Part shown: in pieces, positions 1 to 64,000 of the stretch
How positions within the stretch are numbered: position 1 is the stretch's first letter
How the letters are laid out: each line of letters begins with the position of its first letter
From: Candidatus Poribacteria bacterium
GTDB taxonomy: Bacteria > Poribacteria > WGA-4E > WGA-3G
Length of the DNA: 64,000 nt
Reading direction: 5' to 3'
Assembly: GCA_965214045.1 (NCBI GenBank)
Contig: OZ243935.1
Coordinates: 2,578,409 to 2,642,408, forward strand
Notes under the pieces: generated by a model
What the model was told of the DNA's origin: nothing
Databases searched by the model: none
Seen by the model: only the letters and a program-made list of their open reading frames with translations
Made by a program: the position numbers and the translations under genes

Positions 1-116
1 TGCGTCAACAGATCGAACTTCGGCGTGTTGAAAGCGGGATTCGTCCGACTGAGGGCGTCGAACCGCCAACAATCGATCGAGATAAGTAGAAATTTATTGA
101 CAACCTTGTTCTGCAT
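1..116 (-). CDS. 5' end of a CDS that runs off the window; alkaline-phosphatase-superfamily (sulfatase-like) N-terminus
   Basis: Not in the ORF track because it is open-ended. ATG at 116 on the minus strand, 3 nt after the stop of the upstream gene. It translates MQNKVVNKFLLISIDCWRFDALSRTNPAFNTPKFDLLT, resembling the strand + D..R.D start of sulfatase/AP-family enzymes. Only 38 codons are visible. Confidence 0.35.
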   Translation of the reverse strand, partial: MQNKVVNKFLLISIDCWRFDALSRTNPAFNTPKFDLLT

Positions 117-119
117 ATT

Positions 120-1481
120 TCAATCCATTAAACGGGTGTTATATTGCCGTTCGGTATGCTGATATCCACTGAACAGGTCGGGTTGAAAAGGGGTAGGTGT
201 GTAGATGTAGACGGCATCGCTATATGGGTCGTAGAGGATAACCTCTTCGCGTGTGTCGCCACAGACATCCGCCGGAAAACAGTGATACCAACCCATTTTG
301 CCGCCAGTAGAAGGCGGCAGTTCAGGGAACGTCACCACCTTGTTTCCGCTGCTATCGTAAAGCGCAGCAGGACTATAAATCAATTCGCAAGTAGCATCCC
401 CATTCCAGCGGATGACTTCCAAGCCTGTATTGTTCGGTGTTTCATCGACGTTGAACCTGTTTTTAATCTGCCCGTTGTTGTCTATTATCATCAAGTCTGT
501 GTGATGTCCGTTGTAGCGGACGACCAGGGCGTTCTCAGAAGTATCTGGTAATAGTCTTCCACATCGGATCTCTTGTCCATGCGGCACAACATCAAAACCG
601 AGTGAGAGGATTGGATTGCCCTCGGCATCAACTACCTGTCCGCCGCCAGAGAGAATAGCCCGATTCTTGCCATTCCATTCGGAAACTAAAACCGAGTCCA
701 TGTTATCGCCGAAAAAGTGATTCCAGAGGACCGTTCCGTCGGCAGCAAGCCCGAAATTACCACCGTTGACTTCATCGAGTCCGTCGCCGTTAAAGTCGCC
801 GACAGCTGGGATGTATGCGGAGTGCTTCGGATAGCGAAACCACTCATCGGTATACTGCCAGAGCAGTTCCAATTTATGGTTAAAAGCGAGCAGATTTACA
901 CCCACCTTCACAACGAAATCTTGTGGCTGTGCGTTTCCGCAGAGGTTGGCGATCATCAAGCGTTGATGGACGTAGTTGGAGATATGGATTTCTCCTTCAG
1001 CGTAAGCATTACACTGGGACAACGCATCCGGCGCGAGAGTGTGTTTAACAGCACCCGTTGCCCCGTCTAAAATCATCAGGCGAATTGCAGACAGATTCCA
1101 TTTACTTACTTCTGGAGCGTCCGTATCTACCCAGAAACAGATGACCTCTGCCTGTCCGTCGGCATCTATGTCGTGGATAACGACGGGACCGGGTCGGTCG
1201 GGTGAGAGCGTCGTTAAAGTGGTATCCTTTGCATCGGCATCGCTGATTTCGAGATGTTTGTCACCCACTGACCATAGCGGTTTGCCTTCGAGTGTGAACG
1301 CGCCGAGGAAGCACGGATGAATGCCACCGAGCGATTTGTATACCAATAAATCAACGATGCCATCACCCGTCAGATCACCGATTCGGATATCGCCGCCCCA
1401 CGCGTTTCCGGCTGTTTCATTCAGAAATGCGTCTGGGATTGCGACCCGTTTATAAAGGTGTGCTGGTTGTGGAGTATCCAT
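120..1481 (-). CDS. FG-GAP/VCBS-type beta-propeller protein (rhamnogalacturonan-lyase-like), function unknown
   Basis: ORF 120..1556. I prefer the internal ATG (MDTPQPAHLYK) at 1481 because it lies 2 nt after the stop (1484-1486) of the upstream gene. Repeated motifs: GDLTGDGIVDLLVY, HDIDADGQAEVICF, VGDFNGDGLDEV. Confidence 0.8.
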   Translation of the reverse strand: MDTPQPAHLYKRVAIPDAFLNETAGNAWGGDIRIGDLTGDGIVDLLVYKSLGGIHPCFLGAFTLEGKPLWSVGDKHLEISDADAKDTTLTTLSPDRPGPVVIHDIDADGQAEVICFWVDTDAPEVSKWNLSAIRLMILDGATGAVKHTLAPDALSQCNAYAEGEIHISNYVHQRLMIANLCGNAQPQDFVVKVGVNLLAFNHKLELLWQYTDEWFRYPKHSAYIPAVGDFNGDGLDEVNGGNFGLAADGTVLWNHFFGDNMDSVLVSEWNGKNRAILSGGGQVVDAEGNPILSLGFDVVPHGQEIRCGRLLPDTSENALVVRYNGHHTDLMIIDNNGQIKNRFNVDETPNNTGLEVIRWNGDATCELIYSPAALYDSSGNKVVTFPELPPSTGGKMGWYHCFPADVCGDTREEVILYDPYSDAVYIYTPTPFQPDLFSGYQHTERQYNTRLMD

Positions 1482-1483
1482 TT

Positions 1484-2248
1484 TTAGATAAACGCCTTGA
1501 AAATTCCTACGTAGAGGGCGAGCACCTTCTCTGGATCGGGACCGGTATAAGCACATTCATTGGATATGTAGCCTGAGAAACCGGTGCGATCGAGCCATCG
1601 AAACATCTGCCGGTAAAGATCAAACGTCTCTGGTTCTTCCACCCGGTGCGTATGCACCGCAGTAATGTGTGAACCGACACGCGAAAAGAGAGGGTCAATA
1701 CTTCCGGCATCGCAACCGATGAATTGCGAATTGAAAACAAAGCCAACGTTGGGGAGATTCACGCCTTCAATGACTTCCATTGCTGAATCTGGGTCTGTGA
1801 ATGAACCGTGCATCTCAATAGAGACAGTAATATCCTTTTCAGCCGCGTAAGCGCCGAGTGCCTTCAAGCTATCCGTGACGTAACCGACAATAGCGTCTCG
1901 GTTTTCCTCGGTATATCGGTCGCCGAGCACTCGGACATGGTCACAGCCCATGAATTCCGACATGTCAATCACGCGTGTAACGCGTCGGACACTCTCCTCA
2001 CGGTCGGTGGCGTTTTCGGAGTGGAAATTTTGGCAACTTGTGAGTGAAGAAATAACAACGTCGCTTGCATCGACCTGTGCCTTGAGTCCGTCCCAAGCCT
2101 CTCTTGGCGTATCCCACTCGAATCCGTGCTTCTGCTCGTAATCCATCAACAATTCGACACCGTGATAGCCGGTAGCGGCAGCGGTGTCAAGTATGCGTCC
2201 GAGTTCCCACTCTTGGCAGGTTTGGTAGGTATTCAATGACCATTTCAT
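1484..2248 (-). CDS. xylose-isomerase-like TIM-barrel protein (sugar phosphate isomerase/epimerase family)
   Basis: 254-aa ORF. N-terminus MKWSLNTYQTCQEWELGRILDTAAATGYHGVELL is typical of this family. Box B ends directly at its ATG. Confidence 0.85.
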   Translation of the reverse strand: MKWSLNTYQTCQEWELGRILDTAAATGYHGVELLMDYEQKHGFEWDTPREAWDGLKAQVDASDVVISSLTSCQNFHSENATDREESVRRVTRVIDMSEFMGCDHVRVLGDRYTEENRDAIVGYVTDSLKALGAYAAEKDITVSIEMHGSFTDPDSAMEVIEGVNLPNVGFVFNSQFIGCDAGSIDPLFSRVGSHITAVHTHRVEEPETFDLYRQMFRWLDRTGFSGYISNECAYTGPDPEKVLALYVGIFKAFI

Positions 2249-2336
2249 ATTTTTAATTTCCTTGCGGTTAACTGACGTGAAATTAGTGTTTGAAGTGCCT
2301 TTCCGTAGATCCGCCGTCCACTTCGTTGCGGGCTAA
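2249..2336 (-). promoter_or_regulatory. Box B + Box A leader module (copy 1)
   Basis: Minus-strand reading: TTAGCCCGCAACGAAGTGGACGGCGGATCTACGGAAAGG ... GTCAGTTAACCGCAAGGAAATTAAAAAT followed by ATG. Hexamer GAAATT is at -12..-7 of the start codon. Confidence 0.6.
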
Positions 2337-2376
2337 GTTTTCGTTAAAACTAAATCTCTGCGTTGAAAACTATTCT

Positions 2377-2405
2377 GCTGATCGTTGACTGCTGATTGCT
2401 GATCG
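2377..2405. repeat. heptamer array (HPE arm): GCTGATC GTTGACT GCTGATT GCTGATC
   Basis: Four tandem 7-nt units abut the stop codon (2406-2408) of the vWA gene. Confidence 0.8.
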
Positions 2406-3509
2406 TTATTGCTGTATTGGAATCGGGAACCAGAGTCCCCCAGTTTTCGTTGTTAACGCTCTATGTGTGGTGTGATTGATGCCGATAACATCTACAATGA
2501 TGTTGTTCTGGAAGCATTGTGCTAACACTTCTGGTAGCGTATAAGACCCTTTGCTCGCTTCATCGGTGACAAGAATGAACCGGCGGTTTACCCCTTCGCG
2601 GAAGTTGACGCGACGAATTGTTTTTATGATCGCATTGTGTGCCCGTTCATCTCCAGCAGCGGCGACAACGTGTGAAGTTAACAGCCGTTTGTATTTCTCG
2701 CTATCTCGCGTTTGTGGATGGATAATCGTATCGCCTTCAAGATACCTGAAAATAACGATTCCGAGAGTGAAATCAATGCCTTTCTCTTCAAACACTGTTA
2801 CCATCCGATTGAGTTGTCTGCCGACTGCACGGATATTATCTATCATGCTCCCACTAATGTCAAGTAGAAAAACGAGATCAACAGCAGTTTCGGTTTTGCC
2901 GTCAGCGACGCTCTCGGCGATACCTTCTAATGCCTCCCCCATTCGTGCGTCTCTGTCAATCGGTGGCGCAGGGCTATTATTATCTGTCCCTGTGTTCAGT
3001 GCAGTTTCTCCTTGGATGGCCTTGGGTTTAGGAGCGATTGTGGGAGCCTGCGCATTTGCAGTCGCAATCGTTTTCCATGCGAGAGTCTCTGGGGTCTGCT
3101 CGCGCAGAGATGTCTCAGCCATTGGTAACCGAGCGTCTGTCCTCAGCACGGGAATAGATGCACTGGAAGCGGTTGGCGGTGCTGAATGCACCAGTTTTGC
3201 AACGTTTTGATTCAGAGGTGGCGAGGTCTTTGAACGCGTCGGTGTTGACCGTCGGGTGGTTGGCATAGAACGTTTGCGCGTACTATTTACATGAAAACGC
3301 TGGAGAGATGTTACAGAGATGGCTTCCGAGGTAAGCGGTTCCGAAGGTTGCATCGGTCGATACCACTGAATATAACTGAGACCTATAATTCCCGTCGCAA
3401 TGACGTGTAGAACCAACGAAACCAGAAAGGCACGCCGGGTTTTTCTACGCTTCTGCTGAAGTTTGTCTGAATAGGTATCGAGTAACAGCATATTTCGTTT
3501 CCCTACCAA
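2406..3509 (-). CDS. membrane-anchored von Willebrand factor A (vWA) domain protein
   Basis: N-terminal TM segment (FLVSLVLHVIATGIIGL), a low-complexity S/T/P linker, and the MIDAS motif DLVFLLDISGSM. The exact start is uncertain. Confidence 0.8.
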   Translation of the reverse strand: MVGKRNMLLLDTYSDKLQQKRRKTRRAFLVSLVLHVIATGIIGLSYIQWYRPMQPSEPLTSEAISVTSLQRFHVNSTRKRSMPTTRRSTPTRSKTSPPLNQNVAKLVHSAPPTASSASIPVLRTDARLPMAETSLREQTPETLAWKTIATANAQAPTIAPKPKAIQGETALNTGTDNNSPAPPIDRDARMGEALEGIAESVADGKTETAVDLVFLLDISGSMIDNIRAVGRQLNRMVTVFEEKGIDFTLGIVIFRYLEGDTIIHPQTRDSEKYKRLLTSHVVAAAGDERAHNAIIKTIRRVNFREGVNRRFILVTDEASKGSYTLPEVLAQCFQNNIIVDVIGINHTTHRALTTKTGGLWFPIPIQQ

Positions 3510-3517
3510 GAGGCTGC

Positions 3518-6076
3518 CTACAAAATTGAGATCGTCCCTTGATTTCCATCAACGCGGAGTATCTGTCCGTCAGTGATACGACGTGTCGCGCTCGGAATGT
3601 TCGCTACCGCAGGCACACCATACTCTCTGGCAACGACTGCACCGTGTGAAAGGATCCCACCGCGCTCCATCACCAGTCCCGCTGCATGCAGAAAAAGCGG
3701 TGTCCATGCCGGATCGGTTGACGGACATACCAGAATGTAATCCCTGTCGGATGGGAGCGCATCTGCTGGTGTCAAAAGCACACGGGCGTGTCCGGTCGCA
3801 ACGCCTGCCGAAACGCCCACCCCTGTATATGTATCCACCGCATCAATTGGCATCGATGCACCAATCTGATCCAACGCATCGCTGAAAATGACATCCGGTA
3901 CCTCAATCTGAAGTGCCAGTTCACGCTTCAGATTACGTGTGGTGATTGCATCACTGAGGACTTCACCGTTTATTAATTGTCGTAATTCATCCGGTACGAG
4001 ATAGAAGATGCCGCCATCGAGTTGATAACGGTGATCCAATTCAAGGAGCGCACGTCGGATCTGTTCATAGCCGAGCATCAGGTAAAATTTCGCTGTCTCC
4101 CTGAAAGGCATATAAGTTCTCGCGAAGTCCAGTTCACTCTCAATCTGCTTCCTTAAACCCGTTTTATTTCCGAGTCGTGTGGCGAGTTCCTTTTCTGCGG
4201 ACTCGCGTTGCGCTATCTGTTGCTGTGCCCCGTCACTCTTGGAAGAAGAGGATTCAGTGTTCTTTTGCCGGAAAGATGCAATGATCTGTTCAAGATAAGT
4301 GGTATCTTCGCGCCAGCGGGGCTGTGCTAATTCAAACTCGTCGACACCTCGATGTCCGTAATCTTTTAGGAAATCGGTAAGGGACAAGTCCTCTGTTGCC
4401 ACTTCCGACAATTTCTCGTTGGTTTCAACGGTGAGATTACCAGAAATCCCGCTAATAAGCCTGCTCGCGAAAGTTTTTACTTCTGTTTCATTCAAGCACT
4501 TCTGAAGTGCCGCCTCCAATCGTTGAAGTGAAAACCCCGCAAGGAGTGTAGCGGTCAGGGCTTTCGGCGCGAACTCGTCTAATGTTTTGGCGCGCCATTC
4601 TTCAAACTTCGCTACTAATTCGGCATCCGTTAGGTCTGAATAGGAAATGTCTTGTTCTGTTTCTACTTCCTCCTGAAACGCTGGGATGACCTCTTCAGTT
4701 AACAATCGGACGAAGTCGGAGCGACACTGGCGAAGACGCATTTCTGCTCTGCTCATACGAATGATATGGAGCGGCAGTTTCAACCAAAATGAGGCGTTAC
4801 TCCGAGTAATATCGCTTTGTGCTTGGGTATACATCGCTTCTTGCGGATTTTGCTTCAAGGCGTTAAAATCGTGCGCGAAGGGGAAACCCTCAAAGTGAAG
4901 TTCCGCCTCGCGGTTTAAATTGACGTAAATCCGTCCACATATCAGTTCGAGAATCCCCTCATGATGAACCCGCTTGCTTGGATAAAACCCTAAGTCCCGA
5001 TAGGCTTTACCTAACCCACCAGCACCCGACATAAATTTCTTCATAATTGCCCACGTCATCGGGAGTGGAGCCGGTAGCACCTCCGCAAGGTTGTGATGAC
5101 ACCAAACTGTCCCGTGTTCTTCGGCACATGCTTCCAATATCTGGATTTCCTCCTGACGGACTTTCTCAACGCTTTCTTTATCGACTTCTGAGATGGAATG
5201 TGCCTCATTAAGATGTGTGATAGATGCGGCGGCTGTGGTGATGTAGCGGGACTGCAACAGGACAAACTGTCCATTTGCGAGTGCCCACTCAATGTCCATC
5301 GGTTGTTCATAGTGGGTTTCGACCCGCATACCCAGCTGCGTGAGTTCCTTTAATTGTACGTCTGTTAGACTTGGGACATCTTGTTGTGCAGCGGGTATCT
5401 CACTTATACCAGTAGCGGTTACCATTTCGCTTTTCGTAGCGATGTTTCTCTCCAAAACCTCGCCTGTATCCCGCGACACCTGAAAACTATCAGGCGTGAT
5501 AGCACCAGATACAACCGACTCACCTAATCCCCAATTCGATTCAATAATCGAGGCATTCTCATTAAAGGGAGCGACCGTGAAAAGGACACCGGAGACATCT
5601 GCGTCGCACATTTCTTGAATGACGATTGCCATTGCTAACCCTTCATCAGGGATCTTCTGCGTTTGCCGATAGGCGATGGCGCGTTCCGACCAGAGCGATG
5701 CCCAGCACGCTTTGAGCGCGTCTAAAAGTTCATCGGCTGTTACATTCAGAAACGTATCCTGTTGTCCCGCAAAACTTGCTTCTGCCAGATCCTCCGCTGT
5801 GGCACTGGAACGCACTGCGACTGTGGCTGTCTGTAATTTTTCTCGCGCTATGTGGATTTCTGCGACAAGTTCTGGCGACAATTCTATGTCTTTAACGCTG
5901 CTTTTATTCTGTTCCGATAGACCTTCAACAGAGAATCGGTAAGCATCCGTAGTGACACAAAAACCTCTCGGCACTGAAAACCCAGCCCTTGTCAGTTTTC
6001 CGAGATTCAACCCTTTTCCGCCGACACGGAGCAAGTCGGCATCGTCAATTTCTGAGAAGTGTTTGATAAATTGCAT
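3518..6076 (-). CDS. PEP-utilising enzyme with PPDK_N ATP-grasp N-domain and C-terminal swivel phosphohistidine domain (PEP synthase / rifampicin-phosphotransferase-like architecture)
   Basis: 852 aa. N-terminal VGGKGLNLGKLTRAGFSVPRGF and C-terminal TDPAWTPLFLHAAGLVMERGGILSHGAVVAREYGVPAV. Box B ends at its ATG. Confidence 0.9.
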   Translation of the reverse strand: MQFIKHFSEIDDADLLRVGGKGLNLGKLTRAGFSVPRGFCVTTDAYRFSVEGLSEQNKSSVKDIELSPELVAEIHIAREKLQTATVAVRSSATAEDLAEASFAGQQDTFLNVTADELLDALKACWASLWSERAIAYRQTQKIPDEGLAMAIVIQEMCDADVSGVLFTVAPFNENASIIESNWGLGESVVSGAITPDSFQVSRDTGEVLERNIATKSEMVTATGISEIPAAQQDVPSLTDVQLKELTQLGMRVETHYEQPMDIEWALANGQFVLLQSRYITTAAASITHLNEAHSISEVDKESVEKVRQEEIQILEACAEEHGTVWCHHNLAEVLPAPLPMTWAIMKKFMSGAGGLGKAYRDLGFYPSKRVHHEGILELICGRIYVNLNREAELHFEGFPFAHDFNALKQNPQEAMYTQAQSDITRSNASFWLKLPLHIIRMSRAEMRLRQCRSDFVRLLTEEVIPAFQEEVETEQDISYSDLTDAELVAKFEEWRAKTLDEFAPKALTATLLAGFSLQRLEAALQKCLNETEVKTFASRLISGISGNLTVETNEKLSEVATEDLSLTDFLKDYGHRGVDEFELAQPRWREDTTYLEQIIASFRQKNTESSSSKSDGAQQQIAQRESAEKELATRLGNKTGLRKQIESELDFARTYMPFRETAKFYLMLGYEQIRRALLELDHRYQLDGGIFYLVPDELRQLINGEVLSDAITTRNLKRELALQIEVPDVIFSDALDQIGASMPIDAVDTYTGVGVSAGVATGHARVLLTPADALPSDRDYILVCPSTDPAWTPLFLHAAGLVMERGGILSHGAVVAREYGVPAVANIPSATRRITDGQILRVDGNQGTISIL

Positions 6077-6154
6077 TTTTTAATTTTACCTTGCGGAGTA
6101 ATGAAAGGGGTTTGAACTGTTGCGTGCGTTCCCTCTATCCTGCTTCGCAGTGAG
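6077..6154 (-). promoter_or_regulatory. Box B + degenerate Box A leader module (copy 2)
   Basis: Minus-strand reading ...CACTGCGAAGCAGGATAGAGGGAACG ... CTCCGCAAGGTAAAATTAAAAA followed by ATG. TAAAAT is at -12..-7. Confidence 0.5.
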
Positions 6155-6284
6155 AACCATTACATTACGGACTACGGGTTTGGCTGGAAGATGAGTGAAG
6201 ATAGTATATCAGAATCTATCTACCGAATGCAAATGGGTTTAGACGTGCTTTTTGTAGGATAAAAGGGGGTAGGCTTAAAGTAAG

Positions 6285-6315
6285 TATAGAGGCTGGTCTC
6301 ATACCAGCCTCTATA
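6285..6315. terminator. 13-bp perfect hairpin, probable (bidirectional) terminator for the 6349..6975 gene
   Basis: TATAGAGGCTGGT-ctcat-ACCAGCCTCTATA, with T-rich flanks on both strands (GCGTTTT on plus, CTTACTTTAA on minus). Confidence 0.5.
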
Positions 6316-6348
6316 GCGTTTTAAACAACGAAGACATTGACATGAGTG

Positions 6349-6975
6349 TTAGTTATCGTCATCATCATCGTCATGTCCGTTATCATCGTCGTGTTCGTCG
6401 TCCTCATCATGCTCATCTTCTTCCTCGTCATGAACATCATCCATGTTATCATGATCGTCGTCCATGTCCTCGTCATGTTCATCGTCTTCCTCATGCTCGA
6501 CATCCATTTTCTCATGAGCATCTTCGTGCGCGTCGCCGTGTTCTTGCTGGATGACCCGCTCTTGGGCTTCTTGTTGATTAATCCAATCAACGAATAATTG
6601 AATTTCAGCCTCCGTCAGTGGCGGTCCACCAGGGGGCATTCTACCGGAAACGATCTCTTCAACGACTTCACTCTCTTCTGCGTTCCCCGGGATGAACGCA
6701 GGACCGTGTTTGCCTCCCGCTATAAATGATTCGTATGTCCTGAAATCCAGACCGTGAGGACCATCGGCGACGTGACACCCCGAAAGCGCGCATCTCGCCG
6801 TAAGGATGGGCAGAACGTTCTGTTCAAAGGAAGTTTCGACGGTATCAACGGATTCGTGAACGTCCATCGGCGATATATGATCAGGTATTAGCAAGTTACT
6901 CCGATCGCGCGCACATCCAAGTACGCAAAGTATTACCGCAACAGTTAAGAAAAAAAATCGTGTGCTTGTAGTCAT
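6349..6975 (-). CDS. lipoprotein with planctomycete-type cytochrome-c-like domain and a ~65-residue Asp/Glu/His-rich C-terminal tail
   Basis: Lipobox VLGC. LPILTARCALSGCHV...RMPPGGPPLTEAEIQLFVDWI resembles PSCyt-type domains. The tail is HEDAHEKMDVEHEEDDEHDEDMDDDHDNMDDVHDEEEDEHDEDDEHDDDNGHDDDDDDN. Confidence 0.7.
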   Translation of the reverse strand: MTTSTRFFFLTVAVILCVLGCARDRSNLLIPDHISPMDVHESVDTVETSFEQNVLPILTARCALSGCHVADGPHGLDFRTYESFIAGGKHGPAFIPGNAEESEVVEEIVSGRMPPGGPPLTEAEIQLFVDWINQQEAQERVIQQEHGDAHEDAHEKMDVEHEEDDEHDEDMDDDHDNMDDVHDEEEDEHDEDDEHDDDNGHDDDDDDN

Positions 6976-7112
6976 GAAATACCTTCCTTAGATATTTATG
7001 TTTTTGAAAGTTAGTTGTAAGGATTCTTTTCACTAATCGTAGATACTGAGTCGGACACGCGGAGAACCGTTTTTCACGTTATTTTCTTGACAATCGCTGT
7101 GAATTTGCTAAA

Positions 7113-8294
7113 TTGGAAAGAATGTTTCAGAACGCGATCGAGATTCTCACTTTAATCGCTTCCGCTGTCGTGCAGTGGCTCTTTTATCGGAAACGTTGGT
7201 TTCCGAAGGATTTCACACCTGAACGGATCCTCGTTATCAAACTTGATCATCTTGGGGATGTCCTGTTAGCAACACCGGTGTTTTCCAATCTCCGTCGGGC
7301 GTATCCGAACGCTGAGTTGCACGCGCTCACTGGGACATGGAGTCGCATCGTTTTAGAGAGGCATCCTGAGGTCAATAAGGTTATAGAATACAATTCACCC
7401 GCTTTTTGCCGTACAGGTCAGCCGACATCACTCAGAGAAACGTTTAAGCTCTACCGCGAGTTACGCCGCCAAAAATACGATCTGATGGTGGATCTCCGTA
7501 GTGATTGGCGAATGGTCTGGTTTGCGTTCTTACGGCTCACACCGAAACGCTTCAGTCGTGCCGCTCTACAAGTTGCGAACAAAGTGGGTTTTGCACAATT
7601 CAGTGGAATCCATGAAACGACACGTAACCTCGATGTCTTAAGGCAAGCAGACATCCCGACGCCCGTACGAACCGCTATCTTCTCAGTAACAGCAAAAGAT
7701 AAAAAATGGGCATCCGAACTCCTTGCCACATGTCAAATTGAGAGGCAACGTCCACTAATTGCTATCCATCCTGGGTCTCCGATTGCGCTAAAACGGTGGA
7801 TGCCTGAGCGGTTTGCAGAGTTAGCGGATTGGCTGATTGACCAAAAACGTGCACAGATTCTGTATGTCGGTGTGGAAGATGAAATACCGATAATCACCGA
7901 AATTCAGGCACGCATGCGAGAAAAGTCTATCAATATTGCTGGCAAAACGACCCTGATACAACTGGCATCGATCTTGCACACATGTAATGTGTTTATCGGC
8001 AACGATAGTGGTCCGATGCATCTCGCCGCAGCTGTTGGCACGCAGACCATCGGACTGTATGGGCCCGGAGATCCCACCCGTTTCGGTCCGGCAAGTGAAA
8101 AGTGTCAGACGATTCAGCGGAGGTCGGACTGCCCCTGTTTGGGAGCGACGTGTCGATTCGGACAAGCCGGGTGTATGTCCGAAATTCAGGTTGCTGATGT
8201 GATGCAGACCCTTGAAGCGGCTGCATATTTGCCAAAAGTTGAGAGATTTGATGCTAAGCAGCAAACACGCATCAATAGTGATAAGGTCGTTTAG
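7113..8294 (+). CDS. glycosyltransferase family 9 (LPS heptosyltransferase-like)
   Basis: Motifs ILVIKLDHLGDVLLATP and FIGNDSGPMHLAAAVG. The start may be the ATG at 7122. Confidence 0.85.
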   Translation: MERMFQNAIEILTLIASAVVQWLFYRKRWFPKDFTPERILVIKLDHLGDVLLATPVFSNLRRAYPNAELHALTGTWSRIVLERHPEVNKVIEYNSPAFCRTGQPTSLRETFKLYRELRRQKYDLMVDLRSDWRMVWFAFLRLTPKRFSRAALQVANKVGFAQFSGIHETTRNLDVLRQADIPTPVRTAIFSVTAKDKKWASELLATCQIERQRPLIAIHPGSPIALKRWMPERFAELADWLIDQKRAQILYVGVEDEIPIITEIQARMREKSINIAGKTTLIQLASILHTCNVFIGNDSGPMHLAAAVGTQTIGLYGPGDPTRFGPASEKCQTIQRRSDCPCLGATCRFGQAGCMSEIQVADVMQTLEAAAYLPKVERFDAKQQTRINSDKVV

Positions 8295-8333
8295 TTTTAA
8301 AACGCAATGATCCTACAACAGTGACGAATTAAC

Positions 8334-8362
8334 TTGACATGTTATTCTAAAGGGGTTATAAT
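8334..8362 (+). promoter_or_regulatory. consensus sigma-70 promoter TTGACA-17 nt-TATAAT
   Basis: TTGACA at 8334-8339, 17-nt spacer, TATAAT at 8357-8362. It lies about 160 nt upstream of the lipoprotein ATG at 8526. The implied 5' UTR contains the hairpin GCTTGCAA/TTGCAAGC. Confidence 0.65.
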
Positions 8363-8525
8363 ACCTCACAATAGCATCCACAGAAGAAATGTGTCTTAGC
8401 CTTCGAGTGGCTGATTCTTGCCTTATGCGTGTTTGGGAAACTGAAAAGCACAATTTTTGGATGCAACAGGCTTGCAACCCTTGTTTGCAAGCAATGTAAT
8501 GAATCTAAAGGAGGAATTTAGAAAA

Positions 8526-9197
8526 ATGCAATCGAGATTAACGTGGCTCGTGCTTGTCCTCTTCGCAGCAAGCATCATGAGCATCAGCATTGTCGGCTGC
8601 GGTGGCGACACCGAAGAAGAATCCGCTGAAAAACCGACAGAAAGCTCCTCATCCACGAGTTCTGATGAGCCTGTAGTTGCTGCAAGACCCCCAATTGATT
8701 TCGCAGCAGAAAAAGTCGCAATCCAAAAGGTCTACAGTGCCTTCTACGAAGCCTTTAACGACAACGATCTCAAAGCCATTGGAGAGACTTTCCGGACGAA
8801 TGACGGCAAGGTTGCCTTCGGAACAATCTTTGCTGGAAATGAACCTGTGCCAATCGCCTTCGGGTGGACGAATGTTAAAGTCGCTATCGAAGGTCTGTGG
8901 ATCGGTATCGGCACAAAGGGTTCCAAATGGGGTCAGAACGACCAATTGACAGATTTTTGGATTCGCTATAAAGGCAGCAAAATTGAAGCGAGTGCCATAG
9001 GCTACAATTGTTACAAAGGCTCGTTTCCTGGTGAAACGCATCTCTATCTGGTGAAAGAGGAAAAGGATGGGTGGAAGATTCACGAGTTAGATAGCAGTAC
9101 CGAAAATAACCTTGGCATCTTTGGCTTTCACAAAGGTAAACCCCGGCTTAAGGATGCAGGCCGCTTCTTTACGACAGATGCCGACAAAGTCGAATAA
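8526..9197 (+). CDS. NTF2/SnoaL-like (DUF4440-type) lipoprotein
   Basis: ATG at 8526 preceded by AAGGAGG. Signal peptide and lipobox LVLVLFAASIMSISIVGCGG. KVAIQKVYSAFYEAFNDNDLKAIGETF is typical of NTF2-like folds. Confidence 0.75.
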   Translation: MQSRLTWLVLVLFAASIMSISIVGCGGDTEEESAEKPTESSSSTSSDEPVVAARPPIDFAAEKVAIQKVYSAFYEAFNDNDLKAIGETFRTNDGKVAFGTIFAGNEPVPIAFGWTNVKVAIEGLWIGIGTKGSKWGQNDQLTDFWIRYKGSKIEASAIGYNCYKGSFPGETHLYLVKEEKDGWKIHELDSSTENNLGIFGFHKGKPRLKDAGRFFTTDADKVE

Positions 9198-9225
9198 GTC
9201 CAATTTTGGTGCGCACAGTTGCTAA

Positions 9226-9280
9226 AGACTGCCCCTTTTTGTGCAGTTTAAAAAGAGATTGCCCCTTTTCGTGCAGTTTA
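9226..9280. repeat. two tandem ~25-bp units with 30-bp period
   Basis: AGACTGCCCCTTTTTGTGCAGTTTA and AGATTGCCCCTTTTCGTGCAGTTTA. A partial third unit (GTGCGCACAGTTGCTA) lies just upstream. Confidence 0.7.
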
Positions 9281-9286
9281 ACCCGC

Positions 9287-9358
9287 TTGATGCAGGGATT
9301 CATCGCCAATTCAGTGTTTTTCGCATTGGCACGGAAATTGCATATATCCCTGCATCAA
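9287..9358. promoter_or_regulatory. 12-bp perfect inverted repeat with nested hairpin upstream of the DUF4159 gene
   Basis: TTGATGCAGGGA (9287-9298) pairs with TCCCTGCATCAA (9347-9358). An inner GCCAAT...ATTGGC pair is present. Confidence 0.4.
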
Positions 9359-9410
9359 CAACTTTTTATTTTCTGTAGGATACGCAAATATTCCTTGGAG
9401 GTAATAACGA

Positions 9411-10889
9411 ATGAGTGCAAAACGAACCTCAGGTGCCTTTATGACTTCATTGGTACTTCACGCGGTCATTGCGTTCATTGCTGGCATTTATCTTGTCACG
9501 CAAACTGAACAGTTCAAAGATCTCGTGGGTGCTGAAGTGCTCCAACCGAAGGAGCCGCCGAAGCCGAAGGTACGAAAACCCGTTGTAAAGCCTGTTATTA
9601 AGCCGACTGTTCCAACACAGAACACCGTCGTCGTTGAACAGGTTCAAGTGCAACCTCGTGTAACAACTGCGTTTGTTGCTAAGTCAAATTTCCAACCGCA
9701 GACAGTACTCGAATTTTCAAACCAAACCGTTAAAGTGGACGCACCGATTAATCCGAATGTACCGAGAGTGGTTACGCCGAACGCACCCGTGCCGACAGTT
9801 GTAACACACGCCGATCTCCCTGTTTCGGATGCCCCCGGTGCCTTAGCGTTCTCCGCACCCGTAGCAACTGCCCCCTCCGCTGGACCGGCTAATATCGGTC
9901 GTGGTGTTGCAGGGAGCGTCGTACAGGTGAAAGTCGCTTTTGAACGTCCCCCTGGACTCGCAATGGTTGAAAACGTCGGTGCCGCACGCGATGCCCTCGG
10001 CGATGTCGTTGAAAACATCACCCTCGGTAACGTTGAAGTGCCACCCCTGCCCAGAGGTGAACCCGGTGGGCGCGTCATTGGTAAAGGTAAGGACATCCGC
10101 GGCGTCTTCCGTTTCACACGGATCCGCCACAGTCTCTCTGACTGGTGGGCTGATGCTTCTTCTCTCAACGCATTGACGAAGTGGCTCAACGAACGTACCA
10201 AAATCAAAACCGACATGAACGTTGAAGGTGGCGCATTGAAACTTACGGATGCCAACCTCTTCAAAACACCCTTCGTCTTTATGACAGGACACGATCCGTC
10301 ACTCACCCGTTCTCGTAACTTGCTCGGACGGCAGTATGGTGGTGGTAAAATGGATAGCCGTCTCACCGAGACTGAAGCCGCTGGTATGCGTCGCTATCTC
10401 GTTGAAAAAGGTGGATTCCTTGTCTTTGACGATTGCGGTGTGAACGCACCTGCGCAAGCGATGATTCGTCTCTTCCTCGCACAGATGCGCTATGTCATGC
10501 CTGAGTATCAGATTGAACGTATTGCTAACGAGCACGAGATTTACGATAACTTCTATGAAATGGGCGGTCCACCTGTCGGATACGACATCTTCTGGTGGGG
10601 CACACGTCCGCCGAAACGGAACTTCCTTGAAGGTATCTCCGTCGGTGAAAAGTTATCGGTTATCATGGTGCGTCGTGACTACATGTGCGCAATGGAGTCT
10701 GTCAGTCTCCCGACACGGAGTGTCCACTATTCACCCGGCGTCTATCGTTTCATGACGAACGTTGTGGTGTACGCGTTGACACACGGTCAGATTTCCGACT
10801 ACTCCGGTTATGTGCCTGAAGATACGTTAGCCCAGAAGGAACTTCCGACGAGCGCACCTGAAGCTGCGAAAGTCAGCGGTTTTGAATAG
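9411..10889 (+). CDS. membrane-anchored DUF4159-domain protein
   Basis: GGAGG Shine-Dalgarno. N-terminal TM segment, Pro/Val-rich linker, and a C-terminal region (SDWWADASSLNALTKWLNERT...PFVFMTGHDP...GGFLVFDDCG) that matches my memory of DUF4159. Confidence 0.75.
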   Translation: MSAKRTSGAFMTSLVLHAVIAFIAGIYLVTQTEQFKDLVGAEVLQPKEPPKPKVRKPVVKPVIKPTVPTQNTVVVEQVQVQPRVTTAFVAKSNFQPQTVLEFSNQTVKVDAPINPNVPRVVTPNAPVPTVVTHADLPVSDAPGALAFSAPVATAPSAGPANIGRGVAGSVVQVKVAFERPPGLAMVENVGAARDALGDVVENITLGNVEVPPLPRGEPGGRVIGKGKDIRGVFRFTRIRHSLSDWWADASSLNALTKWLNERTKIKTDMNVEGGALKLTDANLFKTPFVFMTGHDPSLTRSRNLLGRQYGGGKMDSRLTETEAAGMRRYLVEKGGFLVFDDCGVNAPAQAMIRLFLAQMRYVMPEYQIERIANEHEIYDNFYEMGGPPVGYDIFWWGTRPPKRNFLEGISVGEKLSVIMVRRDYMCAMESVSLPTRSVHYSPGVYRFMTNVVVYALTHGQISDYSGYVPEDTLAQKELPTSAPEAAKVSGFE

Positions 10890-10932
10890 GATTTTTGTAT
10901 CTAAGCGCGGTTTTTAACCTCGCACTTTGTTG

Positions 10933-10971
10933 GGGTTGTTTGGTTACCCTCTGACGGTAGCTAAACAGCCC
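10933..10971 (+). terminator. 16-bp imperfect hairpin after the DUF4159 gene (terminator-like, weak T tract)
   Basis: GGGTTGTTTGGTTACC-ctctgac-GGTAGCTAAACAGCCC, with 3 G:T wobbles. Confidence 0.35.
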
Positions 10972-11213
10972 TTACATATTGCAACCCAGTTCGCTTCCCA
11001 GCGGTCTGAACATAAAGCCCAATTCTTCCCAACAGCAATTTCCCCAGCATAATTCCTAAAAAATCCAAATTTTTTCATGTAATGCAATGTTTCCTGTCCA
11101 AAATCGCGTCTTAACACTATAATAGCGTGATAGTGTGAACGGTATCGCAGTGTTTATAGTAGAATTTGAAAATATGCGGGCATTTTAGAAGGGACGGAAC
11201 ACCGCCCCTTGCT

Positions 11214-11234
11214 GGCGAGGTTTCTAACCTCGCC
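11214..11234. repeat. REP-like hairpin GGCGAGG-TTTCTAA-CCTCGCC (copy 1)
   Basis: Identical 21-mer at 33715-33735. A degenerate copy is at about 10904-10924. Confidence 0.7.
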
Positions 11235-11343
11235 TTATCGGCGGTCAACCCTTAATTTGGATGATTGAAGCACTCCTGTCAGATTAGGTGATAATGCGAT
11301 GTTCCTAACACTCATTTACTGCTAAGTCGTCCCAACAACAGGA

Positions 11344-13062
11344 GTGAGCATAATGATAGACCTGAGTAATGTGCTGAGAGCTTCAGCGAACGTTCCAGTG
11401 CAGGCACATTGGGATCCAATCGAGAATACAGCGAATAACTTGCATCGATCGACAAAAGAGAAGTTTAATCGAGCCAAGGCACAGTGGAAAGAACCGATAG
11501 ATATGACATGGGAACAGTGGTTGGAGGTGTTCAATCCCGGACCCGCACATGTCCTGAAAAACTACAACACGACGGATTTTCAAGCCTTTCTTCCGCCATC
11601 AACCGTCGACGTGGGAGATGTCTGGGACTTGGATCCGGAAGGGATTCTCCCCTTTCTTTGCCAGTTCCATCCCAGCGCAACAATGAATGTCAAATATGGT
11701 CAGAACGGAGCAAAGGCGTGCTTACGGGCACTTTCGTCTGAATATGCTGACATTGTTTTCCGAATCCATGCGCGCTTCGCACTGGACGCGTCTATTGATG
11801 CCTACTTGATGCCAGCGCAATTTGCTGGACATCTGCTCATCAATCGCAACAGCGGAACGATTTGCCAATTTACGCTATCGCTTCCTAATCGCAATAGTAA
11901 TGTAGATATCGGTGCTTTTAGAACTCATGATATAGGATTTGTCCCTCGCATGGAACTCTACAGTTTATCGGAGATGCAACCAGAATCGATTGTTTGGGAG
12001 GTAGCCATCACGGAGGAAGAAGCCAATAAAAAGTTTCAGAGCGCACTCTACAAGTTTGCTGAAATTGAGTGGACCCCGATTGAAGATGCAGTCGAACTCG
12101 CGAAATCATCGAATCGTCCGATCCATGCGGTCCTCCTATTCGGTGTCCTCGACGATGAATCCTGCTGAGGAACCGGCAAAGCCTTGAGAGCGGGTCCGCT
12201 CTCCTCACCGAAAATTATCAATTTGCTCAACACGTACTTTGTGAACGTCTGGGTTCTGTTCAGAGAGTTGCCCGAGCTACAAACGGGTACCAAAGGGATA
12301 GCAGCGGGTGCCTTGGCAACGCAACTCCGACAACGTTACTCCGATTCTGTGGACAGCCTGACACTCACCGCCGACTTGGAAGTGATTGAACACCTCCCCA
12401 GTAAGAATTTATTTCATCCGGATTATCGCCTACCTCACAGTGAGCGGATACCCCGATATTTGGAGATGCTTAAGTCATCTGTGGGTATGGAAGTTGTGCC
12501 ACAAAAACCGAGGAAATTTGGAAAGCACGATCTATCCCGTAGACTTGCCGAGGCCTATGAAAAATTTGGAAAACCTGCACCTGATTTTTCTGCAACAGAT
12601 ATTGATGGCGAACCCATTTCGCTCCAGCAATATCGTGGGAAAGTCATCCTCCTCGATTTCTGGGCAGTCTGGAGCGGTTTCTGCGTCGGAGAGATGCTGA
12701 AGGTCAAGAAGATATACGATACCTATAAAGATCAGGGATTTGACCTCATCGGAGTCAGCCTCGATACCGATGAAACGAAGTTGCGAAATTACCTTAAGGA
12801 AAATGACATCCTGTGGCGGCAAATTTACACTGGACTGGAACGCCAGAGTCCCCTCGCGCAACAGTATGATGTTCGTTCTATTCCAGCGCGGTGGCTTATC
12901 GATAGGGATGGCACGCTGATCGCCCATGAAGCTACCCACAAGTTGATCTCTCGCAGAGGTAGGGAGGCAGATTTAGAGCAGTTGGTGGCAGAAGCAGTGA
13001 CGAATGAAAAGTCCACGGAATCTGTAAAATCCGCGACAATCCGCGATTCAGACGATTACTAA
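11344..13062 (+). CDS. candidate selenoprotein: unknown N-domain + thioredoxin-like domain with C-U at the redox site + C-terminal TlpA/redoxin-like domain (requires UGA 12166-12168 read as Sec)
   Basis: ORFs 11344..12168 and 12184..13062 share a frame and are separated only by TGA plus 15 open nt. The junction AVLLFGVLDDESC-U-GTGKALRAGPLSSPKIINLLNTYFVNVWV matches a Trx-fold active-site layout. A hairpin lies 18 nt downstream of the TGA. The start may be the ATG at 11353. Confidence 0.55.
12186..12203 (+). promoter_or_regulatory. SECIS-like hairpin downstream of UGA 12166
   Basis: GAGAGCG-GGTC-CGCTCTC. The loop G residues lie 27-28 nt after the U of UGA. Confidence 0.45.
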
Positions 13063-13072
13063 CCGATAATCC
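13027..13072. repeat. AATCCGCGATTC-type repeat (left copy), partly coding for the C-terminal tail of the preceding CDS
   Basis: AAAATCCGCGACAATCCGCGATTCAGACGATT. A related copy at 14054-14083 lies on the other side of the 13147..13971 gene. Confidence 0.6.
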
Positions 13073-13082
13073 ATCAAAAAAG

Positions 13083-13112
13083 TGGATATTGCATGCCGAG
13101 TTATGCTATCAT
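13083..13112 (+). promoter_or_regulatory. candidate extended -10 promoter (TGcTATCAT)
   Basis: TGGATA-like -35, then TGC + TATCAT at 13104-13112. It is about 35 nt upstream of the TTG start, which has a GAGGTGA Shine-Dalgarno. Confidence 0.4.
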
Positions 13113-13146
13113 AGCGGGAACAAACATTCCCAATTGAGGTGATAAA

Positions 13147-13971
13147 TTGAAATTCGGTGTATCCACTTATTCTTATTGGCATTTCAAACCTGAACGCGTG
13201 CCGATTGAGCACGTCATTGAGGAAGCCGCACGGCTCGACCTCGACGGCGTTGAAATCTTACATCAACAGATGGCATCGGAAGCGAATCCGTATCTCCAGA
13301 AACTGAAAAGGCTCGCTTTCATTCATGGACTCGATTTATACGCACTCTCCATCCATCAAGGCTTCGTTTCGCCAGACGCGGCAACACGGCAAAAAAATAT
13401 TAATCACACGATCCACTGCATCCGATTAGCACACGAACTCGGTATCCCCTCAATTCGCCTCAACTCAGGACGATGGGGCACTGTCCCCTCTTTCGATGAA
13501 TTAATGAAAACCGAAGGGCAAGAACCCGCACTCCCCGGACACACAGAAAACGAGGCGTTTGAATGGGTAATTGCTGCCATCGAAAATTGTCTCCCGGATG
13601 CTGAAAAATACGGAGTCGTTCTCGGACTCGAGAACCATTGGGGACTGACATGCACGCCTGAAGGTGTCAATCGTATCGTCTCTGCTATCGACTCAGACTG
13701 GCTGAAGGTGACAATGGATTGCGGGAATTTCCTGTCAGATCCATACCAAAAACTGGAACAGATTGCAGATGAAGCAGTGCTTGTCCATGCGAAGACTTAT
13801 TACGGTGGTGGTGAATGGTATACGTTAGATTTGGATTATGCTAAAATTGGGAACATTCTAAAAGATACCGGATTTCAGGGGTACGTATCCATTGAATTTG
13901 AAGGGAAAGCCGAGGCACACATCGGTGTTCCACAGAGTGTAGCAATGCTTCGCGACGCTCTTCCCCATTAA
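13147..13971 (+). CDS. xylose-isomerase-like TIM-barrel protein
   Basis: TTG start with GAGGTGA SD. Sequence KFGVSTYSYWHF...LDLDGVEILH...GLENHWGLT. Confidence 0.85.
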   Translation: MKFGVSTYSYWHFKPERVPIEHVIEEAARLDLDGVEILHQQMASEANPYLQKLKRLAFIHGLDLYALSIHQGFVSPDAATRQKNINHTIHCIRLAHELGIPSIRLNSGRWGTVPSFDELMKTEGQEPALPGHTENEAFEWVIAAIENCLPDAEKYGVVLGLENHWGLTCTPEGVNRIVSAIDSDWLKVTMDCGNFLSDPYQKLEQIADEAVLVHAKTYYGGGEWYTLDLDYAKIGNILKDTGFQGYVSIEFEGKAEAHIGVPQSVAMLRDALPH

Positions 13972-14053
13972 AGCATGGAGTGATGCCGCTCTATACCTAA
14001 GGTATCTCTACGGGACGAAGGGACATCAACAGAAAAACGCTTAAAATTCGCGT

Positions 14054-14083
14054 CATCCGTGATAATCCGCGATTCGGATAATT
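14054..14083. repeat. AATCCGCGATTC-type repeat (right copy)
   Basis: CATCCGTGATAATCCGCGATTCGGATAATT. Confidence 0.6.
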
Positions 14084-14113
14084 TATGCATATTTTTCTTG
14101 GAGAATTTATCTT

Positions 14114-16813
14114 ATGCTAAAAAAAATCGTAGTATCAATTTTGGCTTTTGCGTTGTTCGGAATAGTAGGACGGAATATGGCAATGGCAGACACTGGCGAA
14201 ATAGCGGGAGCAACCAACGCTTCAGAAGCTTGGCGCGCCTTACAGCGTCTACAGACAACTGCCACTGTCCTACACACCGTCGCGCATCCTGACGACGAAA
14301 ATGGCGCGTTGTTGACGTGGCTCAGTCGCGCACGCGGTGTCAGAACTGGGTTATATTCCACGACGCGTGGTGAGGGCGGTGCAAACCTTATCGGACCCGA
14401 ATTGTTTGACGCGCTGGGGATCGTACGGACGGAGGAACATCTTGCCGCTGTGCGCTACTATGGGATTGACCTCTTTTTTAGCAGTGCTGTTGATTTCGGG
14501 TATTCCAAACGGCTGGACGAGACTTTGGAAAAATGGGACTATCAGATGCTTTTGGAGGATATGGTTCGCCTCATCCGTCTCTACCGTCCAGATGTTATCA
14601 TCTCCCGGTTTCAAGGCAACCGCCAAGATGGACACGGACACCATCAGGCATCCGGGGTCGTAACTTTGGAGGCATTCCGTGCTGCGGGCGATGCGAATCG
14701 ATTCCCGGAACACCTTTCCGAAGGACTACACCCGTGGCAACCGAAGAAACTCTATATCACGCGTTCCAGATGGCGGCGCAATACGACCGAAACGCCTGAT
14801 ATACCCGTACTAAAAATTGATACCGGCGAATACAATGCTTTATTGGGACTCTCATACTCCCAAATTGCACGCCAAGGACTCAGTTTCCAACGTTCACAAG
14901 GTGTGGGACAAACACGCGCCGCCAAAGGATCTGCCGTTGCGGAGTTGCGCTTAGTGGATACGACCCTAACCGCCGAGAAAGGGAAACCTGAAGAGAGTCT
15001 CTTTGACGGGATTGATACGACCCTTATGGGTATGGCGAAGTTAGCGAATACATCTGCAGTGGACGCAGAATTCACACAACTTCAGGAAAGCGTTGATGCC
15101 GCAATACGTGATTATGATGCTCGCCACCCCTGGACAGTCGTTCCGCATCTCGCAAGCGGGTTAAAAGCGGTCCGTGGCTTGATCGAAAACGTCCAGCGTG
15201 CTGACCTTGATGACAACACTCGAGCGCATCTCCTGTTCCTGCTTCGGAATAAAGAGCAGGAATTTATGACCGCTGCGAACGCTGCCCTCGGTTTGTCATT
15301 AGAAGTGCTGGTTCAACCGACAACGGAGACCCGTTCATCTGAAACCTTTAACGTTGCAATTCCCGGTCAAAAGTTTTCAATTGGGATGCGAATGGTGAAT
15401 CCCAGTCCGGTCGCGGCTGAACTTGTCAATGCCTCGCTCTATACTCTTGACGGCTGGAATGTACATCGTGTCCAGCAGGATTCGGATCGAAAAGGAATAA
15501 TGTCTATACAGACGAACGAACCCATCTCTATTGTGTTTGAGGTGGAGGTGGTAGGGGATGCAGATTACACGCAACCGTATTGGACCCGCGCCTCGGAATA
15601 TCACGATGCCGTCTATCTGCTGAAGCGTCCAGAATTTCGATTCTTACCCTACACACCCCCTGATGTTCATGGCGTTGTGATCTATCGCGTGGATGGGGTG
15701 GACTTTACACTGACGCAGCCTGCCCAAACGGTTTCAATTAATAGACCGTGGGGGGAAAGACGCCGTTTGCTAACGGTCGCGCCTGCTATCAGTCTATCCG
15801 TTTCACCGCGTATCGGTGTTATTCCGATCTCTGAATCTGCTATGGCAAGTGGGGAAGCAACATTTACCGCAACAGTGGAGATGCTAAATAACGTCCAAGG
15901 TAAAACGGAAGGCACGCTGTCGCTCGAACTTCCAGAAGGATGGCGTATATCCCCTGAAAGGGCATCTTTCGCTTTTACACACGAAGGTGCCAGCAAAACC
16001 TTTACTTTTCAGGTGTCTGCTGAAGGTGTAGAAGCAGGCAGAGATTACACAATTCAGGCGGTTGCTATATCCAATGGTCAGGCATATACCGCTGGTTATC
16101 AGACGATTGATCATCCAGATCTTGAACCGCGACACCTGTATCGTCCTGCTGTCATGACGCTTCGTAGCATCCCACTCAAAGTCCCATCGAATTTGAGCGT
16201 TGGGTATATCATGGGGGTAGGCGACAGGGTACCTGAGGCTCTGCAGCAGATCGGTATCGACGTGGAGATGTTGGATAGGGAGGAACTTCGCACCGGTGAT
16301 CTGAATCGATTTGACACGATCCTCGTTGGTATCCGAGCGTATGCCGTTCGCCGGGATCTCGTTGCCTATAACGGTAGACTCCTCGATTACGTGCATAAAG
16401 GCGGCAACCTCATCGTTCAGTATCAGACTCCAGAATTTGATGCGGCTCCGTTCGGTCCCTATCCTTACACGATGGGCAGACGACCGGAGGAGGTCTCCGA
16501 AGAGGATGCACAGGTAACCATTTTGATGCCAGACAACCCGATCTTCCAACATCCTCATCAGATTACAGCGGCTGATTTCGATGGGTGGGTTGAGGAACGT
16601 GGTTCTAAATTCCTTACCGAATGGGACGCAAACTATCAGGCACTCCTTACGTGCCATGACCGTGAGCAGGAACCGCAACACGGCGGATTCCTCACTGCGA
16701 AATACGGACAAGGCACTTACACGTATGCCGCTTATGCTTTCTATAGACAGCTTCCAGCAGGTGTAGCGGGCGCGTATCGCCTTTTCATCAACATGCTGAT
16801 GCTTAGTAAATAA
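14114..16813 (+). CDS. PIG-L/LmbE-family deacetylase with large C-terminal extension
   Basis: Signal peptide, then VAHPDDENGALLTW...TTRGEGG and HGHH motifs. 899 aa. Confidence 0.85.
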   Translation: MLKKIVVSILAFALFGIVGRNMAMADTGEIAGATNASEAWRALQRLQTTATVLHTVAHPDDENGALLTWLSRARGVRTGLYSTTRGEGGANLIGPELFDALGIVRTEEHLAAVRYYGIDLFFSSAVDFGYSKRLDETLEKWDYQMLLEDMVRLIRLYRPDVIISRFQGNRQDGHGHHQASGVVTLEAFRAAGDANRFPEHLSEGLHPWQPKKLYITRSRWRRNTTETPDIPVLKIDTGEYNALLGLSYSQIARQGLSFQRSQGVGQTRAAKGSAVAELRLVDTTLTAEKGKPEESLFDGIDTTLMGMAKLANTSAVDAEFTQLQESVDAAIRDYDARHPWTVVPHLASGLKAVRGLIENVQRADLDDNTRAHLLFLLRNKEQEFMTAANAALGLSLEVLVQPTTETRSSETFNVAIPGQKFSIGMRMVNPSPVAAELVNASLYTLDGWNVHRVQQDSDRKGIMSIQTNEPISIVFEVEVVGDADYTQPYWTRASEYHDAVYLLKRPEFRFLPYTPPDVHGVVIYRVDGVDFTLTQPAQTVSINRPWGERRRLLTVAPAISLSVSPRIGVIPISESAMASGEATFTATVEMLNNVQGKTEGTLSLELPEGWRISPERASFAFTHEGASKTFTFQVSAEGVEAGRDYTIQAVAISNGQAYTAGYQTIDHPDLEPRHLYRPAVMTLRSIPLKVPSNLSVGYIMGVGDRVPEALQQIGIDVEMLDREELRTGDLNRFDTILVGIRAYAVRRDLVAYNGRLLDYVHKGGNLIVQYQTPEFDAAPFGPYPYTMGRRPEEVSEEDAQVTILMPDNPIFQHPHQITAADFDGWVEERGSKFLTEWDANYQALLTCHDREQEPQHGGFLTAKYGQGTYTYAAYAFYRQLPAGVAGAYRLFINMLMLSK

Positions 16814-16836
16814 ACTATTGTGATGCCTCTCTAAGC

Positions 16837-16873
16837 GAAAAAATGGGACACTTCTGAGATTTTACCTCACATT
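16837..16873 (+). repeat. direct repeat DR-A flanking the sigma-factor gene
   Basis: GAAAAAATGGGACACTTCTGAGATTTTACCTCACATT. It matches DR-B (17995-18033) at roughly 33 of 37 positions. Confidence 0.75.
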
Positions 16874-17130
16874 GTATGCATACGTGCCATTGTGTGCGTT
16901 CCCGATCCTTTGAATGTCTCTCGTCGCACTGCAAACTAACGATTCAACTTCAGCCGCTGGCTGAACCACTTCTCTGTTTGCTGCAAAGCATTTGCAGCAC
17001 AGATCAACTTTTGAAAAAGGAAGAATCAGAGACAATGCTCCAGAACGCTTACGACTATAGTGTAAAATGACAAGGTAAAGGATAAACATCCGTGGGGTCT
17101 TCTCCTTTACCTGCCACAAGGAGAAATATC

Positions 17131-17979
17131 ATGACACACGTGAGTTTTTATACCTTTCACCTTGATGCCGCAACCGAGCGGCTCATTGCTTCCTATCCGC
17201 TATTGACTGCCGAAGCGGAACAGGTCCTTGCCCGTGAGGGTTCTGATGCAGCACACGATAAACTTGTTGTCTCTAACCTGCGACTCGTAAAGTCCATCGT
17301 CCTCAAATTTAGCGGATGTGGACTTGAAGCGGTAGACCTCTTCGGTGCAGGCGTGACAGGTCTTGTGAAAGCCGTCCCTGAGTATCTCCCGTCTCGCGGC
17401 AGGTTCGCCACCTTCGCTCGCCACCCTATCCGAGGCGAAATTCTCAATTACATTGATACCGCCCGAACCGCCTTCCATATACCGGATCCCCTGCGTCGTC
17501 AAGTAAATCAGTATCGTGCTGCCTGTCAGAAACAAGGTGCGGCTGCGACTGACGCAGCCATCGCCGAGGCATTAGGATGGCGTGTTGAAGTGGTTGCGTA
17601 TGTGCGCGATTGTTCGGCACATCAGCAGATGTCCAGTCTTGATGCCCTGCCAGCGGATCCGGACGATGAGATAACGTTAAGTGAAACCCTTGCTGTCGCG
17701 TCTAAGGATCTTGACGCGTTTGAAACTTCATACGATTTAGCAGTATACCTTGGGAAAGTCCCGCGTCGTGAGGCGGACGTGCTTCGTTTGCGGTGGGGGA
17801 TCGGGGTGCCGGAGGCGTTGAGCCTGCGCGCGGTCGCTGCACGGCTTGGGATGTCTCGGTCCTCAGTTTCACGAGTGGAACATGATACACTTGAGATACT
17901 CCGTGAACTCGCTCGGCAAGAGTTGGGTGATGGAAGTTTTATTCTCCCGAGAAGTCAGCATCCACCTCACAACGTTTGA
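17131..17979 (+). CDS. sigma-70 family RNA polymerase sigma factor (group-3-like)
   Basis: ATG at 17131 preceded by AAGGAGA. Region 2: NLRLVKSIVLKF...FATFARHPIRGEI. Region 4 HTH: LSLRAVAARLGMSRSSVSRVEHDTL. A 10-bp inverted repeat AGGTAAAGGA/TCCTTTACCT sits just upstream. Confidence 0.85.
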   Translation: MTHVSFYTFHLDAATERLIASYPLLTAEAEQVLAREGSDAAHDKLVVSNLRLVKSIVLKFSGCGLEAVDLFGAGVTGLVKAVPEYLPSRGRFATFARHPIRGEILNYIDTARTAFHIPDPLRRQVNQYRAACQKQGAAATDAAIAEALGWRVEVVAYVRDCSAHQQMSSLDALPADPDDEITLSETLAVASKDLDAFETSYDLAVYLGKVPRREADVLRLRWGIGVPEALSLRAVAARLGMSRSSVSRVEHDTLEILRELARQELGDGSFILPRSQHPPHNV

Positions 17980-17994
17980 AGAGTTTCGTGCTGT

Positions 17995-18033
17995 GAAAAA
18001 AGTTGGGACGCTTCTAAGATTTTATCTCACATT
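17995..18033 (+). repeat. direct repeat DR-B flanking the sigma-factor gene
   Basis: GAAAAAAGTTGGGACGCTTCTAAGATTTTATCTCACATT, 16 nt after the sigma-factor stop. Confidence 0.75.
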
Positions 18034-18123
18034 AATAGCAGAAGTGTTCGGTGACTCCAAACGCGAAAAAGAAGTGAACCCTTCCGTTTGGAAGATTCTA
18101 TCTCTCTTACAGGAAAGTTAAAC

Positions 18124-18302
18124 TTAACGCCAGTTTGAAAATAAATCTGTAGGTGTTTTTGATAGGGTGTTTCCTACAGGTAGAGCGGTAAATACACCGA
18201 AAAAATCGCAGAATGTGGAGAAATATACCGTTTTCAGGTCCACTTTCTGTATCAATACCGGTAGCGAAACCCGACATTCCACTTTTATCAAGCTCACGTT
18301 AA
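18124..18302. mobile_element. MITE-A copy 1 (~179 bp)
   Basis: Terminal inverted repeats TTAACGCCAGTTTGAAAATAAA and (reverse complement) TTAACGTGAGCTTGATAAAAG. It is flanked by the 11-bp direct repeat TTAAACTTAAC. Internal hairpin CTGTAGG...CCTACAG. Homologous to 37444-37620. Confidence 0.7.
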
Positions 18303-18323
18303 ACTTAACATGGAGGCTCTATT

Positions 18324-18977
18324 ATGTTGAAAACAAAATGGTACTGGACACTTGCAGCATTTGTTATCCTCTGCGTCGGCAGTTTTATCTTTTTCCGACC
18401 TAAGCCACGACTTGAACCCATAAAAATCTATAAGGTGGTAACACCCGGACTGAAGCCAAGTCCAGCAAAAACGGACACGGAAATCGCAGAAATCGCTATT
18501 CCGCCCGGACATGAACATGGACATAGCCACAATACCGATTCGCACTCTCATATGGTAGAAACTCCCACAAATAGCGACAGGTACGATTGGCTGGATGATA
18601 ATTCGTTTGACCTCGCGCTTTCCAAGAACGACCCGTGGAAACAAACCTATCCAGAAGGCGAATCTACTGACGAAACAGGTGACACATACCCGCCCCGAGA
18701 CTGGTACAAGACAGAAGACCCCGCGTTATATATCGTATACCTTCAGGCGCAACTCATTAAGCAGTTTGGTGACATCCCGGAGGTCCATACCTTTGTAGAT
18801 TTTGAAGAAAGAAGGAGATTTGGGATATCGATAAAAGATGCGGATGAATACCTGAGTTTTCTTAAAGCGCAGTACACCCTTTGGCCAATCGAAGAAACGC
18901 GAGAAACACTTGAAACTTTGGAAAAGCGGATTGAGGCAGGCGCGAATATCGTTTTTGGCCCCATGGAGGTCCCATGA
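18324..18977 (+). CDS. hypothetical membrane-anchored/secreted protein with His-rich stretch; paralogue of the next gene
   Basis: GGAGG SD. Hydrophobic N-terminus, PPGHEHGHSHNTDSHSHM, and the motif QFGDIPEVHTFVDF shared with 18974..19852. Confidence 0.65.
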   Translation: MLKTKWYWTLAAFVILCVGSFIFFRPKPRLEPIKIYKVVTPGLKPSPAKTDTEIAEIAIPPGHEHGHSHNTDSHSHMVETPTNSDRYDWLDDNSFDLALSKNDPWKQTYPEGESTDETGDTYPPRDWYKTEDPALYIVYLQAQLIKQFGDIPEVHTFVDFEERRRFGISIKDADEYLSFLKAQYTLWPIEETRETLETLEKRIEAGANIVFGPMEVP

Positions 18978-19852
18978 AAAATCATTTCACCCTTTCAATA
19001 TTTTTGCTTCTTGCGTCTATCTTCTGCTTTGGTTGTGGAGACATAGAAGACGTAGGAGATACGACCGATTCTCCTTACAACCCGCTGCTCAACACACCTG
19101 ATAAACGATTGCTCGATGCACCTGATAAATCCTTGTTGAGGTTGAAAGACAAGGACTGGGAAAAGTTGAAAGGCGACGACTGGATAGCCTTAACAGACGA
19201 AGAAGTTGAAGAACTCATGAACCTGGTGATTCCGCAACGCTGGGCCTTTGAGACGGAAAATCAAGCGTTATACCAAAAATATCGTGCCGCCACTGACTTC
19301 CAAAGGTTTGGAGACATCCCGCAGGTTCGATATCTTGTAGAGTTTATGCAGCAACCGGCGAAAGATGAGTTTGTAGAAGTCGATCTATTATCCATCACTT
19401 ATGAGCGACATGCTGCTTTCCTTGAGGCGAGTTATTTTCTTTTTCCGACTGCAGTCAACCGGCGTTCGCTCGAAGAGATCAGAAAACGAGTGGATGAAGA
19501 AACAGAACGCCTTTTTCTGGATCGGTTGCGAAGAAAGAATCCAGAAGCGTGGATAGAACACAAACACGCGGCACTCCTTCGTAGACACGGCGATATTCCG
19601 GAAGTCGACAGCATTGCCGATTTTTTACGAAAGTTGGAACTGCAGCTACCGAGAACAAACAAGGAATGCCGCGCTTATCTGAAGGCATATCAGGCGCTTT
19701 ACGACCACACGACAATTGCCTCGCGTTATGAGTATTACGCATGGCTTGAAGCAGCGAACCAGACCGGACGTTTGTCAGAGGATGCACGACACAGACTTGA
19801 AAAATATCGAAAAGCAAGAACAGAAGGCATTTCATTCTATGATATAGACTGA
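18974..19852 (+). CDS. hypothetical lipoprotein, paralogous repeat protein (GDIPxV motif twice)
   Basis: ATGA overlap with the previous gene. Lipobox FCFGCGD. Motifs RFGDIPQVRYLVEF and RHGDIPEVDSIADF. Confidence 0.7.
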   Translation: MKNHFTLSIFLLLASIFCFGCGDIEDVGDTTDSPYNPLLNTPDKRLLDAPDKSLLRLKDKDWEKLKGDDWIALTDEEVEELMNLVIPQRWAFETENQALYQKYRAATDFQRFGDIPQVRYLVEFMQQPAKDEFVEVDLLSITYERHAAFLEASYFLFPTAVNRRSLEEIRKRVDEETERLFLDRLRRKNPEAWIEHKHAALLRRHGDIPEVDSIADFLRKLELQLPRTNKECRAYLKAYQALYDHTTIASRYEYYAWLEAANQTGRLSEDARHRLEKYRKARTEGISFYDID

Positions 19853-20097
19853 GATGATGATAAGAATTTGTATGATCTTTCTGGGAAGCACATCGCCTCT
19901 CAGAATTGAAATCCACAAGTGAGACGCTTCACTGGTGGATACCTGGTACCTGTCAGTCGTTTAGCACATCGAAAGCAACCGGCAAGAAAACGGATGTCAA
20001 TCGGACATGCCCCTTGTCTTTTGCCTTCTCATTTCCGTAAGGAGGATCTACCAATGTTGAAAAAGCATTTTGGAGGCTTAACCCTCTTCATTTCACG

Positions 20098-20436
20098 TTG
20101 ACTTTCGCAGTCCCGTTGCTTGTTGGGGTTAACATATCGGATGCAGGTCCCACCCAAGTCTTCGAGCAGCCTTGGAGAACTGATTTTTACTGTCCTGACG
20201 GTACCTTTGCTACTTCCTCAAGTGGGACACATAGGAACGAGTACTATCACGGACACCCAGCAGATAATTGTCAATGGGAAGCAACAGGTCATGAACCGTG
20301 GTGTTTCATCTGGTGTGTGCAACAACATGAGGAGTATGTTTGTTCTCATGTGGGTCACAGCACCACGTACTATTATAACAGTACGCTGGATTACACAACA
20401 GTAACTCTCTCGAGCAGCTCCAGTCATTGTAATTAA
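20098..20436 (+). CDS. small Cys/His/Trp/Tyr-rich hypothetical protein; start and frame unresolved
   Basis: A strong SD (AAGGAGG) plus ATG at 20054 opens a different frame that stops at TGA 20099-20101. The long ORF starts at TTG 20098 in the -1 frame. A terminator follows at 20512-20553. Confidence 0.4.
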   Translation: MTFAVPLLVGVNISDAGPTQVFEQPWRTDFYCPDGTFATSSSGTHRNEYYHGHPADNCQWEATGHEPWCFIWCVQQHEEYVCSHVGHSTTYYYNSTLDYTTVTLSSSSSHCN

Positions 20437-20511
20437 GGGACTTCAGAGAATACGGCTCAAGTAGCGATATACGCGCAGATGGGTCGTTACTGCCGACTAA
20501 AGTTGAAGAAA

Positions 20512-20553
20512 GAAATGTGGCATCATACGTATTGATACCGCATTTCTTTTTTT
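20512..20553 (+). terminator. Rho-independent terminator between convergent genes
   Basis: GAAATGTGG-17 nt loop-CCGCATTTC followed by TTTTTTT (20547-20553). The opposite strand is also T-rich after the stem. Confidence 0.7.
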
Positions 20554-20585
20554 GCATCAGTAAATACATGAAACCTTCGCTCACG

Positions 20586-21686
20586 CTATGCATTTTCCCA
20601 AGGTGCCACATCGCCAACGGGCGGTGGTGTTGGGAAACGGCTCTCGACATCGATAGGTCTCCTCGCATCGGAGGATTCGATGATCCGCTCACACACTTCT
20701 AACGCGTGTCGTGCTTGCGCGCCGTTACAGCGTGGGTTCCGGTCGGATCTGATCGCGTCCGCGAAATCCGCAACGCCTTTGCCCCAATCTAATCCGGTAA
20801 AGGCTTTCGGTGGTGAGGGTTCATCTTGCCACCGGTCCTGCGGGGTGAACTTTTGGATACCGCGCCCATCATCGTGTGCTTGGAGTGAGAACCCGCCTGC
20901 AGTGCCGTGAATTTCGTAGGGCGGAATTCCAGAAGCGACAGTAAAACTGTGATAGATGAGTCCGTGTGCCCCGTTCTGGAACTCAAGCACAGCAAATCCG
21001 TGATCCTTCTCATGGACCTCAAACTCAGTCCCTTTCCGCGGTCCCTGGTGCAGCATCCGTTTTGGGACGGCAACTCGCGCGAAGCCATGCACCGTTTTGA
21101 CCGGGGCGATCATCGTCGTCATCGCCGTGAGCGGGTAAGGCGCGACGTCTCGGAAGGGACCGGCATGCATGATGAAAGCATCTGCGTTCGGGTGCCAGTG
21201 TTCCAAAGGACCCCCGAAATTGCCGATCGCGGAAATCACATCACCGATCTCACCCTCACGAATCCGTTGCCAGACGTTCTGCTGAACGTAGCCGAGAATC
21301 GCCGAGGGTGCGCATGCCAGTTTCAACCCCATTGCTTCCGCCGTTTCTACCAGTTCATTTGCCTCATCGGTTCGGATAGAAATCGGCTTTTCAGAGTAAA
21401 CGTGTTTCCCTGCTTTCAGTGCCGCTAATGAAACCGGATAGTGCGAGATGTGAATCGTCAAATTCACAATCGCCTCTATGTTTGGATCGTTCAGCACTTC
21501 CTCAAGGGATTTGTAGACGTGTCCGCCGTTGCGTTCCGCCAATGCTGAGGCGCGTTCCGCATCTTGATCATAGTAGCCAGCCAATTCAATACGATTCGGG
21601 TACGCTTGGCAACGCGGTTGGTAGCCTCCCGCGGCTATCATACCGCACCCGACAATCACCGTACGGAGTGGAGTCGTATGAGTCAT
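20586..21686 (-). CDS. Gfo/Idh/MocA family oxidoreductase
   Basis: N-terminal Rossmann motif LRTVIVGCGMIAAGGY and EKPISIRTDEA. 366 aa. Confidence 0.9.
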   Translation of the reverse strand: MTHTTPLRTVIVGCGMIAAGGYQPRCQAYPNRIELAGYYDQDAERASALAERNGGHVYKSLEEVLNDPNIEAIVNLTIHISHYPVSLAALKAGKHVYSEKPISIRTDEANELVETAEAMGLKLACAPSAILGYVQQNVWQRIREGEIGDVISAIGNFGGPLEHWHPNADAFIMHAGPFRDVAPYPLTAMTTMIAPVKTVHGFARVAVPKRMLHQGPRKGTEFEVHEKDHGFAVLEFQNGAHGLIYHSFTVASGIPPYEIHGTAGGFSLQAHDDGRGIQKFTPQDRWQDEPSPPKAFTGLDWGKGVADFADAIRSDRNPRCNGAQARHALEVCERIIESSDARRPIDVESRFPTPPPVGDVAPWENA

Positions 21687-21951
21687 TCAATGTTCTCCTT
21701 GTTGCGTATAAATTTTGTCACCATGTCCGAGATATAAAGTCTATCAGATTTGAACACTGCTTGCAAGCCTATATTATATTGGTGCCAAGGGCTTTCGGTT
21801 CTTCTGTAGGAGGGAACTCCGATTCCCGACTCTTCGCTGTAGGAACGATTTCCTGGTCGCGACTTTCCAACCAAGGGGGTTAAGTTTCGGCAGATGTTTA
21901 CATATTTTTATACGTTACCATAAATGCCTTTGCAGCGACCCGATTTTTCTC

Positions 21952-21981
21952 TTGACGCGAAAGGTGGATACGGTGTAATAT
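21952..21981 (+). promoter_or_regulatory. sigma-70-type promoter TTGACG-18 nt-TAATAT
   Basis: TTGACG at 21952-21957 and TAATAT at 21976-21981, directly upstream of the TPR lipoprotein ORF. Confidence 0.5.
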
Positions 21982-21988
21982 ATACGAT

Positions 21989-22429
21989 GTGGCTTGTATA
22001 CCAATATCACAAAATTTTGGGGTGATACACGTGTTAAGATATAGTCAGCTCGCGTCTATCGCTATTCTCCTCTGCTGGATGCTATCCGGATGTGCTATAA
22101 TATCGCGAGATGTTACGCGGACTGAGGCTTACAATCGATTCGCAATCAAAGCTGCACAGGCGCAGCTCTGGAATGAAGCCGTCTTCCGGTGGAAGCAGGT
22201 TGTCAGTATCGATCCGGAGGACGCTAAAGCACATAATAACCTCGGTGTTGCTTACGAGGCACTCGGGAACATGGAGGCGGCTATCGCCTCTTACCAGCGC
22301 GCAGCAGAATTAGAACCAAATAATAAATACTACAGACTCAACTATCGGCGGTGCCGTATACATCTTCGGCGAAGTGGAGGGGACGATGAAGATGCACCGC
22401 AGTTAGAAGAACCACTACCTACGGAGTAG
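21989..22429 (+). CDS. TPR-repeat lipoprotein
   Basis: Lipobox MLSGCA. TPR signature DAKAHNNLGVAYEALGNMEAAIASYQRAAELEPNN. The true start may be GTG 22031 (GGGGTGA SD). Confidence 0.75.
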   Translation: MACIPISQNFGVIHVLRYSQLASIAILLCWMLSGCAIISRDVTRTEAYNRFAIKAAQAQLWNEAVFRWKQVVSIDPEDAKAHNNLGVAYEALGNMEAAIASYQRAAELEPNNKYYRLNYRRCRIHLRRSGGDDEDAPQLEEPLPTE

Positions 22430-22516
22430 CGGTCAGCAGTCGGTTCCTGTCAGGAAAGAGGTTTCTTGCTGGTAGCCGAAAGGGTCGCGTAGCAACCCGT
22501 GCTGATGGCTGATGAC
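22430..22516. repeat. heptamer palindromic element (HPE)
   Basis: Left arm CGGTCAGCAGTCGGTTCCTGTCAGG. Core AGGAAAGAGGTTTCTTGCTGGTAGCC... Right arm GCTGATGGCTGATGAC, which contains the ATG of the next ORF. Confidence 0.75.
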
Positions 22517-23237
22517 TAATATGCAGATAGCGAAAAGAATAGGAATTCTATTAGGAGTCTTAACGCTTTGTGGATGTGGCAATGCTGTGACGCGTGTCTC
22601 TATTCCGGTGAAGGTCCAATCTGAAATCGACATTACTCGCTACTCCAACTTCGCCGTTTTACCGTTTATCAGCGAGAAACAGATAGAACGGAACGAAAAA
22701 CTACCGCCAGAGATCGGCGGGGAGATCGCCTCAATACTTCGGAGAGGTTTAGCACGCCAGAAACATTTTGAGGTCGTCAGCACACAAGAAACAGCGAGGC
22801 TGCTCACTGGTGAGACCGTGGAAGAAGATTGGCTTTCTAATACAAAGCACTTGAGTCAGCTCGGTGAGTACTTTGAAGTAAAAGCGGTTATCATCGGAAG
22901 TTTCCGATTCTATGCCGATAGTCGTCCAAGACGTTATTATGGGGAACGCTACTCCGTACAACGGCAACGCTATGTCGTGGATTATCAAGATTACATGCAG
23001 AAAACCTATCTACTCTCACTCCGTGTAATGATTGTTGATGTTGAAACCGAAGAGGTGGTTTGGGATGAGTCTTACCGAAGAAGCACTGCTGAAGCGCATA
23101 CCATCGGGTCGTTCATTTTCTCACAGGTTGGACCCCAAGCGAATACGATTCGGGAACTCGGTAGACGTGCCGTATCGGAATTTACACGCCAAATCTCTCC
23201 ACATTATGAGAACGAAGATAGATATTTAGTCAAGTAG
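22512..23237 (+). CDS. hypothetical lipoprotein
   Basis: Lipobox LTLCGCGN. 241 aa. No family recognised with confidence. Confidence 0.7.
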   Translation: MTNMQIAKRIGILLGVLTLCGCGNAVTRVSIPVKVQSEIDITRYSNFAVLPFISEKQIERNEKLPPEIGGEIASILRRGLARQKHFEVVSTQETARLLTGETVEEDWLSNTKHLSQLGEYFEVKAVIIGSFRFYADSRPRRYYGERYSVQRQRYVVDYQDYMQKTYLLSLRVMIVDVETEEVVWDESYRRSTAEAHTIGSFIFSQVGPQANTIRELGRRAVSEFTRQISPHYENEDRYLVK

Positions 23238-23238
23238 A

Positions 23239-23342
23239 AATCGGCGATCGGCGGTCAGCGGTCAGAAAAGAGAATCTTGTGGTAGGTGAAAACGATAGCA
23301 ATTGTCCGATCTACCGAAAGCCAACGGCTGACAGCCAATGGC
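23239..23342. repeat. heptamer palindromic element (HPE)
   Basis: Left arm AATCGGC GATCGGC GGTCAGC GGTCAG. Core AAAAGAGAATCTTGTGGTAGGTG... Right arm GCCAACGGCTGACAGCCAATGGC, which includes ATG 23338. Confidence 0.8.
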
Positions 23343-26300
23343 GAAAGAAAAGGTAAGTGATGTGAAGGACGGTAAAAACAGAACTTCATTGATGGAATTG
23401 GAAGGCAGTCAGAAGGGACTGGAAGGTTGGAAAGTTGGAAGATTGGGGGGCATCCATTCTTCCATTCTTCCATTCTTCCAACCAAGTTCTTCCACGTGGG
23501 TAGGCAGGGATGTCCTGTTGCTACTTGTTGTCCTAAGCTTGTTATCACCTTGTGTTGCGTGGTCTCAAAGTTTTGGAAAAAACAAGATTACCGATCAACG
23601 CTTCGATTGGCACATTCACCGGACAGAGCATTTTGATATTCACTACTACCCAAGTGAAGCGAAACTCGTGCCTATTATGGCGGCGATCGCCGAAGAGGCT
23701 TACGAGCAACACAGCGAAGATTTTGAACATGAATTGCAAGACAGAACACCGCTCATCCTTTACAAATCCCACAAAGACTTTCAGGAAACCAACATAATTC
23801 TTCAAGAGCTTCACGAAGGCATTGGAGGTTTCGCGGAACTCTTTAAACACCGTATCGTTATACCCTTCACCGGATCCTTGGAAGCGTTCCGAGAGGTAAT
23901 TTTTCACGAACTCATCCATATTTTCCAATACGATATTATTTATCAAAAACCGCATGCCCGCATCTATAGTGGTGAATTTCTCTATTCCCCGCCAATCTGG
24001 TTTATAGAGGGGATGGCGGACTATTTTGCAGAAGACAATGATGCGATTGGGGAGATGGTCGTCCGCGATGCCAGCATGAATAACAAGATTGTGCCGCTAC
24101 CGCAGCTCCACAATTTCAACCGGCTCAGTTCACCTTTCGTTGGATATAAGTTGGGACAATTGGCAGTGGCGTATCTCACAGAGACTTATGGACGAGAGAA
24201 AATCGCTGAGATTTTGCAGGGGCTACGACAGAGTCGTACAAAGGACATCAACCATGTTTTCAGAGAGGTTCTCGGGGTAGAACTCGAAGAATTTGATAAG
24301 GCGTGGCGGCAGACAGTCCGAAAACGCTACTGGCCCCTCGTTGAGCATAGGGAATTGCCGGATATGGTATCGAAGAACCTTACAGAGGAATCTCGATATT
24401 CTCATAACATTAAACCGGTCTGGTCCCCGAGCGGCGATCTTATTGCTTACGTCACTGGAAATGACGGATTCCTGGAAATTGTCCTCATGTCCGCAAAAAC
24501 AGGTGAACGCATTGAGCGTGTCACGAAGCAGTTTTTCCGTGAGAAATATGAGGAGATCCGAACCGATTTCGGAGGATTTGGAAGAAGCCTCGCATGGGCA
24601 CCAGACGGGGACAGGATCGCATTCATCGCCAAACATCACGATGCAAATTATCTCCTTGAAGTCAACATTTTGACTGAGGAACTGACGCAGTACTTCGAGT
24701 TGCATTTTGATAACGTCACTTCACCCGACTACGATGGCAGCGGTGAACGGATCGTCTTTTCTGCACTAAAAGAGGGACAGACGGATCTCTATGTAATCGA
24801 ATTGCTGACGGGTGAAGTGGACAGGCTTACTTTCGATCCATTTAACGATACACATCCGTCGTGGCACCCAAGAACTGGGGAAATTGTCTATGCGTCCGAA
24901 CGAGGTGCCAAAAATCGATTGGTACTGATAAATCTCAGCCAAGGTACGGAACGCATACTCACCGATGGCACCTATAACGCTATCAGTCCAAGCTGGACAC
25001 CAGACGGAACATCGATTCTTTTCTGTTCGGATCGTCAGAGCATTTACGATATACACAAACTTGAAATCGTGGAGAAGGACAGCAATCAGCAGTCAGCAGT
25101 CAGCGATCAGCAAGAAAACCTCGTTGCTAATGGTCAAGAACCGAGAGCCGAGGACCGTTCTTCTGATAGCCGAACAGTTCTCACTGCAGAGCAAGCCGAG
25201 AGCCATGACAACGAAGAAGTCGTCTCAACTGAAAATGGTAGCACGGAACCTATGGGTTCTCGACCTTTAGAAGTTGAGTTGACCCGTCTTACGAATATGA
25301 TGACAGGCTGTTTCAATCCGAGCTTGGCTCCGGATGGTAAACATCTGCTGTTTAGTGCCTATCAGAATGGAAAATACGATGTTTGTATCATGGAGAGTGC
25401 CAAAACGGTTGAGGAAAAAATTGGGGTTTCAAGCGTGTCGGAACCCTCTGTCATTTTGACGGAGGAAGAAGAAGAAAATTATAGGGTTGCCAAGCGAAAA
25501 TACAGTACGAGATCTTCTTTTGCTTTAGATGCTATCTTCCCGAATTTCAGTTTCGGTGCGGATGGTATCCTAAGAAGTACAGTGCAAATCGTCGGCAGTG
25601 ACATGTTAGGTAACCATCGTATCGGGGTGAGCGTGATGAACCAATCGAGTTACCTCGCACCCGATTTTATCGCACAATACGGTTTTTTGACACACCGAAC
25701 TGATGTTGGTGCAGTGATTTACAACTATCATGAATACCATATCTTGGGCGGTATACAGAGTAGGCGGGGCATTCTGCAACGGATTACCGGGCTTGGCGCG
25801 TATGTCAATTACCCGTTTGACAGGTACCATCGACTCGACTTTGAGTTCTCAATGTACTCGAAGCCGTTTTCCTTTAACTTCCAAACGCGTGAGCCTTTGG
25901 ATCCATACGACGATAGAGGCTTGCTCACGATGGGTTCCGTTGCGTTTGTTGGAGATACAACGATGTGGCGGGAGTGGGCACCTTATACAGGTTCGCGGTA
26001 CCGTGTTGAACTTGAGCAATCTTTCCCCGCACTCGGTAGTGAATTGTCACTAACAAATGTTATTTTTGATGCGCGACGCTATTTCGGTGTCGGCAGACGA
26101 TCTACCATTGCGGCGCGATTGTTGCTCGGCGGTAGTTTCGGTGGTGATCGATCTTATTTTTATCTCGGTGGGATTGATACGCTACGCGGCTATAATTATG
26201 AAGAGTTGGTCGGGACACGCATCGGACTCCTCAATCTTGAAGTCCGTATCCCGTTCATAGATGTGCTTCATTTCGGGTGGCCCGTCCCGTGGACGCTCGG

Positions 26301-26556
26301 CGGGATACGCGGCATAGCCTTCGCAGATTTAGGAGGAGCATGGTCGGATTGGCAATATGGACCGGAGAACCCTTTCAAAATATTTGTTCGCGATGAAAAC
26401 GGTGTTCGCCTTGGCGATGTCAAAGCCGCGATCGGTGCTGGACTTCGCTTGCAACTCGGTGTGTTTTCGGTGGACTTCGCCGCCGCATGGCATACCGATC
26501 TAACCAACGTTGAACCCGGTATGAAATACCACCTCGGACTCGGACAAGCTTTTTAA
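23338..26556 (+). CDS. multidomain outer-membrane protein: HExxH peptidase-like domain + PD40/TolB-type beta-propeller repeats + Omp85 (surface antigen D15) beta-barrel
   Basis: HELIHIFQYD. Repeated ...SPSGD.IAY/...APDGDRIAF/...TPDGTSILF propeller units. C-terminal GGIDTLRGYNYEEL...GIAFADLGGAW...LRLQLGVFSVDFAAAW. The start is uncertain because the first ~50 codons are repeat-derived. Confidence 0.85.
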   Translation: MAKEKVSDVKDGKNRTSLMELEGSQKGLEGWKVGRLGGIHSSILPFFQPSSSTWVGRDVLLLLVVLSLLSPCVAWSQSFGKNKITDQRFDWHIHRTEHFDIHYYPSEAKLVPIMAAIAEEAYEQHSEDFEHELQDRTPLILYKSHKDFQETNIILQELHEGIGGFAELFKHRIVIPFTGSLEAFREVIFHELIHIFQYDIIYQKPHARIYSGEFLYSPPIWFIEGMADYFAEDNDAIGEMVVRDASMNNKIVPLPQLHNFNRLSSPFVGYKLGQLAVAYLTETYGREKIAEILQGLRQSRTKDINHVFREVLGVELEEFDKAWRQTVRKRYWPLVEHRELPDMVSKNLTEESRYSHNIKPVWSPSGDLIAYVTGNDGFLEIVLMSAKTGERIERVTKQFFREKYEEIRTDFGGFGRSLAWAPDGDRIAFIAKHHDANYLLEVNILTEELTQYFELHFDNVTSPDYDGSGERIVFSALKEGQTDLYVIELLTGEVDRLTFDPFNDTHPSWHPRTGEIVYASERGAKNRLVLINLSQGTERILTDGTYNAISPSWTPDGTSILFCSDRQSIYDIHKLEIVEKDSNQQSAVSDQQENLVANGQEPRAEDRSSDSRTVLTAEQAESHDNEEVVSTENGSTEPMGSRPLEVELTRLTNMMTGCFNPSLAPDGKHLLFSAYQNGKYDVCIMESAKTVEEKIGVSSVSEPSVILTEEEEENYRVAKRKYSTRSSFALDAIFPNFSFGADGILRSTVQIVGSDMLGNHRIGVSVMNQSSYLAPDFIAQYGFLTHRTDVGAVIYNYHEYHILGGIQSRRGILQRITGLGAYVNYPFDRYHRLDFEFSMYSKPFSFNFQTREPLDPYDDRGLLTMGSVAFVGDTTMWREWAPYTGSRYRVELEQSFPALGSELSLTNVIFDARRYFGVGRRSTIAARLLLGGSFGGDRSYFYLGGIDTLRGYNYEELVGTRIGLLNLEVRIPFIDVLHFGWPVPWTLGGIRGIAFADLGGAWSDWQYGPENPFKIFVRDENGVRLGDVKAAIGAGLRLQLGVFSVDFAAAWHTDLTNVEPGMKYHLGLGQAF
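23421..23483. repeat. octamer palindromic array
   Basis: GGAAGGTT GGAAAGTT GGAAGATT GGGGGG CATC CCATTCTT CCATTCTT CCATTCTT CCAACC. Confidence 0.8.
25084..25190. repeat. HPE copy embedded in frame inside the Omp85-family CDS
   Basis: AATCAGC AGTCAGC AGTCAGC GATCAGC, then core AAGAAAACCTCGTTGCTAATGGTC..., then CTGATAG CCGAACA GTTCTCA. It is translated as NQQSAVSDQQENLVANGQEPRAEDRSSDSRTVLT. Confidence 0.7.
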
Positions 26557-26558
26557 GA

Positions 26559-26586
26559 GTTGTCAATTATCAGTTGTCAGTTAACA
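26559..26586. repeat. heptamer array GTTGTCA ATTATCA GTTGTCA GTTAACA
   Basis: It starts 3 nt after the stop of the OM protein gene and is followed by Box A. Confidence 0.8.
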
Positions 26587-26599
26587 TTACACCAAAATC

Positions 26600-26687
26600 G
26601 TAGCCTGCAACAACGGCGCAGGCGGATATGAGGAAGGCACGTTAACGTTCAAACGCATGTCATTCCTCCGCAAGGAATAATTAAAAT
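26600..26687 (+). promoter_or_regulatory. Box A + Box B leader module (copy 3)
   Basis: GTAGCCTGCAACAACGGCGCAGGCGGATATGAGGAAGGCACGTTAACG ... CCTCCGCAAGGAATAATTAAAAT followed by ATG 26688. Confidence 0.6.
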
Positions 26688-29600
26688 ATGGATTCACGAA
26701 CCAAACGCTTTATTATTACTATCACCGTACTCGCGGTTATTGGCGGATTAGGTGCCATTTGGGTTAGTCTTTATCCCGACTTCCTATGGTTTAAGGTGGT
26801 AGACTACTTCAGCGTTTACACTAAAATTCTCACAACAAAAATCTTCGTTGGTGTGATTGTTGGGGTGTGCTATTTGGCAATCCTCCTGACGAACATCGCC
26901 CTGATTTATCGATTCACGCCAGCGCATCTGAGTCCTGCTTTTATGGGTGGCGCAGATTTCATGGGCGGTGCCACAGACAACCCGGGTGATACGCGAAAAC
27001 TGATTTATGGTGGACTTACACTACTCGCGGTCCTTTTTAGCGTCATGATGGGCTATGCCGCCAGTGATCGGTGGGAAGTCTATCTACGCTACACCAATGC
27101 CGAGAATCTCGCTTTCCGTGCCGCCACCCCTATTATTGTGGAAGAAAGCCTCAATTCTGCCGAGATTCCTGTCTCTCAACTCGAACTCCAAGCGAAAAAT
27201 ATAAGAGTCGGGGATCAGATAAGCGTCCAGGTGAATGGAACAAATCAAGACGCGCGGGTTGAAGCAATTTTGGACCGCGGTGATGTGGGGGCCATCCGTT
27301 TGAATACGCCTGTTCAGATAGAACCGGGGCAGAAAGCGTTCTTCACGTCTCCTGCCCGCGATCCTATCTTTGATAAGGATGTCGCCTACTACGTCTTCAG
27401 GATGCCAGCAGAACGTTATGTTTGTGGGACGCTTTTCGGTATCTTTATGTTAGTGACGATATTTGCAGTCGTCGTCTACTTTTTTCACGGGCTAATCACG
27501 GGCGATACCAGCCAGTTTCGGTTCCGTCCACCTTTCAACGTGAAAGCGCATTTGTTCACGCTTGTCGGTTTAACACTCCTATTCCGAGCATGGAACTACC
27601 GCTTTGCTATGTTTGACCTGCTTTACACGACAAACGATGTCGTCCGCGGTGGTGGTGGATATGCCGCAATGAAAGCACGACTCCCTATATTGTACTTCTT
27701 GATTGGACTTACAATTCTGTGTGCTCTCATTTTCATCATTTCTATCTTCCTCCAACGCAACACACTCGCTTTTGGTGGATTTGCTGTGTTTCTAATTGCT
27801 GGATTTCTTGGACAAGTCTATCCGGTCGCTATACAAAGATGGCAGGTTGAACCCAGAAAACAGGTATTAGAGGCGGACTATATCAACTACAACATCACAG
27901 CGACGCTTCAAGCTTATGGTTTGGCTGAGAACACTGTGACGGAAGAAGAATATCCGCTGACAGAACAACTCAGTTATGATGACATAAGAAGTCCCGAAAA
28001 CGCTTCTGTTTTCAATAGTATTCGTCTCTGGGATTGGCGACCCTTGCGCAGAACTTTCCGTCAACTCCAAGAATTGCGGACACAATATGATTTCAACGAT
28101 GTCGATATCGATCGCTATGTCGTTGATGGTGAAATTCGTCAGGTCATGCTCTCTGGACGAGAACTCAATATCAATGAGCTGCCTGCCGAGATCAGAAACG
28201 ACTGGTATAAGCAGACCTATACCTACACGCACGGATACGGTGCCGTTGTGAGTCCCGTTAACGAAATTGAGAACGGCAAACCTAACATGTATATTCAGGG
28301 ATTGCCACCTATTGATTATAGTGAGCAGTGGCAGCACCGGTTTAGTGAAATACCGGGACCCCGTATCTATTATGGTGAACGCACAGATCGCTACGTTATC
28401 GTGCATCCAGAACGGAGCCAAGGACTTGAGTTTGACTATCCGCAGGAGGGACAACAATACGCCGAATATGCATATCAAGGAAAGGGTGGCGTACAACTGA
28501 ACTCTTTCTGGCGGAAAATGGTGTATATGCTTAAATTCGATAACGAAATTAACTTCGTGCTACCCGGTGAAATTTCATCGACAAGCCGAATCCTCTACGA
28601 ACGGAATATCAAAAATCGGATCCAAAAAATCGCACCGTTCTTACGGTACGACGGGGATCCTTACATCATTCTCCATAATGGCAGATTGGTTTGGATGATT
28701 GATGCCTATACCATCACACATCGGTATCCTTATTCTGTTTCAATGCGAGAGTTCGTCAGCGAGAGAAGACGGCAGATCGCAAATGCACAGCGAGACAATG
28801 AGCCGTGGGGAAACTACATCCGAAATTCTGTTAAAGTCGTTGTGGATGCTTACGACGGCACTGTCGATTTTTACGTTATGGAACGAGAACAGGATCCGAT
28901 CGCCGAATGTTACCGAAAGATTTTCCCCAGCCTGTTCAAGCCGTTTGAGGAGATGCCGGAAGAACTCAAGGCGCATATCCGGTACCCGACATCCATGTTC
29001 CTTATCCAAGCCCGGGTCTATCGGGATTATCACATGAAAGATCCGGTGACCTTTTACGCAGGGGAAGATAAATGGGAGATCGGCAGAGAACTCTATGATA
29101 ATACGGATGCCCAAACGCGACAGGCTTCTGCGCCTCCGCAACCCAGAAGTCCTTTTGCCCCGCAGCAAGTCCCCCAAAATTCCGGTGCAAATGGACAACC
29201 GGTTGAACCCTATTATGTGGTCATCAGACTACCCGGACAGGAACAATCGGAATTCATGTTGATGTTGCCTTTCACACCGCTCAACAAACCGAATCTTACG
29301 GCTTGGCTCGCTGCCCGATGTGATTTGCCCCAATATGGGCAACTCCTCGTTTACCGATTCCCGAAAGGCAAGCAGATCGCGGGACCGATGCAGGTGGAGA
29401 ACTTTATTAGCCAAGAACCGGAGATTTCACAGCAGATTAGTCTCTGGAATACGCAGGGGTCCCGTGTCTTACGCGGAAACCTGTTGATTCTGCCGGTGAA
29501 CAACTCGCTACTCTATGTTGAGCCCATCTATATACAATCCGAGGATGAAAAAACCGCTATTCCCGAATTAAGGCGGGTCGTCATCGGATATGGGAACGAA

Positions 29601-29879
29601 GTCGTATGGGGTGAAAGTCTTGAGGAGGCACTCGTCAAGATGTTCGGACGGGGAACAGGGGGCCAGACCACCGCTGCGACAATGGCAACTGATGACATTG
29701 GTGCTGCTGATACTGAGTTTTTAGAAGGGGTTTCTAACCCCGATTCCGTACAAGGACTCATTGAACAAGCAAACCGCTATTTCAATGAAGGACAGGATGC
29801 ACTACGCGCCGGGAATTGGACGGAATATGGGCGGTATCAGCGACTTTTAAAGGAAACTTTACGGCAACTTACGCAATAA
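26688..29879 (+). CDS. UPF0182 family membrane protein
   Basis: 1063 aa with multiple N-terminal TM segments. C-terminal LWNTQGSRVLRGNLLILPVNNSLLYVEPIYIQ is characteristic of UPF0182. Confidence 0.85.
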   Translation: MDSRTKRFIITITVLAVIGGLGAIWVSLYPDFLWFKVVDYFSVYTKILTTKIFVGVIVGVCYLAILLTNIALIYRFTPAHLSPAFMGGADFMGGATDNPGDTRKLIYGGLTLLAVLFSVMMGYAASDRWEVYLRYTNAENLAFRAATPIIVEESLNSAEIPVSQLELQAKNIRVGDQISVQVNGTNQDARVEAILDRGDVGAIRLNTPVQIEPGQKAFFTSPARDPIFDKDVAYYVFRMPAERYVCGTLFGIFMLVTIFAVVVYFFHGLITGDTSQFRFRPPFNVKAHLFTLVGLTLLFRAWNYRFAMFDLLYTTNDVVRGGGGYAAMKARLPILYFLIGLTILCALIFIISIFLQRNTLAFGGFAVFLIAGFLGQVYPVAIQRWQVEPRKQVLEADYINYNITATLQAYGLAENTVTEEEYPLTEQLSYDDIRSPENASVFNSIRLWDWRPLRRTFRQLQELRTQYDFNDVDIDRYVVDGEIRQVMLSGRELNINELPAEIRNDWYKQTYTYTHGYGAVVSPVNEIENGKPNMYIQGLPPIDYSEQWQHRFSEIPGPRIYYGERTDRYVIVHPERSQGLEFDYPQEGQQYAEYAYQGKGGVQLNSFWRKMVYMLKFDNEINFVLPGEISSTSRILYERNIKNRIQKIAPFLRYDGDPYIILHNGRLVWMIDAYTITHRYPYSVSMREFVSERRRQIANAQRDNEPWGNYIRNSVKVVVDAYDGTVDFYVMEREQDPIAECYRKIFPSLFKPFEEMPEELKAHIRYPTSMFLIQARVYRDYHMKDPVTFYAGEDKWEIGRELYDNTDAQTRQASAPPQPRSPFAPQQVPQNSGANGQPVEPYYVVIRLPGQEQSEFMLMLPFTPLNKPNLTAWLAARCDLPQYGQLLVYRFPKGKQIAGPMQVENFISQEPEISQQISLWNTQGSRVLRGNLLILPVNNSLLYVEPIYIQSEDEKTAIPELRRVVIGYGNEVVWGESLEEALVKMFGRGTGGQTTAATMATDDIGAADTEFLEGVSNPDSVQGLIEQANRYFNEGQDALRAGNWTEYGRYQRLLKETLRQLTQ

Positions 29880-29880
29880 C

Positions 29881-29985
29881 CATCAGCCATCAGCGGTCAG
29901 CCATCGGCAAGAAACCTATTTACTGGCGGTTTCCGATAGGTGCCAACCATTTCCGCTGTAAGCTGACTGCCGATAGCCGACGGCT
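29881..29985. repeat. heptamer palindromic element (HPE)
   Basis: Left arm CATCAGC CATCAGC GGTCAGC CATCGGC. Core AAGAAACCTATTTACTGGCGG... Right arm GCTGACT GCCGATA GCCGACG GCT. The arms are about 14/17 complementary. Confidence 0.8.
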
Positions 29986-30011
29986 AATAACTATTAAAGG
30001 AGGTGATACAG

Positions 30012-30257
30012 ATGGCTCTCGATTGGAAACCACGGCACCGGGATATGATTATTGGGGATATCCCATGGTTAGCCAGAATCAGTGATAAAGCTAATGCAAA
30101 ACTGCAGGGCATCCTCGGCGAATATATCTACCCGTGACCGCAAGATAAGTCGTTCCTGGAGGAACACGAGATAAGTGCTGAGAAATTCACTGATATGGTG
30201 AAAAATAATCCCTCAGACGAAGAAATGATTGCCGCTATGAAGAAATTGGATAGTTAG
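30012..30257 (+). CDS. candidate selenoprotein, DUF5069-like small protein (81 codons; UGA at codon 42 read as Sec)
   Basis: Not in the ORF track because both halves are under 60 aa. AGGAGGTGA SD 5 nt before the ATG. Sequence MALDWKPRHRDMIIGDIPWLARISDKANAKLQGILGEYIYP-U-PQDKSFLEEHEISAEKFTDMVKNNPSDEEMIAAMKKLDS. U falls where DUF5069 proteins, as I recall them, have the Cys of GEY.Y.CP.D. Confidence 0.55.
30152..30165 (+). promoter_or_regulatory. SECIS-like hairpin downstream of UGA 30135
   Basis: GTTCC-TGGA-GGAAC, extendable by C51:G68 and T50:A69 with a 2-nt bulge. The loop G residues lie 23-24 nt after the U of UGA. Confidence 0.4.
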
Positions 30258-30263
30258 TTTAAT

Positions 30264-30395
30264 AGGGCTTACGCACTTCCCTGGTAGGTGCGGAATGTAA
30301 TACGAGGAATGGATTTGGTCTATTCCCAGACCAAATCCCCCAACCGCACCGAATGCGTCCAAATAGATGAAATTTACTGATTTTGCGTAAGTCCT
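30264..30395. mobile_element. MITE-B copy 1 (132 bp)
   Basis: Terminal inverted repeat AGG(G/A)CTTACGCA...TGCGTAAGTCCT. Flanking direct repeat GTTTAAT(AG). Three mismatches to the copy at 61111-61242. Nested inverted repeats GGTGCGG/CCGCACC and GGATTTGGTCT/AGACCAAATCC. Confidence 0.8.
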
Positions 30396-30402
30396 GTTTA
30401 AT

Positions 30403-30461
30403 AGCAGTCAGTGGTCAGCGATTAGCAAACCCCGCTTTGCTGCTGGCAGCTGACTGCCATT
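30403..30461. repeat. heptamer palindromic element (short core)
   Basis: AGCAGTC AGTGGTC AGCGATT AGC - AAACCCCGCTTT - GCTGCTGGCAGCTGACTGCCATT. Confidence 0.75.
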
Positions 30462-30557
30462 AACACTGGAATCTATTTTGGCGGGTTAAAATGTAGGAGC
30501 GACCTGTAGTTCGCGTCGAACACGGAAACCTTTATTGCACAGATCGTGATACTTATC

Positions 30558-30597
30558 CGTAAGGTAAAATTAAAAAACCGCAAGGAAAGTCTAAAAA
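30558..30597 (+). promoter_or_regulatory. tandem Box B half-copies upstream of pheA
   Basis: CCGTAAGGTAAAATTAAAAAA + CCGCAAGGAAAGTCTAAAAA followed by TTG 30598. Confidence 0.5.
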
Positions 30598-31665
30598 TTG
30601 GATTTAACAAAGTACCGAGACCAAATCAACGAGATTGACGACCAAATTTTGGCACTGCTACAGAAACGGGCTGAGATTTCCAAGCAGGTCGGTACGGTGA
30701 AAGCAGAAACCGGTGTTGCAGAGGTCTATGTTCCGCATCGGCAGAAGCAGATTATTGAACGTTTGAAGCAACGAAATCACGGTGAGTTCCCTGAAGTTGC
30801 GCTTGAGGCGATCTGGACCGAGATTTTATCTGCGTCCCGATCCTTGCAGGATCCAGAGCGAGTCGCTTTCCTCGGACCGGTTGGCAGTTTCGGGCACCAG
30901 GCGGCACTATCTCATTTCGGTGTGTCAACTGAGTTCATCCCCGTTCGCCCACAGACCGACATTTTTACTGAGGTTGAATCTGGTAGAGCGGACTACGGTG
31001 TGGTGGCTGTTGAAAATTCTGCACAAGGCACTGTGCGTGATGTTTTGGAACGTTTCCAACGCACACCGTTGTGGATTTGCGCGGAGACATTCCAACCGAT
31101 AAAACAGCATCTTTTATCAAGGTCATCGCTCACGGAAATTCGGTGTGTCTACTCACACCCGCAACCTTTCGCGCAATGTAAGATATGGCTAAGGCGAAAT
31201 CTGAGTGATGCTGAGCAGGTTGAGGTTATTAGTACGTCTGAGGCGGCAGAACGCGCTGCACAAGAGCCGTCAGCAGCTGCCATTGCAAGTGAACTTGCGA
31301 GTGAAATTTATCGGGTTCCAATCGTTGCAAACTCCATTATGGATGAACCTGATAACACAACCCGTTTCTTCGTGATCGGAAAGCGCATCCCAGAACCGAG
31401 CGGGCACGATCGGACTTCGCTGTTTTTCGCAATTCCGGACACGGTTGGCGCATTACACCAAGCCTTGGGTATTTTAGAGGTGGCGCAATTAAATCTGAAT
31501 TATTTAGAATCTTTGCCGTCGCGAGTCAAACCGTGGGAATATATCTTCTTTACTGAGATGGAGGGGCATATTGCCGACGAACGCGTCATCGTGGCACTTG
31601 AGCAACTTGAAGAATTGTGTCGGAGCGTCAATGTCCTCGGATCCTATCCACGCGGGACTTTTTAA
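30598..31665 (+). CDS. pheA: bifunctional chorismate mutase / prephenate dehydratase (P-protein)
   Basis: CM domain INEIDDQILALLQKRAEIS. PDT domain VAFLGPVGSFGHQAA and NTTRFFVIG. ACT domain TSLFFAIPDTVGALHQAL. TTG start. Confidence 0.9.
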   Translation: MDLTKYRDQINEIDDQILALLQKRAEISKQVGTVKAETGVAEVYVPHRQKQIIERLKQRNHGEFPEVALEAIWTEILSASRSLQDPERVAFLGPVGSFGHQAALSHFGVSTEFIPVRPQTDIFTEVESGRADYGVVAVENSAQGTVRDVLERFQRTPLWICAETFQPIKQHLLSRSSLTEIRCVYSHPQPFAQCKIWLRRNLSDAEQVEVISTSEAAERAAQEPSAAAIASELASEIYRVPIVANSIMDEPDNTTRFFVIGKRIPEPSGHDRTSLFFAIPDTVGALHQALGILEVAQLNLNYLESLPSRVKPWEYIFFTEMEGHIADERVIVALEQLEELCRSVNVLGSYPRGTF

Positions 31666-31682
31666 TTATACCTTGCAGAGGA
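31658..31682 (-). promoter_or_regulatory. orphan antisense Box B overlapping the pheA stop codon
   Basis: Minus-strand reading CCTCTGCAAGGTATAATTAAAAAG. No minus-strand ORF follows it. Confidence 0.4.
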
Positions 31683-31817
31683 ATAACGTCCGTTTCAACT
31701 ATCAAGGGCGTTCCTTAAACCTGCAGAAACACCCAAGCAAAAACCCTGTGCCATTGTTGCAGGCTGCTGATTTGCGTAGAAAAATAAAGATAAAACGAAA
31801 CAGTAGTCCGTAACGTA

Positions 31818-33035
31818 GTGGAGGGCGGCTCTACGGAGAGGCACTTGAAAATCCAGACCCACCTCACCGAACCGCAAGGAAAAATTAAAAAACAAATTCA
31901 TGCGCGCGCAAACGAACTGGGATTTGAACTTGTCGGAATCACACCCGCCGCGCAGAGTGAAACGATTGAACGGTATCGGCGGTGGATAGAAAGCGGGTAC
32001 GCTGGGAAGATGAACTATCTTGAAAAGCATCTTTCCCTTAAGACAGATGTCCGTCGGCTTCTGGCAGAAGCGAAATCTGTTATCAGTCTCGCGATGAATT
32101 ATTATACGCTTGATCCACCGAAGGCACTCGCAGAGGATCCGGGACGCGGACAAATCTCCCGCTACGCGTGGGGTGATGATTATCACGAACTTATTCGTGA
32201 ACGCCTTTTGGAACTCGTCACTTTTATTAAGCAGACCGCTGAAAGCGAATTGAAAACCCGTGTATGTGTTGATACCGCGCCTATTATTGAAAGGGAGTAC
32301 GCACAGAGAGCAGGTATCGGATGGATCGGTAAAAATACGAACTTGATTCATTGGCGTTCCGGTTCTTGGTATTTTCTCGCGGAGGTACTCGTCAGTGTCG
32401 CATTGGAATCCGACACACCGGATCTTCGTGGGAGTTGTGGCACTTGCACACGTTGTATTGAAGCGTGTCCGACAGACGCAATTATTGAACCGAATCTGCT
32501 TGACTCCCGGCTTTGTATTTCTTATCTGACAATCGAGTTAAAGGAGAGCATACCGAAGGCACTTCGTCCCAAGATCGGTAACTTAATTTTTGGCTGCGAC
32601 ATCTGCCAAGAGGTCTGTCCGTGGAATAGTAAAGCCGTCCCAACGATCGAACCTGCGTTCCAGCCGCGCGATGGGAACCTCGCACCTGAGTTGCTTTCGC
32701 TTGTTGGAATGACGCAGCAGGAGTTTAGCCAACAATTCAAAGGGAGTCCAGTCAAACGCGCGAAACGTCGAGGATTTTTGCGGAATGTGCTCGTTGCGAT
32801 CGGTAATTGGCGGGCGAGACGTGCTGTTCCTGCACTTGAAGGGGCATTAGCGGACCATGAACCTTTAGTTCGGGGACATGCCGCTTGGGCATTGGGAAGG
32901 ATCGGAGGCGAAGCCGCTAAGCGAATATTGCAAACGCGACTCACAGTTGAAACGGATCAGGATGTTATCATTGAAATTCAAGACGCGCTCTTAGAAACAG
33001 AGCGATTATCACGGAGAGAGGAAAAAAATGCGTGA
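31818..33035 (+). CDS. queG: epoxyqueuosine reductase
   Basis: CGTCTRCIEACPTDAI and CDICQEVCPWN ferredoxin motifs, and HEAT-like HEPLVRGHAAWALGRIG. The start is uncertain: Box B (31862-31892) lies inside the called ORF. Confidence 0.9.
   Translation: MEGGSTERHLKIQTHLTEPQGKIKKQIHARANELGFELVGITPAAQSETIERYRRWIESGYAGKMNYLEKHLSLKTDVRRLLAEAKSVISLAMNYYTLDPPKALAEDPGRGQISRYAWGDDYHELIRERLLELVTFIKQTAESELKTRVCVDTAPIIEREYAQRAGIGWIGKNTNLIHWRSGSWYFLAEVLVSVALESDTPDLRGSCGTCTRCIEACPTDAIIEPNLLDSRLCISYLTIELKESIPKALRPKIGNLIFGCDICQEVCPWNSKAVPTIEPAFQPRDGNLAPELLSLVGMTQQEFSQQFKGSPVKRAKRRGFLRNVLVAIGNWRARRAVPALEGALADHEPLVRGHAAWALGRIGGEAAKRILQTRLTVETDQDVIIEIQDALLETERLSRREEKNA
31862..31892 (+). promoter_or_regulatory. 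Box B copy inside the annotated 5' end of queG
   Basis: CCTCACCGAACCGCAAGGAAAAATTAAAAAA, followed by CAA ATT (in-frame ATT at 31896) rather than ATG. Confidence 0.45.
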
Positions 33036-33645
33036 AGCAACTGGATATCAAATCCTGGCACCTGGTGCTGGCACAAATGGACTCGCATGGCACGAAACAT
33101 CACTCTGGAGTGTTGAAGGGGTTGGGCCTATCCACAAAATCAACCCTGAAACCAGCGAGGTTGAACTGACGCTTACGCCTTCTTATCCCGGTGCCGCCGG
33201 TATAGAATGGGCTGGTGAGTATCTCTGGTATAATAGTATATGGCAACAAACCTTTTACAAACTCACGATTCCTGAATTGGAAGTCGTTACGACTTTCCGA
33301 TCACCCGGAGAAGGACCGCACGGGTTGGCTTATGATGGGGAACACCTCTGGAGCGTTGACATGAACACGAGTCGGTTCATCAAACAGTGTCCAGAAACTG
33401 GCGAAATCCTTGCTGAACTTCAGACCCCTGGTGGTCGCGCACATGGGCTGGCATGGGATGGAGAGGCACTTTGGAACGCCGATACAAACGACCATATCGT
33501 TTACCGAATTCATCCCGAATCAGGTGAGGTGCTCAATAGCATCGCATGCCCAAGTGAACCGCATGGGCTTACGTGGGATGGCACGGCGTTGTGGTACGGC
33601 GAAGATAAAGCAAAAAAGATTTATCGGCTCAACATATCGGACTAA
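33028..33645 (+). CDS. beta-propeller repeat protein (glutamine-cyclotransferase-like repeats)
   Basis: Overlaps queG by 8 nt. Repeated G(L/I)(A/T/E)W(D/H)...LW units (GLAWHETSLW, GIEWAGEYLW, GLAYDGEHLW, GLAWDGEALW, GLTWDGTALW). Confidence 0.7.
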   Translation: MREATGYQILAPGAGTNGLAWHETSLWSVEGVGPIHKINPETSEVELTLTPSYPGAAGIEWAGEYLWYNSIWQQTFYKLTIPELEVVTTFRSPGEGPHGLAYDGEHLWSVDMNTSRFIKQCPETGEILAELQTPGGRAHGLAWDGEALWNADTNDHIVYRIHPESGEVLNSIACPSEPHGLTWDGTALWYGEDKAKKIYRLNISD

Positions 33646-33714
33646 CGTTGACCGACGGTTCTGTTCACTATGGTAAACCAGAAAAATAAGCAGACATTCT
33701 CCCCTCCCCGGGTA

Positions 33715-33735
33715 GGCGAGGTTTCTAACCTCGCC
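33715..33735. repeat. REP-like hairpin GGCGAGG-TTTCTAA-CCTCGCC (copy 2)
   Basis: Identical to 11214-11234. Confidence 0.7.
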
Positions 33736-33921
33736 GATTTAGATTTTAGATTAAAATTCAGATTTTTGCGGTTTTTCTGAAATTATGCACCTTTTTCGTC
33801 TACAAGTCGTGTCACTCATTAAACAAGGAAAACGTTACCAATCAAGAAAAATTACTTCAACTCATGCCTGTTTTTGTCGGTTCAGCGCATCAGGTAATGT
33901 TCAACAGCGAGGGAAAGAGAA

Positions 33922-36699
33922 TTGAGAAAATTACAGATAACCATACTGATCTTGTTCTTCGGAGTTGCGTGGGTCATGCAAAGCAGTGCCGATCGGGTGC
34001 AACTCAACACGAGTGCCGCTGTCCTCCAAGACAATCTCGGTGCGAGTGTCGGCATGAGTGGTGATTATGCGGTAATAGGTGTCCCGAACGATGATACCGA
34101 CTTTGGCAGAGACACAGGTTCACTTCAAGTCTTTCTGCGCACAGAAACCGGATGGGTTCAACATCAAAAACTGTTCGCCAGTGATGCCGAGCCCGGCGAC
34201 CGATTCGGCACGACGCTCGCGGTGAGTGGCGATTACATCGTTGCTGGTGCCCCAAGGAAAGATGGAGGCGGGACGAACTCAGGTGCCGCGTATGTCTTTA
34301 GCCGAAGAGGGACTGAATGGTTAGAGCAAGCCAAGTTCGTCACACCTAACCAAAGGCGTGGTGACTATTTCGGTATCTCGGTAGCGATTGATGGAGATAC
34401 CGTCCTTGTTGGTGCGCATCGTACGAACGAACCTTTGGCAGATTGTGGCTCCGTCTATGTTTTTGAGAGGAACGGAGAAATTTGGAATCAGACAGCCAGA
34501 CTCATTGCCCCAGACCCAGATAGTTTCGCATACTTCGGTTTCTCCGTTGGAATTGATGCGGATACCGCTATCATTGGTGCAATTCGGGAGGATGAAGCCG
34601 GAAATGATGCCGGTGCTGCTTATATTTTCGTCCGAAACCAATTCGGATGGACGCCTCAAGCGAAACTTATCGGAAACAACACGGAAGCGGAAGATAACTT
34701 TGGGTATGCAGTTGATGTTGATGGAGATTTTGCCATTGCGACCTCACCTAAGAACAGAGGTGGTGGTTCTGCTTACATCTATAAGCGCGAAGGGATCGAA
34801 TGGAAGCAAAAAAGAAACCGTGTCCGTTTTCGTATGATTCCGATTGATCCAGATGGCGCGTCCGCTTTCGGTGTTTCTGTTGATATTAAGGGGGAGACCG
34901 CTGTCATTGGTGCGACAGGGGGTAACGTCGGAGACGATATTGTCGGTGCCGCTTATGTCTTTACACAAAATGAGCCTCCATTTTGGAACCAACACACAAA
35001 GTTGGTCGCAAGCGATAGAGGTGCCGGTGACCAGCTCGGATTCGCTGTTGCGATCAGTGAGAACGAAGTGATCGCTGGTGCACCAAGGCATAACGCCGGT
35101 GGATTATCATCGGGGGCTGCATATATTTTTGAACAAAGGGAAGATGCTTCGTGGGCAGAGAGTAGCAAGTTGAGTGATGGTGAAACCGCTTCAGAAGATC
35201 AGTTCGGCGTATCTGTTGCGATAAGTGGGAACTTCGCTGTCTCCGGTGCCCAACAAGACGATGACATCGCACCGAACGCGGGTGCCGCGTACATCTTTGA
35301 GCGTACCGGTACTCTCTGGCTGCAGCGCACAAAACTTACCGCTGACAACGCAAATGCTGGGGATCTATTCGGGAATGCTGTTGCGATGGATGGCGCAACG
35401 GTCCTTGTTGGCGCGCCCGGGGTGGATCAGGCAGGACCGGAATCTGGCGCAGCATACATTTTCGTACAGGTCGGCGAGGCGTGGATTCAACAGGCGAGGT
35501 TAGTCGGGGACGACCTCGGAATCTTTGATCGATTCGGGTCAGCCGTGGCAGTACATGAAAATACCGCTATCGTCGGGGCACACGGGAAAGACGAGGGGGG
35601 TGTGGATACCGGTGCCGCTTATGTCTTTGTCCGGAATGGTGCCTCTTGGACGCAACAGGCGAAACTCACCCACCGAGATGCTGTACCGGGAGATCTATTC
35701 GGTTTTGCTGTTTCTGTCTATGGCGATAATGCCATCATCGGTGCCCATCAGAGCGACGCAGCGGGACCAGATTCAGGCGCAGTCTATCTCTTTACACGTA
35801 GTGGAGGCACATGGACGCAAGACGTCCTGCTGATGCCAAATGATATTGGCATCGGTGATGAATTCGGCTACGCTGTCAATTTAACTAAAGGTATTGCTAT
35901 TATCGGTGCACCTAAGGAGGACCGAAGACTTGCCGACCTCGGAGCCGCTTATGTTTTTGTGGAGGCACGAGATGGTTGGGTGCAACAGGCAAAGCTAACC
36001 GCATCCGATGCCGAGACTGGAGATGAGTTCGGTTCAGCAGTCGCTATTCATGAAGATACCGCTATCGTCGGGGCATGGAAAGATAATCACCCGTTGCCGG
36101 ATCCGGATGGAGATCCATCAGTACAGATTGACAGAGGTTCAGCTTACTCCTTTTTGCGCGACGGATTATCCTGGGTAGAGAAACGCCGAATTGAGGCTGC
36201 CGGCACAAACCGATCCGACCTGTTTGGGGCATCTGTTGCGATCAGAGGTGCTTTTGCTATCGTTGGTGCCGCAGGTAGCGATAATGCCGGGGATAACTCA
36301 GGATCCGCGTTTATCTATAACCCAATTGATCTCGGATTCCGGTCTGCGGATGTTCCTTTCTCTGTGGATCCGACATCACATGCGCTCTCGATGCTCGGAT
36401 ATATTAAACAGACGACGATTCTCCAGAATTATCCGAACCCATTTAATCCAGAGACATGGTTCCCCTACGATTTGGCAGAGGAAGCAAAGGTTATTCTGAA
36501 AATCTACGATGTCCGTGGGGGGCTTGTACGCCAGTTGAATATTGGGCTACAGGAACCCGGCAGGTATCGGAGCCAAGAGAAAGCCGCGTATTGGGATGGG
36601 AAAGACCAGTATGGAACGAAAGTCGCAAGTGGCATCTATTTCTACACATTTTCCGCTGGCGATTTCCAACGCACCCGCCGACTGGTGATTCTCAAGTAG
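33922..36699 (+). CDS. FG-GAP repeat protein with T9SS/FlgD-type C-terminal sorting domain
   Basis: TTG start and signal peptide. More than 12 repeats of GD.FG.SVA..GD.A..GAP. C-terminal ILQNYPNPFNPETWFPYDL...GIYFYTF. Confidence 0.85.
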   Translation: MRKLQITILILFFGVAWVMQSSADRVQLNTSAAVLQDNLGASVGMSGDYAVIGVPNDDTDFGRDTGSLQVFLRTETGWVQHQKLFASDAEPGDRFGTTLAVSGDYIVAGAPRKDGGGTNSGAAYVFSRRGTEWLEQAKFVTPNQRRGDYFGISVAIDGDTVLVGAHRTNEPLADCGSVYVFERNGEIWNQTARLIAPDPDSFAYFGFSVGIDADTAIIGAIREDEAGNDAGAAYIFVRNQFGWTPQAKLIGNNTEAEDNFGYAVDVDGDFAIATSPKNRGGGSAYIYKREGIEWKQKRNRVRFRMIPIDPDGASAFGVSVDIKGETAVIGATGGNVGDDIVGAAYVFTQNEPPFWNQHTKLVASDRGAGDQLGFAVAISENEVIAGAPRHNAGGLSSGAAYIFEQREDASWAESSKLSDGETASEDQFGVSVAISGNFAVSGAQQDDDIAPNAGAAYIFERTGTLWLQRTKLTADNANAGDLFGNAVAMDGATVLVGAPGVDQAGPESGAAYIFVQVGEAWIQQARLVGDDLGIFDRFGSAVAVHENTAIVGAHGKDEGGVDTGAAYVFVRNGASWTQQAKLTHRDAVPGDLFGFAVSVYGDNAIIGAHQSDAAGPDSGAVYLFTRSGGTWTQDVLLMPNDIGIGDEFGYAVNLTKGIAIIGAPKEDRRLADLGAAYVFVEARDGWVQQAKLTASDAETGDEFGSAVAIHEDTAIVGAWKDNHPLPDPDGDPSVQIDRGSAYSFLRDGLSWVEKRRIEAAGTNRSDLFGASVAIRGAFAIVGAAGSDNAGDNSGSAFIYNPIDLGFRSADVPFSVDPTSHALSMLGYIKQTTILQNYPNPFNPETWFPYDLAEEAKVILKIYDVRGGLVRQLNIGLQEPGRYRSQEKAAYWDGKDQYGTKVASGIYFYTFSAGDFQRTRRLVILK

Positions 36700-36705
36700 T
36701 AAAAT

Positions 36706-36815
36706 GGCTGTCAGCCGTCAGGTCGGGTTTTCTACGAAAACCCCTTCAGCAGTCGGTTAAGAGATTTTCGTTTAACAAAGATTTCCTCTTTGCCCACCGC
36801 CGATAGCCGATAGCT
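36706..36815. repeat. heptamer palindromic element (compound)
   Basis: GGCTGTCAGCCGTCAGGTC ... hairpin GGGTTTTCTACGAAAACCC ... CAGCAGTCGGTTAAG ... CCGCCGATAGCCGATAGCT. Confidence 0.7.
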
Positions 36816-36852
36816 ATTCCTTTGACCGTTATCTTGTGGAGACAAGCATTAT

Positions 36853-37245
36853 ATGAACCAACAGACTGGCTATGATGATTTACAAACCCATATCCGTCAA
36901 CTGAAGACACCGCCAATTGAGACATGGGAAAATCAGTATAGCCACCGAGATTACACAATCGAAATTACCAACTTGGAGTTCACTGCCGTGTGCCCTAAAA
37001 CGGGGCTACCCGATTTCGCGACACTTTGTATCAATTATGTGCCAGACCAGCACTGTGTTGAGTTAAAGTCGTTAAAGGAGTACTTCCTTTCCTATCGAGA
37101 TGTTGGTATCTTCCATGAACACGTTGTAAATAAAGTGTTGGAGGATTTCGTTGAAGCCTGCCAACCGCGGAAGGCGGAAGTTGTCGGTGATTTTAACATC
37201 CGCGGTGGCATCAAAACGGTCGTGCGTGCAAGTTACCAGAGTTAA
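36853..37245 (+). CDS. queF: NADPH-dependent 7-cyano-7-deazaguanine (preQ0) reductase, unimodular type
   Basis: FTAVCPKTGLPDFA (catalytic Cys), the QueF motif ELKSLKEYF, and HEH. Confidence 0.9.
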   Translation: MNQQTGYDDLQTHIRQLKTPPIETWENQYSHRDYTIEITNLEFTAVCPKTGLPDFATLCINYVPDQHCVELKSLKEYFLSYRDVGIFHEHVVNKVLEDFVEACQPRKAEVVGDFNIRGGIKTVVRASYQS

Positions 37246-37398
37246 GGTTGTTCTTTTGTAGGATGATGCACGTTGCGTCTATGGGAGTACGCCGCAAACC
37301 TGTTAGGTTGTGTTTCCCTGAGAACGTCTGTGTTTTTTGGGGTTCCTCCTCTCACGTTGCGTCTTATCGTCAAAATTGCGTCTGTCCTGAAATATATG

Positions 37399-37407
37399 TG
37401 CTATAAT
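37399..37407 (+). promoter_or_regulatory. candidate extended -10 promoter TGcTATAAT
   Basis: TGC at 37399-37401 plus TATAAT at 37402-37407. It would read into MITE-A copy 2 and the micro-ORF/hicB pair. Confidence 0.35.
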
Positions 37408-37443
37408 CGAAACCTTCGGAATGTGCGGAAATAAAAAATATAA

Positions 37444-37620
37444 TTAACGTGAACTTGAAATAAATCTGTAGGTATTTTTGATAGGGTGTTTCCTACAGGT
37501 AGAGCGGTAAACACACGCCCAAATCCTCGTAATTTGGAGAGACCTGCCGTTTTTCAAGGCACCTTCTGCGTCAATAGCCATAGCGAAACTCAACATTCCC
37601 TTTTATCAAACTCACGTTAA
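37444..37620. mobile_element. MITE-A copy 2 (~177 bp)
   Basis: Terminal inverted repeats TTAACGTGAACTTGAAATAAA and (reverse complement) TTAACGTGAGTTTGATAAAAG. Same internal CTGTAGG...CCTACAGGTAGAGCGGTAAA block as copy 1. Confidence 0.7.
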
Positions 37621-37663
37621 TTAGGGCTTTAGCTAAAGTTTCTAATCCATAAGGCGAAAATCA

Positions 37664-37765
37664 ATGTCAATTAAATCTATTCGTGAAGAAGCCCGTGAAC
37701 GCGGTGTTTCTAAAGGAAAAGTGTATAATGAAAGAAAGGCTAAACAGGCTATCGAAGAAGAATGA
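37664..37765 (+). CDS. 33-codon micro-ORF translationally coupled (ATGA) to hicB; no family recognised
   Basis: AAGG 9 nt upstream of the ATG. MSIKSIREEARERGVSKGKVYNERKAKQAIEEE. The stop overlaps the hicB ATG. Not HicA-like. Confidence 0.25.
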   Translation: MSIKSIREEARERGVSKGKVYNERKAKQAIEEE

Positions 37766-38109
37766 AGAGGAATAACCCCGACGATTTTGATGGCTTCATG
37801 GTCAATGTATTTTTTGATGATGACGATGGCGATTATCTTGCACACCTCGTGGAACTCCCTAACGTCTCAGCTTCCGGAGTAACTGCTGCTGAAGCATTAG
37901 CGGAGTTGAAAATCGCATGGGAACTGATGAAGGAATGCTACCAAATGGATGGTGAACCTCTTCCAAAAGCACCTTCTCGAAACGGATATGAGGGGCCATT
38001 TAATCTTCCTATTGATGCCCAACTGTATCACGTTCTTGCAGCCGAAGCTGCAAAAGCTGGAATAAGCCTTTACACACTTGTAACCCATAAATTATCGAAA
38101 ACGACATAA
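37762..38109 (+). CDS. hicB: HicB-family antitoxin
   Basis: GDYLAHLVELPNVSASGVTAAEALAELKIAWELM (RNase-H-like HicB fold) followed by FNLPIDAQLYHVLAAEAAKAGISLYTLV (RHH-like tail). Confidence 0.75.
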   Translation: MKRNNPDDFDGFMVNVFFDDDDGDYLAHLVELPNVSASGVTAAEALAELKIAWELMKECYQMDGEPLPKAPSRNGYEGPFNLPIDAQLYHVLAAEAAKAGISLYTLVTHKLSKTT

Positions 38110-38355
38110 TCTCTACTGCCATCCGAAATTTAGACCACCCTCTAAACCAAGATTGTGCTACAATACAATCTCACAGAAAGGAGAATTCCGATGGCGAAAC
38201 GAAAACAAAAGCCTCCACCGTGCTTATACTCACAAAAAATACTACTGGAGATCCAGAGGCAATAGGAAGCGGGTTTTCATCAGCGACGATCATATCGTTA
38301 GCAATTGGCAGGTTATTGATGATGTAACAGCTGTTTACCTATGAGAGATAAGACT

Positions 38356-39384
38356 CTATACAATTGGGACGGAACGACCTATCCTTGCCGATTCATAGAG
38401 CGCATCGAAGATTTTCGCAATGTTCAACACCTCTTCAGCAGGGACAGGGGACAACAATCCTTCTCGGATAGCCGTATGGAACGATTCAAATTCACTCGGT
38501 AATCCTGTGAGCAATTTTGGCGCGTAATTCACCATCTCATCTTTTTTATCCAGATAAATCTGAAGCGGTTCATAAGTCGCACCGGCTAAGTCTCCCATGA
38601 AAAACGTCCCGCCGATGTTTTCGATATGCGATGCCCACGCCGTTTCCAAGGTCACCGTCAATCCGCCCTCAAAGCGGATAGTCCCCATCGCGAAATCTTC
38701 CACCTCAAAATCTTCAGGATTCCATTTACCCCACGGGTTGATGACATTCTCTTTGTGTCCAAACTTCGTTGCCGTCATTCCGAACGCCTCAATGGGTTTC
38801 GGAGAACCGATCATCCAGAGCAACACATCGAGGATATGCACGCCGATATCAATGAGCGGTCCGCCACCTGCGATGGCTTTACTCAGAAAAGACGGTGAAG
38901 CAGGCACCCCACGCCGTCGTACTGACATTGCGCGGGCATAATAGATGTCCCCAAAGAAACCTTCATCATAGAGTTTACGTAGGGTGCGCGCCTCCGCACG
39001 GAATCGGGATTGTAACCCAATCTGTAGGATTTTACCGCTCGCCTTTTGCGCGTCCACCATTGCTTGTCCGTCAATAGCGTTCGCAGCAATCGGTTTTTCA
39101 CAGATAACATGTTTTCCGGCGTTCAACGCTGCAATAGTGGGTCCGGCGTGGAAGTTATTCGGCGTGCAAACGCTCACCGCATCCAGTTCATCCATCGCCG
39201 CCAATTCCTCGTAATCACTGAAAACGTGCGGAATGTCGTGTTTTTTAGCGAACGCTTTCGCACGGGTTTCGTCGATGTCGCACGCGGCGATAATCGAAAC
39301 ACCCTTGACACTTTTATGGCCCGGAAGGTGTTTACCACCAGCAATGCCACCGCACCCAACTATACCTACCTTAATTTCTTTCAT
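38356..39384 (-). CDS. Gfo/Idh/MocA family oxidoreductase
   Basis: I prefer ATG 39384 (MKEIKVGIVGCGGIAGGKH), which is preceded by AAGGAG. Also EKPIAANAIDG. Confidence 0.9.
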   Translation of the reverse strand: MKEIKVGIVGCGGIAGGKHLPGHKSVKGVSIIAACDIDETRAKAFAKKHDIPHVFSDYEELAAMDELDAVSVCTPNNFHAGPTIAALNAGKHVICEKPIAANAIDGQAMVDAQKASGKILQIGLQSRFRAEARTLRKLYDEGFFGDIYYARAMSVRRRGVPASPSFLSKAIAGGGPLIDIGVHILDVLLWMIGSPKPIEAFGMTATKFGHKENVINPWGKWNPEDFEVEDFAMGTIRFEGGLTVTLETAWASHIENIGGTFFMGDLAGATYEPLQIYLDKKDEMVNYAPKLLTGLPSEFESFHTAIREGLLSPVPAEEVLNIAKIFDALYESARIGRSVPIV

Positions 39385-39406
39385 TGTTAACTCCTTTTCG
39401 CTTATT

Positions 39407-40255
39407 TTAGATTGGCACAACTTGTGGGGCTTGTTCCAAGTTCAGATTGTGCGCTGCTGCCCATTCCGAACCTGCCCAGTGTACGCCGTTCGGGTCGCGC
39501 CTGCCTTGTGTGTCTGTAGATGCCCCGAGAAACTGCCTGCCGAGATCGTTTAAGTTTTCCACCAGTGGTTCATCCGGTTGTAGGCTATCGTTGTAATAGC
39601 GCAGATAATAATCCGGCTTAATCCAGCGATAATGGTACCCATAGATGATAACCTTAGAGATAGTCTCTCTGAAATTCAGTCCCGCGGCATGATAGATACG
39701 GCTTTCAAACAGAAATGCATCTCCTGCGCGGAGGAGCGGTTCGTCATACACAAGTGGATCCACTTCACCTTCAGGAATGCCCAACGGCTCACTCAGTTTG
39801 TGGCTCTTTCGGATAAACCACGTCGCGCCTGAGTTCGGTATACTGAAATCCGTTAAGCAGTAGCCTACCTTCAAACCGACGCGCGGGCAACCTGCGTGCC
39901 CAACGTCCAAATGCACACCGACATCTCGATGCCAATTGCGGTTGTCAGGTTTTTCAGGTGCCTGTGGGTGTTTGTAGATAAGTGCTGTGTTCGTGATATG
40001 GATATTTGTACCGAGCAGTTGCAGAATCAATGGCACTGCTTTCGACTGTGTCGCAAGGTCAGCGAATGCGAGTTCTTGTACCAACCCGTCCCGCCGATGT
40101 GCGTAATAGTCGTGGTACTCAAACGATTCCATGAGTCGGTCACCTGTCTCGGTCAGACGTTGAATCATCTCACTGTCAATTGCTGAGCGCACGATGAGGT
40201 AACCGTTCTCTTCAAATTCTTGGCGTTGTGTCTTTGTCAACTGAACAAATTCCAT
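39407..40255 (-). CDS. phytanoyl-CoA dioxygenase (PhyH) family protein
   Basis: MEFVQLTKTQRQEFEENGYLIVRSAI... and WHRD. Close paralogue of 48393..49208. Confidence 0.85.
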   Translation of the reverse strand: MEFVQLTKTQRQEFEENGYLIVRSAIDSEMIQRLTETGDRLMESFEYHDYYAHRRDGLVQELAFADLATQSKAVPLILQLLGTNIHITNTALIYKHPQAPEKPDNRNWHRDVGVHLDVGHAGCPRVGLKVGYCLTDFSIPNSGATWFIRKSHKLSEPLGIPEGEVDPLVYDEPLLRAGDAFLFESRIYHAAGLNFRETISKVIIYGYHYRWIKPDYYLRYYNDSLQPDEPLVENLNDLGRQFLGASTDTQGRRDPNGVHWAGSEWAAAHNLNLEQAPQVVPI

Positions 40256-40344
40256 CTTTTAATTATTCCTTGTGGTTCGGTCAGCTGGGTTTTGGACTTA
40301 ACGTTCCTTTCCGTATATCCGCTCTCCATTTCATTACGAGCTAT
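40256..40344 (-). promoter_or_regulatory. Box B + Box A leader module (copy 4, with compensatory stem changes)
   Basis: Minus-strand reading ATAGCTCGTAATGAAATGGAGAGCGGATATACGGAAAGGAACGTTAA ... CTGACCGAACCACAAGGAATAATTAAAAG followed by ATG. Confidence 0.6.
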
Positions 40345-40460
40345 GCGTTTTCTTTAGTAGGCGGGGGAAACGCCCTATCAAAAACACTCCGATTCCCGAC
40401 TTTTCGGATAAGTCGGACAAAGCCGTAAAACTGAATAGTTGGCTCCATCCTGATAGAAAG

Positions 40461-40489
40461 TTGATAGACATTTAAAAATATGCTATCAT
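40461..40489 (+). promoter_or_regulatory. sigma-70-type promoter TTGATA-17 nt-TATCAT, giving a near-leaderless transcript
   Basis: The -10 hexamer ends at 40489 and the ATG is at 40499. Confidence 0.55.
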
Positions 40490-40498
40490 GAGTGAAAA

Positions 40499-41677
40499 AT
40501 GATGTCTACAAATAAACATGTTTTATTTTTAAATATTGGGTTTTCGCGCTGCCTTTCTATCTTAATTTTTGCCCTATCGGTGGTGTGTCTTGCACCAGCA
40601 GAAGATGGCAAACCGGACGAGGCTGCACAGGCATATCAGGCAGGCTTACAAGCACTCACGCAAGCAAAGCATCATGATGCATTTGCGGCGTTTCAGCGGG
40701 CAGTAAAATTGGACCCAACCCACGCTGAAGCGCACTATCAACTCGGTGTGCTTTACGGCAAACAATCGCAATGGAAACCAGCCATTGATGCACTTCAGAC
40801 TGCGATTCGTCTCTCACCCGATTTCGCTGATGTACACGTTCGCCTTGGCGAGGCATACCTTATCGGCATGGCGAGTGCTAAAGATGCAGCTAAACCCTTG
40901 GAACGTGCACTACAGTTGCAGCCCGACCACTTACGCGCACGCAGGCTTTTAGGCGATGCCTACCTCCGACAGAACCGAATCGACGATGCGATTCATCACC
41001 TTAAACAGTTGGTACAGGATAGCGAAGCCCGTTACCTTCTCGGTCGTGCCTACTTCCAAAAAGAGGATTTCACGCAAGCGATACCACATTTTGAGGCAGT
41101 TATTAAACGCGCAAGTCGACATGCCAAAGCGCATTTCAATCTTGGGAATTGTTATCTCCGTACAGGGAAAGTCGCCGAAGGGCGCGCTGCGTTCCGCATG
41201 TTTGAGAAACTCACACGTGAAGAGGAGCAATTGGCATCACTGCAACGTTTGGTTGAAAACGATCCGCAACGCCTGCAACCGCGTTATGCGCTTGCAGAAC
41301 TATTTATGAAAAGGACGGAATGGGAACTGGCTACGGCGGAACTCAAAGTGTGTCTCGGCATCGCACCGCACGATGAGAAGGCATCTGAACTGCTTGGTTA
41401 CATCTACCTGCAAACAGAGGCGTATCCAGAGGCACTTGAAGTCTATGGCGGTCTCGTTGAAGCGCACCCAGAGAGCGCCATATACCGGAATAGTCTCGGC
41501 ATTATCTATATGATGCAAAAGAAACCTCGGCAGGCGATCCCTCAGTTTGAAACGGCGACACGTCTTAACACAACGAACCCACAACTTTACCGAAACTTGG
41601 CGAATGCCTATCGGCAAGTCGGTGAACAGGTGAAAGCGGAGCAGGCGTATCGGCGTTACCGCTCCTTAACAAAATAG
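40499..41677 (+). CDS. TPR-repeat protein (secreted/membrane-anchored)
   Basis: Hydrophobic N-terminus and multiple TPR units (AEAHYQLGVLYGKQSQWKPAIDALQTAIRLSPD...). Confidence 0.85.
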   Translation: MMSTNKHVLFLNIGFSRCLSILIFALSVVCLAPAEDGKPDEAAQAYQAGLQALTQAKHHDAFAAFQRAVKLDPTHAEAHYQLGVLYGKQSQWKPAIDALQTAIRLSPDFADVHVRLGEAYLIGMASAKDAAKPLERALQLQPDHLRARRLLGDAYLRQNRIDDAIHHLKQLVQDSEARYLLGRAYFQKEDFTQAIPHFEAVIKRASRHAKAHFNLGNCYLRTGKVAEGRAAFRMFEKLTREEEQLASLQRLVENDPQRLQPRYALAELFMKRTEWELATAELKVCLGIAPHDEKASELLGYIYLQTEAYPEALEVYGGLVEAHPESAIYRNSLGIIYMMQKKPRQAIPQFETATRLNTTNPQLYRNLANAYRQVGEQVKAEQAYRRYRSLTK

Positions 41678-41679
41678 GA

Positions 41680-41733
41680 GTCAGCCGACAGCTATTCTTC
41701 TGACTGCCGACACCCAATGGCTGACAGCTATTC
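41680..41733. repeat. heptamer palindromic element overlapping the GMC gene start
   Basis: GTCAGCCGACAGCTATTCTTCTGACTGCCGACACCCAATGGCTGACAGCTATT. ATG 41717 lies inside it. Confidence 0.7.
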
Positions 41734-43291
41734 CGCTATGAATAAATCACAATCTTGGCTTTCAAATGCTACCAATATCCGACCCGCATGGTTGAAGAAA
41801 AAAAGTTTACAACGGCAGGAGCGTGCTGACGTATGCGTTATCGGTTCCGGCGCGGGTGGCGCGGTCGTCGCGAAAGAACTTGCTGAAGCCGGGCTATCGG
41901 TGATTATTTTAGAGGCAGGCGAAAATCACGATCCGAGCGGTTTCGGCAGTTACGAACCGGAAATGCTGCGTCGCCTGTTTTGGGATAGCGGTTTACGGTG
42001 TACACAGGATGGGTCAATCGTCATTTCACAGGGTAAAGGCGTTGGCGGTTCAACAGTGCACAATCTCTGCTATGCAGTCCGTCCATCACAAGTGCCACTA
42101 TACAACTGGGGCGTTCCTGAGATCTGGCCCCACTTTGCACAAGTAGAGCAGACGCTCGGTGTTACGCAGATACAAGAAACAGACGTAAATCAATTAAATA
42201 CCGTTATCCGCCGTGGATGCGAAGCAATGGGATGGAGAGGAATCGTCCAAAGACACAATCGCGGCGAATGTTCTACATGTGGAACTCAGTGTCTTTTTGG
42301 GTGTCCAGTTTCCAAAGCCTCGCAAAGCGATTCAACAAGAACAGGGAAACAGAGCATGGCGGTTACATATATCCCTTTGGCACTTGCCGCAGGTGCAACC
42401 CTCTACAGCGACTGTGTGGCTGAGAAAATCCGTATGGAAAAAGGTAGAGTCGCTGGTGTTTCTGCCGAGTTACCATCAGGCGAATTGTATGTTCAATGCG
42501 ATATAGTAATACTCGCCGCAGGTGCGATCAACTCACCACAACTCTGGTTAAAAAGTCGACTTCCCAATGCAAACCGACGAGTTGGGAAAAATCTCCATCT
42601 GCATCCCGCTGCTTTCGTTGGCGGCATCTTTAACGAAACGATTAACGGACAGCTCGGTATCCCTCAAAGTTACTATATCGACCAGTTCTTGGATTTGAGA
42701 CGCGCCCCCGACAGCGGTTATCTGCTCATGCCGGCTTTCGGTTCACAGATGATAGTTGCGGCGAGTCTACCGGGATTCGGTGAGGATCATCGCGGATTGA
42801 TGGAACGCTATCACCACATCGCCGCGCTTCTTGTTCTTTTGCATGACAAAACAGCCGGACGAGTATCTGTAGATTTTAAAGGTTCTCCAGACATTTCATA
42901 CCGACTGCACCGTTCGGATAAACAACTACTCGTTGAAGGGATCATCAACGCTGCCCGCCTGCTTTTTGCTGCAGGCGCGACAGAAATCCTGATGCCTTAC
43001 ACACAACATTTCCCCATTAAAACGGAGGCTGATCTTGAGATTATCCGCCGACGTGGCATCGTGCCGAATGACATCATGCTGGCTTCCAGTCATCCGCAGG
43101 GTACACTTCGGATGGGCGAAAATCCGAACAGAAGCGTCGTTAATCTTTCAGGAGAATCCCACGCCGTGAAAGGCTTGTTTGTTGCCGATGCCAGCCTTTT
43201 CCCAACCTCTATTGGTGTGCCACCGACATTGACGATCGCCGCGCTCGCTACGCATGTCGCCCATCGGATTATGGAGAGCGGTATCGTGTAG
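41717..43291 (+). CDS. GMC family oxidoreductase
   Basis: FAD motif DVCVIGSGAGGAVVAKELAEAG and C-terminal SSHPQGTLRMG...VADASLFP. Confidence 0.9.
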   Translation: MADSYSAMNKSQSWLSNATNIRPAWLKKKSLQRQERADVCVIGSGAGGAVVAKELAEAGLSVIILEAGENHDPSGFGSYEPEMLRRLFWDSGLRCTQDGSIVISQGKGVGGSTVHNLCYAVRPSQVPLYNWGVPEIWPHFAQVEQTLGVTQIQETDVNQLNTVIRRGCEAMGWRGIVQRHNRGECSTCGTQCLFGCPVSKASQSDSTRTGKQSMAVTYIPLALAAGATLYSDCVAEKIRMEKGRVAGVSAELPSGELYVQCDIVILAAGAINSPQLWLKSRLPNANRRVGKNLHLHPAAFVGGIFNETINGQLGIPQSYYIDQFLDLRRAPDSGYLLMPAFGSQMIVAASLPGFGEDHRGLMERYHHIAALLVLLHDKTAGRVSVDFKGSPDISYRLHRSDKQLLVEGIINAARLLFAAGATEILMPYTQHFPIKTEADLEIIRRRGIVPNDIMLASSHPQGTLRMGENPNRSVVNLSGESHAVKGLFVADASLFPTSIGVPPTLTIAALATHVAHRIMESGIV

Positions 43292-43347
43292 TTTTACTGT
43301 AGGGGCAGGTCTCGTGCCTGCCTACTAACGAAAGACAAGCCAACAAA

Positions 43348-44319
43348 ATGATTGAATCAATCCCATACCTTCCGCTTGGAAACTTCCCAACACCGGTGGA
43401 GCATCTTTCAAACCTTGAACGTGCTCTCGGTTTCAAGTCGCTCTGGATAAAAAGAGACGATCTCAGCGGTCCGTTAGGCGGCGGTAATAAAGTACGCAAA
43501 TTGGAGTATATGTTCGCAGCAGCACAGGGGACGCCCGATGGAGACGAGAAAAAGATGCTTTTTACGATTGGTCCAACAGGTTCCAACCACGTCCGAGCGA
43601 CAGCCGTTTATGGGAAGGCTTCGGGGTTTCGCGTGGAATGCTTGCTCTTTAAACAACCACCTACCGAATATTCCGAAGCAAACTATCGCATGATTTGTGA
43701 GAATGCCTACCGAGTCTACGAAGTGAAACGTATGCATACAATGTTCGCCCGTTACGCCTATGAGCAGACAAAAACGGTTCTTGGAATCGGGGAGGAACGC
43801 TACTTCATTCCAGCGGGGGGTTCTTCGCCCCTCGGTTCCGTCGGTTATGTGAAGGCGGTTTTAGAACTGAGATCTCAGATTGAGGCGGACATTTTGCCAG
43901 AGCCACGATTTATCTTTGTTCCGGTGGGTACCTGTGGGACCATAGCGGGTTTGATCGTCGGTGTGCGACTCGCCGGATTGCGAACCCAAATTGTTGGTGT
44001 ACGTGTCGCTGACGCAGTGGTAGCCAATTCGTGGACAATCTCCCGTATGGTGCGGCGTATCCTGGGTCTCATCGGGGCAGTGGACGCTCATGATATCAAT
44101 CCACGCCGTATTGAACTCTGGCATGGCGATTTTGGAAAAGGGTATGCCATCCCAACGGAAGCCGGTACCCGTGCGGTCGCGATGATGGCTGAGCATGAAA
44201 GTATTACACTTGAGAATACCTACACAGGCAAAACGTTAGCAGGGATGGCTCACTACATAAAAGAGCACGGATGTGAAGGCGAGCACGTCCTATTCTGGAA
44301 CACCTATGGTACAACGTAA
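43348..44319 (+). CDS. PLP-dependent ACC deaminase / D-cysteine desulfhydrase family protein
   Basis: LWIKRDDLSGPLGGGNKVRKLEY. Confidence 0.85.
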   Translation: MIESIPYLPLGNFPTPVEHLSNLERALGFKSLWIKRDDLSGPLGGGNKVRKLEYMFAAAQGTPDGDEKKMLFTIGPTGSNHVRATAVYGKASGFRVECLLFKQPPTEYSEANYRMICENAYRVYEVKRMHTMFARYAYEQTKTVLGIGEERYFIPAGGSSPLGSVGYVKAVLELRSQIEADILPEPRFIFVPVGTCGTIAGLIVGVRLAGLRTQIVGVRVADAVVANSWTISRMVRRILGLIGAVDAHDINPRRIELWHGDFGKGYAIPTEAGTRAVAMMAEHESITLENTYTGKTLAGMAHYIKEHGCEGEHVLFWNTYGTT

Positions 44320-44335
44320 TACAAAGGAAAAATGT

Positions 44336-45421
44336 ATGGAAAACGAGAACGGTAAACCCAAGTTTATTCAGTCTGGCAGGTCCGTCATCGACTGCGATCT
44401 CCACAATCGGCTCCCCTCACATCAGATGCTCTACCCGTACCTACCCGATTACTGGTGCGACTATTGCGAGGAATCCGGCTTTCCCGGACCCGATGCAGAC
44501 GACTATCCTGAGGGTGTCCCGACTTCATCACGCCCGGAAATTATACAGCCCTCAGAAAACCGTCCCGCGTCGGATTTGGCACTTCTGCGTCAACACGCCC
44601 TCGATTTCTGGGAAGTCGAATACGGCATACTCACTTGTGGGTATCGGGTCCAGAGCGTACACAACGAAGACTTCGCCGCGGCACTCGCTTCGGCAATCAA
44701 TGATTGGCAGATTGAGCATTGGCTGGATCCAGAACCCCGCTTACGCGGTTCCCTGATTGTACCGAGTCAAAACCCAGAACTCGCTGCGAAGGAAATTGAG
44801 CGTCTGGGTGGACATCCGGGGTTCGTACAGGTCATGCTACCCGCTCGGTCACAAACACCTTACGGCAACAGACGTTATCATCCGATCTACGCCGCCGCAG
44901 TACGGCATCAACTCGCAATCGGCATCCATTACGGCGGTGCACCTGGACTACCACCGACCTCCGTGGGATGGACCTCGACCTATTTGGAGGAGTACGTCGG
45001 TATGTCCCAAGTGTTTCAAGCGCAGGTCCTGAGTCTCGTATCAGAGGGAGTCTTTGAGGTGTTTCCCGACTTACGCGTTGTGCTCATAGAGACCGGTGTC
45101 ACCTGGATGCCATCACTCATGTGGCGATTCGATAAGGAGTGGCGCGGCTTACGACATCTGACCCCGTGGGTCAAACAGCCACCGTCAGCGTATATCCGTC
45201 AACATATTCGTATGACGCTCCAACCGATCGATGCGCCACCAACCGCCGCAGAACTCCTTCAGATTGTTGGTCAACTCGATTCCGAGGACATGTTGATGTT
45301 TTCGAGCGACTATCCGCATTGGCACTTCGACTCACCCGACGAAGCGTTCCCTTCGCAGTTACCCCAGTCATTAGCACGTAAGATCTTGTCCGAAAATGCA
45401 AGGGAATTCTATCACTTTTGA
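44336..45421 (+). CDS. amidohydrolase-2 family protein
   Basis: I prefer ATG 44336 (AAGGA SD), downstream of the previous gene's stop. Motifs DCDLHN and FSSDYPHWHFD. Paralogue of 47303..48379. Confidence 0.85.
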   Translation: MENENGKPKFIQSGRSVIDCDLHNRLPSHQMLYPYLPDYWCDYCEESGFPGPDADDYPEGVPTSSRPEIIQPSENRPASDLALLRQHALDFWEVEYGILTCGYRVQSVHNEDFAAALASAINDWQIEHWLDPEPRLRGSLIVPSQNPELAAKEIERLGGHPGFVQVMLPARSQTPYGNRRYHPIYAAAVRHQLAIGIHYGGAPGLPPTSVGWTSTYLEEYVGMSQVFQAQVLSLVSEGVFEVFPDLRVVLIETGVTWMPSLMWRFDKEWRGLRHLTPWVKQPPSAYIRQHIRMTLQPIDAPPTAAELLQIVGQLDSEDMLMFSSDYPHWHFDSPDEAFPSQLPQSLARKILSENAREFYHF

Positions 45422-45455
45422 AAACTGGATAGCCCTGACGAAACAGAAATTGAGT

Positions 45456-45484
45456 TTGACAACTCTCATACAATCTGTTATACT
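45456..45484 (+). promoter_or_regulatory. sigma-70 promoter TTGACA-17 nt-TATACT
   Basis: TTGACA at 45456-45461 and TATACT at 45479-45484, at the left edge of the A+T-richer islet. Confidence 0.6.
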
Positions 45485-45639
45485 TGCTTAGAATATGCAA
45501 ATTCAGTCTAAAGGTATACTCACCTATATTACGCCAAGCGGACAAGATCCGTACTGACAATAGTCCATACGTATTATACAGTAAAGCCGAAAAATATGTG
45601 AACATAGGAGATTTGAGAATCGCTTAGGAGATATTTAAA

Positions 45640-46014
45640 ATGAATCAGAGGTTTGAGAAAAGTCAAAAACTGGAGAAGTGGCTCAGATGGATGGAGACGA
45701 TTCATGACGAGATTCTCGCACTTGTTCAAGACGCAAAATGGATGGCACATTGGGATAAACGCAAGCCGACAGTTGTACCCACCTTTGAAGAGTTAGATGA
45801 CTGCATTAAATTGTTGGATCAGGTATATGTGAAGTACCACTTTCTGTTTCACGCTGAATCAATGGATACTTTGATACCGACTTATCAATACGAGTGGAAA
45901 AGCATTTTCTGTGAGCCTTGGTTAAAGGTCGGCTTTGGAAGTGCCAAAGGACTTATTCACGTCAGTGAAGATTTTGACGATAAACTTCCCGAATTCAAAG
46001 AGTATATGGAATGA
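45640..46014 (+). CDS. putative antitoxin with DUF2281-type C-terminal toxin-binding tail
   Basis: TAGGAGA SD. The C-terminus FGSAKGLIHVSEDFDDKLPEFKEYME matches the DUF2281 tail that partners PIN toxins. The N-terminal ~100 aa are unassigned. Confidence 0.55.
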   Translation: MNQRFEKSQKLEKWLRWMETIHDEILALVQDAKWMAHWDKRKPTVVPTFEELDDCIKLLDQVYVKYHFLFHAESMDTLIPTYQYEWKSIFCEPWLKVGFGSAKGLIHVSEDFDDKLPEFKEYME

Positions 46015-46175
46015 AATATCTCTTGGACACACATACACTGCTTTGGTTTCTTCAGGGTGACAAAAAACTCAGCGACAAAGCGCGGCAGTTAAGTGTCAAC
46101 CGTAAAGCGATTTCGTTTTCATTTGATGTTGAGGAACTTGGCAAGGAATGTCAAGGAATGGCTTCGTGGCGGTAG
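46011..46175 (+). pseudogene. vapC: truncated PIN-domain (VapC-type) toxin, N-terminal ~30 residues only
   Basis: ATGA overlap with the antitoxin. MKYLLDTHTLLWFLQGDKKLSDKARQL is a textbook PIN N-terminus. Similarity is then lost and the ORF stops after 54 codons (full length would be ~130). Confidence 0.6.
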
Positions 46176-46231
46176 GCAGTGGAAGCGTTTTTAGTAAACC
46201 CAATTTTTTGAAAGGAATGATTTGTTAAGCA

Positions 46232-47275
46232 ATGACACTCAAGGAACACATTGATGACATACGCAAAGGTTTAGAAACAGGTCAGTATGGAAATGAGGCC
46301 GCAGTTTCGCTGGGTATTTTGCTGAGGCTCCTCGGTGCCTTGGGTTGGCCTACGTACGATACACAAGTTGTGATCCCTGAATACGGAGTGAAAGGAACGA
46401 GAGTAGACTTTGCCTTGTGTCATCCACCATCAAAACCGTGCGTCTTCATTGAAGTCAAAAAAGTTGGAAACATTGACGGAGCGGAGCAACAACTCTTTGA
46501 ATACGCCTTTCATGAAGGGGTACCAATCGCTATTCTCACTGATGGCCGGAAATGGCGATTTTTTCACCCAACCGCACAAGGAAATTATGGAGAACGTAAG
46601 GTATGTGAACTGAACCTGAGCGAAGGCAATAGTGAAGAAAATACTAAATGCTTTAAGAGATACTTGAACTATGAAGCAATACAGACGGGTGAAGCTATTG
46701 AAGCAGTCAAGGCGGATTATGAGAAGGTCGTTCAGCAAAGACAGGTTGCAACACGGTTACCGGAAGCATGGAGTAAGTTAGTAGAGGAAGCAGATGAGTT
46801 TTTGTTACATGCCGTCGCAGAGAAAACTGAAAGTCTGTGCGGATATAAACCAACCGATGAACAGGTATTAGATTTCCTGAAGGACTTAGAAAGGAAAACT
46901 GAACTGGACCGGCGAGGACCCTCCTCTCCATCTGGGCAACCGACACAATCGCGTGCACGTGGGACACAGAATACACCGCAGAAACGACTTGTGGTTACTA
47001 TGTCCAATGGAGAAGTAATTGATCATAACACTGCAGCAACTACCTTTGCTGAAGTTATTGAAAAATTAGGAATAGAACGGGTGAGAGATCTCAAACATAA
47101 AGTAGGTCGCCTTCCTCTCATATCAACCTCTAAGGACCCCATACTCGGTCAACGCAAGTCCGGGCGATATTACATAATGACTAACACCAATACGAAAAAG
47201 AAAAAAGCAATCCTTGAAAAAATTGCTTCAGAACTGGATGAGCGGCTGAAAGTAGAAATTGTTGAGAAATCCTGA
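46232..47275 (+). CDS. PD-(D/E)xK nuclease-fold protein (type I restriction enzyme HsdR N-terminal-like domain) with unassigned C-terminal half
   Basis: NEAAVSLGILLRLLGALGWP...TRVDFAL...VFIEVKKVG...QLFEYAFHEGVPIAILTDGRKWRFF contains the D...E.K core. Confidence 0.65.
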   Translation: MTLKEHIDDIRKGLETGQYGNEAAVSLGILLRLLGALGWPTYDTQVVIPEYGVKGTRVDFALCHPPSKPCVFIEVKKVGNIDGAEQQLFEYAFHEGVPIAILTDGRKWRFFHPTAQGNYGERKVCELNLSEGNSEENTKCFKRYLNYEAIQTGEAIEAVKADYEKVVQQRQVATRLPEAWSKLVEEADEFLLHAVAEKTESLCGYKPTDEQVLDFLKDLERKTELDRRGPSSPSGQPTQSRARGTQNTPQKRLVVTMSNGEVIDHNTAATTFAEVIEKLGIERVRDLKHKVGRLPLISTSKDPILGQRKSGRYYIMTNTNTKKKKAILEKIASELDERLKVEIVEKS

Positions 47276-47302
47276 TTATCAGAGATTGTAGAGGGCACAA
47301 CG

Positions 47303-48379
47303 ATGATGAAAACAAAGATACCCAAACAACAAAAACCATCAGTGATCGATTGTGATGTACATAACACGCTCGCTTCCGAGACGGTGTTATACCCCTATCT
47401 CTCCGAACGGTGGCGCAAGCATCACAGTAGGGTCGGAACAACCGACCGAGTCGGCGCATATATCCCACGCGCCCACCCCTTCGGTGCGAGATACGATGCG
47501 TGGACACCCTCCGGACATCGCCCCGGCTCCGATCTTGATTTCCTACGTGAGCAACTACTGGACGCATTCAACATCGAATACGGTGTCCTCAACTGCTTGA
47601 CCCCGGTCTGTGAGATGCCTAATCTTGCATTCGCCGCGGCGTGGGCAAGTGCCGTGAACGACTGGCAAATCGAAGAGTGGCTTGAAAAAGAACCGAGACT
47701 CCGCGCCTCAATCATCGTCGCATGCGACGACGCAGAGTTCGCCACCGCTGAGATCAATAGAGTGGCAAACCATCCGGGGTTTGTGCAAATACTGCTGCTC
47801 GCTCGCACGATGGAACCTTTAGGACGACGTAGATACTGGAAGATGTATGAAGCGGCAGTCGAGCATGACCTCCCGATCGGCATCCACTTCACCGGTGTTG
47901 GTGTCGGACCGATTACCGCTGTCGGTAGACCCTCGCACTACATCGAGGATCACGCAGGAATGACACAGGCGTTTCAGACCCAAGTAACCAGTCTCGTCTG
48001 TGAGGGAGTCTTTGAACAATTCCCAACACTTAAGGTAGCTCTCATTGAGGGCGGTTTCGCTTGGCTACCCCCGTTGATGTGGCGACTGGACCGGGCATGG
48101 AAAAAACTACACGATGAGGTGCCTGAGTTGAAACGATTGCCTTCTGAGTATATCCGGGAACACTTCTGGGTTACAACGCAGCCGATTGAAGAACCACCCA
48201 AACAGGAATACTTTGATCAACTGCTCGCGCAACTCGACTCCGATGATAAGTTGATGTTCGCAACCGACTATCCGCACTGGGACTTCGATTCCCCGGATCA
48301 GGCACTTCCGAAAAACCTCTCGCCAACGCTCAAACGCAAAATCATGGCGGAAAACGCTCGCGCCTTCTATCAATTTTAG
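47303..48379 (+). CDS. amidohydrolase-2 family protein
   Basis: Motifs DCDVHN and FATDYPHWDFD. Confidence 0.85.
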   Translation: MMKTKIPKQQKPSVIDCDVHNTLASETVLYPYLSERWRKHHSRVGTTDRVGAYIPRAHPFGARYDAWTPSGHRPGSDLDFLREQLLDAFNIEYGVLNCLTPVCEMPNLAFAAAWASAVNDWQIEEWLEKEPRLRASIIVACDDAEFATAEINRVANHPGFVQILLLARTMEPLGRRRYWKMYEAAVEHDLPIGIHFTGVGVGPITAVGRPSHYIEDHAGMTQAFQTQVTSLVCEGVFEQFPTLKVALIEGGFAWLPPLMWRLDRAWKKLHDEVPELKRLPSEYIREHFWVTTQPIEEPPKQEYFDQLLAQLDSDDKLMFATDYPHWDFDSPDQALPKNLSPTLKRKIMAENARAFYQF

Positions 48380-48392
48380 GCGTGGAGAACTG

Positions 48393-49208
48393 TCAGATTG
48401 TCACGACGTGTGGGACTTCCTCAAACTGCAAATTATGGTCTGTTGCCCACTGCGACGCGGCACCCCCGCCGCCACCGAGAAATTGCTTGCCAAGGTCATC
48501 GAGATTTTCCATCACCTTCTCCTCAGGTTGCAGTGTGTCGTTGTAATACAGCAGATAATGCTCCGGCTTCAGCCATGCGTAGTGATATCCGTAGATAACG
48601 ACTTTAGCGACATTCTCTGTAAAGTTGACACCCGCGGTGTGATAGATACGGTTTTCAAAGAAAAACGCGTCGCCTGCCCGCAAGACAGGTTCATCATAAG
48701 GTTCAACCGGATCTATTTTGCCTTCAGGGATACCCAGCGGTTCACCCGATACATGGCTTTTTGGAACAAACAGCGTCCCACCGGAATTCGGCACGGTGAA
48801 ATCCGTCAAGCAGTACCCGACTTTCAAGCCGACGCGTGGGCAATCCTTGTGTCCGAGATCTAAAAATACACCCGCATCTCGATGCCATCCACGGCTTTCC
48901 AGTTTCTCAGGCGGTTGCGGATGTTTGTAGATGAGCGCAGTATTCGTGATATGGAGATTTGTGCCAAGCAGTTGGATAACCAACGGAATCGCTTTTGTCT
49001 GCGATGTGAGTTCCGCGAAGACAGCCTCCTGCACCAAACCGTCCCGCTTATGGGCATAGTAGCCGTTGTATTCAAACGAATCCATGATCCGGTCCCCTGC
49101 CTCGGTCAAACGGTCTATCATGTCGCTGTCAAGGACCGACCGCACGATGAAGTATCCGTTCTCCTCAAATTCCTCACGTTGTGCGTCTGTCAACTGGACG
49201 AATTCCAT
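48393..49208 (-). CDS. phytanoyl-CoA dioxygenase (PhyH) family protein
   Basis: MEFVQLTDAQREEFEENGYFIVRSVL... Paralogue of 39407..40255. Confidence 0.85.
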   Translation of the reverse strand: MEFVQLTDAQREEFEENGYFIVRSVLDSDMIDRLTEAGDRIMDSFEYNGYYAHKRDGLVQEAVFAELTSQTKAIPLVIQLLGTNLHITNTALIYKHPQPPEKLESRGWHRDAGVFLDLGHKDCPRVGLKVGYCLTDFTVPNSGGTLFVPKSHVSGEPLGIPEGKIDPVEPYDEPVLRAGDAFFFENRIYHTAGVNFTENVAKVVIYGYHYAWLKPEHYLLYYNDTLQPEEKVMENLDDLGKQFLGGGGGAASQWATDHNLQFEEVPHVVTI

Positions 49209-49298
49209 TTTTTAATTATTCCTTGCGGTTCGGTCAGGGTGGATTGGATAAATAACATTCTTTTTCGTATATCCGCCTGCACTGTTGTTGCAGGCTAT
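49209..49298 (-). promoter_or_regulatory. Box B + Box A leader module (copy 5)
   Basis: Minus-strand reading ATAGCCTGCAACAACAGTGCAGGCGGATATACGAAAAAGAATGTTA ... CTGACCGAACCGCAAGGAATAATTAAAAA followed by ATG. Confidence 0.6.
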
Positions 49299-49471
49299 GT
49301 TCTTCCTTTGAAGTCCCGTAGACGAATATTTGTGTAGAATCGTTGTGAATAGGAATGTCTGAATATGGTATCATAAATTAAAACGACTGTCTACTGATAT
49401 CCTTCTTCTGTAGGAGCGAACTCTGCTCGCGATGCCTGCTGACAGTTGGACTTTCAAGGAAAAAGAAAAAC

Positions 49472-49846
49472 ATAATTCACGTTACACATCTCACAAAAAA
49501 ATATGGGCGGGCCACAGCAGTTGACGACATCAATTTTGAAGTACGACAAGGTGAAATCGTCGGCTATCTCGGTCCCAATGGAGCGGGAAAAAGCACCACC
49601 CTTAAAATGCTCGTTGGCTTGCTTCAACAGCCTCGATCCGGATTACCGCTCTCTGAAGAATTTATCCAGAAACAGATGGCTTCGAAATCTTGGATCCCTC
49701 TTTTATGTAGTGGACTTGTTGTTATCGTCTTTGTAGGGGCATTATTTTTCGCGTACCTGCTGAATATATGGGTCTATTTCGGAGTCTACTGCGTCATGGT
49801 TATAGGTGGATTTATCGGTTTTACCTGTTTTTGGGCGAGAAAATGA
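49472..49846 (+). pseudogene. ABC-transporter ATP-binding protein remnant (N-terminal ~57 residues incl. Walker A) fused to unrelated hydrophobic tail; no ATG
   Basis: The frame upstream of ORF 49607 reads IIHVTHLTKKYGRATAVDDINFEVRQGEIVGYLGPNGAGKSTTLKMLVGLLQQPRSG, after which similarity stops. No canonical start codon is present. Confidence 0.6.
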
Positions 49847-49978
49847 AGCGCGTATAGGAGAACAAAATGGCAACTCAATCCTCAAGGGAATAGTCGGTTT
49901 TGGAATCTCAATGCTTTAGCGTTGGGAGGAAAAACCGCTCTCGTATGTGAGTCCATAGCGTTTTTTTTCAAAAAACAC

Positions 49979-50007
49979 TTGACATTTTTAGCAAATTATG
50001 GTTTAAT
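49979..50007 (+). promoter_or_regulatory. sigma-70 promoter TTGACA-17 nt-TTTAAT upstream of the tnpB remnant
   Basis: TTGACA at 49979-49984 and TTTAAT at 50002-50007. Confidence 0.5.
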
Positions 50008-50021
50008 AGATGTATCGTGTT

Positions 50022-50074
50022 GGCAGACATTTCCAGCGTTACCGCTTGGTAACGTGTCTGCCTCCCACTGGAAA
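50022..50074 (+). other. nested/alternative hairpins, IS200/IS605 left-end-like structured region
   Basis: Pairs GGCAGACA/TGTCTGCC, CGTTACC/GGTAACG and TTTCCAG/CTGGAAA. Confidence 0.4.
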
Positions 50075-50103
50075 GCGGATAAACGCACGATACACGATAC
50101 ACC

Positions 50104-50778
50104 ATGAGATTAACCTTTAAGTATCCTGTGTATCCGACACAGGCAGAAGAAAGAATATTAGAAAAGTGGTTGGGACACCTTTGCGACCTTCAGAACTCGG
50201 CTCGCCACGATAGACTCGTTGCGTATGAGACGGAAGGTACTTTTGTGTCGCTCTCTGACCAGCAAACCCTTCTCAGGGTCGCGCGCGAGACGTATAACGA
50301 CTTCCGTGAAGTTCCCCAAGATTTTCAAAACCATGCGCTCCGCAGAAACGATAAAGCGTTTACTGCCTTCCGTAAACGTTGTAAAGAAAACGCTGTAAAA
50401 AAAGGGTATCGTCGCTATAAAAAGCGTGTGCGTTCTCTGACGTGGAGTCTTCGCAAATATACCAAAGTCGTTGGTAAAAAGACCAAAGACACTGAAAAAC
50501 AGACGATACGCGTTCGTGAGAACCCAATCATAGAAACCGATTTTAGACACAATCGCTTAAGCGTTGGGTTACCGACCTCTATGAAGCGAGAAACAAGAAC
50601 GAAGCACGAGACACGGGAAACCTACAAAACGCAAAACAGTTATTGCTTTTTGCTACAGGAACAAGTCTTTAGGCTTGGGTACATTGACAAATCGAGTGGA
50701 CAGAATCTACATGGAATCCTGTACGCGGTTGCACCCGTGTTTCAGAGGGCTGTCGGTTCTGTTACGCCGAACGGATAG
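50104..50778 (+). pseudogene. tnpB: truncated IS200/IS605-family TnpB (OrfB) N-terminal region; no RuvC part
   Basis: MRLTFKYPVYPTQAEERILEKWLGHLCDLQNSARHDRL...FREVPQDFQNHALRRNDKAFTAFRKR resembles TnpB N-termini up to about residue 150. The last ~30 codons of the ORF are an out-of-frame reading of the next gene. Confidence 0.55.
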
Positions 50779-51410
50779 CGGCACGATTTTCAGGCAAAGG
50801 TTTGGCTTACGAAGGCTTGGCTGAGAATACCAAAGCAGGACCACGGTGGACGAATGAAGTACGTCTTGTCCCAGAACTGCTTAACGAACCACTGAAATGG
50901 AAAAAACCACGTCGAATCTTTGTCAACTCCATGAGCAACCTGTTTCATGAAAAGATCGAATTGTCCTACATTCAAAAGGTTTTCGATGTCATGAAAAGAG
51001 CCGAAAAACACCAATTTCAGGTCTTGACGAAGCGATCCGAGCGACTGCTGGAATTCAGCCCGAAGTTACCATGGTCTCCGAATGTCTGGATGGGAGTTAG
51101 TGTTGAGGACAATCGAGTGACCCATCGGATTAATGCGCTCAGACAAACCGGCGCGCAGATCAAATTTCTCTCACTCGAACCGCTGCTTGGCGCGCTTCCA
51201 AATTTAATGTTAGATGGAATAGGTTGGGTTATCGTGGGTGGTGAATCCGGTCCCGGCGCACGCGAGATAAAGGAAAAATGGGTGATTGATATCCGTGACC
51301 AGTGTGCGGATGCAAAAGTGCCGTTTTTCTTTAAGCAGTGGGGAGGCAAACGCAAATCGAAGACAGGACGTGATTTGGACGGACAGACTTATGATGAGAT
51401 GCCGGTTTGA
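50688..51410 (+). CDS. phage Gp37/Gp68 family (DUF5131) protein with three-Cys motif; start codon unresolved
   Basis: The ORF track starts at 50802, but the frame is open from 50688. It reads QIEWTESTWNPVRGCTRVSEGCRFCYAERIAARF, the canonical family N-terminus. Later motifs: FVNSMSNLFHE, FLSLEPLLG, VIVGGESGPGAR, FFFKQWGG. Confidence 0.7.
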   Translation, partial: QIEWTESTWNPVRGCTRVSEGCRFCYAERIAARFSGKGLAYEGLAENTKAGPRWTNEVRLVPELLNEPLKWKKPRRIFVNSMSNLFHEKIELSYIQKVFDVMKRAEKHQFQVLTKRSERLLEFSPKLPWSPNVWMGVSVEDNRVTHRINALRQTGAQIKFLSLEPLLGALPNLMLDGIGWVIVGGESGPGAREIKEKWVIDIRDQCADAKVPFFFKQWGGKRKSKTGRDLDGQTYDEMPV

Positions 51411-51446
51411 ATCTCTCGCGACTTCCGGCATCTTAGAACTGTAATC

Positions 51447-51884
51447 TCAAACCCTTGGCAAATCGTCTGCGAGCAAAGCCGCGGATATGGATTTTTTCGC
51501 TGATTCTTGTTCAGGCCGTTCGATATGGTAATAACGGAACCACTCTCTAAAATCTTCATCAAGAAAATTTCCATCATACTCTTCCTTGAACCCGTCATGG
51601 CATTCTTCCATATAGACGCGTAGATAACTACTGGCGCGTTCAAGTGCTTTCCAATCAAAGATATTTGAAGGCATCTCAACAATACCACCCTCGAGCATAT
51701 TACTTCGCATCTTCAAGTAGTAAGAATACCGAGTGCTCATTATAAGATTAATGAGTTTGTCTAACATTTTTGAAGGAATCTGTACGATTTTACCGTTCAA
51801 TAAACTGCGCCGAATGCCGATCTCCTTATCCAGATCTCGATTAAGCATGAATCCAACGATAACATCAAAGATTTTGTCTAACAT
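51447..51884 (-). CDS. hypothetical protein (A+T-rich gene, no family recognised)
   Basis: ORF 51447..51977. I prefer the ATG at 51884 (MLDKIFDVIVGF...). There is an internal repeat of MLDK(I/L). Confidence 0.45.
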   Translation of the reverse strand: MLDKIFDVIVGFMLNRDLDKEIGIRRSLLNGKIVQIPSKMLDKLINLIMSTRYSYYLKMRSNMLEGGIVEMPSNIFDWKALERASSYLRVYMEECHDGFKEEYDGNFLDEDFREWFRYYHIERPEQESAKKSISAALLADDLPRV

Positions 51885-52022
51885 TTTATATGTGTCCTTT
51901 ACGATATAACAGATTGTAAACGGAATACCCACTCGGGTTTGGTTCGCGTTTATTTGTTGCAAAATTAATGCTAACATTAATGTGCAAAAGCGTCAAGCAA
52001 AAAAATTAAATCCATTCAGCAA

Positions 52023-52053
52023 CCTGACCGAACCGCAAGGTAAAATTAAAAAA
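52023..52053 (+). promoter_or_regulatory. Box B copy upstream of the ZIP transporter
   Basis: CCTGACCGAACCGCAAGGTAAAATTAAAAA followed by TTG 52054, which opens a 21-codon ORF overlapping the ZIP ATG (52089). Confidence 0.5.
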
Positions 52054-52088
52054 TTGCATTACAATCCAAATTCTGGTATAGTTATACT

Positions 52089-52835
52089 ATGCTTACATTC
52101 TATCTGGCAATTGCGGTGACGACGGTTCCACTCGGAGCGGGAATCGCTTTTGTTTCGCGGGGGCAGCAAAAACATTTCGGACATATTTTTGGATTGACAG
52201 CGGGCGCAGTACTCGGCATTGTCTTGGTTATGATGATGCACCTTTACACCGAGGTAGGTTACATCACAATCCTTGTGATGTGGGGTGGGTTTTTCCTAAT
52301 TTCAGCAGTAGAACATCTCACGACACATCGACGCGGCGACACGGAGAGGCACACAAACAGTGCAGACAAGAGATGGGGCATCAACTTAACCGTTCTCGGA
52401 CTATCGTTGCATTCACTGACAGACGGACTTAATTTGGTTATCGCCGCGAGAGAGGAGATGCTTGGTGGAGCACTTGCATTTGGCATACTGGTCCATCGTC
52501 TACCAGTCGGGACGTTTATCGCCGTCGCGCTCCTCCGGAATCATACCTTTGGTAAGGCACTGCTTCGGCTAACACCGCTGATACTTGGACCGGTTATCGG
52601 AGTAGTGCTCGGGGAACAGCTCCTCCGTGGGGCGTTTGGTGAATTGGCAAACTATCTGACAGCATTCGCTGTTGGTACGCTTTTACATGTTGTGATGGAC
52701 GGGTTTCGGGGCAACTATACTGTCGACAAGATAGGTTTGAGTCGTTTTGAAAAAGTGCTTTTTGTCATCGGATTCGTCTTGACCTTTTGCGTTATCTATT
52801 TCTTTCAGGGATTTGAGGGTGAACATCTTCACTAA
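52089..52835 (+). CDS. ZIP-family divalent metal transporter
   Basis: Polytopic membrane protein. Motifs LSLHSLTDGLNL and GILVHRLPVG are ZupT-like. Confidence 0.7.
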   Translation: MLTFYLAIAVTTVPLGAGIAFVSRGQQKHFGHIFGLTAGAVLGIVLVMMMHLYTEVGYITILVMWGGFFLISAVEHLTTHRRGDTERHTNSADKRWGINLTVLGLSLHSLTDGLNLVIAAREEMLGGALAFGILVHRLPVGTFIAVALLRNHTFGKALLRLTPLILGPVIGVVLGEQLLRGAFGELANYLTAFAVGTLLHVVMDGFRGNYTVDKIGLSRFEKVLFVIGFVLTFCVIYFFQGFEGEHLH

Positions 52836-52885
52836 GAATAGCCGTTGGCAATCAGGTCGTTTTTTTTCTTCCGAAAAAAAACTTT

Positions 52886-52971
52886 CAGTGGTCAGTAAAT
52901 CATTACGTCAGTTGCAAACGATTTTTACCGCTACACGATCCTCTTTGCTGACTGCTAACTGCCGATTGCTG
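52886..52971. repeat. heptamer palindromic element ending at the next gene's ATG
   Basis: CAGTGGTCAGTAAATCATTACGTCAGTTGC ... TGCTGACTGCTAACTGCCGATTGCTG followed by ATG 52972. Confidence 0.7.
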
Positions 52972-55449
52972 ATGGCTTCTTTGCTAACGGCTTTCTTCTG
53001 CATTGTCGTGTTCGTCCTACCAGTGAGGAGCGATCAAATTCCGATTGCGGTATCTGGTGAACCGAGAGCGACACTTCAGGTCGGCGCGAACGCCTCGGAA
53101 CAGGAACAGTTCGCAGCCACCGAAATCCAATCCTTTATTCAACAATTCACAGGTGCCAAACTTGACATCCGTACCAATCGTCAACCAACGGAGACACAAA
53201 CGGTGATTGTGCTTGGCACCCCAAGCTCGAATCCGACGATAGCAGGGTTACAGGCGAATGTGGAACTGGCGTTGGCGAAAGAACTCGGAGACGAAGGCTA
53301 TCGTATCAAAACGGTAGAGGTCGGCACAGAGATCGTCATTGTTGTGACAGCGCATACCGAGAGAGGCGTGGTCTATGGGGCGTATGCCTTCATTGAAAAT
53401 TGTATTACGGCGTTGACGGGTTTAAAGCCTGTCCATCCAGAGTTACCCGTCGCCAAAGCACAAGTACTGCTCGTGCCGTTCATGAACGAGACTTCATCAC
53501 CATTTTATCCCGTGCGTGCTGTCTTGGAGATAGAGGATCCGGACTGGCTTGCACGCCACCGTATCAACATGAGTGGTGGCGAAGGCGTTTGGACAGGCAC
53601 GGGTATTGAAGATGGGTTCGGGACGGCGTTTAAATATGTGGATGCCCCCGCGTTTGAAGCTTTGCAGGATGAACCGATAGGACAGCGGCGAGAACGCATC
53701 GCAGTGCTACAGAATCGGTTTGATGCACTCGAACGGCGTGGCATTGATGCCTATCTTTTCATGTATGTAACTGGCGAACCGACAGAGGCACTGATTCAAC
53801 AGCGTCCCGATGTTCTTGGACCGAGGGTGCTTTACGGGGCTTCTCGGAATGAGGTATCTTATCGTCCGTTCTGCTGGTCAAAACCCGCGTTTCATACGCT
53901 TGCGAGGGAACTGACACAGTCGATCGTGCGCGCCTATCCTGCGCTTGCCGGTTTTCATCTACGTTCTTGGGGGCATGAGACACGTGCGTGTGATTGTCCT
54001 GACTGTGGTGATAGGACGGAACAGGGACAAGCAAAACTTTGGCAAGTCTACTTTACGATTATCAACGCTGCTCGCGAAGTGCGTCCGGACTTCAAATTTT
54101 ATATCTCCGGGTATGACAGCAGTTGGCTCAAGGATGCCGCTGGCGTTTATGCACAGCAGCTGCCGAAAGGAACTATTTTCTCGCGGAAATGGGGCGCAGA
54201 TGGCGAACCCGTCGCGAGCGCAGGTTTACCTATCCCACAAGTCAGGGCACTCGGAGAAATCGGGCATCGCTTTATAGTCCTTTCGCATGAAGTAGAGGAG
54301 GTGATGCCGCTCTGGATGCTCGAGAGTGATCTGTTCGTGCAAGGTGTTCGGCAACTTGCCAATAACCCCGAAGTCATCGGTCTCGGTGGGTTTACTGTCC
54401 AAGGCGCGACACAAGGGTTAGGGTACCTCGATCGCCTTGTCAGTGCAAGCCTTAATTGGGATATCAACCTTGATCATTATCAACTCCTCCGAAACGAGTT
54501 GATTGCCCGGTACGGCACCGAAGCCGCACCACATATTCTGAATGCCTTGCGGGTGAACGGATGGAACATGGCAAGTTATTTCACGGATTATGCTGGTTCT
54601 TTGACCGTAGGTGGCACTTATGGCAGCGGATCCGCCGGACTCGCAACGCGATTCTGGGCATTGATTGGACCACGGGCTGTTGAAGATACATTGGCTATTC
54701 CAGAACTGGATATTGTGAAACTCGCTGTGGACCGGTTCACGGCACTTTTGGCACCACAACAGCAGGCGGCAAACGAGATACGAGTCGCATACGAGATCGC
54801 AGAGCCTTTTGATCTGGAAGCAACCGAGGATTTACGCGATGCCGTCCACTTAATGGAATTGTGGGTCCTGTTCTTTGAAAGTCGAGCCAAGTTGGTAGAA
54901 GCGATAGCACTCGGCTATGAGCCTGGAACAGAGCAGGCAATCCGTGCAAAAATTACAAGTGCAATAGAATTTTCAAAGTCCATACAACCACATATCAAAG
55001 GAATTGAGGAATTTATCCCACTCTTCGGATATTCGCATCGGACGATTGAAGCGGAATTACTGAGTACCTTAAACACAGAAGTCGCTTGGTTAACGAGTTT
55101 CGATTATAAGACGCTCCAGAAACATGATGAGGACTTCTCACCAGAGGAAACCCCTTACCGAATTTGGGATGTTCATAACTTCCCGAATCCGCTGAAAGAA
55201 GAAACAACATTTACCTATCAGTTATCATTGGATTCAGATGAAGTCTCTATCACGATTTATGCTACATCCGGACGGGTTGTAAATGTCTTGAAAGGGGCTT
55301 CTGGAAACGAAGGCTACAACGAGTTTATGTGGGATGCACGAGACGCTGACGGGCTATTACTTGCCAATGGTGTTTATTTTTTCAGGATACGTGCTGTCGT
55401 CGGAGACCAGATAGCACAGACACTCGGACGCTTGGCAGTGTTACGATAA
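52972..55449 (+). CDS. secreted putative glycoside-hydrolase-like protein (DUF4838-like N-terminal region) with T9SS/FlgD-type C-terminal domain
   Basis: I prefer ATG 52972 (MASLLTAFFCIVVFVLPVRS signal peptide) over ORF-track start 52813, which overlaps the ZIP gene. Motif GDEGYRIKTV...ERGVVYGAYAFIE. C-terminal NFPNPLKEETTFTY...GVYFFRI. Confidence 0.7.
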   Translation: MASLLTAFFCIVVFVLPVRSDQIPIAVSGEPRATLQVGANASEQEQFAATEIQSFIQQFTGAKLDIRTNRQPTETQTVIVLGTPSSNPTIAGLQANVELALAKELGDEGYRIKTVEVGTEIVIVVTAHTERGVVYGAYAFIENCITALTGLKPVHPELPVAKAQVLLVPFMNETSSPFYPVRAVLEIEDPDWLARHRINMSGGEGVWTGTGIEDGFGTAFKYVDAPAFEALQDEPIGQRRERIAVLQNRFDALERRGIDAYLFMYVTGEPTEALIQQRPDVLGPRVLYGASRNEVSYRPFCWSKPAFHTLARELTQSIVRAYPALAGFHLRSWGHETRACDCPDCGDRTEQGQAKLWQVYFTIINAAREVRPDFKFYISGYDSSWLKDAAGVYAQQLPKGTIFSRKWGADGEPVASAGLPIPQVRALGEIGHRFIVLSHEVEEVMPLWMLESDLFVQGVRQLANNPEVIGLGGFTVQGATQGLGYLDRLVSASLNWDINLDHYQLLRNELIARYGTEAAPHILNALRVNGWNMASYFTDYAGSLTVGGTYGSGSAGLATRFWALIGPRAVEDTLAIPELDIVKLAVDRFTALLAPQQQAANEIRVAYEIAEPFDLEATEDLRDAVHLMELWVLFFESRAKLVEAIALGYEPGTEQAIRAKITSAIEFSKSIQPHIKGIEEFIPLFGYSHRTIEAELLSTLNTEVAWLTSFDYKTLQKHDEDFSPEETPYRIWDVHNFPNPLKEETTFTYQLSLDSDEVSITIYATSGRVVNVLKGASGNEGYNEFMWDARDADGLLLANGVYFFRIRAVVGDQIAQTLGRLAVLR

Positions 55450-55468
55450 AAAGAAAAGGAGGTTAACG

Positions 55469-56569
55469 ATGCTGCGTATATGTACATGTCTGACGCTCTT
55501 ACTTTCGATAATCGGTTGTAAATCGCAAACTTTGCAAGAACATCTTTTAGAACCACCACCACCGCTCATCAATTTTGCGCTGAGCCGAAATGGGGCAATC
55601 GCGGATGCTTCACAGTCCGTTCCAAACCATCGCGCAGCAGAGATAATCGATGGTGATACTAACTCTGAGACGTGGGATGAAGGCAGTGGATGGGGGAGTA
55701 GTTTAGAGCATCTGCGGACCTCAGATCTTAACAAGCGTTCTTATGTATCCGTGACGCTCGCTAAACCGGTCGATATTCGTAAAATTGTTATGTGGACGAT
55801 CGACTCCGAGAAATATCCAGCACCACGATTTGGGTTGAAGGACTATCGGATTGAGTATTGGCACGGCACCGGTTGGGGACTTATTCCATCGGGCGATACG
55901 AAAGACAAGCAGTATACAGCGCGAGATAATACCAAAGGTAAACGGGTTCATGAAGTCCGCCAGCGCCTAATAGCGAGCAAGGTCCGGCTCGTTCCTGTTT
56001 CCTCGAATGATACGGTCCGCAATTACCAACACATGGCAGGCAAGCGACCTGTATATGAGGTGGAAGGCACTGCACGAGTTATGGAATTGGAAATTTGGGG
56101 GTATGCCGCACCGGAAGTGCATACACTCAAACAGATTGCACAAGGGATCCCGCCAGAATCAATGGCGCATCCTGTAGCAACAGAGACACAGAAAGGTGAA
56201 AATCAAACCGAACCGACGATCAAAGAGATTATTCAGCGCGTCTTAAACCGATATGAACTCGGATACGACATGGCGGACCTAACGGAGGTTATGTCCTGTT
56301 TTTCAGAGGCGTATCACTCCAATGGTCGCACCTATCAAGACGTTAAAACAAAGGCATCCGAGTTTTTTGAAGTTTATCATCAGATTGATATGACACTGAC
56401 CAACATTGACATCCATCCGAACATAGTTGATGATACGGCGATTGTAACGGGTGGCTACACGTTGCAATATGCCCCGAAAGTGAACGGTCAGGTTGAGCAG
56501 ACATCTGGCAAATTGACGTTGGTTTTCGCGAATGAAGCGGAAACATGGCGCATTATCCGGGCAGAATAA
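55469..56569 (+). CDS. lipoprotein with galactose-binding-like (F5/8 type C-like) and C-terminal NTF2/SnoaL-like domains
   Basis: AAGGAGG SD and lipobox LSIIGCKS. The C-terminal LNRYELGYDMADLTEVMSCFSEAYHSNG...ETWRIIRAE looks NTF2-like. Confidence 0.65.
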   Translation: MLRICTCLTLLLSIIGCKSQTLQEHLLEPPPPLINFALSRNGAIADASQSVPNHRAAEIIDGDTNSETWDEGSGWGSSLEHLRTSDLNKRSYVSVTLAKPVDIRKIVMWTIDSEKYPAPRFGLKDYRIEYWHGTGWGLIPSGDTKDKQYTARDNTKGKRVHEVRQRLIASKVRLVPVSSNDTVRNYQHMAGKRPVYEVEGTARVMELEIWGYAAPEVHTLKQIAQGIPPESMAHPVATETQKGENQTEPTIKEIIQRVLNRYELGYDMADLTEVMSCFSEAYHSNGRTYQDVKTKASEFFEVYHQIDMTLTNIDIHPNIVDDTAIVTGGYTLQYAPKVNGQVEQTSGKLTLVFANEAETWRIIRAE

Positions 56570-56606
56570 CCCACGATTTCAAACTGCGGCGACAAAGGAT
56601 CTGAAA

Positions 56607-57431
56607 ATGGTACAAGAGCAGTCCAATCTTTGGGCAAAATCATACATCAGTGATGGATATTTACTGCTTCCAGATATCATTACACTGGAAGAATGTAATG
56701 ACCTGAAAGCAGAAATGCTAAAAATCTTTCGTGGAGATTACCGCTGTGAGGCGATCCCACCGATGCCGGAAACGGCAAGCGAAATGGAAATTTTGGATAG
56801 AATCATGTGTGTTGGCGAACCACATGTCTTTAGTCCCTTAATTCGGCGTTATATTGAACATCCAAAAATCTGTGAAGTCCTTCGGACGATTGTTGGGGCA
56901 CACATCCCATTTTGGGAGGGTGGTGTGAAATGTATGCAGTCGATGATGTTGAGCAAAGTGCCGGGACATACGGGGAACCCATGGCATCAGGACGAACACC
57001 CGATTCCGACGCGTGATCGATCGCTGCTCGGTGTGTGGATTACATTAGATGATGCCACAGTTGAAAACGGTTGTCTCTGGGTTTTACCCGATAGCCACCG
57101 CTCTGGTGTAATTTATGACCGTTTCCCACACGACAAACGCCATGAATTCGACAGTTGTCACGAAGCAGCCGGGTTTGATGACACCGGCGAAATCCCGATT
57201 GAGATGGCAGCCGGTAGCGTTCTCTTTTTCAACGGTTACCTTTTACACCGTTCCAAGAAGAATCGGAGCGATACATTTCGGCGTATCCTTGTGAGCCACT
57301 ATTGCTCAACAGCGTCGTGGTTAGGCTGGAAGGGACAACGGAATTATCGCGGGGTTGTTACCGTCGCAGGCGAAGATCCTTACATTGACGAAGGCTATGC
57401 CACACCAAATACCTGGGCACGATGGGAGTAG
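56607..57431 (+). CDS. phytanoyl-CoA dioxygenase (PhyH) family protein
   Basis: I prefer ATG 56607 (AAGGA SD). Motifs PWHQDE, LWVLPDSH and LLHRS. Confidence 0.85.
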   Translation: MVQEQSNLWAKSYISDGYLLLPDIITLEECNDLKAEMLKIFRGDYRCEAIPPMPETASEMEILDRIMCVGEPHVFSPLIRRYIEHPKICEVLRTIVGAHIPFWEGGVKCMQSMMLSKVPGHTGNPWHQDEHPIPTRDRSLLGVWITLDDATVENGCLWVLPDSHRSGVIYDRFPHDKRHEFDSCHEAAGFDDTGEIPIEMAAGSVLFFNGYLLHRSKKNRSDTFRRILVSHYCSTASWLGWKGQRNYRGVVTVAGEDPYIDEGYATPNTWARWE

Positions 57432-57442
57432 TCTAAACAACG

Positions 57443-57474
57443 CACCTGACCGAACCGCAAGGAAAGTTAAAAAT
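57443..57474 (+). promoter_or_regulatory. Box B copy
   Basis: CACCTGACCGAACCGCAAGGAAAGTTAAAAAT followed by ATG 57475. Confidence 0.55.
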
Positions 57475-58290
57475 ATGAAACTGACAGAACATCAAGTGAA
57501 TTTTTTCAATACTTTCGGCTATCTCGCAATACCAGGCATGTTTTCCCCAAGCGAGGTAGAATGGATAATCGAAGAATTTGAGGTATCGATTCAGGAATTT
57601 GGAGGCGGCAAAAATCATGATGGCACAAGCCGCACAATGTTCGGCGGTCCGATAGAGCATCGCCCTCGACTCTGTACCCTCCTTGATGATGAACGAGTTA
57701 AAGGACTCATCGGTGGTGTGATCGGTGAAGACTTCAACTACGCTGGGGGCGATGGGAACTATTACACCGGCGATACCGGCTGGCATCCTGATGGAAGCTG
57801 GGGACGCCTCTTCGCTTGTAAGGTGGCATTTTATCTCGATCCTTTGACGAAAGACACAGGCTGCTTACGGATCATTCCCGGTAGCCAGAATCCGGCGCAC
57901 TTCGTCAGAGCCGGAAAAATCGATCCAAATCAATCAGAGACGTTATACGGTATACCGCCGCGCGATTTTCCAACCAGTGTTGCATTGGAGAACACACCCG
58001 GCGATGTCGTGATTTTCAACCACGACACCTATCACGCAGCATTTGGTGGTGGGACCCGGAGACGGATGTTCACCATGAATTGCACACAACATTGTACGAC
58101 CGAGCCAGATTTAGAGACGCTTCATCAGTACTTGAGTGTCCATTCAGCAGGTGGATATAAAATTGAGACAGGCGCGGGTATGTTTTTCCCAACGATGGTT
58201 GACACTGCGGACGCAAAACGACAAATCCATCTCCAGCAATGTAGTAATATCCATGACGAATTGTTTCCGCAATACGCTCGACGGTCTTAG
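57475..58290 (+). CDS. phytanoyl-CoA dioxygenase (PhyH) family protein
   Basis: I prefer ATG 57475 (MKLTEHQVNFFNTFGYLAIPGMF), directly after Box B. ORF-track start 57355 overlaps the previous gene. Motifs GWHPD and TYHAA. Confidence 0.85.
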   Translation: MKLTEHQVNFFNTFGYLAIPGMFSPSEVEWIIEEFEVSIQEFGGGKNHDGTSRTMFGGPIEHRPRLCTLLDDERVKGLIGGVIGEDFNYAGGDGNYYTGDTGWHPDGSWGRLFACKVAFYLDPLTKDTGCLRIIPGSQNPAHFVRAGKIDPNQSETLYGIPPRDFPTSVALENTPGDVVIFNHDTYHAAFGGGTRRRMFTMNCTQHCTTEPDLETLHQYLSVHSAGGYKIETGAGMFFPTMVDTADAKRQIHLQQCSNIHDELFPQYARRS

Positions 58291-58338
58291 GTTTTAGCAT
58301 TTCCATTGCAATCCCTACGCTTTTTATGGTATTTTATA

Positions 58339-58555
58339 GTTGTCAGTTATCAATTATCAGCTTTATAGTAAAGCCCGAAAATATCTGCACACCGCTGGTA
58401 GGGTCTTTCACCTAACCGCACCGAGTTTGGTGTAAAATTAATTACAGAATCCACTATAAGAGTTATCAGTTGTCAATTATCAGTTATGAGTTAAAGAGGA
58501 CCCTGGTTACACGAAAACCTCTTAACCGACAACTGAGAACCGACAACCGATAGCC
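58339..58555. repeat. cluster of three heptamer arrays
   Basis: GTTGTCA GTTATCA ATTATCA (58339-58361). GTTATCA GTTGTCA ATTATCA GTTATGA GTTAAAG (58462-58496). Inverted AACCGAC AACTGAG AACCGAC AACCGAT AGCC (58524-58555). Confidence 0.8.
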
Positions 58556-58563
58556 ATAAAAAA

Positions 58564-61074
58564 ATGGTTCCATCTTTATTTAGCAAGCATTTAGGGCACA
58601 TTGGTAGAAATGTTATCTCCGCGGCACTCATCTGTGGGATAAGCACATTTTGTGTTGCTGCGCCGCCAAAGGCACGTACCCACTTGCCTTCAAGTTCCAT
58701 CGCTATGAGTGATGATGCCCTTGCTACCTTCTTTAATCCATCTGGACTTGCCGCAGGACACGGTCTGAACCTATACTACCTCCGAACATATCAAAGCGAT
58801 TGGGCAGGCGATGACGCTTTCTTTCTTGCTGTCCCTGGCGCAGGGTTCGGTATGGAATTCGGCACTGCCGATGCTGATACTGACTTCACGCGCTATACGT
58901 TTTCGGGTGGCTATCATCTCGGAAGTGCTCTCTATTGGGGGACAAGTTACAGTTGGATGAATTCAGACAATGAGGGATACGACAGATTTCGTTCGCTCTC
59001 CATGGGCTTAATGTATCGACGGCGTTATCTCTCAATTGGCGCAGCCGCACGCGATCTCAATCGTCCTAAGTTGCTTGGAGAAAAACTCGGACGCACCTAT
59101 GGTTTGGGATTAGCACTCCGTCCGGGGACCTGGCGCACAACACTCTCAATTGACATGCAGAAAACGCAAGGAATTGAGGGGGTAGAACTCCGTTATGCTT
59201 TGGAGGTCCGCCCGATTCGCGAATTCATGCTCCGCGGTACCCTAAATAATGATCTGAGTTTTGATGTCCGGTTCGGTGTGAATATCGGAAATTGGGGATT
59301 CGGAACCGGCAACGCTTTTGACAACAATCGAGAAGCACAGTCGAGCGTCGGCTATTTTCATTTTTCCAACGCACCCAAAACCAAACCGCTACCCCGCCGT
59401 AGAACGTTCCTTGACCTACCGATGTCCTCCCTCAAACAGGTCCTACCTATCGCAAAATGGGATGACGATGTCGCTGGGGTTCTTGTCCGTATTGACGGGA
59501 GTGGTTACGGTATCGCTCAGCTTCAAGAGATGTCAGATGCCATCTTGGATTTTAGGGAATCAGGACGTGTTGTGCTCTGCTACCTCTCTAATTGTTCCAC
59601 TGGCGACTATATTGTCGCCTCTGCATGCGAAGGTATCCTGATCCATCCGTCTGCTGAGGTCAGGTTAATTGGGATACGCACAGAGCATTCCTTCTACAAG
59701 GGCGCGTTAGACATGCTCGGTATTCGGGCGAATCTTGAGCATCTCGGTGAGTACAAATCCGCATCGGAGGCGTTCACTCGACGCGATATGTCTGAAGCAC
59801 ACCGCGAGATCCAGAACATTATTTTGGATGACCTGTATGAACAACTCATAGATGTAATCGCAACCGGGCGTGGATGGACGCACGAAGGGGTCAAAGAACG
59901 TATTGATGCTGGACCTTACACGGCACGTCAAGCCTTTGCCGCTGAACTGGTGGATAGAATCGTCTATGAGGATGAATTGCATGATGTCGTGACCGAACTC
60001 ACTGATGCCAGGACCGATTTGGTGCCACTGAGTGAATACGTAAAAAGTGGGCTGTACGCGCAAGAGTGGCAAGTGCCAGGACCGCAGGTTGCAATCATTA
60101 AGGCTGAAGGATTGATGTTGACGGGTGATAGTTTCTTCGATCCATTTATGGGTACTCAGGTGATGGGAGCAGATACAATCGCAGGTATTATCAAGGCGGT
60201 AAAAGACGACGATTCCATAAAAGCAGTTGTGTTGCGAATTGACAGCGGCGGTGGACTCGTTGTTGCCGCTGACATTATATGGCGTGAGTTGGTGCGACTC
60301 AAAGAGGTTAAACCGTTCGTGGTATCAATGGGTGATGTGGCAGCATCAGGTGGCTATTACATCGCTGCTCCCGCGGATACAATCGTTGCCGAACCCGGAA
60401 CGATTACCGGGTCTATTGGCGTTGTTGGTGGTAAGTATAGTTTCAAGGGGCTTTATGAGAAACTCGGTATCCATAAGGAGATTCTCAAACGGGGACAGCA
60501 TGCTGATTTTTACACCGATTACGGGGACTATCCACTTACTGAAAAAGCGATCGTACAGAAACAAATTAAAGAGATTTACGACGATTTCATTGAAAAAGTG
60601 GCTCTCGGGCGAACCGGGTTAACAGTCGAGGATGTAGATAGACTTGGACAGGGACGTATCTGGTCAGGCAGACAGGCAAAGGAAAATGGGCTTGTCGATG
60701 AGTTAGGCGGTTTAAGCCTCGCAATCGCAATCGCGCGAGAACACGCAGGATTAGGAAAGAAGTCAATTGGGATCGTCGAATTTCCAAAAAAAACATGGAT
60801 GTCACAACTACTCGGCAACTTTGGACTTCCATTCGTCTCATTGTGGACGGGAAAACACCCAAGCAAAAATACCCCGAATTCCTTTGAAAACATTGTTCCG
60901 CAGGTTCCCTCTATAGGAAACTTGCGCAAGGAAGACAAGGGTGTGGGAACTGAGCCTTGGCTGCAGTTTATTACACAGTACGGTGGCTTGAGCACTACCG
61001 CCAGGCTCCTAAATACAATCAGAAAGCATCGGTTATTTCTTCTTATGCCTTATCATATAAGCGTAGGGAACTAA
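58564..61074 (+). CDS. sppA: signal peptide peptidase SppA (two S49 domains) with ~270-aa N-terminal PorV/PorQ-like beta-barrel extension
   Basis: GDVAASGGYYIAAPADTIVAEPGTITGSIGVVGG. The N-terminal DDALATFFNPSGLA...YYLRTY... resembles the barrel encoded at 62106..63053. Confidence 0.8.
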   Translation: MVPSLFSKHLGHIGRNVISAALICGISTFCVAAPPKARTHLPSSSIAMSDDALATFFNPSGLAAGHGLNLYYLRTYQSDWAGDDAFFLAVPGAGFGMEFGTADADTDFTRYTFSGGYHLGSALYWGTSYSWMNSDNEGYDRFRSLSMGLMYRRRYLSIGAAARDLNRPKLLGEKLGRTYGLGLALRPGTWRTTLSIDMQKTQGIEGVELRYALEVRPIREFMLRGTLNNDLSFDVRFGVNIGNWGFGTGNAFDNNREAQSSVGYFHFSNAPKTKPLPRRRTFLDLPMSSLKQVLPIAKWDDDVAGVLVRIDGSGYGIAQLQEMSDAILDFRESGRVVLCYLSNCSTGDYIVASACEGILIHPSAEVRLIGIRTEHSFYKGALDMLGIRANLEHLGEYKSASEAFTRRDMSEAHREIQNIILDDLYEQLIDVIATGRGWTHEGVKERIDAGPYTARQAFAAELVDRIVYEDELHDVVTELTDARTDLVPLSEYVKSGLYAQEWQVPGPQVAIIKAEGLMLTGDSFFDPFMGTQVMGADTIAGIIKAVKDDDSIKAVVLRIDSGGGLVVAADIIWRELVRLKEVKPFVVSMGDVAASGGYYIAAPADTIVAEPGTITGSIGVVGGKYSFKGLYEKLGIHKEILKRGQHADFYTDYGDYPLTEKAIVQKQIKEIYDDFIEKVALGRTGLTVEDVDRLGQGRIWSGRQAKENGLVDELGGLSLAIAIAREHAGLGKKSIGIVEFPKKTWMSQLLGNFGLPFVSLWTGKHPSKNTPNSFENIVPQVPSIGNLRKEDKGVGTEPWLQFITQYGGLSTTARLLNTIRKHRLFLLMPYHISVGN

Positions 61075-61110
61075 TATCACTTTTGTATCCTGTTCGTGGA
61101 ATAAAATTGT

Positions 61111-61242
61111 AGGACTTACGCACTTCCCTGGTAGGTGCGGAATGTAATACGAGGAATGGATTTGGTCTATTCCCAGACCAAATCCCCTAACCGCACCGAT
61201 TGCGTCCAAATAGATGAAATTTACTGATTTTGCGTAAGTCCT
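61111..61242. mobile_element. MITE-B copy 2 (132 bp)
   Basis: AGGACTTACGCA...TGCGTAAGTCCT. Flanking AATTGT direct repeat. About 98 percent identical to copy 1. Confidence 0.8.
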
Positions 61243-61319
61243 GAATTGTTTAACGCTCGCTGACGAGGGAGGTCCAAGTAAAATACCTCGCTCTCTGAAA
61301 ACTGACTACTACTGAAAAA

Positions 61320-61982
61320 ATGCTGTTCGCCAAGAATTACGCGACACTACGTCGCAAAATGGTTCGGAACCAAATTGAAGCGCGTGGTATCCACAATCCT
61401 CAAGTGCTTGCTGTTATGCGAAAGGTGGAGCGACACCTGTTTGTAAAACCGCAATACCTCAATGTGGCGTATCAGGATGGAGCGTTACCAATCGATTCTG
61501 ACCAAACGATCTCGCAACCGTATATCGTCGCATTGATGACGGACTTGCTGAAGCTTACTTCAACTTCAAAAGTCCTTGAAATCGGAACCGGATGTGGCTA
61601 TCAAACAGCAGTACTGGCAGAATTGGCGAGAGATGTGTATTCTGTTGAGATTATACCCGGACTTGTCGAAAGTGCGACAACGCGATTAAAGGCACTCAAC
61701 TATCGAAACATTCATCTCAAAAATGGAGATGGATATTACGGTTGGCGAGAACACGCCCCTTATGATGCTGTGCTCGTCGCCGCCGCACCTACGGACGTGC
61801 CAGAGCGACTCATTCAACAACTCAAGCCGGGCGGTAGGATGGTGATACCTGTCGGGGGTTCTGAACAAAATCTCCTTTTAATTCGAAAAAGACTTCAAAC
61901 TGGTGAGAATTCGGTACAATCTCTCGAAACCACCGAGATTATCTCTGTCCGTTTTGTGCCGATGACAGATGGACTGAATTAA
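61320..61982 (+). CDS. pcm: protein-L-isoaspartate O-methyltransferase
   Basis: QTISQPYIVALMTDLL and VLEIGTGCGYQTAVLAEL. Confidence 0.9.
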   Translation: MLFAKNYATLRRKMVRNQIEARGIHNPQVLAVMRKVERHLFVKPQYLNVAYQDGALPIDSDQTISQPYIVALMTDLLKLTSTSKVLEIGTGCGYQTAVLAELARDVYSVEIIPGLVESATTRLKALNYRNIHLKNGDGYYGWREHAPYDAVLVAAAPTDVPERLIQQLKPGGRMVIPVGGSEQNLLLIRKRLQTGENSVQSLETTEIISVRFVPMTDGLN

Positions 61983-62105
61983 AGTGGGAGGACTTGTAAC
62001 CCCGAATTCCACTGAGTTGATGCGGGTGCACTTTCAAGGCACATCTTCAGAAAAATAAGATAAATAATCCTAAAAAACATATATCACTATGAAGGAAATA
62101 ATAGA

Positions 62106-63053
62106 TTGAAGCATATATTCTGTCTAATTCTACTCATCGCGTTGCTTTTTCCAGCTGTTGCCGCTGCTACATTCAATAATATTGGTGTTGGCGCGAGACC
62201 GTTAGGTTTAGGTGGAGCGTTCGTCGCACTCGCTGATGATAGTAACGCTGCAGATTACAACGCCGCAGGATTAGGTTATATTGATGGGATCCATCTCGGT
62301 GCTACGCATGCGCAACGCTTTAACGGGCTCATTACCTATAATGCCCTCAGTAGTGTTATTCCGCTCGGAAGAATAGGGGCAATTGGGGCAGGTTTCGGAG
62401 GTTTGGCAGAGGATTCCGAAATTTATAGTGAACAGACGTTGCGACTCTCTTACGGAAGTGCGCTTTTCAAACAATTCGCAATCGGTGCAAATCTGAAACT
62501 CTTCCGTGCCGCTTTTGACGAGACAAATGAATTCGTTGTAGAGAATCCGTATTTCGTCAACACCTCGAGTTCAGCTGTCTCTTTTGATCTCGGTGTGATC
62601 GCAAAACCTTTCCAGAGTCTGAGTCTTGGTGCATCGGTAGAGAACCTACTCCCCGCAGATATGAGCATATCTGACACGCAGACGGATTCGGTGCCGTTAA
62701 ACATTCGTGCCGGTTTGGCATACAGACTTGCGTCTATGGCGGAGATGAGCGCGCAAGGTGCGGCGGTCAGCAACTTGTTGAGAGGTAGTCTTGGGAGCTT
62801 TGAGGTTGCGTCTCGCAATGGCGAAATTTATATACGCACCGGAATAGAAGTCTGGTTGAATAAATCTATCGCTGTTCGCGGCGGTTATGGCGTGAAAAAT
62901 GGAGGGAGTTCGGCAACAACCCTGAGTTTCGGTGGGAGTGCTAAGCTGCCAATCAGTGGTACTGCCCTCCAACTTGACTATGGATTTCAACTGCTGAGTG
63001 GGAATCTTCAAGACAATATAACACAGCGGTTCTCCCTTAATCTGTTGCTTTAA
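62106..63053 (+). CDS. outer-membrane beta-barrel protein, PorV/PorQ-like
   Basis: TTG start and signal peptide. GARPLGLGGAFVALADDSNAADYNAAGLG. C-terminal aromatic-rich strands. The function call is tentative. Confidence 0.6.
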   Translation: MKHIFCLILLIALLFPAVAAATFNNIGVGARPLGLGGAFVALADDSNAADYNAAGLGYIDGIHLGATHAQRFNGLITYNALSSVIPLGRIGAIGAGFGGLAEDSEIYSEQTLRLSYGSALFKQFAIGANLKLFRAAFDETNEFVVENPYFVNTSSSAVSFDLGVIAKPFQSLSLGASVENLLPADMSISDTQTDSVPLNIRAGLAYRLASMAEMSAQGAAVSNLLRGSLGSFEVASRNGEIYIRTGIEVWLNKSIAVRGGYGVKNGGSSATTLSFGGSAKLPISGTALQLDYGFQLLSGNLQDNITQRFSLNLLL

Positions 63054-63056
63054 TTA

Positions 63057-63089
63057 GGTGTCGGTCGTCGGTTGCCAGCAGTCAGTAGC
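63057..63089. repeat. heptamer array (HPE arm)
   Basis: GGTGTCGGTCGTCGGTTGCCAGCAGTCAGTAGC, directly after the stop codon and upstream of Box A. Confidence 0.7.
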
Positions 63090-63113
63090 GAGATTTGCGT
63101 TAGATCCAAACCC

Positions 63114-63201
63114 ATAGCCTGCAACAACGGCGCAGGCGGATCTACGGAAATAAACGTCAAGGCGCTAAGCCCCTGACCGAACCGCAAGGTATAATTAAAA
63201 A
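63114..63201 (+). promoter_or_regulatory. Box A + Box B leader module (copy 6)
   Basis: ATAGCCTGCAACAACGGCGCAGGCGGATCTACGGAAATAAACGTCAAGG ... CCCCTGACCGAACCGCAAGGTATAATTAAAAA followed by ATG 63202. TATAAT is at -12..-7. Confidence 0.6.
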
Positions 63202-64000
63202 ATGAAAAACGTATCTATTGCTTTGATACTTATCGGTAGTCTGCTCCTTAACGCTAACAGTTATGGAGCGGTTACCTCTGTTGGAGAGATTAACGTCGTT
63301 GGGCAAAAGGAAGGCGTTGTTCCCGCAAGTTCAACCGTGCCATTGCTCGTGGCACTTGTAATTGACCGATCGTTGGCGGAACCGGGCGAAGAAATTAAAA
63401 TTATTGAGATTACGATGCCACGCGGATTTCTAACCCAATCGTCCTTTTTTAGAGGGATATCGCGTGATGGCAACCAAATTGTAGCAAGGGCTGTTGTCTC
63501 TGGCGGAAGTGTTCTACGTGTCGAACTCGCAGACGCTATCGTTGATTTTCAGAACTCGCTCTATGAAATTACCTTTGAGTGTCAGACACCGAATACACTT
63601 ATTCCAGAGGCAGTTTTCAGAGCGCGCCTTCGCAACCTTCAAGACGGTCCCATCGGTGAATTCATCCGACCAGGGCAGGCAGATGGAAAACTCAATAACG
63701 ACGATTTTACCTTACAGGTTATTCCGAATGTGCCGCCTGATCCGGTTATAGGCTTCACCGCTGAAGCCGATGAAACCGGAGAAAACGATGTGACCCTCCG
63801 TTGGCAGAAATCGGAAGATCAGGATGTCAACGGTTACCTCATCTACAGAGACAAGGACGATACTACTATTAATGTCGAAAATCGTTCGTCAACGACGTTT
63901 CGCGATGTAAACGTTCCTCTGGGAAACCATACCTATCAGATCACCGCTTACAAAACCTTATTCTTGCAGTCGGAACGTTCACCGATACAAAGGGTAGACG
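63202..64000 (+). CDS. partial CDS (3' end outside window): secreted protein with fibronectin-type-III-like domain
   Basis: Not in the ORF track (no stop in the window). ATG directly after Box B, signal peptide MKNVSIALILIGSLLLNANSYGA, and 266 open codons. DVTLRWQKSEDQDVNGYLIYRD...HTYQITAY is FN3-like. Confidence 0.7.
   Translation, partial: MKNVSIALILIGSLLLNANSYGAVTSVGEINVVGQKEGVVPASSTVPLLVALVIDRSLAEPGEEIKIIEITMPRGFLTQSSFFRGISRDGNQIVARAVVSGGSVLRVELADAIVDFQNSLYEITFECQTPNTLIPEAVFRARLRNLQDGPIGEFIRPGQADGKLNNDDFTLQVIPNVPPDPVIGFTAEADETGENDVTLRWQKSEDQDVNGYLIYRDKDDTTINVENRSSTTFRDVNVPLGNHTYQITAYKTLFLQSERSPIQRVD

What the first reader, a model, noticed from the sequence alone, without database searches (positions are those of the whole stretch)
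2249..63201. Recurrent bipartite leader module (Box A hairpin + Box B) that ends directly at an ATG/TTG in nine of eleven copies; -10-like hexamer fixed at -12..-7 suggests leaderless mRNAs
Box B has the consensus CTGACCGAACCGCAAGG + NANNNT + TAAAAA followed directly by ATG/TTG. It occurs at 2249-2277(-), 6077-6098(-), 26665-26687, 30558-30597 (tandem halves), 40256-40286(-), 49209-49238(-), 52023-52053, 57443-57474 and 63170-63201. Further copies are inside queG (31862-31892) and one antisense orphan (31658-31682). Six copies also carry Box A 20-35 nt upstream (ATAGCCTGCAACAACGGCGCAGGCGGATMTACGGAAAGGNACGTTAA). Box A folds as GCCTGC/GCAGGC. The copy at 40298-40344 reads GCTCGT...GAGAGC, with two compensatory pair changes (C:G to T:A and T:A to C:G), which suggests selection on structure. 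In eight of the nine gene-proximal copies the hexamer at -12..-7 relative to the A of the start codon fits NANNNT with A at -11 and T at -7: TATAAT, TAAAAT x2, AATAAT x3, GAAATT and AAAGTT. The pheA copy is the exception (AAAGTC, C at -7). This is the spacing expected if transcription starts on the start codon. The AAGG is 12 nt from the ATG, which is poor for an SD, and no conserved -35 is visible. The genes served are functionally unrelated: xylose-isomerase-like, PEP-utilising enzyme, UPF0182, pheA, three PhyH, ZIP and an FN3-like protein. Other genes in the window use TTGACA-17-TATAAT promoters plus GGAGG SDs. Working hypothesis: Box A is a terminator or insulator hairpin and Box B is a promoter or regulator site for leaderless genes. 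A dispersed mobile promoter cassette or a 5' UTR RNA element are alternatives.
Basis: partly seen in the sequence, partly recalled or inferred. Interest (0 to 1): 0.75.

Follow-up and report, generated by a model that had tools for sequence, protein, structure and literature searches.

The report
Repeated leaderless-promoter module of Poribacteria
A conserved 100-base module (a hairpin, a fixed spacer and a promoter-like box ending exactly at the start codon) sits in front of about one gene in six in this sponge-symbiont (Poribacteria) genome and across the phylum, and most likely makes messenger RNAs with no leader; this way of expressing genes is known in other bacteria but has not been described in this packaged, repeated form.

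Summary
A scan of 185,579 species' genomes finds the core almost only in Candidatus Poribacteria, across many species.

The unit is about 100 nt:
- CaAAAnCCGT
- a 22-nt Box A hairpin with strong compensatory covariation
- a variable middle of constant length (AG to AAGG is 70-71 nt in 61 of 70 copies)
- invariant CCGCAAGG
- NANNNT
- an A-run
- ATG

In a sample not biased by my search pattern, A at -11 and T at -7 are 100% conserved, and ATG lies exactly 12 nt after AAGG. No -35 and no SD are present. Orthologues and homologues without the module start at the same ATG behind a normal SD. One copy precedes a tRNA-Ser/SRP-RNA unit.

Best reading (about 0.6): a -35-less, -10-type promoter placed for leaderless mRNA, as shown experimentally in Deinococcus-Thermus, carried on a dispersed repeat family. 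Copies come and go between species. About 13% are inverted and sit flush with a convergent gene's stop codon.

The role of Box A is unresolved; it is not a classical terminator. No transcript data were available.

The parts
2247..2344 (-). Full module (Box A hairpin, middle, Box B) in front of the xylose-isomerase-like gene. CCGCAAGG is at 2260-2267. ATG starts at 2248, 11 nt after AAGG (hexamer GAAATT).
   Evidence: Model hit of 81.8 bits; register; Pfam.
6074..6183 (-). Full module with an insertion in or after Box A, in front of the PEP-utilising enzyme gene. CCGCAAGG is at 6089-6096, followed by TAAAAT, TAAAAA and ATG at 6076.
26592..26690 (+). Full module in front of the UPF0182 gene. Box A is at 26602-26623, CCGCAAGG at 26668-26675, followed by AATAAT, TAAAAT and ATG at 26688.
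30485..30597 (+). Degenerate module with two tandem Box B cores 21 nt apart (CCGTAAGG 30557-30564 and CCGCAAGG 30578-30585). The second reads AAAGTC, TAAAAA, then TTG 30598 (pheA). It is the only gene-proximal copy without T at -7.
31656..31757 (-). Inverted module (CTGCAAGG 31671-31678, TATAAT) whose Box B end overlaps the pheA stop codon (31663-31665). It carries the 21-nt second repeat (31725-31744) next to Box A (31744-31764).
31795..31894 (+). Full module in the pheA-queG spacer. Box A is at 31805-31826 and CCGCAAGG at 31872-31879, followed by AAAAAT and TAAAAA. There is no ATG at the register. The QueG frame runs through it, with an in-frame ATT 16 nt after AAGG.
   Evidence: (96.4 bits).
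40253..40352 (-). Full module in front of a PhyH gene. The Box A stem is GCTC/GAGC (a compensatory variant). CCACAAGG is at 40268-40275, followed by AATAAT, TAAAAG and ATG at 40255.
   Evidence: The orthologous locus L110 has a different module version at the same ATG.
49206..49306 (-). Full module in front of a PhyH gene. The Box A stem-loop is at 49275-49295 and CCGCAAGG at 49221-49228, followed by AATAAT, TAAAAA and ATG at 49208.
51976..52055 (+). Box B without Box A, in front of the ZIP-family gene. CCGCAAGG is at 52033-52040, followed by TAAAAT and TAAAAA. At the register sits an in-frame ATT (52053). The first in-frame ATG is 52089.
57401..57477 (+). Box B only, squeezed into the 43-nt gap after the preceding gene (which ends at 57431). 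CCGCAAGG is at 57455-57462, followed by AAAGTT, AAAAAT and ATG at 57475 (PhyH).
63106..63204 (+). Full module in front of the FN3-like secreted protein. The Box A stem-loop is at 63117-63137 and CCGCAAGG at 63182-63189, followed by TATAAT, TAAAAA and ATG at 63202.

Best explanation
Box B is a sigma-70-type promoter that lacks a -35 element. It consists of an invariant CCGCAAGG box at -20 to -13, a -10 hexamer NANNNT at -12 to -7 and an A-rich discriminator. It is placed so that transcription starts on, or within 1-2 nt of, the A of the start codon, which gives a leaderless mRNA.

Box B is the business end of a roughly 100-nt modular repeat specific to Candidatus Poribacteria. The module also carries a structurally conserved 22-nt hairpin (Box A) at a fixed 70-71 nt upstream. 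It precedes roughly one gene in six to eight, of unrelated function.

The module behaves as a dispersed repeat family. Copies are gained, lost, duplicated in tandem and found in either orientation between related species.

What is shown:
- the sequence architecture, its conservation pattern and the hairpin covariation
- its restriction to the phylum
- exchange of the module for an SD leader in front of the same start codon
- occurrence in front of RNA genes

What is inferred:
- that RNA polymerase starts there and that the mRNAs are leaderless
- that CCGCAAGG replaces the -35 contact, through sigma region 3 or an unknown factor
- that Box A contributes to promoter function or to propagation of the module
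For: 1. Enrichment and census in the window.
2. In the genome scan about three quarters of the listed hits are Poribacteria MAGs of many species. The others are single hits in unrelated taxa without the module, consistent with chance.
3. In 37 copies not biased by my pattern, A at -11 and T at -7 are 100% conserved while the other hexamer positions vary. These are the two bases sigma-70 flips out of the helix (established knowledge). ATG lies 12 nt after AAGG in 37 copies, 11 nt in 10 and 13 nt in 2.
4. In the pattern-selected set, the start codon of an ORF of at least 80 aa lies at the exact register in 49 copies and within -1 to +3 nt in 64. The random control is 7.8% for the wider window -3..+6. 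At the exact register the codon is ATG 45, GTG 2, TTG 2.
5. There is no SD at module genes, while other window genes have GGAGG. Orthologue L005 has AAGGAG 5 nt before the same ATG that L113 serves with the module. PhyH homologues L222 and L223 have a -10 box, then GGAG, then the same N-terminus.
6. In L108, Box B ends 3 nt before tRNA-Ser(gga), which is followed by SRP RNA. This unit is not translated.
7. Some copies are followed by a normal SD leader, for example L006, L102 and L050.
8. Across orthologues the part that persists is AAGG, NANNNT, the A-run and ATG, or only the last three parts. Upstream parts are lost (L044, L097, L057).
9. The same geometry (TANNNT 6-7 bp before the ORF) was shown experimentally to be a -10 element giving leaderless mRNA in Deinococcus (PMC12340547; see also PMC3160421 and PMC4007540).
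Against: - No transcription start data exist for any copy.
- No -35 is present, and the first hexamer base is A more often than T. CCGCAAGG and the run of four A at -5 to -2 are far more conserved than a plain promoter needs.
- About 21 of roughly 170 copies point antisense into the 3' end of a convergent gene, flush with its stop codon. A promoter there has no obvious use.
- Some genes behind Box B have no ATG, GTG or TTG near the register. Their frames run through Box B (queG, L051, L065, L080). That would need an upstream transcript or a non-AUG start.
- pheA has TTG, which is a poor leaderless start in E. coli (established knowledge).
- The Box A covariation and the fixed spacing imply a folded nucleic acid or a second bound factor. 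A simple promoter model does not explain this.
- Only one RNA-gene case was found, and a metagenome scan for more returned only chance hits.
Confidence: 0.6

Rival explanations
1. The whole module is transcribed from a promoter further upstream and acts as a structured 5' UTR. Box A would be a 5' stabilising hairpin. Box B would be an unstructured, A/U-rich translation-initiation region with AAGG as a weak, distant SD.
For: - Hairpin covariation with wobble pairs on the sense strand: U-G 23 times at pair 17-27, and G-U or U-G 5 times in all at pairs 12-32 and 13-31.
- Fixed Box A to Box B spacing.
- Tandem arrangements in which an upstream Box B would transcribe a complete downstream module.
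- ORFs whose frame runs through Box B with an in-frame ATT.
- AAGG pairs with the extreme 3' end of the anti-SD, so a longer spacing is tolerable (inference from established SD geometry).
Against: - No promoter motif lies at any fixed distance upstream of Box A.
- The middle region has no folding signal (z about 0).
- Invariance of exactly A(-11) and T(-7) is not expected of an RNA enhancer.
- CCGC does not match the SD consensus, and the 12-nt spacing is rigid, unlike SD spacing.
- A copy sits in front of a tRNA/SRP RNA unit.
- Copies followed by a full SD leader make a second ribosome-binding site redundant.
- Box B alone persists when Box A is lost.
Confidence: 0.15
2. The module is essentially a selfish or structural dispersed repeat (REP-, BOX- or MITE-like). 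Its hairpin would be recognised by a transposase or nuclease, or act in RNA like a REP. The A/T-rich end would merely be tolerated next to gene boundaries, and the -10 resemblance would be incidental.
For: - Both orientations occur.
- 15 inverted copies supply the TAA stop of a convergent ORF at one exact offset.
- Presence/absence and opposite-orientation copies occur in the same orthologous spacer, for example L056 against L043.
- Whole modules and 21-nt Box B units are duplicated in tandem.
- A second 21-28-nt repeat is nested in or next to Box A.
- (G)TAG immediately 5' of the hairpin is reminiscent of REP.
- The GAA/GTA triloop closed by C-G is a motif known for stable DNA mini-hairpins (own knowledge).
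Against: - Orientation bias is strong: 72 copies lie forward at a start codon against about 21 inverted.
- The module replaces an SD leader exactly up to a conserved ATG. That would abolish expression unless the module supplies signals.
- No terminal inverted repeats or target duplications are visible.
- Copies are old. Identity of the middle region has a median of 50%, and no near-identical dispersed copies were seen. Even so, CCGCAAGG, A(-11) and T(-7) stay invariant, which indicates purifying selection.
- Inverted pairs (REPIN-like) are rare, 2 cases.
Confidence: 0.15
3. Box B is the operator or promoter of a dedicated regulon. CCGCAAGG would be the site of a specific activator or an alternative sigma factor that switches hundreds of genes together, for example a symbiosis or growth-phase programme.
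For: - The 8-mer at -20 to -13 is invariant and abuts the -10.
- No -35 is present.
- The same genomes also hold ordinary TTGACA-N17-TATAAT promoters. One example was read, in L108.
- Two or three subfamilies differ in the sequence 5' of CCGCAAGG.
Against: - The genes served are functionally unrelated and numerous, about 1 per 5-8 kb.
- Orthologues can lose CCGCAAGG and keep the -10, A-run and ATG (L097, L057).
- This reading refines the best explanation rather than replacing it.
Confidence: 0.1

Closest known systems
-10 region adjacent to ORFs giving leaderless mRNAs (Deinococcus-Thermus, Actinobacteria; PMC12340547, PMC3160421, PMC4007540, PMC4633059)
   Same: A TANNNT-type hexamer lies 6-7 bp before the start codon. 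There is no SD and no need for a -35. A large fraction of genes with unrelated functions is served, and ATG dominates as the start codon.
   Different: - Here the hexamer is embedded in a 20-nt nearly invariant block (CCGCAAGG, NANNNT, T/A-AAAA).
- The first hexamer base is A or T rather than an invariant T.
- The block is the 3' end of a 100-nt repeated module with a hairpin at fixed distance.
- No start-site data exist for Poribacteria.
Correia repeat-enclosed elements of Neisseria (own knowledge)
   Same: They are abundant intergenic repeats of about 100-150 bp that bring promoters to neighbouring genes and form hairpins in transcripts.
   Different: Correia elements have terminal inverted repeats and a TA duplication, and sit at variable distances from genes. 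The Poribacteria module has no inverted ends and is flush with the start or stop codon.
BOX elements of Streptococcus pneumoniae (boxA-boxB-boxC modules; own knowledge)
   Same: The build is modular, with optional or iterated internal units. They lie in intergenic regions, number in the hundreds per genome, have predicted stable structure and affect neighbouring gene expression.
   Different: There is no sequence similarity. BOX elements are not positioned at the start codon and carry no -10 box at leaderless distance.
REP/BIME elements and their RAYT transposases (own knowledge)
   Same: Both have a short extragenic hairpin with arm covariation and a conserved (G)TAG 5' of the stem. Both orientations occur, and both lie between co-directional genes.
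   Different: REPs are about 35 nt, often paired in inverted orientation and lie 3' of genes. Here the hairpin is never solitary: it always lies 70-71 nt upstream of Box B. Inverted pairs are rare. No RAYT gene was looked for.

Membership tests
Leaderless-gene promoter (-10 box adjacent to the ORF) | A -10 hexamer with invariant A at position 2 and T at position 6 | tested here: met
   In 37 copies not biased by my pattern, A(-11) is 100% and T(-7) is 100%. Among the window copies only pheA deviates.
Leaderless-gene promoter (-10 box adjacent to the ORF) | Hexamer ends 6-7 bp before the start codon | tested here: met
   ATG lies 12 nt after AAGG, which leaves 6 nt after the hexamer, in 37 copies. 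It lies at 11 nt in 10 and at 13 nt in 2. In the pattern-selected set 49 copies have a start codon at the exact register.
Leaderless-gene promoter (-10 box adjacent to the ORF) | T at hexamer position 1 (nearly invariant in Deinococcus, PMC12340547) | tested here: not met
   Position -12 is A 65%, T 32%.
Leaderless-gene promoter (-10 box adjacent to the ORF) | No Shine-Dalgarno sequence 5-10 nt before the start, while the organism uses SD elsewhere | tested here: met
   One search shows GGAGG at other genes. Searches show relatives without the module that have an SD before the same ATG.
Leaderless-gene promoter (-10 box adjacent to the ORF) | Primary transcript 5' end on the start codon | not testable with these tools
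   No transcript data were available. The contigs fetched for homologues carry no start-site information.
Classical sigma-70 promoter | A -35 hexamer (TTGACA-like) 16-18 bp upstream of the -10 | tested here: not met
   No Box B is scored by the two-hexamer scan. The position matrix shows nothing TTGACA-like at that position. CTGACC lies only 11 bp from the hexamer.
Extended -10 promoter | TG at -15/-14 | tested here: not met
   Positions -16 to -13 are AAGG. G(-14) is present but T(-15) is not.
Intrinsic terminator (for Box A) | G+C-rich hairpin followed directly by a U-tract | tested here: not met
   The hairpin is real but is followed by GGATMTACGG. The terminator scan does not report it. 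Only the variant with the 21-nt insert has hairpin plus T5.
Shine-Dalgarno ribosome-binding site (for AAGG) | At least 4-5 nt complementary to the anti-SD, at 5-9 nt from the start, with variable spacing | tested here: not met
   Only AAGG matches. The spacing is a rigid 12 nt, and the CCGC 5' of it is invariant but not SD-like.
REP/REPIN-RAYT | Hairpin with a conserved GTAG at its 5' foot | tested here: inconclusive
   Upstream of the AG, T(-1) is 84% and G(-2) is 61%, so GTAG is present in roughly half the copies.
REP/REPIN-RAYT | Inverted doublets, and a cognate RAYT gene in the genome | tested here: not met
   Only 2 divergent pairs (window, L108) were found among about 164 copies examined. 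The presence of a RAYT gene was not tested.
MITE | Terminal inverted repeats and target-site duplication | tested here: not met
   The left end (CaAAAnCCGTAG) and the right end (TTAAAAA) are not inverted copies of each other. No duplication is visible in the alignment or in filled-versus-empty comparisons.
Any Rfam RNA family | Match at the gathering score | tested here: not met
   There are 0 hits in the window. On one module only chance-level hits appear at E above 2.

The most novel reading that the evidence does not exclude
The 100-nt module is a self-contained, mobile gene-boundary cassette peculiar to Poribacteria. A lineage-specific factor (a sigma region or activator reading CCGCAAGG, and/or a structure-specific protein reading the Box A hairpin at a fixed 70-71 nt) would make it a -35-independent promoter. 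The cassette would be installed flush with start codons, converting SD-led genes to leaderless ones. In the opposite orientation it would be installed flush with stop codons. Hundreds of genes would thus have been rewired by one element, possibly with AUU or AUC tolerated as 5'-terminal start codons.
Probability: 0.25. Interest if true: 0.85.

Novelty: new variant of a known kind. Interest (0 to 1): 0.65.

Why it matters
Poribacteria are uncultivated sponge symbionts, so their gene-expression signals are known only from sequence.

If the reading is right, several things follow:
- A sizeable share of their genes is transcribed from one stereotyped, -35-less promoter and translated without a leader. 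That would add a further phylum to the leaderless-rich lineages.
- Start codons of hundreds of genes could be fixed to the nucleotide, which improves MAG annotation. queG and ZIP in this window show how gene callers go wrong here.
- It provides a compact natural promoter, and possibly an insulator part, for work with these genomes.
- It poses concrete questions. What reads CCGCAAGG? Why is a covarying hairpin held exactly 70-71 nt upstream? How is a 100-nt unit placed flush with start and stop codons?

The case also shows how a promoter can spread as a repeat family and replace SD-type leaders.

Tried and rejected
1. Long-range pairing between the Box A 3' flank and the Box B 5' half. Mutual information and pair counts track subfamilies, but the middle region folds no better than shuffles on either strand (z about 0). 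I left this as inconclusive, not as a structure.
2. A promoter upstream of Box A. Conservation extends only 10 nt (CaAAAnCCGT), with no -10 or -35 at a fixed distance. The promoter scan is not above chance.
3. More RNA genes behind Box B. The single metagenome scan (Box B followed by TAGYKCAR) returned 106 stretches, essentially all chance. Three tRNA-Arg cases lack every other module feature. Rfam scans of 36 loci added only the SRP RNA in L108.
4. ATT inside Box B as a start codon. The frames of downstream ORFs split 14/13/10, which shows no enrichment.
5. Box A as a terminator for a co-directional upstream gene. The upstream neighbour is co-directional in 46 of 52 copies. The contrast with Box-A-less copies, 41:9 against 55:24, is weak by my rough estimate; no formal test was run.
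6. Transcript evidence from public assemblies. The three window proteins looked up are not on record. Logan contigs of homologues extend upstream and are SD-led.
7. Literature. No paper on a Poribacteria promoter, leader or repeat was found.
8. Recent mobility. No near-identical dispersed copies were seen, and median identity of the middle region is 50%.


Full report
**Observation**

The motif is in the window as described.
- The 17-mer CTGACCGAACCGCAAGG occurs 6 times with up to 3 mismatches, against 0.17 expected.
- The Box A consensus occurs 4 times against 0 expected.
- The core CGCAAGG-N6-TAAAA occurs 10 times.
Seven carry Box A. Four are Box B with a degenerate or absent upstream part.
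- Rfam has no family for it, and the window has no tRNA gene.

The register of every window copy is listed. ATG lies 12 nt after AAGG in six copies and 11 nt after it in one. pheA has TTG at 12 nt, and its hexamer is the only one without T at -7.

- The ZIP 'TTG' (52054) is out of frame. The in-frame codon at the register is ATT 52053.
- The copy 'inside queG' lies upstream of the conserved QueG N-terminus, so it sits in the pheA-queG spacer.

**Where it comes from**

I scanned one genome for each of 185,579 species with CCGCAAGGNANNNTTAAAA. About three quarters of the listed loci are Candidatus Poribacteria MAGs of many species, including closed chromosomes. The remainder are single matches in unrelated taxa that lack the rest of the module, consistent with chance. 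One locus (L110) is syntenic with window 32-40 kb at 84-89% identity. The window is therefore poribacterial and the element is phylum-wide.

Density is about 1 per 5 kb in the window. In the loci it is roughly 1 per 8 kb, not counting the copy that brought each locus in. That corresponds to several hundred copies per 5-6 Mb genome.

**Anatomy**

In 53 standard copies the distance from the AG that opens Box A to the end of TAAAA is 85-86 nt in 48. AG to AAGG is 70-71 nt in 61 of 70. The middle is only about 50% identical between copies. Conservation extends 10 nt upstream of Box A (CaAAAnCCGT) and no further.

Box A is a 22-nt hairpin.
- The lower stem has 4-6 bp, followed by an internal loop or further pairs, an inner C-G or U-A pair, and a triloop.
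- Pair counts on 52 sequences: pair 13-31 is CG 37, UA 13, UG 2; pair 15-29 is CG 27, UA 25; pair 20-24 is CG 38, UA 12.
- None of 500 shuffles reaches the observed covariation. Registers slid by 1-3 columns drop from 81% to 30-48% paired.
- The hairpin is more stable than shuffles (z about -2.2). The middle region is not (z about 0) on either strand. The second helix I suspected is therefore not established.
- Box A is not found alone.

Variants:
- a 21-nt insert (GTTTTTGCTTGGGYGTTTCT) right after the hairpin, or its reverse complement inside the loop
- 21-nt tandem duplications of Box B
- tandem whole modules
- Box B alone

**What Box B looks like**

My search pattern fixed several Box B positions. 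To avoid that bias I used only copies that lie in a locus brought in by a different copy, plus the window's own copies.

Among the 37 of these with ATG 12 nt after CCGCAAGG:
- A at -11 and T at -7 are both 100%.
- Positions -12, -10 and -8 vary between A and T. Position -9 is A 86%.
- Positions -5 to -2 are A in at least 92%.

The first ATG lies at 12 nt in 37 copies, at 11 nt in 10 and at 13 nt in 2.

A one-base-shifted variant (CCGCAAGG-[AT]AA[AG]TT-AAAAAA-ATG) keeps the AAGG-N12-ATG distance and both invariant bases. This is the signature of a -10 element. Nothing -35-like lies at 16-18 bp, and there is no TG at -15/-14.

In the pattern-selected set, the start of an ORF of at least 80 aa falls at the exact register in 49 copies and within -1 to +3 nt in 64. 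A random control gives 7.8% for the wider window -3..+6. At the exact register the codon is ATG 45, GTG 2, TTG 2.

**Evidence on function**

1. The organism uses ordinary SDs (GGAGG 6-9 nt before many window genes), but module genes have none.
2. L113 carries the module flush with ATGAAAACAATTACG. Its orthologue L005 has the same ATG preceded by AAGGAG and no module. PhyH homologues at 75-77% identity (L222, L223) have a TATAAT-like box, a GGAG leader and the same N-terminus. Pfam domains start within 10-20 residues of the register ATG. The ATG is therefore the native start, and the module replaces an SD leader exactly.
3. In L108, Box B ends 3 nt before tRNA-Ser(gga), which is followed by SRP RNA. 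This unit is never translated. The same locus has a textbook TTGACA-N17-TATAAT promoter in front of another tRNA cluster.
4. Some copies are followed by an ordinary SD leader and start, for example L006, L102, L050 and L007/L020.
5. In orthologous comparisons the persistent part is AAGG, NANNNT, the A-run and ATG, or only the last three. Box A and the middle are lost (L044, L097, L057, L064).
6. The geometry equals the -10 motif found 6-7 bp before ORFs in about a third of Deinococcus radiodurans genes. That motif was shown experimentally to act as a -10 region for leaderless mRNA (PMC12340547; background in PMC3160421, PMC4007540 and PMC4633059).

**What does not fit a plain promoter**

- CCGCAAGG and the A-run are far more conserved than promoters need.
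- Box A covaries and is held at a fixed distance, yet it is not a terminator: it has no U-tract and the scan does not report it. No role could be assigned.
- The upstream neighbour is co-directional in 46 of 52 copies with Box A, but the contrast with Box-A-less copies is weak.
- About 21 of roughly 170 copies are inverted relative to the adjacent gene. Fifteen of them sit at one exact offset where the reverse complement of Box B (TTT TAA) provides the stop codon of a convergent ORF of at least 120 codons. Two of the 15 are chance matches in non-poribacterial loci. The window example is 31656-31757, at the end of pheA. In L108 an inverted copy abuts the 3' end of tRNA-Ala.
- L056 has an inverted copy at the stop of gene X. 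Its orthologue L043 has a forward copy at the ATG of the next gene Y. A shared spacer segment shows that these are different sites.

The module is therefore a dispersed repeat that turns over between species and ends flush with gene boundaries in either orientation. Even so, dispersed copies are old, there are no inverted ends, and forward copies at start codons outnumber inverted ones 72 to about 21.

Several genes behind Box B lack a canonical start at the register and have an in-frame ATT or ATC there or inside the hexamer. The frame statistics (14/13/10) do not single this out.

**Conclusion**

The most likely mechanism (about 0.6) is that Box B is a -35-less promoter. Its -10 hexamer sits 6 nt from the start codon, so the mRNA is leaderless or nearly so. 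CCGCAAGG at -20 to -13 would stand in for the -35 contact, through sigma region 3 or an unknown factor.

The promoter travels as the 3' end of a 100-nt Poribacteria-specific repeat with a hairpin at fixed distance. This is a new variant of two known kinds: -10-adjacent leaderless promoters and promoter-bearing dispersed repeats.

The rivals cannot be excluded without 5' end mapping:
- a structured 5' UTR with a translation enhancer (0.15)
- an essentially selfish REP/BOX-like repeat (0.15)
- a dedicated regulon site (0.1, which is really a refinement of the main reading)

I found no description of this element in the searchable literature.

Noticed in passing
window 31725-31744(-), 18155-18174(+), 60851-60870(-); many loci, e.g. 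L028, L039, L048, L081, L098, L103: A second short repeat family, GTTTTTGCTTGGGTGTTTCT(GCGTAT), 21-28 nt. It is inserted directly after the Box A 3' arm, which makes a terminator-like hairpin plus T5. It also occurs reverse-complemented inside the Box A loop, and sometimes in short arrays.
   Followed up: partly
window 31656-31757(-) against the pheA stop at 31663-31665; L108 2737-2760; L056, L073, L083, L089, L095, L105: Inverted Box B copies lie flush with the 3' end of a convergent gene. In 15 cases the stop codon is the TAA formed by the reverse complement of Box B (C-terminal Phe, then stop). In L108 the copy abuts the 3' end of tRNA-Ala. Their purpose (antisense promoter, 3' element or insertion preference) is unknown.
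   Followed up: partly
window 26558-26582, 29880-29905, 58461-58493, 58524-58550, 2376-2419; loci L007, L041, L066, L071: Short tandem arrays of 7-nt units (AGTTGTC, AGTTATC, AACCGAC, CCATCAG, TGCTGAT; 3-6 copies) lie in intergenic regions. They often come just after a stop codon and just upstream of a module. In other loci they flank a hairpin of the type AAGAGGGTTTTCGTTTAACAAAACCCTCTT.
   Followed up: no
window 52053 (ZIP), 31888-31890 (queG); L049, L057, L064, L065, L083, L112: Genes behind Box B that lack ATG, GTG or TTG at the register have an in-frame ATT or ATC at or next to it, or ATT inside the hexamer. Several of these give plausible signal peptides or N-termini. They may be non-AUG starts. 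The frame test was not significant.
   Followed up: partly
window 31818-33035 (queG as listed by ORF logic): The longest ORF for queG starts at GTG 31818, inside Box A, and reads through the whole module. The conserved QueG N-terminus (ELGF..VGIT) begins just after Box B, so the long start is probably an annotation artefact of the open frame.
   Followed up: partly
window 40461-40501 and about 13090-13150; L005, L113, L007, L020: A recurring extended -10 of the form TATGCTATCAT / TGnTAtaAT. At 40461-40489 it pairs with TTGATA at 17 bp and ends 9 nt before ATG 40499, so that gene may also have almost no leader.
   Followed up: no
L108 1560-3585: A cluster of six tRNA genes plus SRP RNA. The first tRNAs follow a textbook TTGACA-N17-TATAAT promoter. 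The last tRNA (Ser-gga) and the SRP RNA follow a back-to-back pair of modules.
   Followed up: yes
window 40253-40352(-) against L110 510-640(+): Orthologous PhyH genes (89% identical DNA) both carry a module at the same ATG. The modules differ in the Box A stem, the middle subtype and a partial Box B duplication. The module therefore evolves, or is exchanged, much faster than the gene.
   Followed up: partly

What the first reader, a model, noticed from the sequence alone, without database searches (positions are those of the whole stretch)
2377..63089. Intergenic DNA is saturated with palindromic arrays of heptamer repeats (STRR-like) at 13 or more loci
Tandem 7-nt units occur in two to five copies. 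Unit types include RGTCAGC/CATCAGC, GCTGAYY, GTTGTCA/ATTATCA and AACCGAC. An inverted array usually lies 20-60 nt away, so each locus can fold into a long imperfect hairpin. Loci: 2377-2405, 22430-22516, 23239-23342, 25084-25190, 26559-26586, 29881-29985, 30403-30461, 36706-36815, 41680-41733, 52886-52971, 58339-58555 (three arrays) and 63057-63089. Related ATCCGCG-type units occur at 13027-13072 and 14054-14083. Cores are loosely conserved: a purine-rich AAGAAA/AAGAGR start, then TTGCTGGTAG-like sequence (ttgtggtagg, ttactggcgg, ttgctaatgg, ttgctggtag, ccctggttac). They typically begin within a few nt of a stop codon and replace classical terminators. In three places the order is stop codon, heptamer arm, Box A, Box B, ATG. 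Heptanucleotide STRR repeats are known from heterocystous cyanobacteria, but the gene content here (T9SS-type sorting domains, PorV-like barrel, no photosynthesis genes) does not look cyanobacterial.
Basis: partly seen in the sequence, partly recalled or inferred. Interest (0 to 1): 0.7.

Follow-up and report, generated by a model that had tools for sequence, protein, structure and literature searches.

The report
Heptamer-armed palindromic repeats in Poribacteria
A sponge-symbiont (Candidatus Poribacteria) chromosome carries a fast-evolving family of small hairpin-shaped repeats built from 7-base units, wedged between stop codons and the next gene's ribosome-binding site and once inside a gene; they are the same kind of thing as the unexplained heptamer repeats of cyanobacteria and behave more like dispersed selfish DNA than like terminators.

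Summary
Period-7 arrays are about 10-fold enriched in the window, and in 1.74 Mb of orthologous DNA from 80 Poribacteria genomes.

The arrays are arms of discrete elements: AATAG terminus, n x CAG[T/C]NNN, core TTAAAGAGG-loop-CCTCTTAA, n x NNN[A/G]CTG, terminus CTATT. Small hairpins (AAAG-stem-loop-stem-GTAC) are often nested in the arms. A CAG-type array precedes a CTG-type array 56 times against 5.

The elements are confined to one Poribacteria subclade. They differ completely between genomes about 97% identical in the flanking genes, change in 7-nt steps, and are empty or filled at orthologous sites. Near-identical ~105-nt copies occur on metagenome contigs with unrelated flanks. One element sits in frame inside an Omp85/PD40 gene.

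The arms are not complementary at the variable unit positions beyond chance. G.U does not exceed A.C on the sense strand. No U-tract follows the arms and no target-site duplication was found.

Best reading: dispersed, slippage-prone palindromic repeats (REP-, MITE- or RPE-like) of the STRR/TAACTGA kind, newly seen in Poribacteria. Any RNA-level role is unproven. 'Saturated', 'replace terminators' and the ATCCGCG loci are not supported.

The parts
2377..2419 (.). One-armed heptamer array. It reads CAG-type (CAGCAAT/CAGCAGT) on the - strand and overlaps the stop codon of the - strand VWA gene 2406-3509.
   Evidence: No inverted partner within 150 nt and no stable fold.
22427..22518 (.). Complete element between the TPR gene stop (TAG 22427-22429) and the next gene. 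Left arm 22430-22454, inner stem AAAGAGG..TCTT 22455-22467, right arm 22468-22516. A mini-hairpin AAAGGGTCGCGTAGCAACCCGTG is nested in the right arm at 22479-22501.
   Evidence: -38.4 kcal/mol, z -3.8; absent at the orthologous site in L003.
23239..23342 (.). Complete element directly after stop codon TAG 23235-23237. Left arm (ATCGGCG/GTCAGCG units), AAAAGAGAATCTT core, right arm GGCTGACAGCCAATGGC.
   Evidence: z -3.1; the interior is replaced in L001 although the flanks are 96-97% identical.
25080..25190 (.). Element inside ORF 23338-26556 (peptidase-MA/PD40/Omp85 protein), translated in frame as a hydrophilic linker. Left arm 5 x CAGCNNN, core AAGAAAACC.., degenerate right arm (CCGAGAG units with no in-frame stop).
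   Evidence: +15 nt in L001, +36 nt in L002; a different element in L003, length difference 36 nt; the ORF is continuous in all species checked; orthologs outside the subclade lack the 45-95 aa linker.
26559..26586 (.). One-armed CAG-type array (GTTGTCA/ATTATCA units) starting right after the stop codon of the Omp85-like gene. It is followed by Box A (26603-26627) and Box B (26668-26686), then ATG 26688.
29877..29993 (.). Complete element. The stop codon TAA 29877-29879 of the UPF0182 gene is the first triplet of the stem. 4 CAGC-type units on the left, AAGAAACC core, 4-6 GCYGAYN units on the right. The next gene's ribosome-binding site (AAAGGAGG) follows.
   Evidence: z -3.4 on +, -7.5 on -; orthologous site empty in L013, L022, L036-L038 and distant genomes, filled with different elements elsewhere.
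30398..30463 (.). Short complete element with TTAATAG...CATTAA termini and a 22-nt loop. A MITE (30266-30395) is inserted immediately 5' of it in this genome only.
   Evidence: I1, 82% complementary arms; z -5.5; L002 lacks exactly one 7-nt unit; element absent in L003.
36703..36818 (.). Complete element after the FG-GAP gene stop (TAG 36697-36699). Left arm with nested mini-hairpin GTCGGGTTTTCTACGAAAACCCCTT (36722-36746), core GGTTAAGAG..CCTCTT, right arm GCCGATA x2, terminus CTATTCC.
   Evidence: z -4.0; W, L001 and L002 carry three different mosaics here although the flanks are about 95-97% identical.
41680..41733 (.). Degenerate short element between the TPR gene stop and the GMC oxidoreductase start. 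Mostly CTG/CCG-type units and a direct repeat GACAGCTATTC.
   Evidence: z -1.2 to -1.8; weak.
52846..52977 (.). Element upstream of the probable true start (ATG at about 52973) of the secreted glycoside-hydrolase-like gene. Left arm with nested mini-hairpin GTCGTTTTTTTTCTTCCGAAAAAAAACTTT (52856-52885), right arm 4 x GCTGAYT-type units (52944-52971).
   Evidence: The fold is weak (z -0.3).
58337..58360 (.). Left-arm-type array (ATAGTTGTCAGTTATCAATTATCAG), separated by about 100 nt of other repeat material from the next element.
58461..58555 (.). Canonical complete element: 4 x CAGTTRT-type units, GTTAAAGAGG, 19-nt loop, CCTCTTAAC, 4 x CGACAAC/TGAGAAC units. It ends 9 nt before ATG 58564 of the S49 peptidase gene.
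   Evidence: I6; z -4.3 on +, -7.8 on -.
63057..63089 (.). One-armed CAG-type array after the stop of the PorP/SprF-like gene (ends 63053), followed by Box A (63117-63141) and Box B (63182-63200), then ATG 63202.

Best explanation
These are copies of a lineage-specific family of small, non-coding, dispersed palindromic repeats in one subclade of Candidatus Poribacteria.

Shown:
- Each element has defined ends (AATAG...CTATT).
- Each has a palindromic core (TTAAAGAGG, a 16-22 nt loop centred on a TGATTAAC-like palindrome, CCTCTTAA).
- Each has two arms of the oriented unit CAG[T/C]NNN in strict 7-nt phase. The unit is on the top strand on the left and on the bottom strand on the right.
- The arms vary in 7-nt steps and are often interrupted by nested mini-hairpins.

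Inferred:
- The family spreads by a copy-and-paste process of unknown enzymology that leaves no target-site duplication.
- Each arm then grows and shrinks independently by replication slippage in 7-nt steps.
- Copies survive only where they do no harm: in the few bases between a stop codon and the next ribosome-binding site, where the terminal TAG/TAA unit often serves as the stop codon, or in frame in a tolerant protein linker.
- Because most copies lie between co-directional genes, they should fold into long imperfect hairpins in the mRNA. These may incidentally affect processing or stability, but the pairing itself is not what is conserved.
For: Dispersal.
- Seven metagenome contigs share a ~105-nt element with sharp boundaries. 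Their flanks have no BLAST similarity to each other.

Turnover.
- The site downstream of the UPF0182 gene is empty in L013, L022, L036-L038 and in all the distant genomes shown (under 75% identity). It is filled with different elements in the subclade.
- W, L001 and L002 are 95-98% identical in flanking genes but carry different mosaics at 36706 and 23239.
- The 22430 and 30403 elements are absent in L003.

Slippage.
- A 7-nt indel in the 30403 element.
- +15 and +36 nt in the intragenic copy.
- Different unit numbers around one conserved core: L018, L021, L027, L064 and L011, L019, L070.

Discrete ends.
- 82 of 210 arrays are preceded in phase by a TAG unit.

The motif, not the stem, is conserved.
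- Array order is 56:5.
- The unit matrix is C79 A79 G85 T66/C26 %.
- In-register Watson-Crick pairing at positions 5-6 is 0.40/0.32, against 0.48/0.33 for unrelated elements.
- The alignment fold has a positive covariation term and 1 compensatory pair of 37.
- On the sense strand G.U = 85 against A.C = 112.

Other.
- In-frame copy in a conserved gene.
- Clade restriction: 38 of 42 loci at 80% or more amino-acid identity have arrays, against 4 of 32 below 75%.
Against: - No mobilising enzyme was identified. No target-site duplication was found. No full-length autonomous relative was found.
- The one Y1 transposase seen (L058) is flanked by a different REP.
- Within the subclade the same intergenic sites are almost always occupied by some element. 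That could mean selection for a hairpin rather than an insertion hot spot or shared descent.
- Only 64 kb plus syntenic loci were available, so copy number per genome and identity between copies within one genome were not measured.
- The dispersed copies come from metagenome contigs whose organism was not verified.
Confidence: 0.5

Rival explanations
1. Selected RNA-level hairpins. The elements are kept because the long stem-loops in polycistronic mRNAs act as 3'-end protectors, RNase III or RNase E processing sites, or factor-dependent terminators. That would be a REP/BIME-like function standing in for classical terminators.
For: - Strongly negative folding z-scores for complete elements, down to -7.8.
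- Placement precisely between stop codon and ribosome-binding site of co-directional genes. About 29 of 71 intergenic stems start within -8 to +10 nt of a stop.
- Given sites are occupied across the subclade by non-homologous elements.
- Classical terminator-like sites are only at chance frequency in the window.
Against: - No U-tract after the arms.
- Variable unit positions are not complementary beyond chance.
- A.C is at least as frequent as G.U on the sense strand, and the two best hairpins fold better on the antisense strand.
- No covariation among dispersed copies.
- A copy sits in frame in a coding region.
- One-armed arrays exist.
- No Rfam family matches.
Confidence: 0.2
2. Phased protein-binding arrays. 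The heptamer CAG[T/C]NNN is the recognition unit of an abundant DNA- or RNA-binding protein, such as a translational or post-transcriptional regulator, a cold-shock-type single-strand binder or a nucleoid protein. The inverted arrangement reflects two-sided binding.
For: - Conservation is at the level of the oriented unit and its exact 7-nt phase, not of the stem.
- The same unit (TAACTGA = CAGTTAT) recurs in cyanobacteria, Beggiatoaceae and Bacteroidetes (PMC4679880), in Microcystis and Fischerella plasmids and in 103 IMG/VR contigs.
- A binding partner has been postulated for Beggiatoaceae (PMC4679880) and for Nostoc (bioRxiv 10.1101/2022.06.06.494920).
- The right arm ends 7-60 nt before the next start codon.
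Against: - No candidate protein was found or tested.
- Flanking genes have unrelated functions.
- Unit number and unit type change freely between close relatives, and elements are gained and lost. That is unusual for a regulatory site.
- The conserved non-repetitive core and termini are not explained.
Confidence: 0.15
3. Pure slippage microsatellites. The arrays arise locally at each site by replication slippage on a slippage-prone heptamer, and the inverted arms arise by template switching, without any dispersal.
For: - 7-nt indels between close relatives.
- Adjacent units in one arm are more alike (0.72/0.60 at positions 5-6) than random units (0.39/0.42). The arrays were ascertained by periodicity, which biases this comparison.
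- Heptanucleotides are reported as the commonest long simple-sequence repeats in prokaryotes (Mrazek 2007, as cited in PMC4679880).
Against: - Non-repetitive core, mini-hairpin and termini are shared by copies with unrelated flanks.
- Defined TAG-unit ends.
- The array order is fixed.
Confidence: 0.07

Closest known systems
STRR (short tandemly repeated repetitive) heptamer sequences of heterocystous cyanobacteria (Mazel et al. 1990; structured intergenic regions, Jackman & Mulligan 1995; both from memory, not held in the paper library)
   Same: Short tandem arrays of 7-nt units in non-coding DNA between genes, often as inverted arrays able to form stem-loops. They are highly variable between close relatives and their function is unknown.
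   Different: - The host is Candidatus Poribacteria, with no HIP1 background.
- The units are CAGTTRT and CAGCRRT rather than the canonical STRR1-3.
- Here a conserved AAGAGG...CCTCTT core, AATAG...CTATT termini, nested mini-hairpins and an in-frame genic copy are documented.
TAACTGA intergenic direct repeats of marine Beggiatoaceae, some Cyanobacteria and Bacteroidetes (MacGregor 2015, PMC4679880)
   Same: - The identical unit: TAACTGA is the complement of CAGTTAT, the second commonest unit here.
- 2-6 copies per set, intergenic.
- Forward orientation just upstream of start codons, which corresponds to the right arm here.
- Sporadic phylogenetic distribution that suggests horizontal spread.
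- 7-nt indels between strains.
   Different: - In the 'Maribeggiatoa' genome 169 sets are direct and only one is inverted. Here inverted pairs around a core are the rule (56:5).
- Many related units coexist here, whereas related heptamers are rarely repeated in that genome.
REP/BIME and REPIN elements of Proteobacteria (PMC3733652, PMC3116915)
   Same: Small imperfect palindromes, dispersed in intergenic spacers of operons, combined into mosaics, without target-site duplication. Proposed effects on mRNA stability and termination.
   Different: - REPs are 20-40 bp with a GTAG or CGTC tag and are tied to a RAYT transposase.
- These elements are 50-220 nt with heptamer-periodic arms and ATAG ends.
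- The RAYT-like gene seen in L058 is flanked by another REP, GCCCCGCTGGGGC.
MITEs
   Same: Size, inverted arms, multiple copies with unrelated flanks, presence/absence at orthologous sites, nested insertions.
   Different: - No target-site duplication in 27 elements. The genuine MITE in this window (30266-30395 and 61108-61245) has 6-9 bp duplications.
- The arms are not sequence-identical inverted repeats but independent arrays of a degenerate unit.
- No autonomous partner is known.
Rickettsia palindromic elements (RPE; Ogata et al. 2000, from memory)
   Same: Palindromic repeats of about 100-150 bp that can sit in frame inside conserved protein-coding genes and are translated as an extra peptide segment.
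   Different: Only one genic copy was seen here (25080-25190). There is no sequence relationship and the arms are heptamer-periodic.
Small dispersed repeats (SDR) of Nostoc (Elhai et al. 2008, from memory; the paper could not be read)
   Same: Hairpin modules of 20-30 nt inserted at a fixed position and orientation inside other repeats. Here AAAG-stem-loop-stem-GTAC lies between ..CTG and ACTG.. of heptamer arms.
   Different: The sequences differ, and whether the Nostoc SDRs prefer heptamer arrays is recalled, not checked. Here the stems covary (GGGTTGC/GCAACCC, GGTTTTTC/GAAAAACC, GGAACG/CGTTCC).

Membership tests
Cyanobacterial STRR | Short tandem arrays of a heptanucleotide unit | tested here: met
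   Lag-7 arrays 14 against 1.5 expected in the window. 150 at lag 7 against 5-38 at other lags in 1.74 Mb of Poribacteria loci.
Cyanobacterial STRR | Located in non-coding DNA at many loci | tested here: met
   By position, 11 of the 12 strict chains in the window lie outside genes. The tool labelled 9 of 12 'intergenic/edge'; I reassigned two: one (R 25137-25157) belongs to the intragenic 25080 element, and one (52944-52971) lies upstream of the probable true start of its gene. The exception is the in-frame copy at 25080-25190. 78 of 285 '++' intergenic regions in subclade loci carry arrays.
Cyanobacterial STRR | Host is a (heterocystous) cyanobacterium | tested here: not met
   The best genome matches are all Candidatus Poribacteria MAGs. 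HIP1 (GCGATCGC) occurs once in 64 kb. Gene content is heterotrophic, with T9SS-type sorting domains.
Cyanobacterial STRR | Canonical units STRR1 CCCCART, STRR2 TTKGTCA, STRR3 CAACAGT (recalled) | tested here: inconclusive
   The commonest units are CAGTTGT, CAGTTAT, CAGTTAA, CAGTAAC and CAGCAGT. STRR3 is a rotation of CAGTCAA and so falls in the CAGTNNN class, but that exact unit is not among the top 45.
TAACTGA direct repeats (PMC4679880) | Unit TAACTGA in tandem, 2-6 copies | tested here: met
   CAGTTAT, the complement of TAACTGA, accounts for 43 of 790 phased units. Examples: L005 13682-13720 and L018 6684-6714.
TAACTGA direct repeats (PMC4679880) | Forward orientation a few nt upstream of start codons | tested here: inconclusive
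   CTG-type arms end 7-60 nt before the next start in many cases. Arrays without a detected partner: 14 CTG-type against 8 CAG-type before starts.
TAACTGA direct repeats (PMC4679880) | Direct repeats only; inverted sets exceptional (1 of 170) | tested here: not met
   A CAG-type array is followed within 250 nt by a CTG-type array 56 times, and the reverse order occurs 5 times.
REP/BIME (RAYT-associated) | Imperfect palindromes dispersed in intergenic regions | tested here: met
REP/BIME (RAYT-associated) | 20-40 bp unit with a GTAG or CGTC tag | tested here: not met
   Elements are 50-220 nt. The outermost in-phase unit starts with TAG (ATAG) in 82 of 210 arrays.
REP/BIME (RAYT-associated) | Cognate RAYT gene flanked by the repeats | tested here: inconclusive
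   The Y1_Tnp gene L058 70-456 (Pfam E 2e-27) is flanked by inverted GCCCCAGCGGGGC/GCCCCGCTGGGGC hairpins, not by heptamers. Only about 1.9 Mb was searched.
MITE | Short non-coding element with inverted termini, multiple copies in unrelated contexts | tested here: met
   An alignment of 7 copies shows sharp boundaries, and the flanks have no BLAST similarity.
MITE | Target-site duplication | tested here: not met
   0 of 27 elements have identical 4-nt direct flanks. Per-position direct identity is 0.30-0.70, no better than inverted identity.
MITE | Related autonomous IS with the same ends | not tested
   It would need whole genomes. No transposase is adjacent to any element in the window.
Rickettsia palindromic element-like genic insertion | Palindromic repeat inserted in frame in a conserved ORF that stays open | tested here: met
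   ORF 23338-26556 is continuous in all species checked. The insertion maps to alignment columns 617-697, between conserved blocks, and is absent in L037, L059 and L075. Length differences are multiples of 3.
Intrinsic (Rho-independent) terminator | G+C-rich stem followed by a U-tract on the sense strand | tested here: not met
   None of the elements is called on the sense strand, and the window totals are at shuffle level (16, 24 and 23 against 19.9, 20.9 and 20.7). Arms are followed by ATTAAAGGAGG-type sequence.
Integron attC site | Order RYYYAAC ... GTTRRRY at the 3' end of mobile cassettes | tested here: not met
   The order here is GTTxxCA ... TGxxAAC, the opposite. The flanking genes are housekeeping genes in conserved synteny across 80 Poribacteria genomes.

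The most novel reading that the evidence does not exclude
The heptamer-armed palindromes may be a so far undescribed class of prokaryotic 'foldback' mobile element. Its arms would be phased arrays of a 7-nt recognition unit (CAG[T/C]NNN) read by an unknown enzyme that inserts without target duplication. The same system, carried by phages, would underlie the unexplained STRR/TAACTGA heptamer repeats scattered across Cyanobacteria, Beggiatoaceae, Bacteroidetes and now Poribacteria.
Probability: 0.2. Interest if true: 0.8.

Novelty: new variant of a known kind. Interest (0 to 1): 0.55.

Why it matters
Heptamer (STRR/TAACTGA) repeats have been known for more than 30 years without an accepted origin or function.

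What this case adds:
- They occur in a fifth, unrelated lineage: uncultivated sponge symbionts.
- They have a clear modular anatomy: defined ends, a conserved core, oriented units and nested mini-hairpins.
- They are dispersed and turn over quickly.
- The conserved feature is the oriented 7-nt unit rather than the stem.

Consequences:
- The question changes from 'which hairpin?' to 'what reads a phased CAGY unit?', which can be tested by phylogenetic profiling and binding assays.
- Complete Poribacteria chromosomes now exist for a full census.
- For annotation, these elements create false N-terminal extensions and hypervariable 'linkers' in genes. They are likely break points in short-read assemblies of sponge symbionts.

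Tried and rejected
- Cyanobacterial origin: rejected (HIP1 once; all 80 genome hits are Poribacteria).
- Known RNA families and tRNAs: none (the only sub-threshold hit is a chance mir-H1 match to the octamer palindrome at 23420-23480).
- CRISPR: no unit/spacer structure.
- Integron attC: the motif order is the opposite and the genes are syntenic housekeeping genes.
- Classical terminators: not met.
- Sense-strand RNA signature from G.U against A.C: 85 against 112, not supportive.
- Balanced arm lengths: array lengths of the two arms do not correlate (r = -0.03; a noisy measure).
- Covariation among dispersed copies: 1 compensatory pair of 37, positive covariation term.
- Target-site duplication: none.
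- Link to a Y1/RAYT transposase: one gene was found in L058 but with its own REPs. The IS605 TnpB in L022 is unrelated.
- Orientation relative to transcription: not testable, because the elements are near-palindromic and the loci are dominated by + genes. The '--' deficit (1 of 66 against 78 of 285) is confounded by orthology.
- The metagenome pattern scan returned mostly chance matches. About 22 of 94 were real elements after filtering for flanking periodicity.
- Elhai et al. 2008 could not be read.
- 50 kb of the Nostoc PCC 7120 alpha plasmid held only 3 heptamer arrays and no palindromic one.
- The host of phage contig L254 could not be identified.


Full report

Yes, in the main.
- Tandem Repeats Finder reports twelve period-7 rows among 31 in the window.
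- A lag scan (14 positions, at least 11 matches) finds 14 lag-7 arrays against 1.5 in shuffles. Lags that are not multiples of three give 0-3.
- Strict chains of three or more in-phase C[AG]G[TC]/TAG[TC] units occur 6 times on each strand, against 0.72 expected.
- Seven loci are complete inverted pairs that fold with z-scores from -2.4 to -7.8.
- Two loci (41680, 52886) are weak.
- Four (2377, 26559, 58337, 63057) are one-armed.
- The 'ATCCGCG' loci at 13027 and 14054 have period 10 and belong to something else.
- The elements occupy about 1.0 kb of about 9.8 kb of intergenic DNA, in 9 of 40 intergenic regions, so 'saturated' is too strong.
- The locus at 25084 is inside an ORF.

**2. Whose genome is it?**

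- The UPF0182 protein encoded at 26688-29879 finds 80 orthologous loci. All labelled records are Candidatus Poribacteria, and a few are labelled only 'uncultured bacterium'. Amino-acid identity runs from 99% down to 61%.
- HIP1 occurs once.
- The genes are heterotrophic housekeeping and secreted-protein genes.
- In the 1.74 Mb of fetched loci, lag-7 arrays number 150, against 5-38 for lags 4-12.
- They are confined to a subclade. 38 of 42 loci at 80% identity or more have at least one array, against 4 of 32 below 75%.
- The loci come from complete-chromosome MAGs, short-read MAGs and a single-cell assembly, so this is not an assembly artefact.

**3. Anatomy.**

- A CAG-type array is followed within 250 nt by a CTG-type array 56 times. 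The reverse order occurs 5 times.
- The phased unit is C-A-G-[T/C]-T-R-T. Two classes dominate, CAGTTRT and CAGC[AG][AG]T.
- Between the arms lies a core, typically CAGTTAAAGAGG, then 16-22 nt, then CCTCTTAACTG. The loop is itself centred on a TGATTAAC- or TGGTTTAACCA-like palindrome.
- The outermost unit starts with TAG in 82 of 210 arrays, giving ends AATAG...CTATT.
- That TAG or TAA is often the stop codon of the upstream gene. Stems start at offset -3 in at least seven cases, and within -8 to +10 nt of a stop in about 29 of 71 intergenic stems.
- The right arm ends a few bases before the next ribosome-binding site.
- A second module, AAAG-stem(6-9)-loop(3-4)-stem-GTAC, is inserted between ..CTG and ACTG.. 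of the arms. Its orientation relative to the unit is fixed, it occurs in either arm, and its stems covary. Window copies are at 22479-22501, 36722-36746 and 52856-52885.

**4. Dynamics.**

- Downstream of the UPF0182 gene the spacer is 5-40 nt and empty in L013, L022, L036-L038 and in all the distant genomes shown (under 75% identity). In the subclade it holds elements of different unit class, core and length.
- W, L001 and L002 are 95-98% identical in coding DNA. Even so, the 36706 site holds three different mosaics and the interior of the 23239 element is replaced.
- The 30403 element differs by exactly one 7-nt unit in L002.
- The 22430 and 30403 elements are missing in L003.
- Around one conserved core the unit number varies between species.
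- A pattern scan of metagenome contigs gave mostly chance hits. About 22 were genuine elements.
- Seven of those share a ~105-nt sequence: arms, mini-hairpin remnant, core and termini. Similarity stops sharply at the ends, and the flanks have no BLAST similarity. That is dispersal of a complex sequence, not local slippage.

**5. A copy inside a gene.**

- The element at 25080-25190 lies in a 1072-aa peptidase-MA/PD40/Omp85 protein.
- The ORF is continuous in all 29 genomes checked.
- Orthologs outside the subclade lack the segment. Inside the subclade it is a hypervariable 45-95 aa hydrophilic linker between strongly conserved blocks.
- Length differences between close relatives are multiples of three: +15, +36 and a 36-nt difference from L003.
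- In L003 the linker is encoded by a different heptamer hairpin with a nested GGAAGG/CCTTCC palindrome.

**6. What is conserved: the stem or the unit?**

- With the register fixed by the core, Watson-Crick pairing is high at unit positions 1-4 and 7.
- At the variable positions 5-6 it is only 0.40 and 0.32. That is no better than pairing arms of unrelated elements (0.48 and 0.33), and many mismatches are transversions.
- Adjacent units within one arm are more alike than random units. The arrays were ascertained by periodicity, which biases this.
- On the sense strand of co-directional contexts, A.C mismatches (112) are at least as frequent as G.U (85). The two strongest hairpins fold better on the antisense strand.
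- The six aligned dispersed copies give one compensatory pair of 37 and a positive covariation term.
- No U-tract follows the arms, and terminator-like sites in the window are at shuffle level.
- No target-site duplication is present in 27 elements. A true MITE in the same window does have duplications.
- These results argue against a selected RNA stem and against a classical MITE. They point to an oriented, phased unit as the conserved feature.

**7. Comparison with what is known.**

- The unit CAGTTAT is the complement of TAACTGA. TAACTGA is the intergenic direct repeat described in Beggiatoaceae, some Cyanobacteria and five Bacteroidetes, where inverted sets are exceptional (PMC4679880).
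- BLAST of a Poribacteria element against plasmids hits only through its arm. The targets are TAACTGA direct arrays in Microcystis and Fischerella plasmids.
- An exact (CAGTTAT)3 occurs in 103 IMG/VR contigs. There, CAG-then-CTG pairs outnumber the reverse 18 to 0.
- One such contig (L254) encodes a phage head-tail connector and carries many heptamer hairpins between its genes.
- The function of cyanobacterial heptamer repeats is still only speculated (bioRxiv 10.1101/2022.06.06.494920).
- No paper in the held library combines Poribacteria with 'heptamer'.

**8. Verdict.**

- The finding is a real, lineage-specific family of heptamer-armed palindromic repeats of the STRR/TAACTGA kind, in a phylum where it has apparently not been described.
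- The most likely explanation (0.5) is dispersed, slippage-prone, essentially selfish DNA. It is tolerated between stop codon and ribosome-binding site, and in one protein linker.
- A selected RNA role (0.2) or a phased protein-binding role (0.15) is not excluded.
- The mobilising activity, the copy number per genome and any effect on transcripts remain to be measured.

Noticed in passing
window 6078-6096(-), 26668-26686(+), 30557-30575(+), 31660-31678(-), 31872-31890(+), 40257-40275(-), 49210-49228(-), 52033-52051(+), 63182-63200(+): The motif CCGCAAGGWAWAATTAAAA occurs 9 times, against 0.03 expected. In at least five cases it ends 1 nt before an ATG start codon on the same strand. It looks like a -10-type promoter (TATAAT/TAAAAT) abutting the start codon, so possibly leaderless mRNAs.
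   Followed up: partly
window 26603-26627(+), 49271-49295(-), 63117-63141(+): The hairpin motif GCCTGCAACAACGGCGCAGGCGGAT ('Box A') occurs 3 times, against 0 expected, about 40 nt upstream of Box B. Its function is unknown.
   Followed up: partly
window 30266-30395 and 61108-61245: A classical MITE of about 122 nt. Terminal inverted repeats are AGGACTTACGCA/TGCGTAAGTCCT and the target-site duplications are GTTTAATAG and about AATTGT. The two copies are about 97% identical. The first is absent from the otherwise 97-98% identical L001 and L002.
   Followed up: yes
window 23417-23483; L001 about 20100-20190; L003 about 6700-6770 and 8380-8450: A second family of periodic palindromes has purine-rich GGAAGG/TGGAAGGT-type units (period about 8) on the left and CCTTCC/TCCATTCT units on the right. 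It is sometimes nested inside heptamer elements.
   Followed up: no
window 49405-49435(-); L019 about 13180-13330; L040 about 13200; L001 about 20065-20095: A GTAG-headed REP-like palindrome, TGTAGGAGCGA..CTC..TCGCGAT. It is tandem in L019 and inserted in heptamer-element loops or arms elsewhere. The window loci 13027-13072 and 14054-14083 (ATCCGCGATTCGGA) look like relatives of this motif, not of the heptamers.
   Followed up: partly
L058 30-640: An IS200-like Y1 transposase gene (70-456, Pfam Y1_Tnp E 2e-27), apparently frameshifted at its C-terminus. It is flanked by inverted GCCCCAGCGGGGC/GCCCCGCTGGGGC hairpins, which is a RAYT/REP-like arrangement in Poribacteria.
   Followed up: partly
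L022 15833-17118: An IS200/IS605-type element: a TnpA fragment plus a 370-aa TnpB (OrfB_IS605 plus Cas12f1-like TNB domain).
   Followed up: partly
L253 and L254 (IMG/VR contigs), for example L254 1549-1647, 2318-2382, 3700-3775, 5677-5801: A phage-like contig (head-tail connector domain) carries at least seven heptamer hairpins (CAGTGAT/CAGTAAT units, TTTGCCTTT cores) between its genes. The host is unknown. This is a possible vehicle for horizontal spread of heptamer elements.
   Followed up: partly
L053 9134-9800: In a distant Poribacteria genome, five copies of a GCCAATT/GCTAATT heptamer array recur about every 160 nt, as a longer tandem repeat. This is a different unit from the CAGY family.
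   Followed up: no
window 6355-6486: Overlapping period-6, 12, 18 and 21 tandem repeats (ATCATCGTCATG-type) lie at the 3' end of the - strand ORF 6349-6975. This is probably a repetitive acidic or histidine-rich C-terminal tail.
   Followed up: no
window 58385-58425; window 30283-30360; L059 about 13300-13400; L146 about 3480-3510: The motif GGTAGGTGCGG...CCGCACC recurs. It is found inside the MITE, between the two heptamer arrays at 58.3 kb, and in other Poribacteria and metagenome loci.
   Followed up: no

What the first reader, a model, noticed from the sequence alone, without database searches (positions are those of the whole stretch)
11344..13062. In-frame UGA joins two ORFs into one thioredoxin-fold protein: selenocysteine candidate at the nucleophilic-Cys position
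ORF 11344..12168 ends ...LLFGVLDDESC-TGA. ORF 12184..13062 is in the same frame, and the 15 nt between them are open (GTGKA). Read through, the junction is PIHAVLLFGVLDDESC-U-GTGKALRAGPLSSPKIINLLNTYFVNVWV. That is a beta-strand, a redox site, a helix and a ..LN..FV.V.V strand, the layout of thioredoxin-like domains that carry W-C-G-P-C-K-x-L. By that alignment U replaces the first (nucleophilic) Cys, the second Cys position is Gly, and a Cys directly precedes U (a vicinal C-U pair). Eighteen nt after the UGA there is a 7-bp hairpin GAGAGCG-GGTC-CGCTCTC (12186-12203). Its loop G residues lie 27-28 nt from the UGA, which fits bacterial SECIS geometry; from memory, GGUC is also the apical loop of the E. 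coli fdhF SECIS. No Shine-Dalgarno precedes the TTG at 12184. TGA acts as an ordinary stop elsewhere in the window (for example at 120-122, 17977-17979 and 45419-45421).
Basis: partly seen in the sequence, partly recalled or inferred. Interest (0 to 1): 0.85.

Follow-up and report, generated by a model that had tools for sequence, protein, structure and literature searches.

The report
Bacterial selenoprotein N with in-frame UGA
The two ORFs are one gene of a sponge-symbiont bacterium (Candidatus Poribacteria) whose internal UGA very probably encodes selenocysteine, and the protein is a bacterial relative of animal selenoprotein N, a human muscle-disease protein whose chemistry is still poorly understood.

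Summary
ORFs 11353-12165 and 12169-13062 are joined by UGA 12166-12168. In 57/57 distinct Poribacteria junction sequences (45-86% identical proteins) and 6 distant bacterial relatives the codon is always TGA, the frame stays open, and protein conservation resumes right after it. The 7-bp hairpin with GGUC loop (12186-12203) meets the four published bacterial-SECIS criteria. It is conserved at synonymous sites and shows compensatory changes at two stem pairs. It is absent from Cys-containing homologues, even one encoding the identical peptide LRAGPLS. The N-terminal ~380 aa are homologous to animal selenoprotein N (SELENON/SEPN1; E=1e-48 across the UGA), with the same Ser-Cys-Sec-Gly site at the nucleophilic position of a DsbH/Thioredoxin_7-type thioredoxin fold (AlphaFold pLDDT 93). 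The bacterial protein lacks SELENON's EF-hand and membrane anchor. It carries an extra C-terminal TlpA-like domain whose CxxC is degenerate (SGFC). At least 121 of 150 family representatives stop at this UGA and are unnamed or 'hypothetical'. I found no prior description of bacterial SelenoN. Sec machinery is not in the window, but SelA/SelB/SelD are reported for Poribacteria WGA-3G, which carries an orthologue.

The parts
11340..11344 (+). Shine-Dalgarno-like AGGAG, 8 nt upstream of ATG 11353
   Evidence: Read directly from the sequence.
11353..13062 (+). Single read-through coding sequence: 271 aa + Sec272 + 297 aa = 569 aa, ending in stop TAA 13060-13062
   Evidence: The read-through product aligns to read-through vertebrate SELENON over aa 71-348, across U272, with E=1.4e-48.
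11401..11967 (+). Beta-rich N-terminal domain of the SelenoN-homology core (about aa 17-205; boundaries transferred from the model of P0176)
   Evidence: AlphaFold model of the Cys-form homologue has strands at 53-241. The domain has no good PDB match. It is homologous to SELENON residues ~209-440.
12013..12492 (+). Thioredoxin-like domain carrying the S-C-U-G site (about aa 221-380)
   Evidence: One search shows beta-alpha-beta-alpha-beta-beta-alpha topology. One search matches DsbH 2ju5, 7tkv, 2lst, 3ira and ERp19 1sen. Searches give weak Thioredoxin_7 / Thioredox_DsbH sequence hits.
12163..12165 (+). Cys271 codon TGC directly before the UGA (vicinal Cys of the C-U pair)
   Evidence: TGC in 57/57 distinct Poribacteria junctions. 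TGT or TGC in other lineages.
12166..12168 (+). In-frame UGA, proposed selenocysteine codon (Sec272)
   Evidence: TGA in 57/57 distinct Poribacteria junctions, in 6 other bacterial loci and in 2 eukaryotic SELENON transcripts. It is aligned with TGT/TGC in the Cys forms.
12186..12203 (+). Bacterial SECIS-type hairpin: stem 12186-12192 / 12197-12203, loop GGUC 12193-12196
   Evidence: -10.7 kcal/mol; synonymous sites frozen; 97.7% of cells paired, 2 pairs with compensatory changes; absent in Cys forms; published bSECIS criteria.
12568..12927 (+). C-terminal TlpA/ResA-like thioredoxin domain (aa 406-525)
   Evidence: Pfam AhpC-TSA 4.8e-20, Redoxin 3.6e-18 and Thioredoxin_8 1.1e-14, all above the curated cut-offs. 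NCBIfam ResA/TlpA hits fall below the equivalog cut-offs.
12670..12684 (+). Degenerate active-site motif W-S-G-F-C of the TlpA-like domain; only the second Cys is retained
   Evidence: Orthologues have W-[N/S/H]-[GS]-F-C, and only L029 has CGFC.

Best explanation
One gene (11353-13062) encodes a 569-aa selenoprotein. During translation the UGA at 12166-12168 is decoded as selenocysteine. The 7-bp hairpin with GGUC loop, 17 nt downstream, acts as a bacterial SECIS that recruits SelB carrying Sec-tRNA(Sec). The product is a bacterial homologue of eukaryotic selenoprotein N. It has a beta-rich domain followed by a DsbH/Thioredoxin_7-type thioredoxin fold. The redox centre of that fold is the vicinal pair Cys271-Sec272 in the motif S-C-U-G, with Sec at the N-terminus of helix alpha1, the nucleophilic position. 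By analogy with SELENON and with the GCUG end of thioredoxin reductase, I infer that it cycles between a selenol/thiol state and a Cys-Sec selenenylsulfide, and that it reduces oxidised thiols or peroxide-derived species on a substrate. In this Poribacteria orthologue group the core is fused to a TlpA-like domain that keeps only one Cys. That domain may serve as an intramolecular relay or substrate-holding partner. Shown here: UGA conservation, coding continuity, SECIS features, homology and fold. Inferred: actual Sec insertion, catalytic chemistry, and the role of the TlpA-like domain.
For: UGA and frame. The codons between the UGA and the hairpin vary synonymously while the amino acids are kept, so that stretch is translated. 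SECIS: the synonymous-codon entropy of the 7 hairpin codons is 0-0.64, and 0-0.22 for six of them, against about 0.8-1.4 in most flanking codons. The hairpin meets the published model of loop 3-9 nt, stem 4-16 bp, G in the first two loop positions, spacing 16-37 nt and MFE <= -7.5; the values here are 4 nt GGUC, 7 bp, 24 nt and -10.7. Compensatory changes G-C to A-U at pair 26/31 and A-U to C-G at pair 21/36 occur in distant lineages, and 97.7% of cells are paired against 36-70% when the partners are slid. Three Cys-form homologues lack the hairpin (0 to -1.9 kcal/mol), including L065, which encodes the same peptide LRAGPLS with other codons. Cys/Sec pairs. Family-wide, at least 121 of 150 representatives end at the Cys before U. 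Homology to SELENON: BLASTP 4e-38 and 1.4e-48, and vertebrate and invertebrate transcripts have UGA at the same codon. Fold. Machinery: Table S4 of PMC5649159 lists SelA=2, SelB=1 and SelD=1 for Ca. Poribacteria WGA-3G, and locus L015 is from that genome and has the same TGA and hairpin. PMC13582414 reports Sec-containing hydrogenases in Poribacteria.
Against: There is no direct evidence of selenium incorporation. No selA, selB, selC or selD and no tRNA at all were found in the window or in the 59 related loci, so machinery in this particular genome is unverified. Rfam has no match for the hairpin. Most of the sequences are closely related, so invariance carries less weight than the few compensatory events; only 5 cells in 2 pairs show double changes, and the tested structure was derived from one of the sequences. 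The window's orthologue group has replaced the thioredoxin-fold cis-Pro (xPVD) with Ser (DSVD) and has no signal peptide, unlike most bacterial relatives, so its activity may differ from that of the rest of the family. No conserved redox partner is found in the gene neighbourhoods.
Confidence: 0.88

Rival explanations
1. These are two separate genes. A 271-aa protein ends at a genuine TGA stop, and a second protein starts at TTG 12184 or further downstream, possibly translationally coupled.
For: Gene callers and NCBI annotate it this way: 271-aa 'hypothetical protein' entries, and separate downstream ORFs called in L061, L062, L064 and L068.
Against: The stop is TGA in 63 of 63 bacterial junctions and never TAA or TAG. 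Protein conservation starts at the first codon after TGA, upstream of any possible start, and L062 has GCT at the position of the TTG. There is no Shine-Dalgarno sequence and no terminator after 12168. The thioredoxin fold would be cut between beta1 and alpha1. Cys-form homologues and eukaryotic SELENON are single polypeptides.
Confidence: 0.03
2. This is programmed stop-codon read-through without selenocysteine. The hairpin stimulates near-cognate decoding of UGA (Trp, Cys or Arg), or produces a mixture of truncated and extended products.
For: Structures downstream of UGA can stimulate read-through independently of Sec, and the SELENON SRE is reported to do this in eukaryotes (PMC8704476). 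Sec machinery was not seen in the window.
Against: The aligned residue in the read-through homologues is almost always Cys, the Sec/Cys signature. The hairpin matches bSECIS geometry with an invariant GGUC loop. SelA, SelB and SelD are reported in a Poribacteria genome that carries an orthologue. In animals the same codon in the same family is established as Sec (PMC10650576).
Confidence: 0.06
3. The site is a pseudogene or assembly error, or UGA is reassigned as a sense codon in this organism.
For: None beyond the bare presence of an internal stop.
Against: The same TGA occurs in independent assemblies of dozens of Poribacteria species and in other lineages. Both halves are under purifying selection. 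TGA terminates 10 of 40 long ORFs in the window.
Confidence: 0.01

Closest known systems
Eukaryotic selenoprotein N (SELENON / SEPN1)
   Same: The two proteins are homologous over ~280 aa spanning the beta-rich domain and the thioredoxin-like domain (E=1e-48). They share the S-C-U-G site with UGA at the same codon, and both families are almost exclusively Sec forms (PMC7539508). A conserved hairpin follows the UGA in both. In the one vertebrate examined, the SRE upper stem and tetraloop occupy the same offsets (+21..+36) as the bacterial hairpin.
   Different: The window protein has no N-terminal transmembrane anchor and no EF-hand. Sec insertion is directed by an in-frame bacterial SECIS rather than a 3'UTR SECIS. 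It has an extra C-terminal TlpA-like domain. In this orthologue group the cis-Pro is replaced by Ser. It has no signal peptide, so it is probably cytoplasmic, and it has no ER or SERCA context.
Bacterial SelB/SECIS-dependent selenoproteins (E. coli FdhF as the paradigm)
   Same: UGA is followed within the coding sequence by a short hairpin with G in the first loop positions, at a spacing inside the 16-37 nt range of the published bSECIS model. From memory, the fdhF apical loop is also GGUC.
   Different: The protein family is unrelated. Rfam has no matching model. SelB binding was not tested.
Thioredoxin reductase C-terminal G-C-U-G redox centre
   Same: Both have a vicinal Cys-Sec pair followed by Gly, which suggests a selenenylsulfide/selenolthiol couple (established chemistry for TrxR; inferred here).
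   Different: Here the pair lies at the CxxC position of a thioredoxin fold, not on a flexible C-terminal tail of a flavoenzyme. There is no FAD or NADPH domain.
DsbH / Thioredoxin_7 / DUF255-type thioredoxin-fold proteins and ER protein ERp19
   Same: These are the best structural matches for the Sec-bearing domain. They share the '..W.P.EEAL..AK...KP' lead-in to beta1.
   Different: Sequence scores are below the Pfam cut-offs. The motif is C-U-G-x-G instead of C-x-x-C. The loop before the active site is longer, and an unmatched ~200-aa beta-rich domain is attached N-terminally.
TlpA/ResA thiol-disulfide oxidoreductases, and curated thioredoxin-like bacterial selenoproteins (NCBIfam WAxxUGC, VPGUxxT)
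   Same: The C-terminal domain matches AhpC-TSA, Redoxin and Thioredoxin_8.
   Different: Its motif is W-S-G-F-C, so it has neither CxxC nor U. The Sec of this protein is in the other domain. Scores are far below the NCBIfam equivalog cut-offs.

Membership tests
Selenoprotein N (SELENON) family | Sequence homology across the conserved core on both sides of the Sec codon | tested here: met
   BLASTP 4e-38 against the wombat protein P0220. 1.4e-48 for read-through window protein against read-through vertebrate transcript L060, over aa 71-348. 3.4e-48 against the second eukaryote, L072.
Selenoprotein N (SELENON) family | Ser-Cys-Sec-Gly redox motif with UGA at the Sec position | tested here: met
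   The window reads DDESC-UGA-GTGK, and the vertebrate reads DDQSC-UGA-GSGR. That 'SCUG' is the hallmark motif is my own knowledge; the review read (PMC10650576) states only that the Trx domain contains the Sec.
Selenoprotein N (SELENON) family | Thioredoxin-like domain containing the Sec | tested here: met
   AlphaFold model of the Cys-form relative P0176 (pLDDT 93.4). Foldseek hits to DsbH, thioredoxin and ERp19. This was modelled on a homologue, not on the window protein itself.
Selenoprotein N (SELENON) family | Type II ER membrane anchor and luminal EF-hand calcium sensor | tested here: not met
   The window protein starts about 20 aa before the conserved core. It has no hydrophobic segment and no EF-hand hit. 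So it is a homologue of the catalytic core, not a full SELENON orthologue.
Selenoprotein N (SELENON) family | Redox regulation of SERCA2 / protection from ERO1-derived peroxides | not testable with these tools
   Functional property described in PMC10650576. The bacterial context has no counterpart.
Bacterial selenoprotein gene (SelB/SECIS-dependent) | In-frame UGA conserved among orthologues, with coding sequence continuing downstream | tested here: met
   57/57 distinct Poribacteria junctions plus 6 other bacterial loci. Codon-level conservation shown.
Bacterial selenoprotein gene (SelB/SECIS-dependent) | Homologues with Cys aligned to the UGA (Cys/Sec pair) | tested here: met
   P0176, P0181, P0218 and P0211, with TGT or TGC codons.
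Bacterial selenoprotein gene (SelB/SECIS-dependent) | bSECIS consensus: 3-9 nt loop with G in positions 1-2, 4-16 bp stem, 16-37 nt from the UGA, MFE <= -7.5 kcal/mol | tested here: met
   GGUC loop, 7 bp stem, 24 nt spacing, -10.7 kcal/mol. Covariation and loss in Cys forms shown.
Bacterial selenoprotein gene (SelB/SECIS-dependent) | selA, selB, selC (tRNA-Sec) and selD present in the same genome | tested here: inconclusive
   They are absent from the 64-kb window and from the related loci. SelA, SelB and SelD are reported for Poribacteria WGA-3G, which carries orthologue L015. The rest of this genome could not be read.
Bacterial selenoprotein gene (SelB/SECIS-dependent) | Selenium demonstrated in the protein | not testable with these tools
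   Requires 75Se labelling or mass spectrometry.
TlpA/ResA-like thiol-disulfide oxidoreductase (C-terminal domain only) | AhpC-TSA / Redoxin thioredoxin-fold domain | tested here: met
   Pfam scores of 72, 66 and 55 bits against cut-offs of about 26-27.
TlpA/ResA-like thiol-disulfide oxidoreductase (C-terminal domain only) | W-C-x-x-C active site | tested here: not met
   The window has W-S-G-F-C, and orthologues have N, S or H at the first position. Only L029 keeps CGFC.

The most novel reading that the evidence does not exclude
SELENON originated as a bacterial selenoprotein, and the 'selenocysteine redefinition element' (SRE) hairpin that follows the UGA in vertebrate SELENON mRNA is a remnant of the ancestral in-frame bacterial SECIS. 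In the window and in the vertebrate transcript L060, the stem and tetraloop occupy the same offsets from the UGA (5' arm +20/21..+26, loop +27..+30, 3' arm +31..+36/37) in homologous codons (L-R-x-x-x-L), with GAG/CUC shared in the arms. If true, a eukaryotic recoding element would be traced to a bacterial one. The abundant bacterial SelenoN genes, including the TlpA-fused and ECF-sigma-fused forms, would also become tractable models for the unknown chemistry of a human myopathy protein.
Probability: 0.15. Interest if true: 0.85.

Novelty: new variant of a known kind. Interest (0 to 1): 0.72.

Why it matters
SELENON mutations cause human SEPN1-related myopathies, yet the enzyme's substrates and catalytic cycle remain unclear, and the PDB sequence search found no solved structure of a relative. 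A large bacterial family with the same S-C-U-G site offers several things. Its proteins are soluble, small and expressible, and natural Cys variants are available for structure and enzymology. It provides evolutionary context, since the family is at least as diverse in bacteria as in eukaryotes (one search found 341 representative clusters at E<=0.001, bacterial and eukaryotic together). It also has domain fusions that hint at partners or regulation: a single-Cys TlpA-like domain and ECF sigma factors. In practical terms, the listed hits and the called genes are truncated ~270-aa proteins, unnamed or called 'hypothetical', often with a second downstream ORF. Neither Pfam nor NCBIfam has a model for the core. 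The prokaryotic-selenoproteome reviews and papers I searched do not list the family. It also adds a selenoprotein family to the repertoire of sponge symbionts, whose genomes were reported to be enriched in SelA and SelB (PMC5649159).

Tried and rejected
1. Other selenoprotein genes or Sec machinery in the window. An in-frame TGA scan gave no other convincing site: 47273 is two adjacent genes in one frame, each with its own ATG. No tRNA was found, and the neighbours are unrelated to selenium.
2. tRNA-Sec in the 59 related loci: none found.
3. Rfam. No family matched the hairpin, and no SECIS_1 hit was found in the vertebrate transcript L060. The latter may reflect a truncated 3'UTR or model limits.
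4. PDB sequence search with the N-terminal 402 aa found nothing significant. The profile search gave only weak DsbH/DUF255 hits.
I therefore used the exact upstream ORF and a natural Cys-form homologue instead.
7. Conserved gene neighbourhood as a clue to function. No consistent partner appears around the window gene, the Poribacteria paralogues or the distant relatives.
8. SRE/SECIS common descent. The one non-vertebrate eukaryotic transcript obtained (L072) keeps GGUC at the same offset but has no significant hairpin, with 177 of 500 shuffles folding as well. R and L at the arm codons are also constrained at the protein level in Cys forms, which makes convergence plausible. I therefore kept this only as a low-probability reading.
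9. Literature. Howard 2005 and 2007 on the SRE are not held. Eight full-text searches found no description of a bacterial SelenoN. This is absence in an open-access library, not proof of novelty.
Full report
OBSERVATION. The sequence is as described.
- An ORF starts at ATG 11353, with AGGAG 8 nt upstream; GTG 11344 is the mechanical start.
- It ends ...PIHAVLLFGVLDDESC-TGA at 12166-12168.
- The same frame continues open as GTGKALRAGPLSSPKIINLLNTYFVNVWV... to TAA 13060-13062.
- The hairpin GAGAGCG-GGTC-CGCTCTC lies at 12186-12203. The 18-nt hairpin folds at -10.7 kcal/mol. With short flanks it gives -11.5 kcal/mol, and 1 of 500 shuffles folds as well.
- TGA terminates 10 of 40 long ORFs in the window, so the code is standard.
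- No other in-frame TGA in the window looks like this one.

ORGANISM AND CONSERVATION.
- The upstream ORF has more than 1000 close homologues. All 120 listed are 258-294 aa long (most 271) and match only the query's first 67%, so they stop at or near the same point.
- A scan of species-representative genomes returned 59 loci, all from Candidatus Poribacteria, which are sponge symbionts, at 45-86% identity. Several chromosomes carry two paralogues.
- All 57 loci that reach the junction have TGA there, never TAA or TAG, and an open frame after it. Together with the window they give 57 distinct junction sequences. Strongly conserved residues follow immediately: G[TS]GK.LRAGPLSS..I..LN..FVN.WV.
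- The codons between the UGA and the hairpin vary at synonymous sites (GGG/GGA/GGC, ACG/ACA/ACC, GGC/GGT) while the amino acids are kept, so this stretch is translated.

THE HAIRPIN IS A SECIS-TYPE ELEMENT.
- The seven codons that form the hairpin (TTG AGA GCG GGT CCG CTC TCC) have synonymous-codon entropies of 0-0.64, and 0-0.22 for six of them. Most flanking codons are at about 0.8-1.4.
- DNA from six distant, non-Poribacteria Sec-type relatives shows the same hairpin at the same offsets with an invariant GGUC loop. It also shows compensatory double changes: G-C to A-U at pair 26/31 (three lineages) and A-U to C-G at pair 21/36 (two lineages).
- On 19 distinct sequences, 97.7% of stem cells form standard pairs, against 36-70% when the 3' partners are slid by 1-3 columns. 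Two of the seven pairs carry changes on both sides.
- The decisive control is the Cys forms. L065 (TGT) encodes the identical peptide LRAGPLS, but as CUC CGU GCC GGG CCG CUG UCC, which cannot form the hairpin (-1.6 kcal/mol). L066 and L071 also lack it. The structure therefore goes with the UGA and not with the protein sequence.
- It satisfies all four constraints of the published bacterial SECIS model (PMC13188914): a 4-nt loop starting GG, a 7-bp stem, 24 nt between UGA and loop, and -10.7 kcal/mol.

WHAT THE PROTEIN IS.
- A search of 1.84 billion representatives with the exact upstream ORF found 341 clusters at E<=0.001. Of the top 150, 121 end exactly at the Cys before the UGA position under my motif filter, and two more missed by the filter end the same way. 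Only about seven read through, with Cys (P0176, P0181, P0211, P0218), Trp or Ala. One more, the wombat entry P0220, reads on only because its gene model skips the U.
- Among the hits are animal proteins with an EF-hand that end ...LWGALDDQSC (P0245, P0220 from wombat, and others). These are selenoprotein N.
- A vertebrate transcript (L060) reads SC-UGA-GSGRTLRETVLESSP.
- The read-through window protein aligns with the read-through vertebrate protein over residues 71-348, across U272, at E=1.4e-48.
- The gene is therefore a bacterial homologue of the SELENON core, with the same S-C-U-G site.

FOLD.
- An AlphaFold model of the natural Cys form P0176 is confident (pLDDT 93.4, pTM 0.86). It shows a beta-rich domain followed by a beta-alpha-beta-alpha-beta-beta-alpha unit, with the C-C(U) pair between beta1 and the N-terminus of alpha1.
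- Foldseek matches the latter unit to DsbH, Thioredox_DsbH/DUF255 domains, a Thermus thioredoxin and ER protein ERp19. The beta-rich domain has no good match.
- Weak sequence hits to Thioredoxin_7 (E=0.0018) and Thioredox_DsbH agree with this.

DIFFERENCES FROM SELENON.
- The window protein has no membrane anchor, no EF-hand and no signal peptide. Most non-Poribacteria relatives do have signal-peptide or lipoprotein-like N-termini.
- Residues 406-525 are a separate TlpA/ResA-like domain (Pfam AhpC-TSA 4.8e-20) whose motif is W-S-G-F-C. In orthologues it is W-[N/S/H]-[GS]-F-C, and only L029 has CGFC.
- Poribacteria also have core-only paralogues, with about 108 aa after U, and a third type.
- In the TlpA-fused group the thioredoxin-fold cis-Pro (xPVD in the other members and in animals) is replaced: Y[ST]DSVD.

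SEC MACHINERY.
- None is in the window or in the related loci.
- Published COG tables list SelA=2, SelB=1 and SelD=1 for Ca. Poribacteria WGA-3G (PMC5649159, Table S4). Locus L015, with the same TGA and hairpin, comes from that genome.
- The same paper reports SelA and SelB as enriched in sponge symbionts. A 2026 study lists Poribacteria among phyla with Sec-containing hydrogenases (PMC13582414).

MECHANISM.
- Shown: a conserved recoded UGA with a SECIS-type hairpin, in a SELENON-homologous thioredoxin-fold protein.
- Inferred: SelB-dependent Sec insertion. A Cys271-Sec272 selenenylsulfide/selenolthiol redox couple acts as a reductase, by analogy with SELENON (PMC10650576) and with the thioredoxin reductase GCUG centre (my own knowledge). 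The single-Cys TlpA-like domain may act as an intramolecular partner.
- Rivals: two coupled genes, Sec-independent read-through, and pseudogene or recoded UGA. All are disfavoured for the reasons listed under rival explanations.

NOVELTY.
- Pfam and NCBIfam (June 2026) have no model for the core, and the only named bacterial hits are 'hypothetical protein'.
- Recent reviews and papers on prokaryotic selenoproteomes do not mention SelenoN.
- Targeted full-text searches found no bacterial SelenoN.
- I therefore rate it a new variant of a known kind: a known eukaryotic selenoprotein family found in bacteria, using the bacterial insertion signal and a new domain fusion. The caveat is that the literature search covers open-access texts only.

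SPECULATIVE LEAD.
- The vertebrate SELENON SRE hairpin (PMC8704476) has its upper stem and tetraloop at the same offsets from the UGA as the bacterial hairpin.
- The one non-vertebrate eukaryotic transcript examined keeps GGUC there but has no significant hairpin.
- The Arg and Leu codons that supply the arms are also constrained at the protein level.
- Common descent of the SRE from a bacterial SECIS is therefore possible but weakly supported; I put it at about 0.15.

Noticed in passing
window 12670-12684; orthologous loci L001-L034: The TlpA-like C-terminal domain has lost the first Cys of CxxC in almost all orthologues (W-[N/S/H]-[GS]-F-C). Only L029 keeps CGFC. A single conserved Cys next to a C-U centre suggests a relay or mixed-bond partner.
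   Followed up: partly
window ~12457-12474 (aa 369-374, YSDSVD); L001-L034, L052-L057: The thioredoxin-fold cis-Pro (xPV[DE] in core-only paralogues, other bacteria and animals) is replaced by Ser or Ala (Y[ST]DSVD) in the TlpA-fused group and the L052-type group. This is unusual for a thioredoxin-fold oxidoreductase.
   Followed up: partly
P0218, P0123; L065 1796-2824: Two family members, one Cys form and one Sec form, are fused to N-terminal ECF sigma-factor domains. A third has an ECF sigma gene immediately upstream. This hints that the domain may act as a redox sensor in sigma/anti-sigma modules in some bacteria.
   Followed up: partly
L005+L035, L009+L038, L020+L045, L014+L049, L031+L059, L054+L057: Single Poribacteria chromosomes carry two SelenoN paralogues, a TlpA-fused one and a core-only one, or two of the divergent type. 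All have the UGA and the hairpin.
   Followed up: partly
P0185, P0198, P0199, P0230, P0232, P0216: These relatives keep the beta-rich domain, split by a long coiled-coil insertion, and end before the thioredoxin part. P0232 is additionally fused to a caspase (Peptidase_C14) domain, and P0148 to leucine-rich repeats.
   Followed up: no
L060 1497-1545; window 12166-12203: The vertebrate SELENON SRE (-27 kcal/mol, 0 of 500 shuffles as stable) is centred on the same nucleotides after the UGA as the bacterial SECIS hairpin. The invertebrate-like transcript L072 keeps GGUC at offset 27-30 without a significant stem.
   Followed up: partly
window 12163-12169 and all Poribacteria junctions: The context TGC-TGA-G is invariant in 57/57 distinct Poribacteria junctions, including the synonymous third base of the Cys codon. 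Other lineages use TGT or TGC, but the G after TGA is universal. This is a possible context requirement for recoding.
   Followed up: no
window 6349-6975 (-): A small protein with a Planctomycete-type cytochrome c domain (PSCyt1) lies near the locus. A sigma-70 family gene lies at 17092-17979. No link to the selenoprotein gene was established.
   Followed up: no
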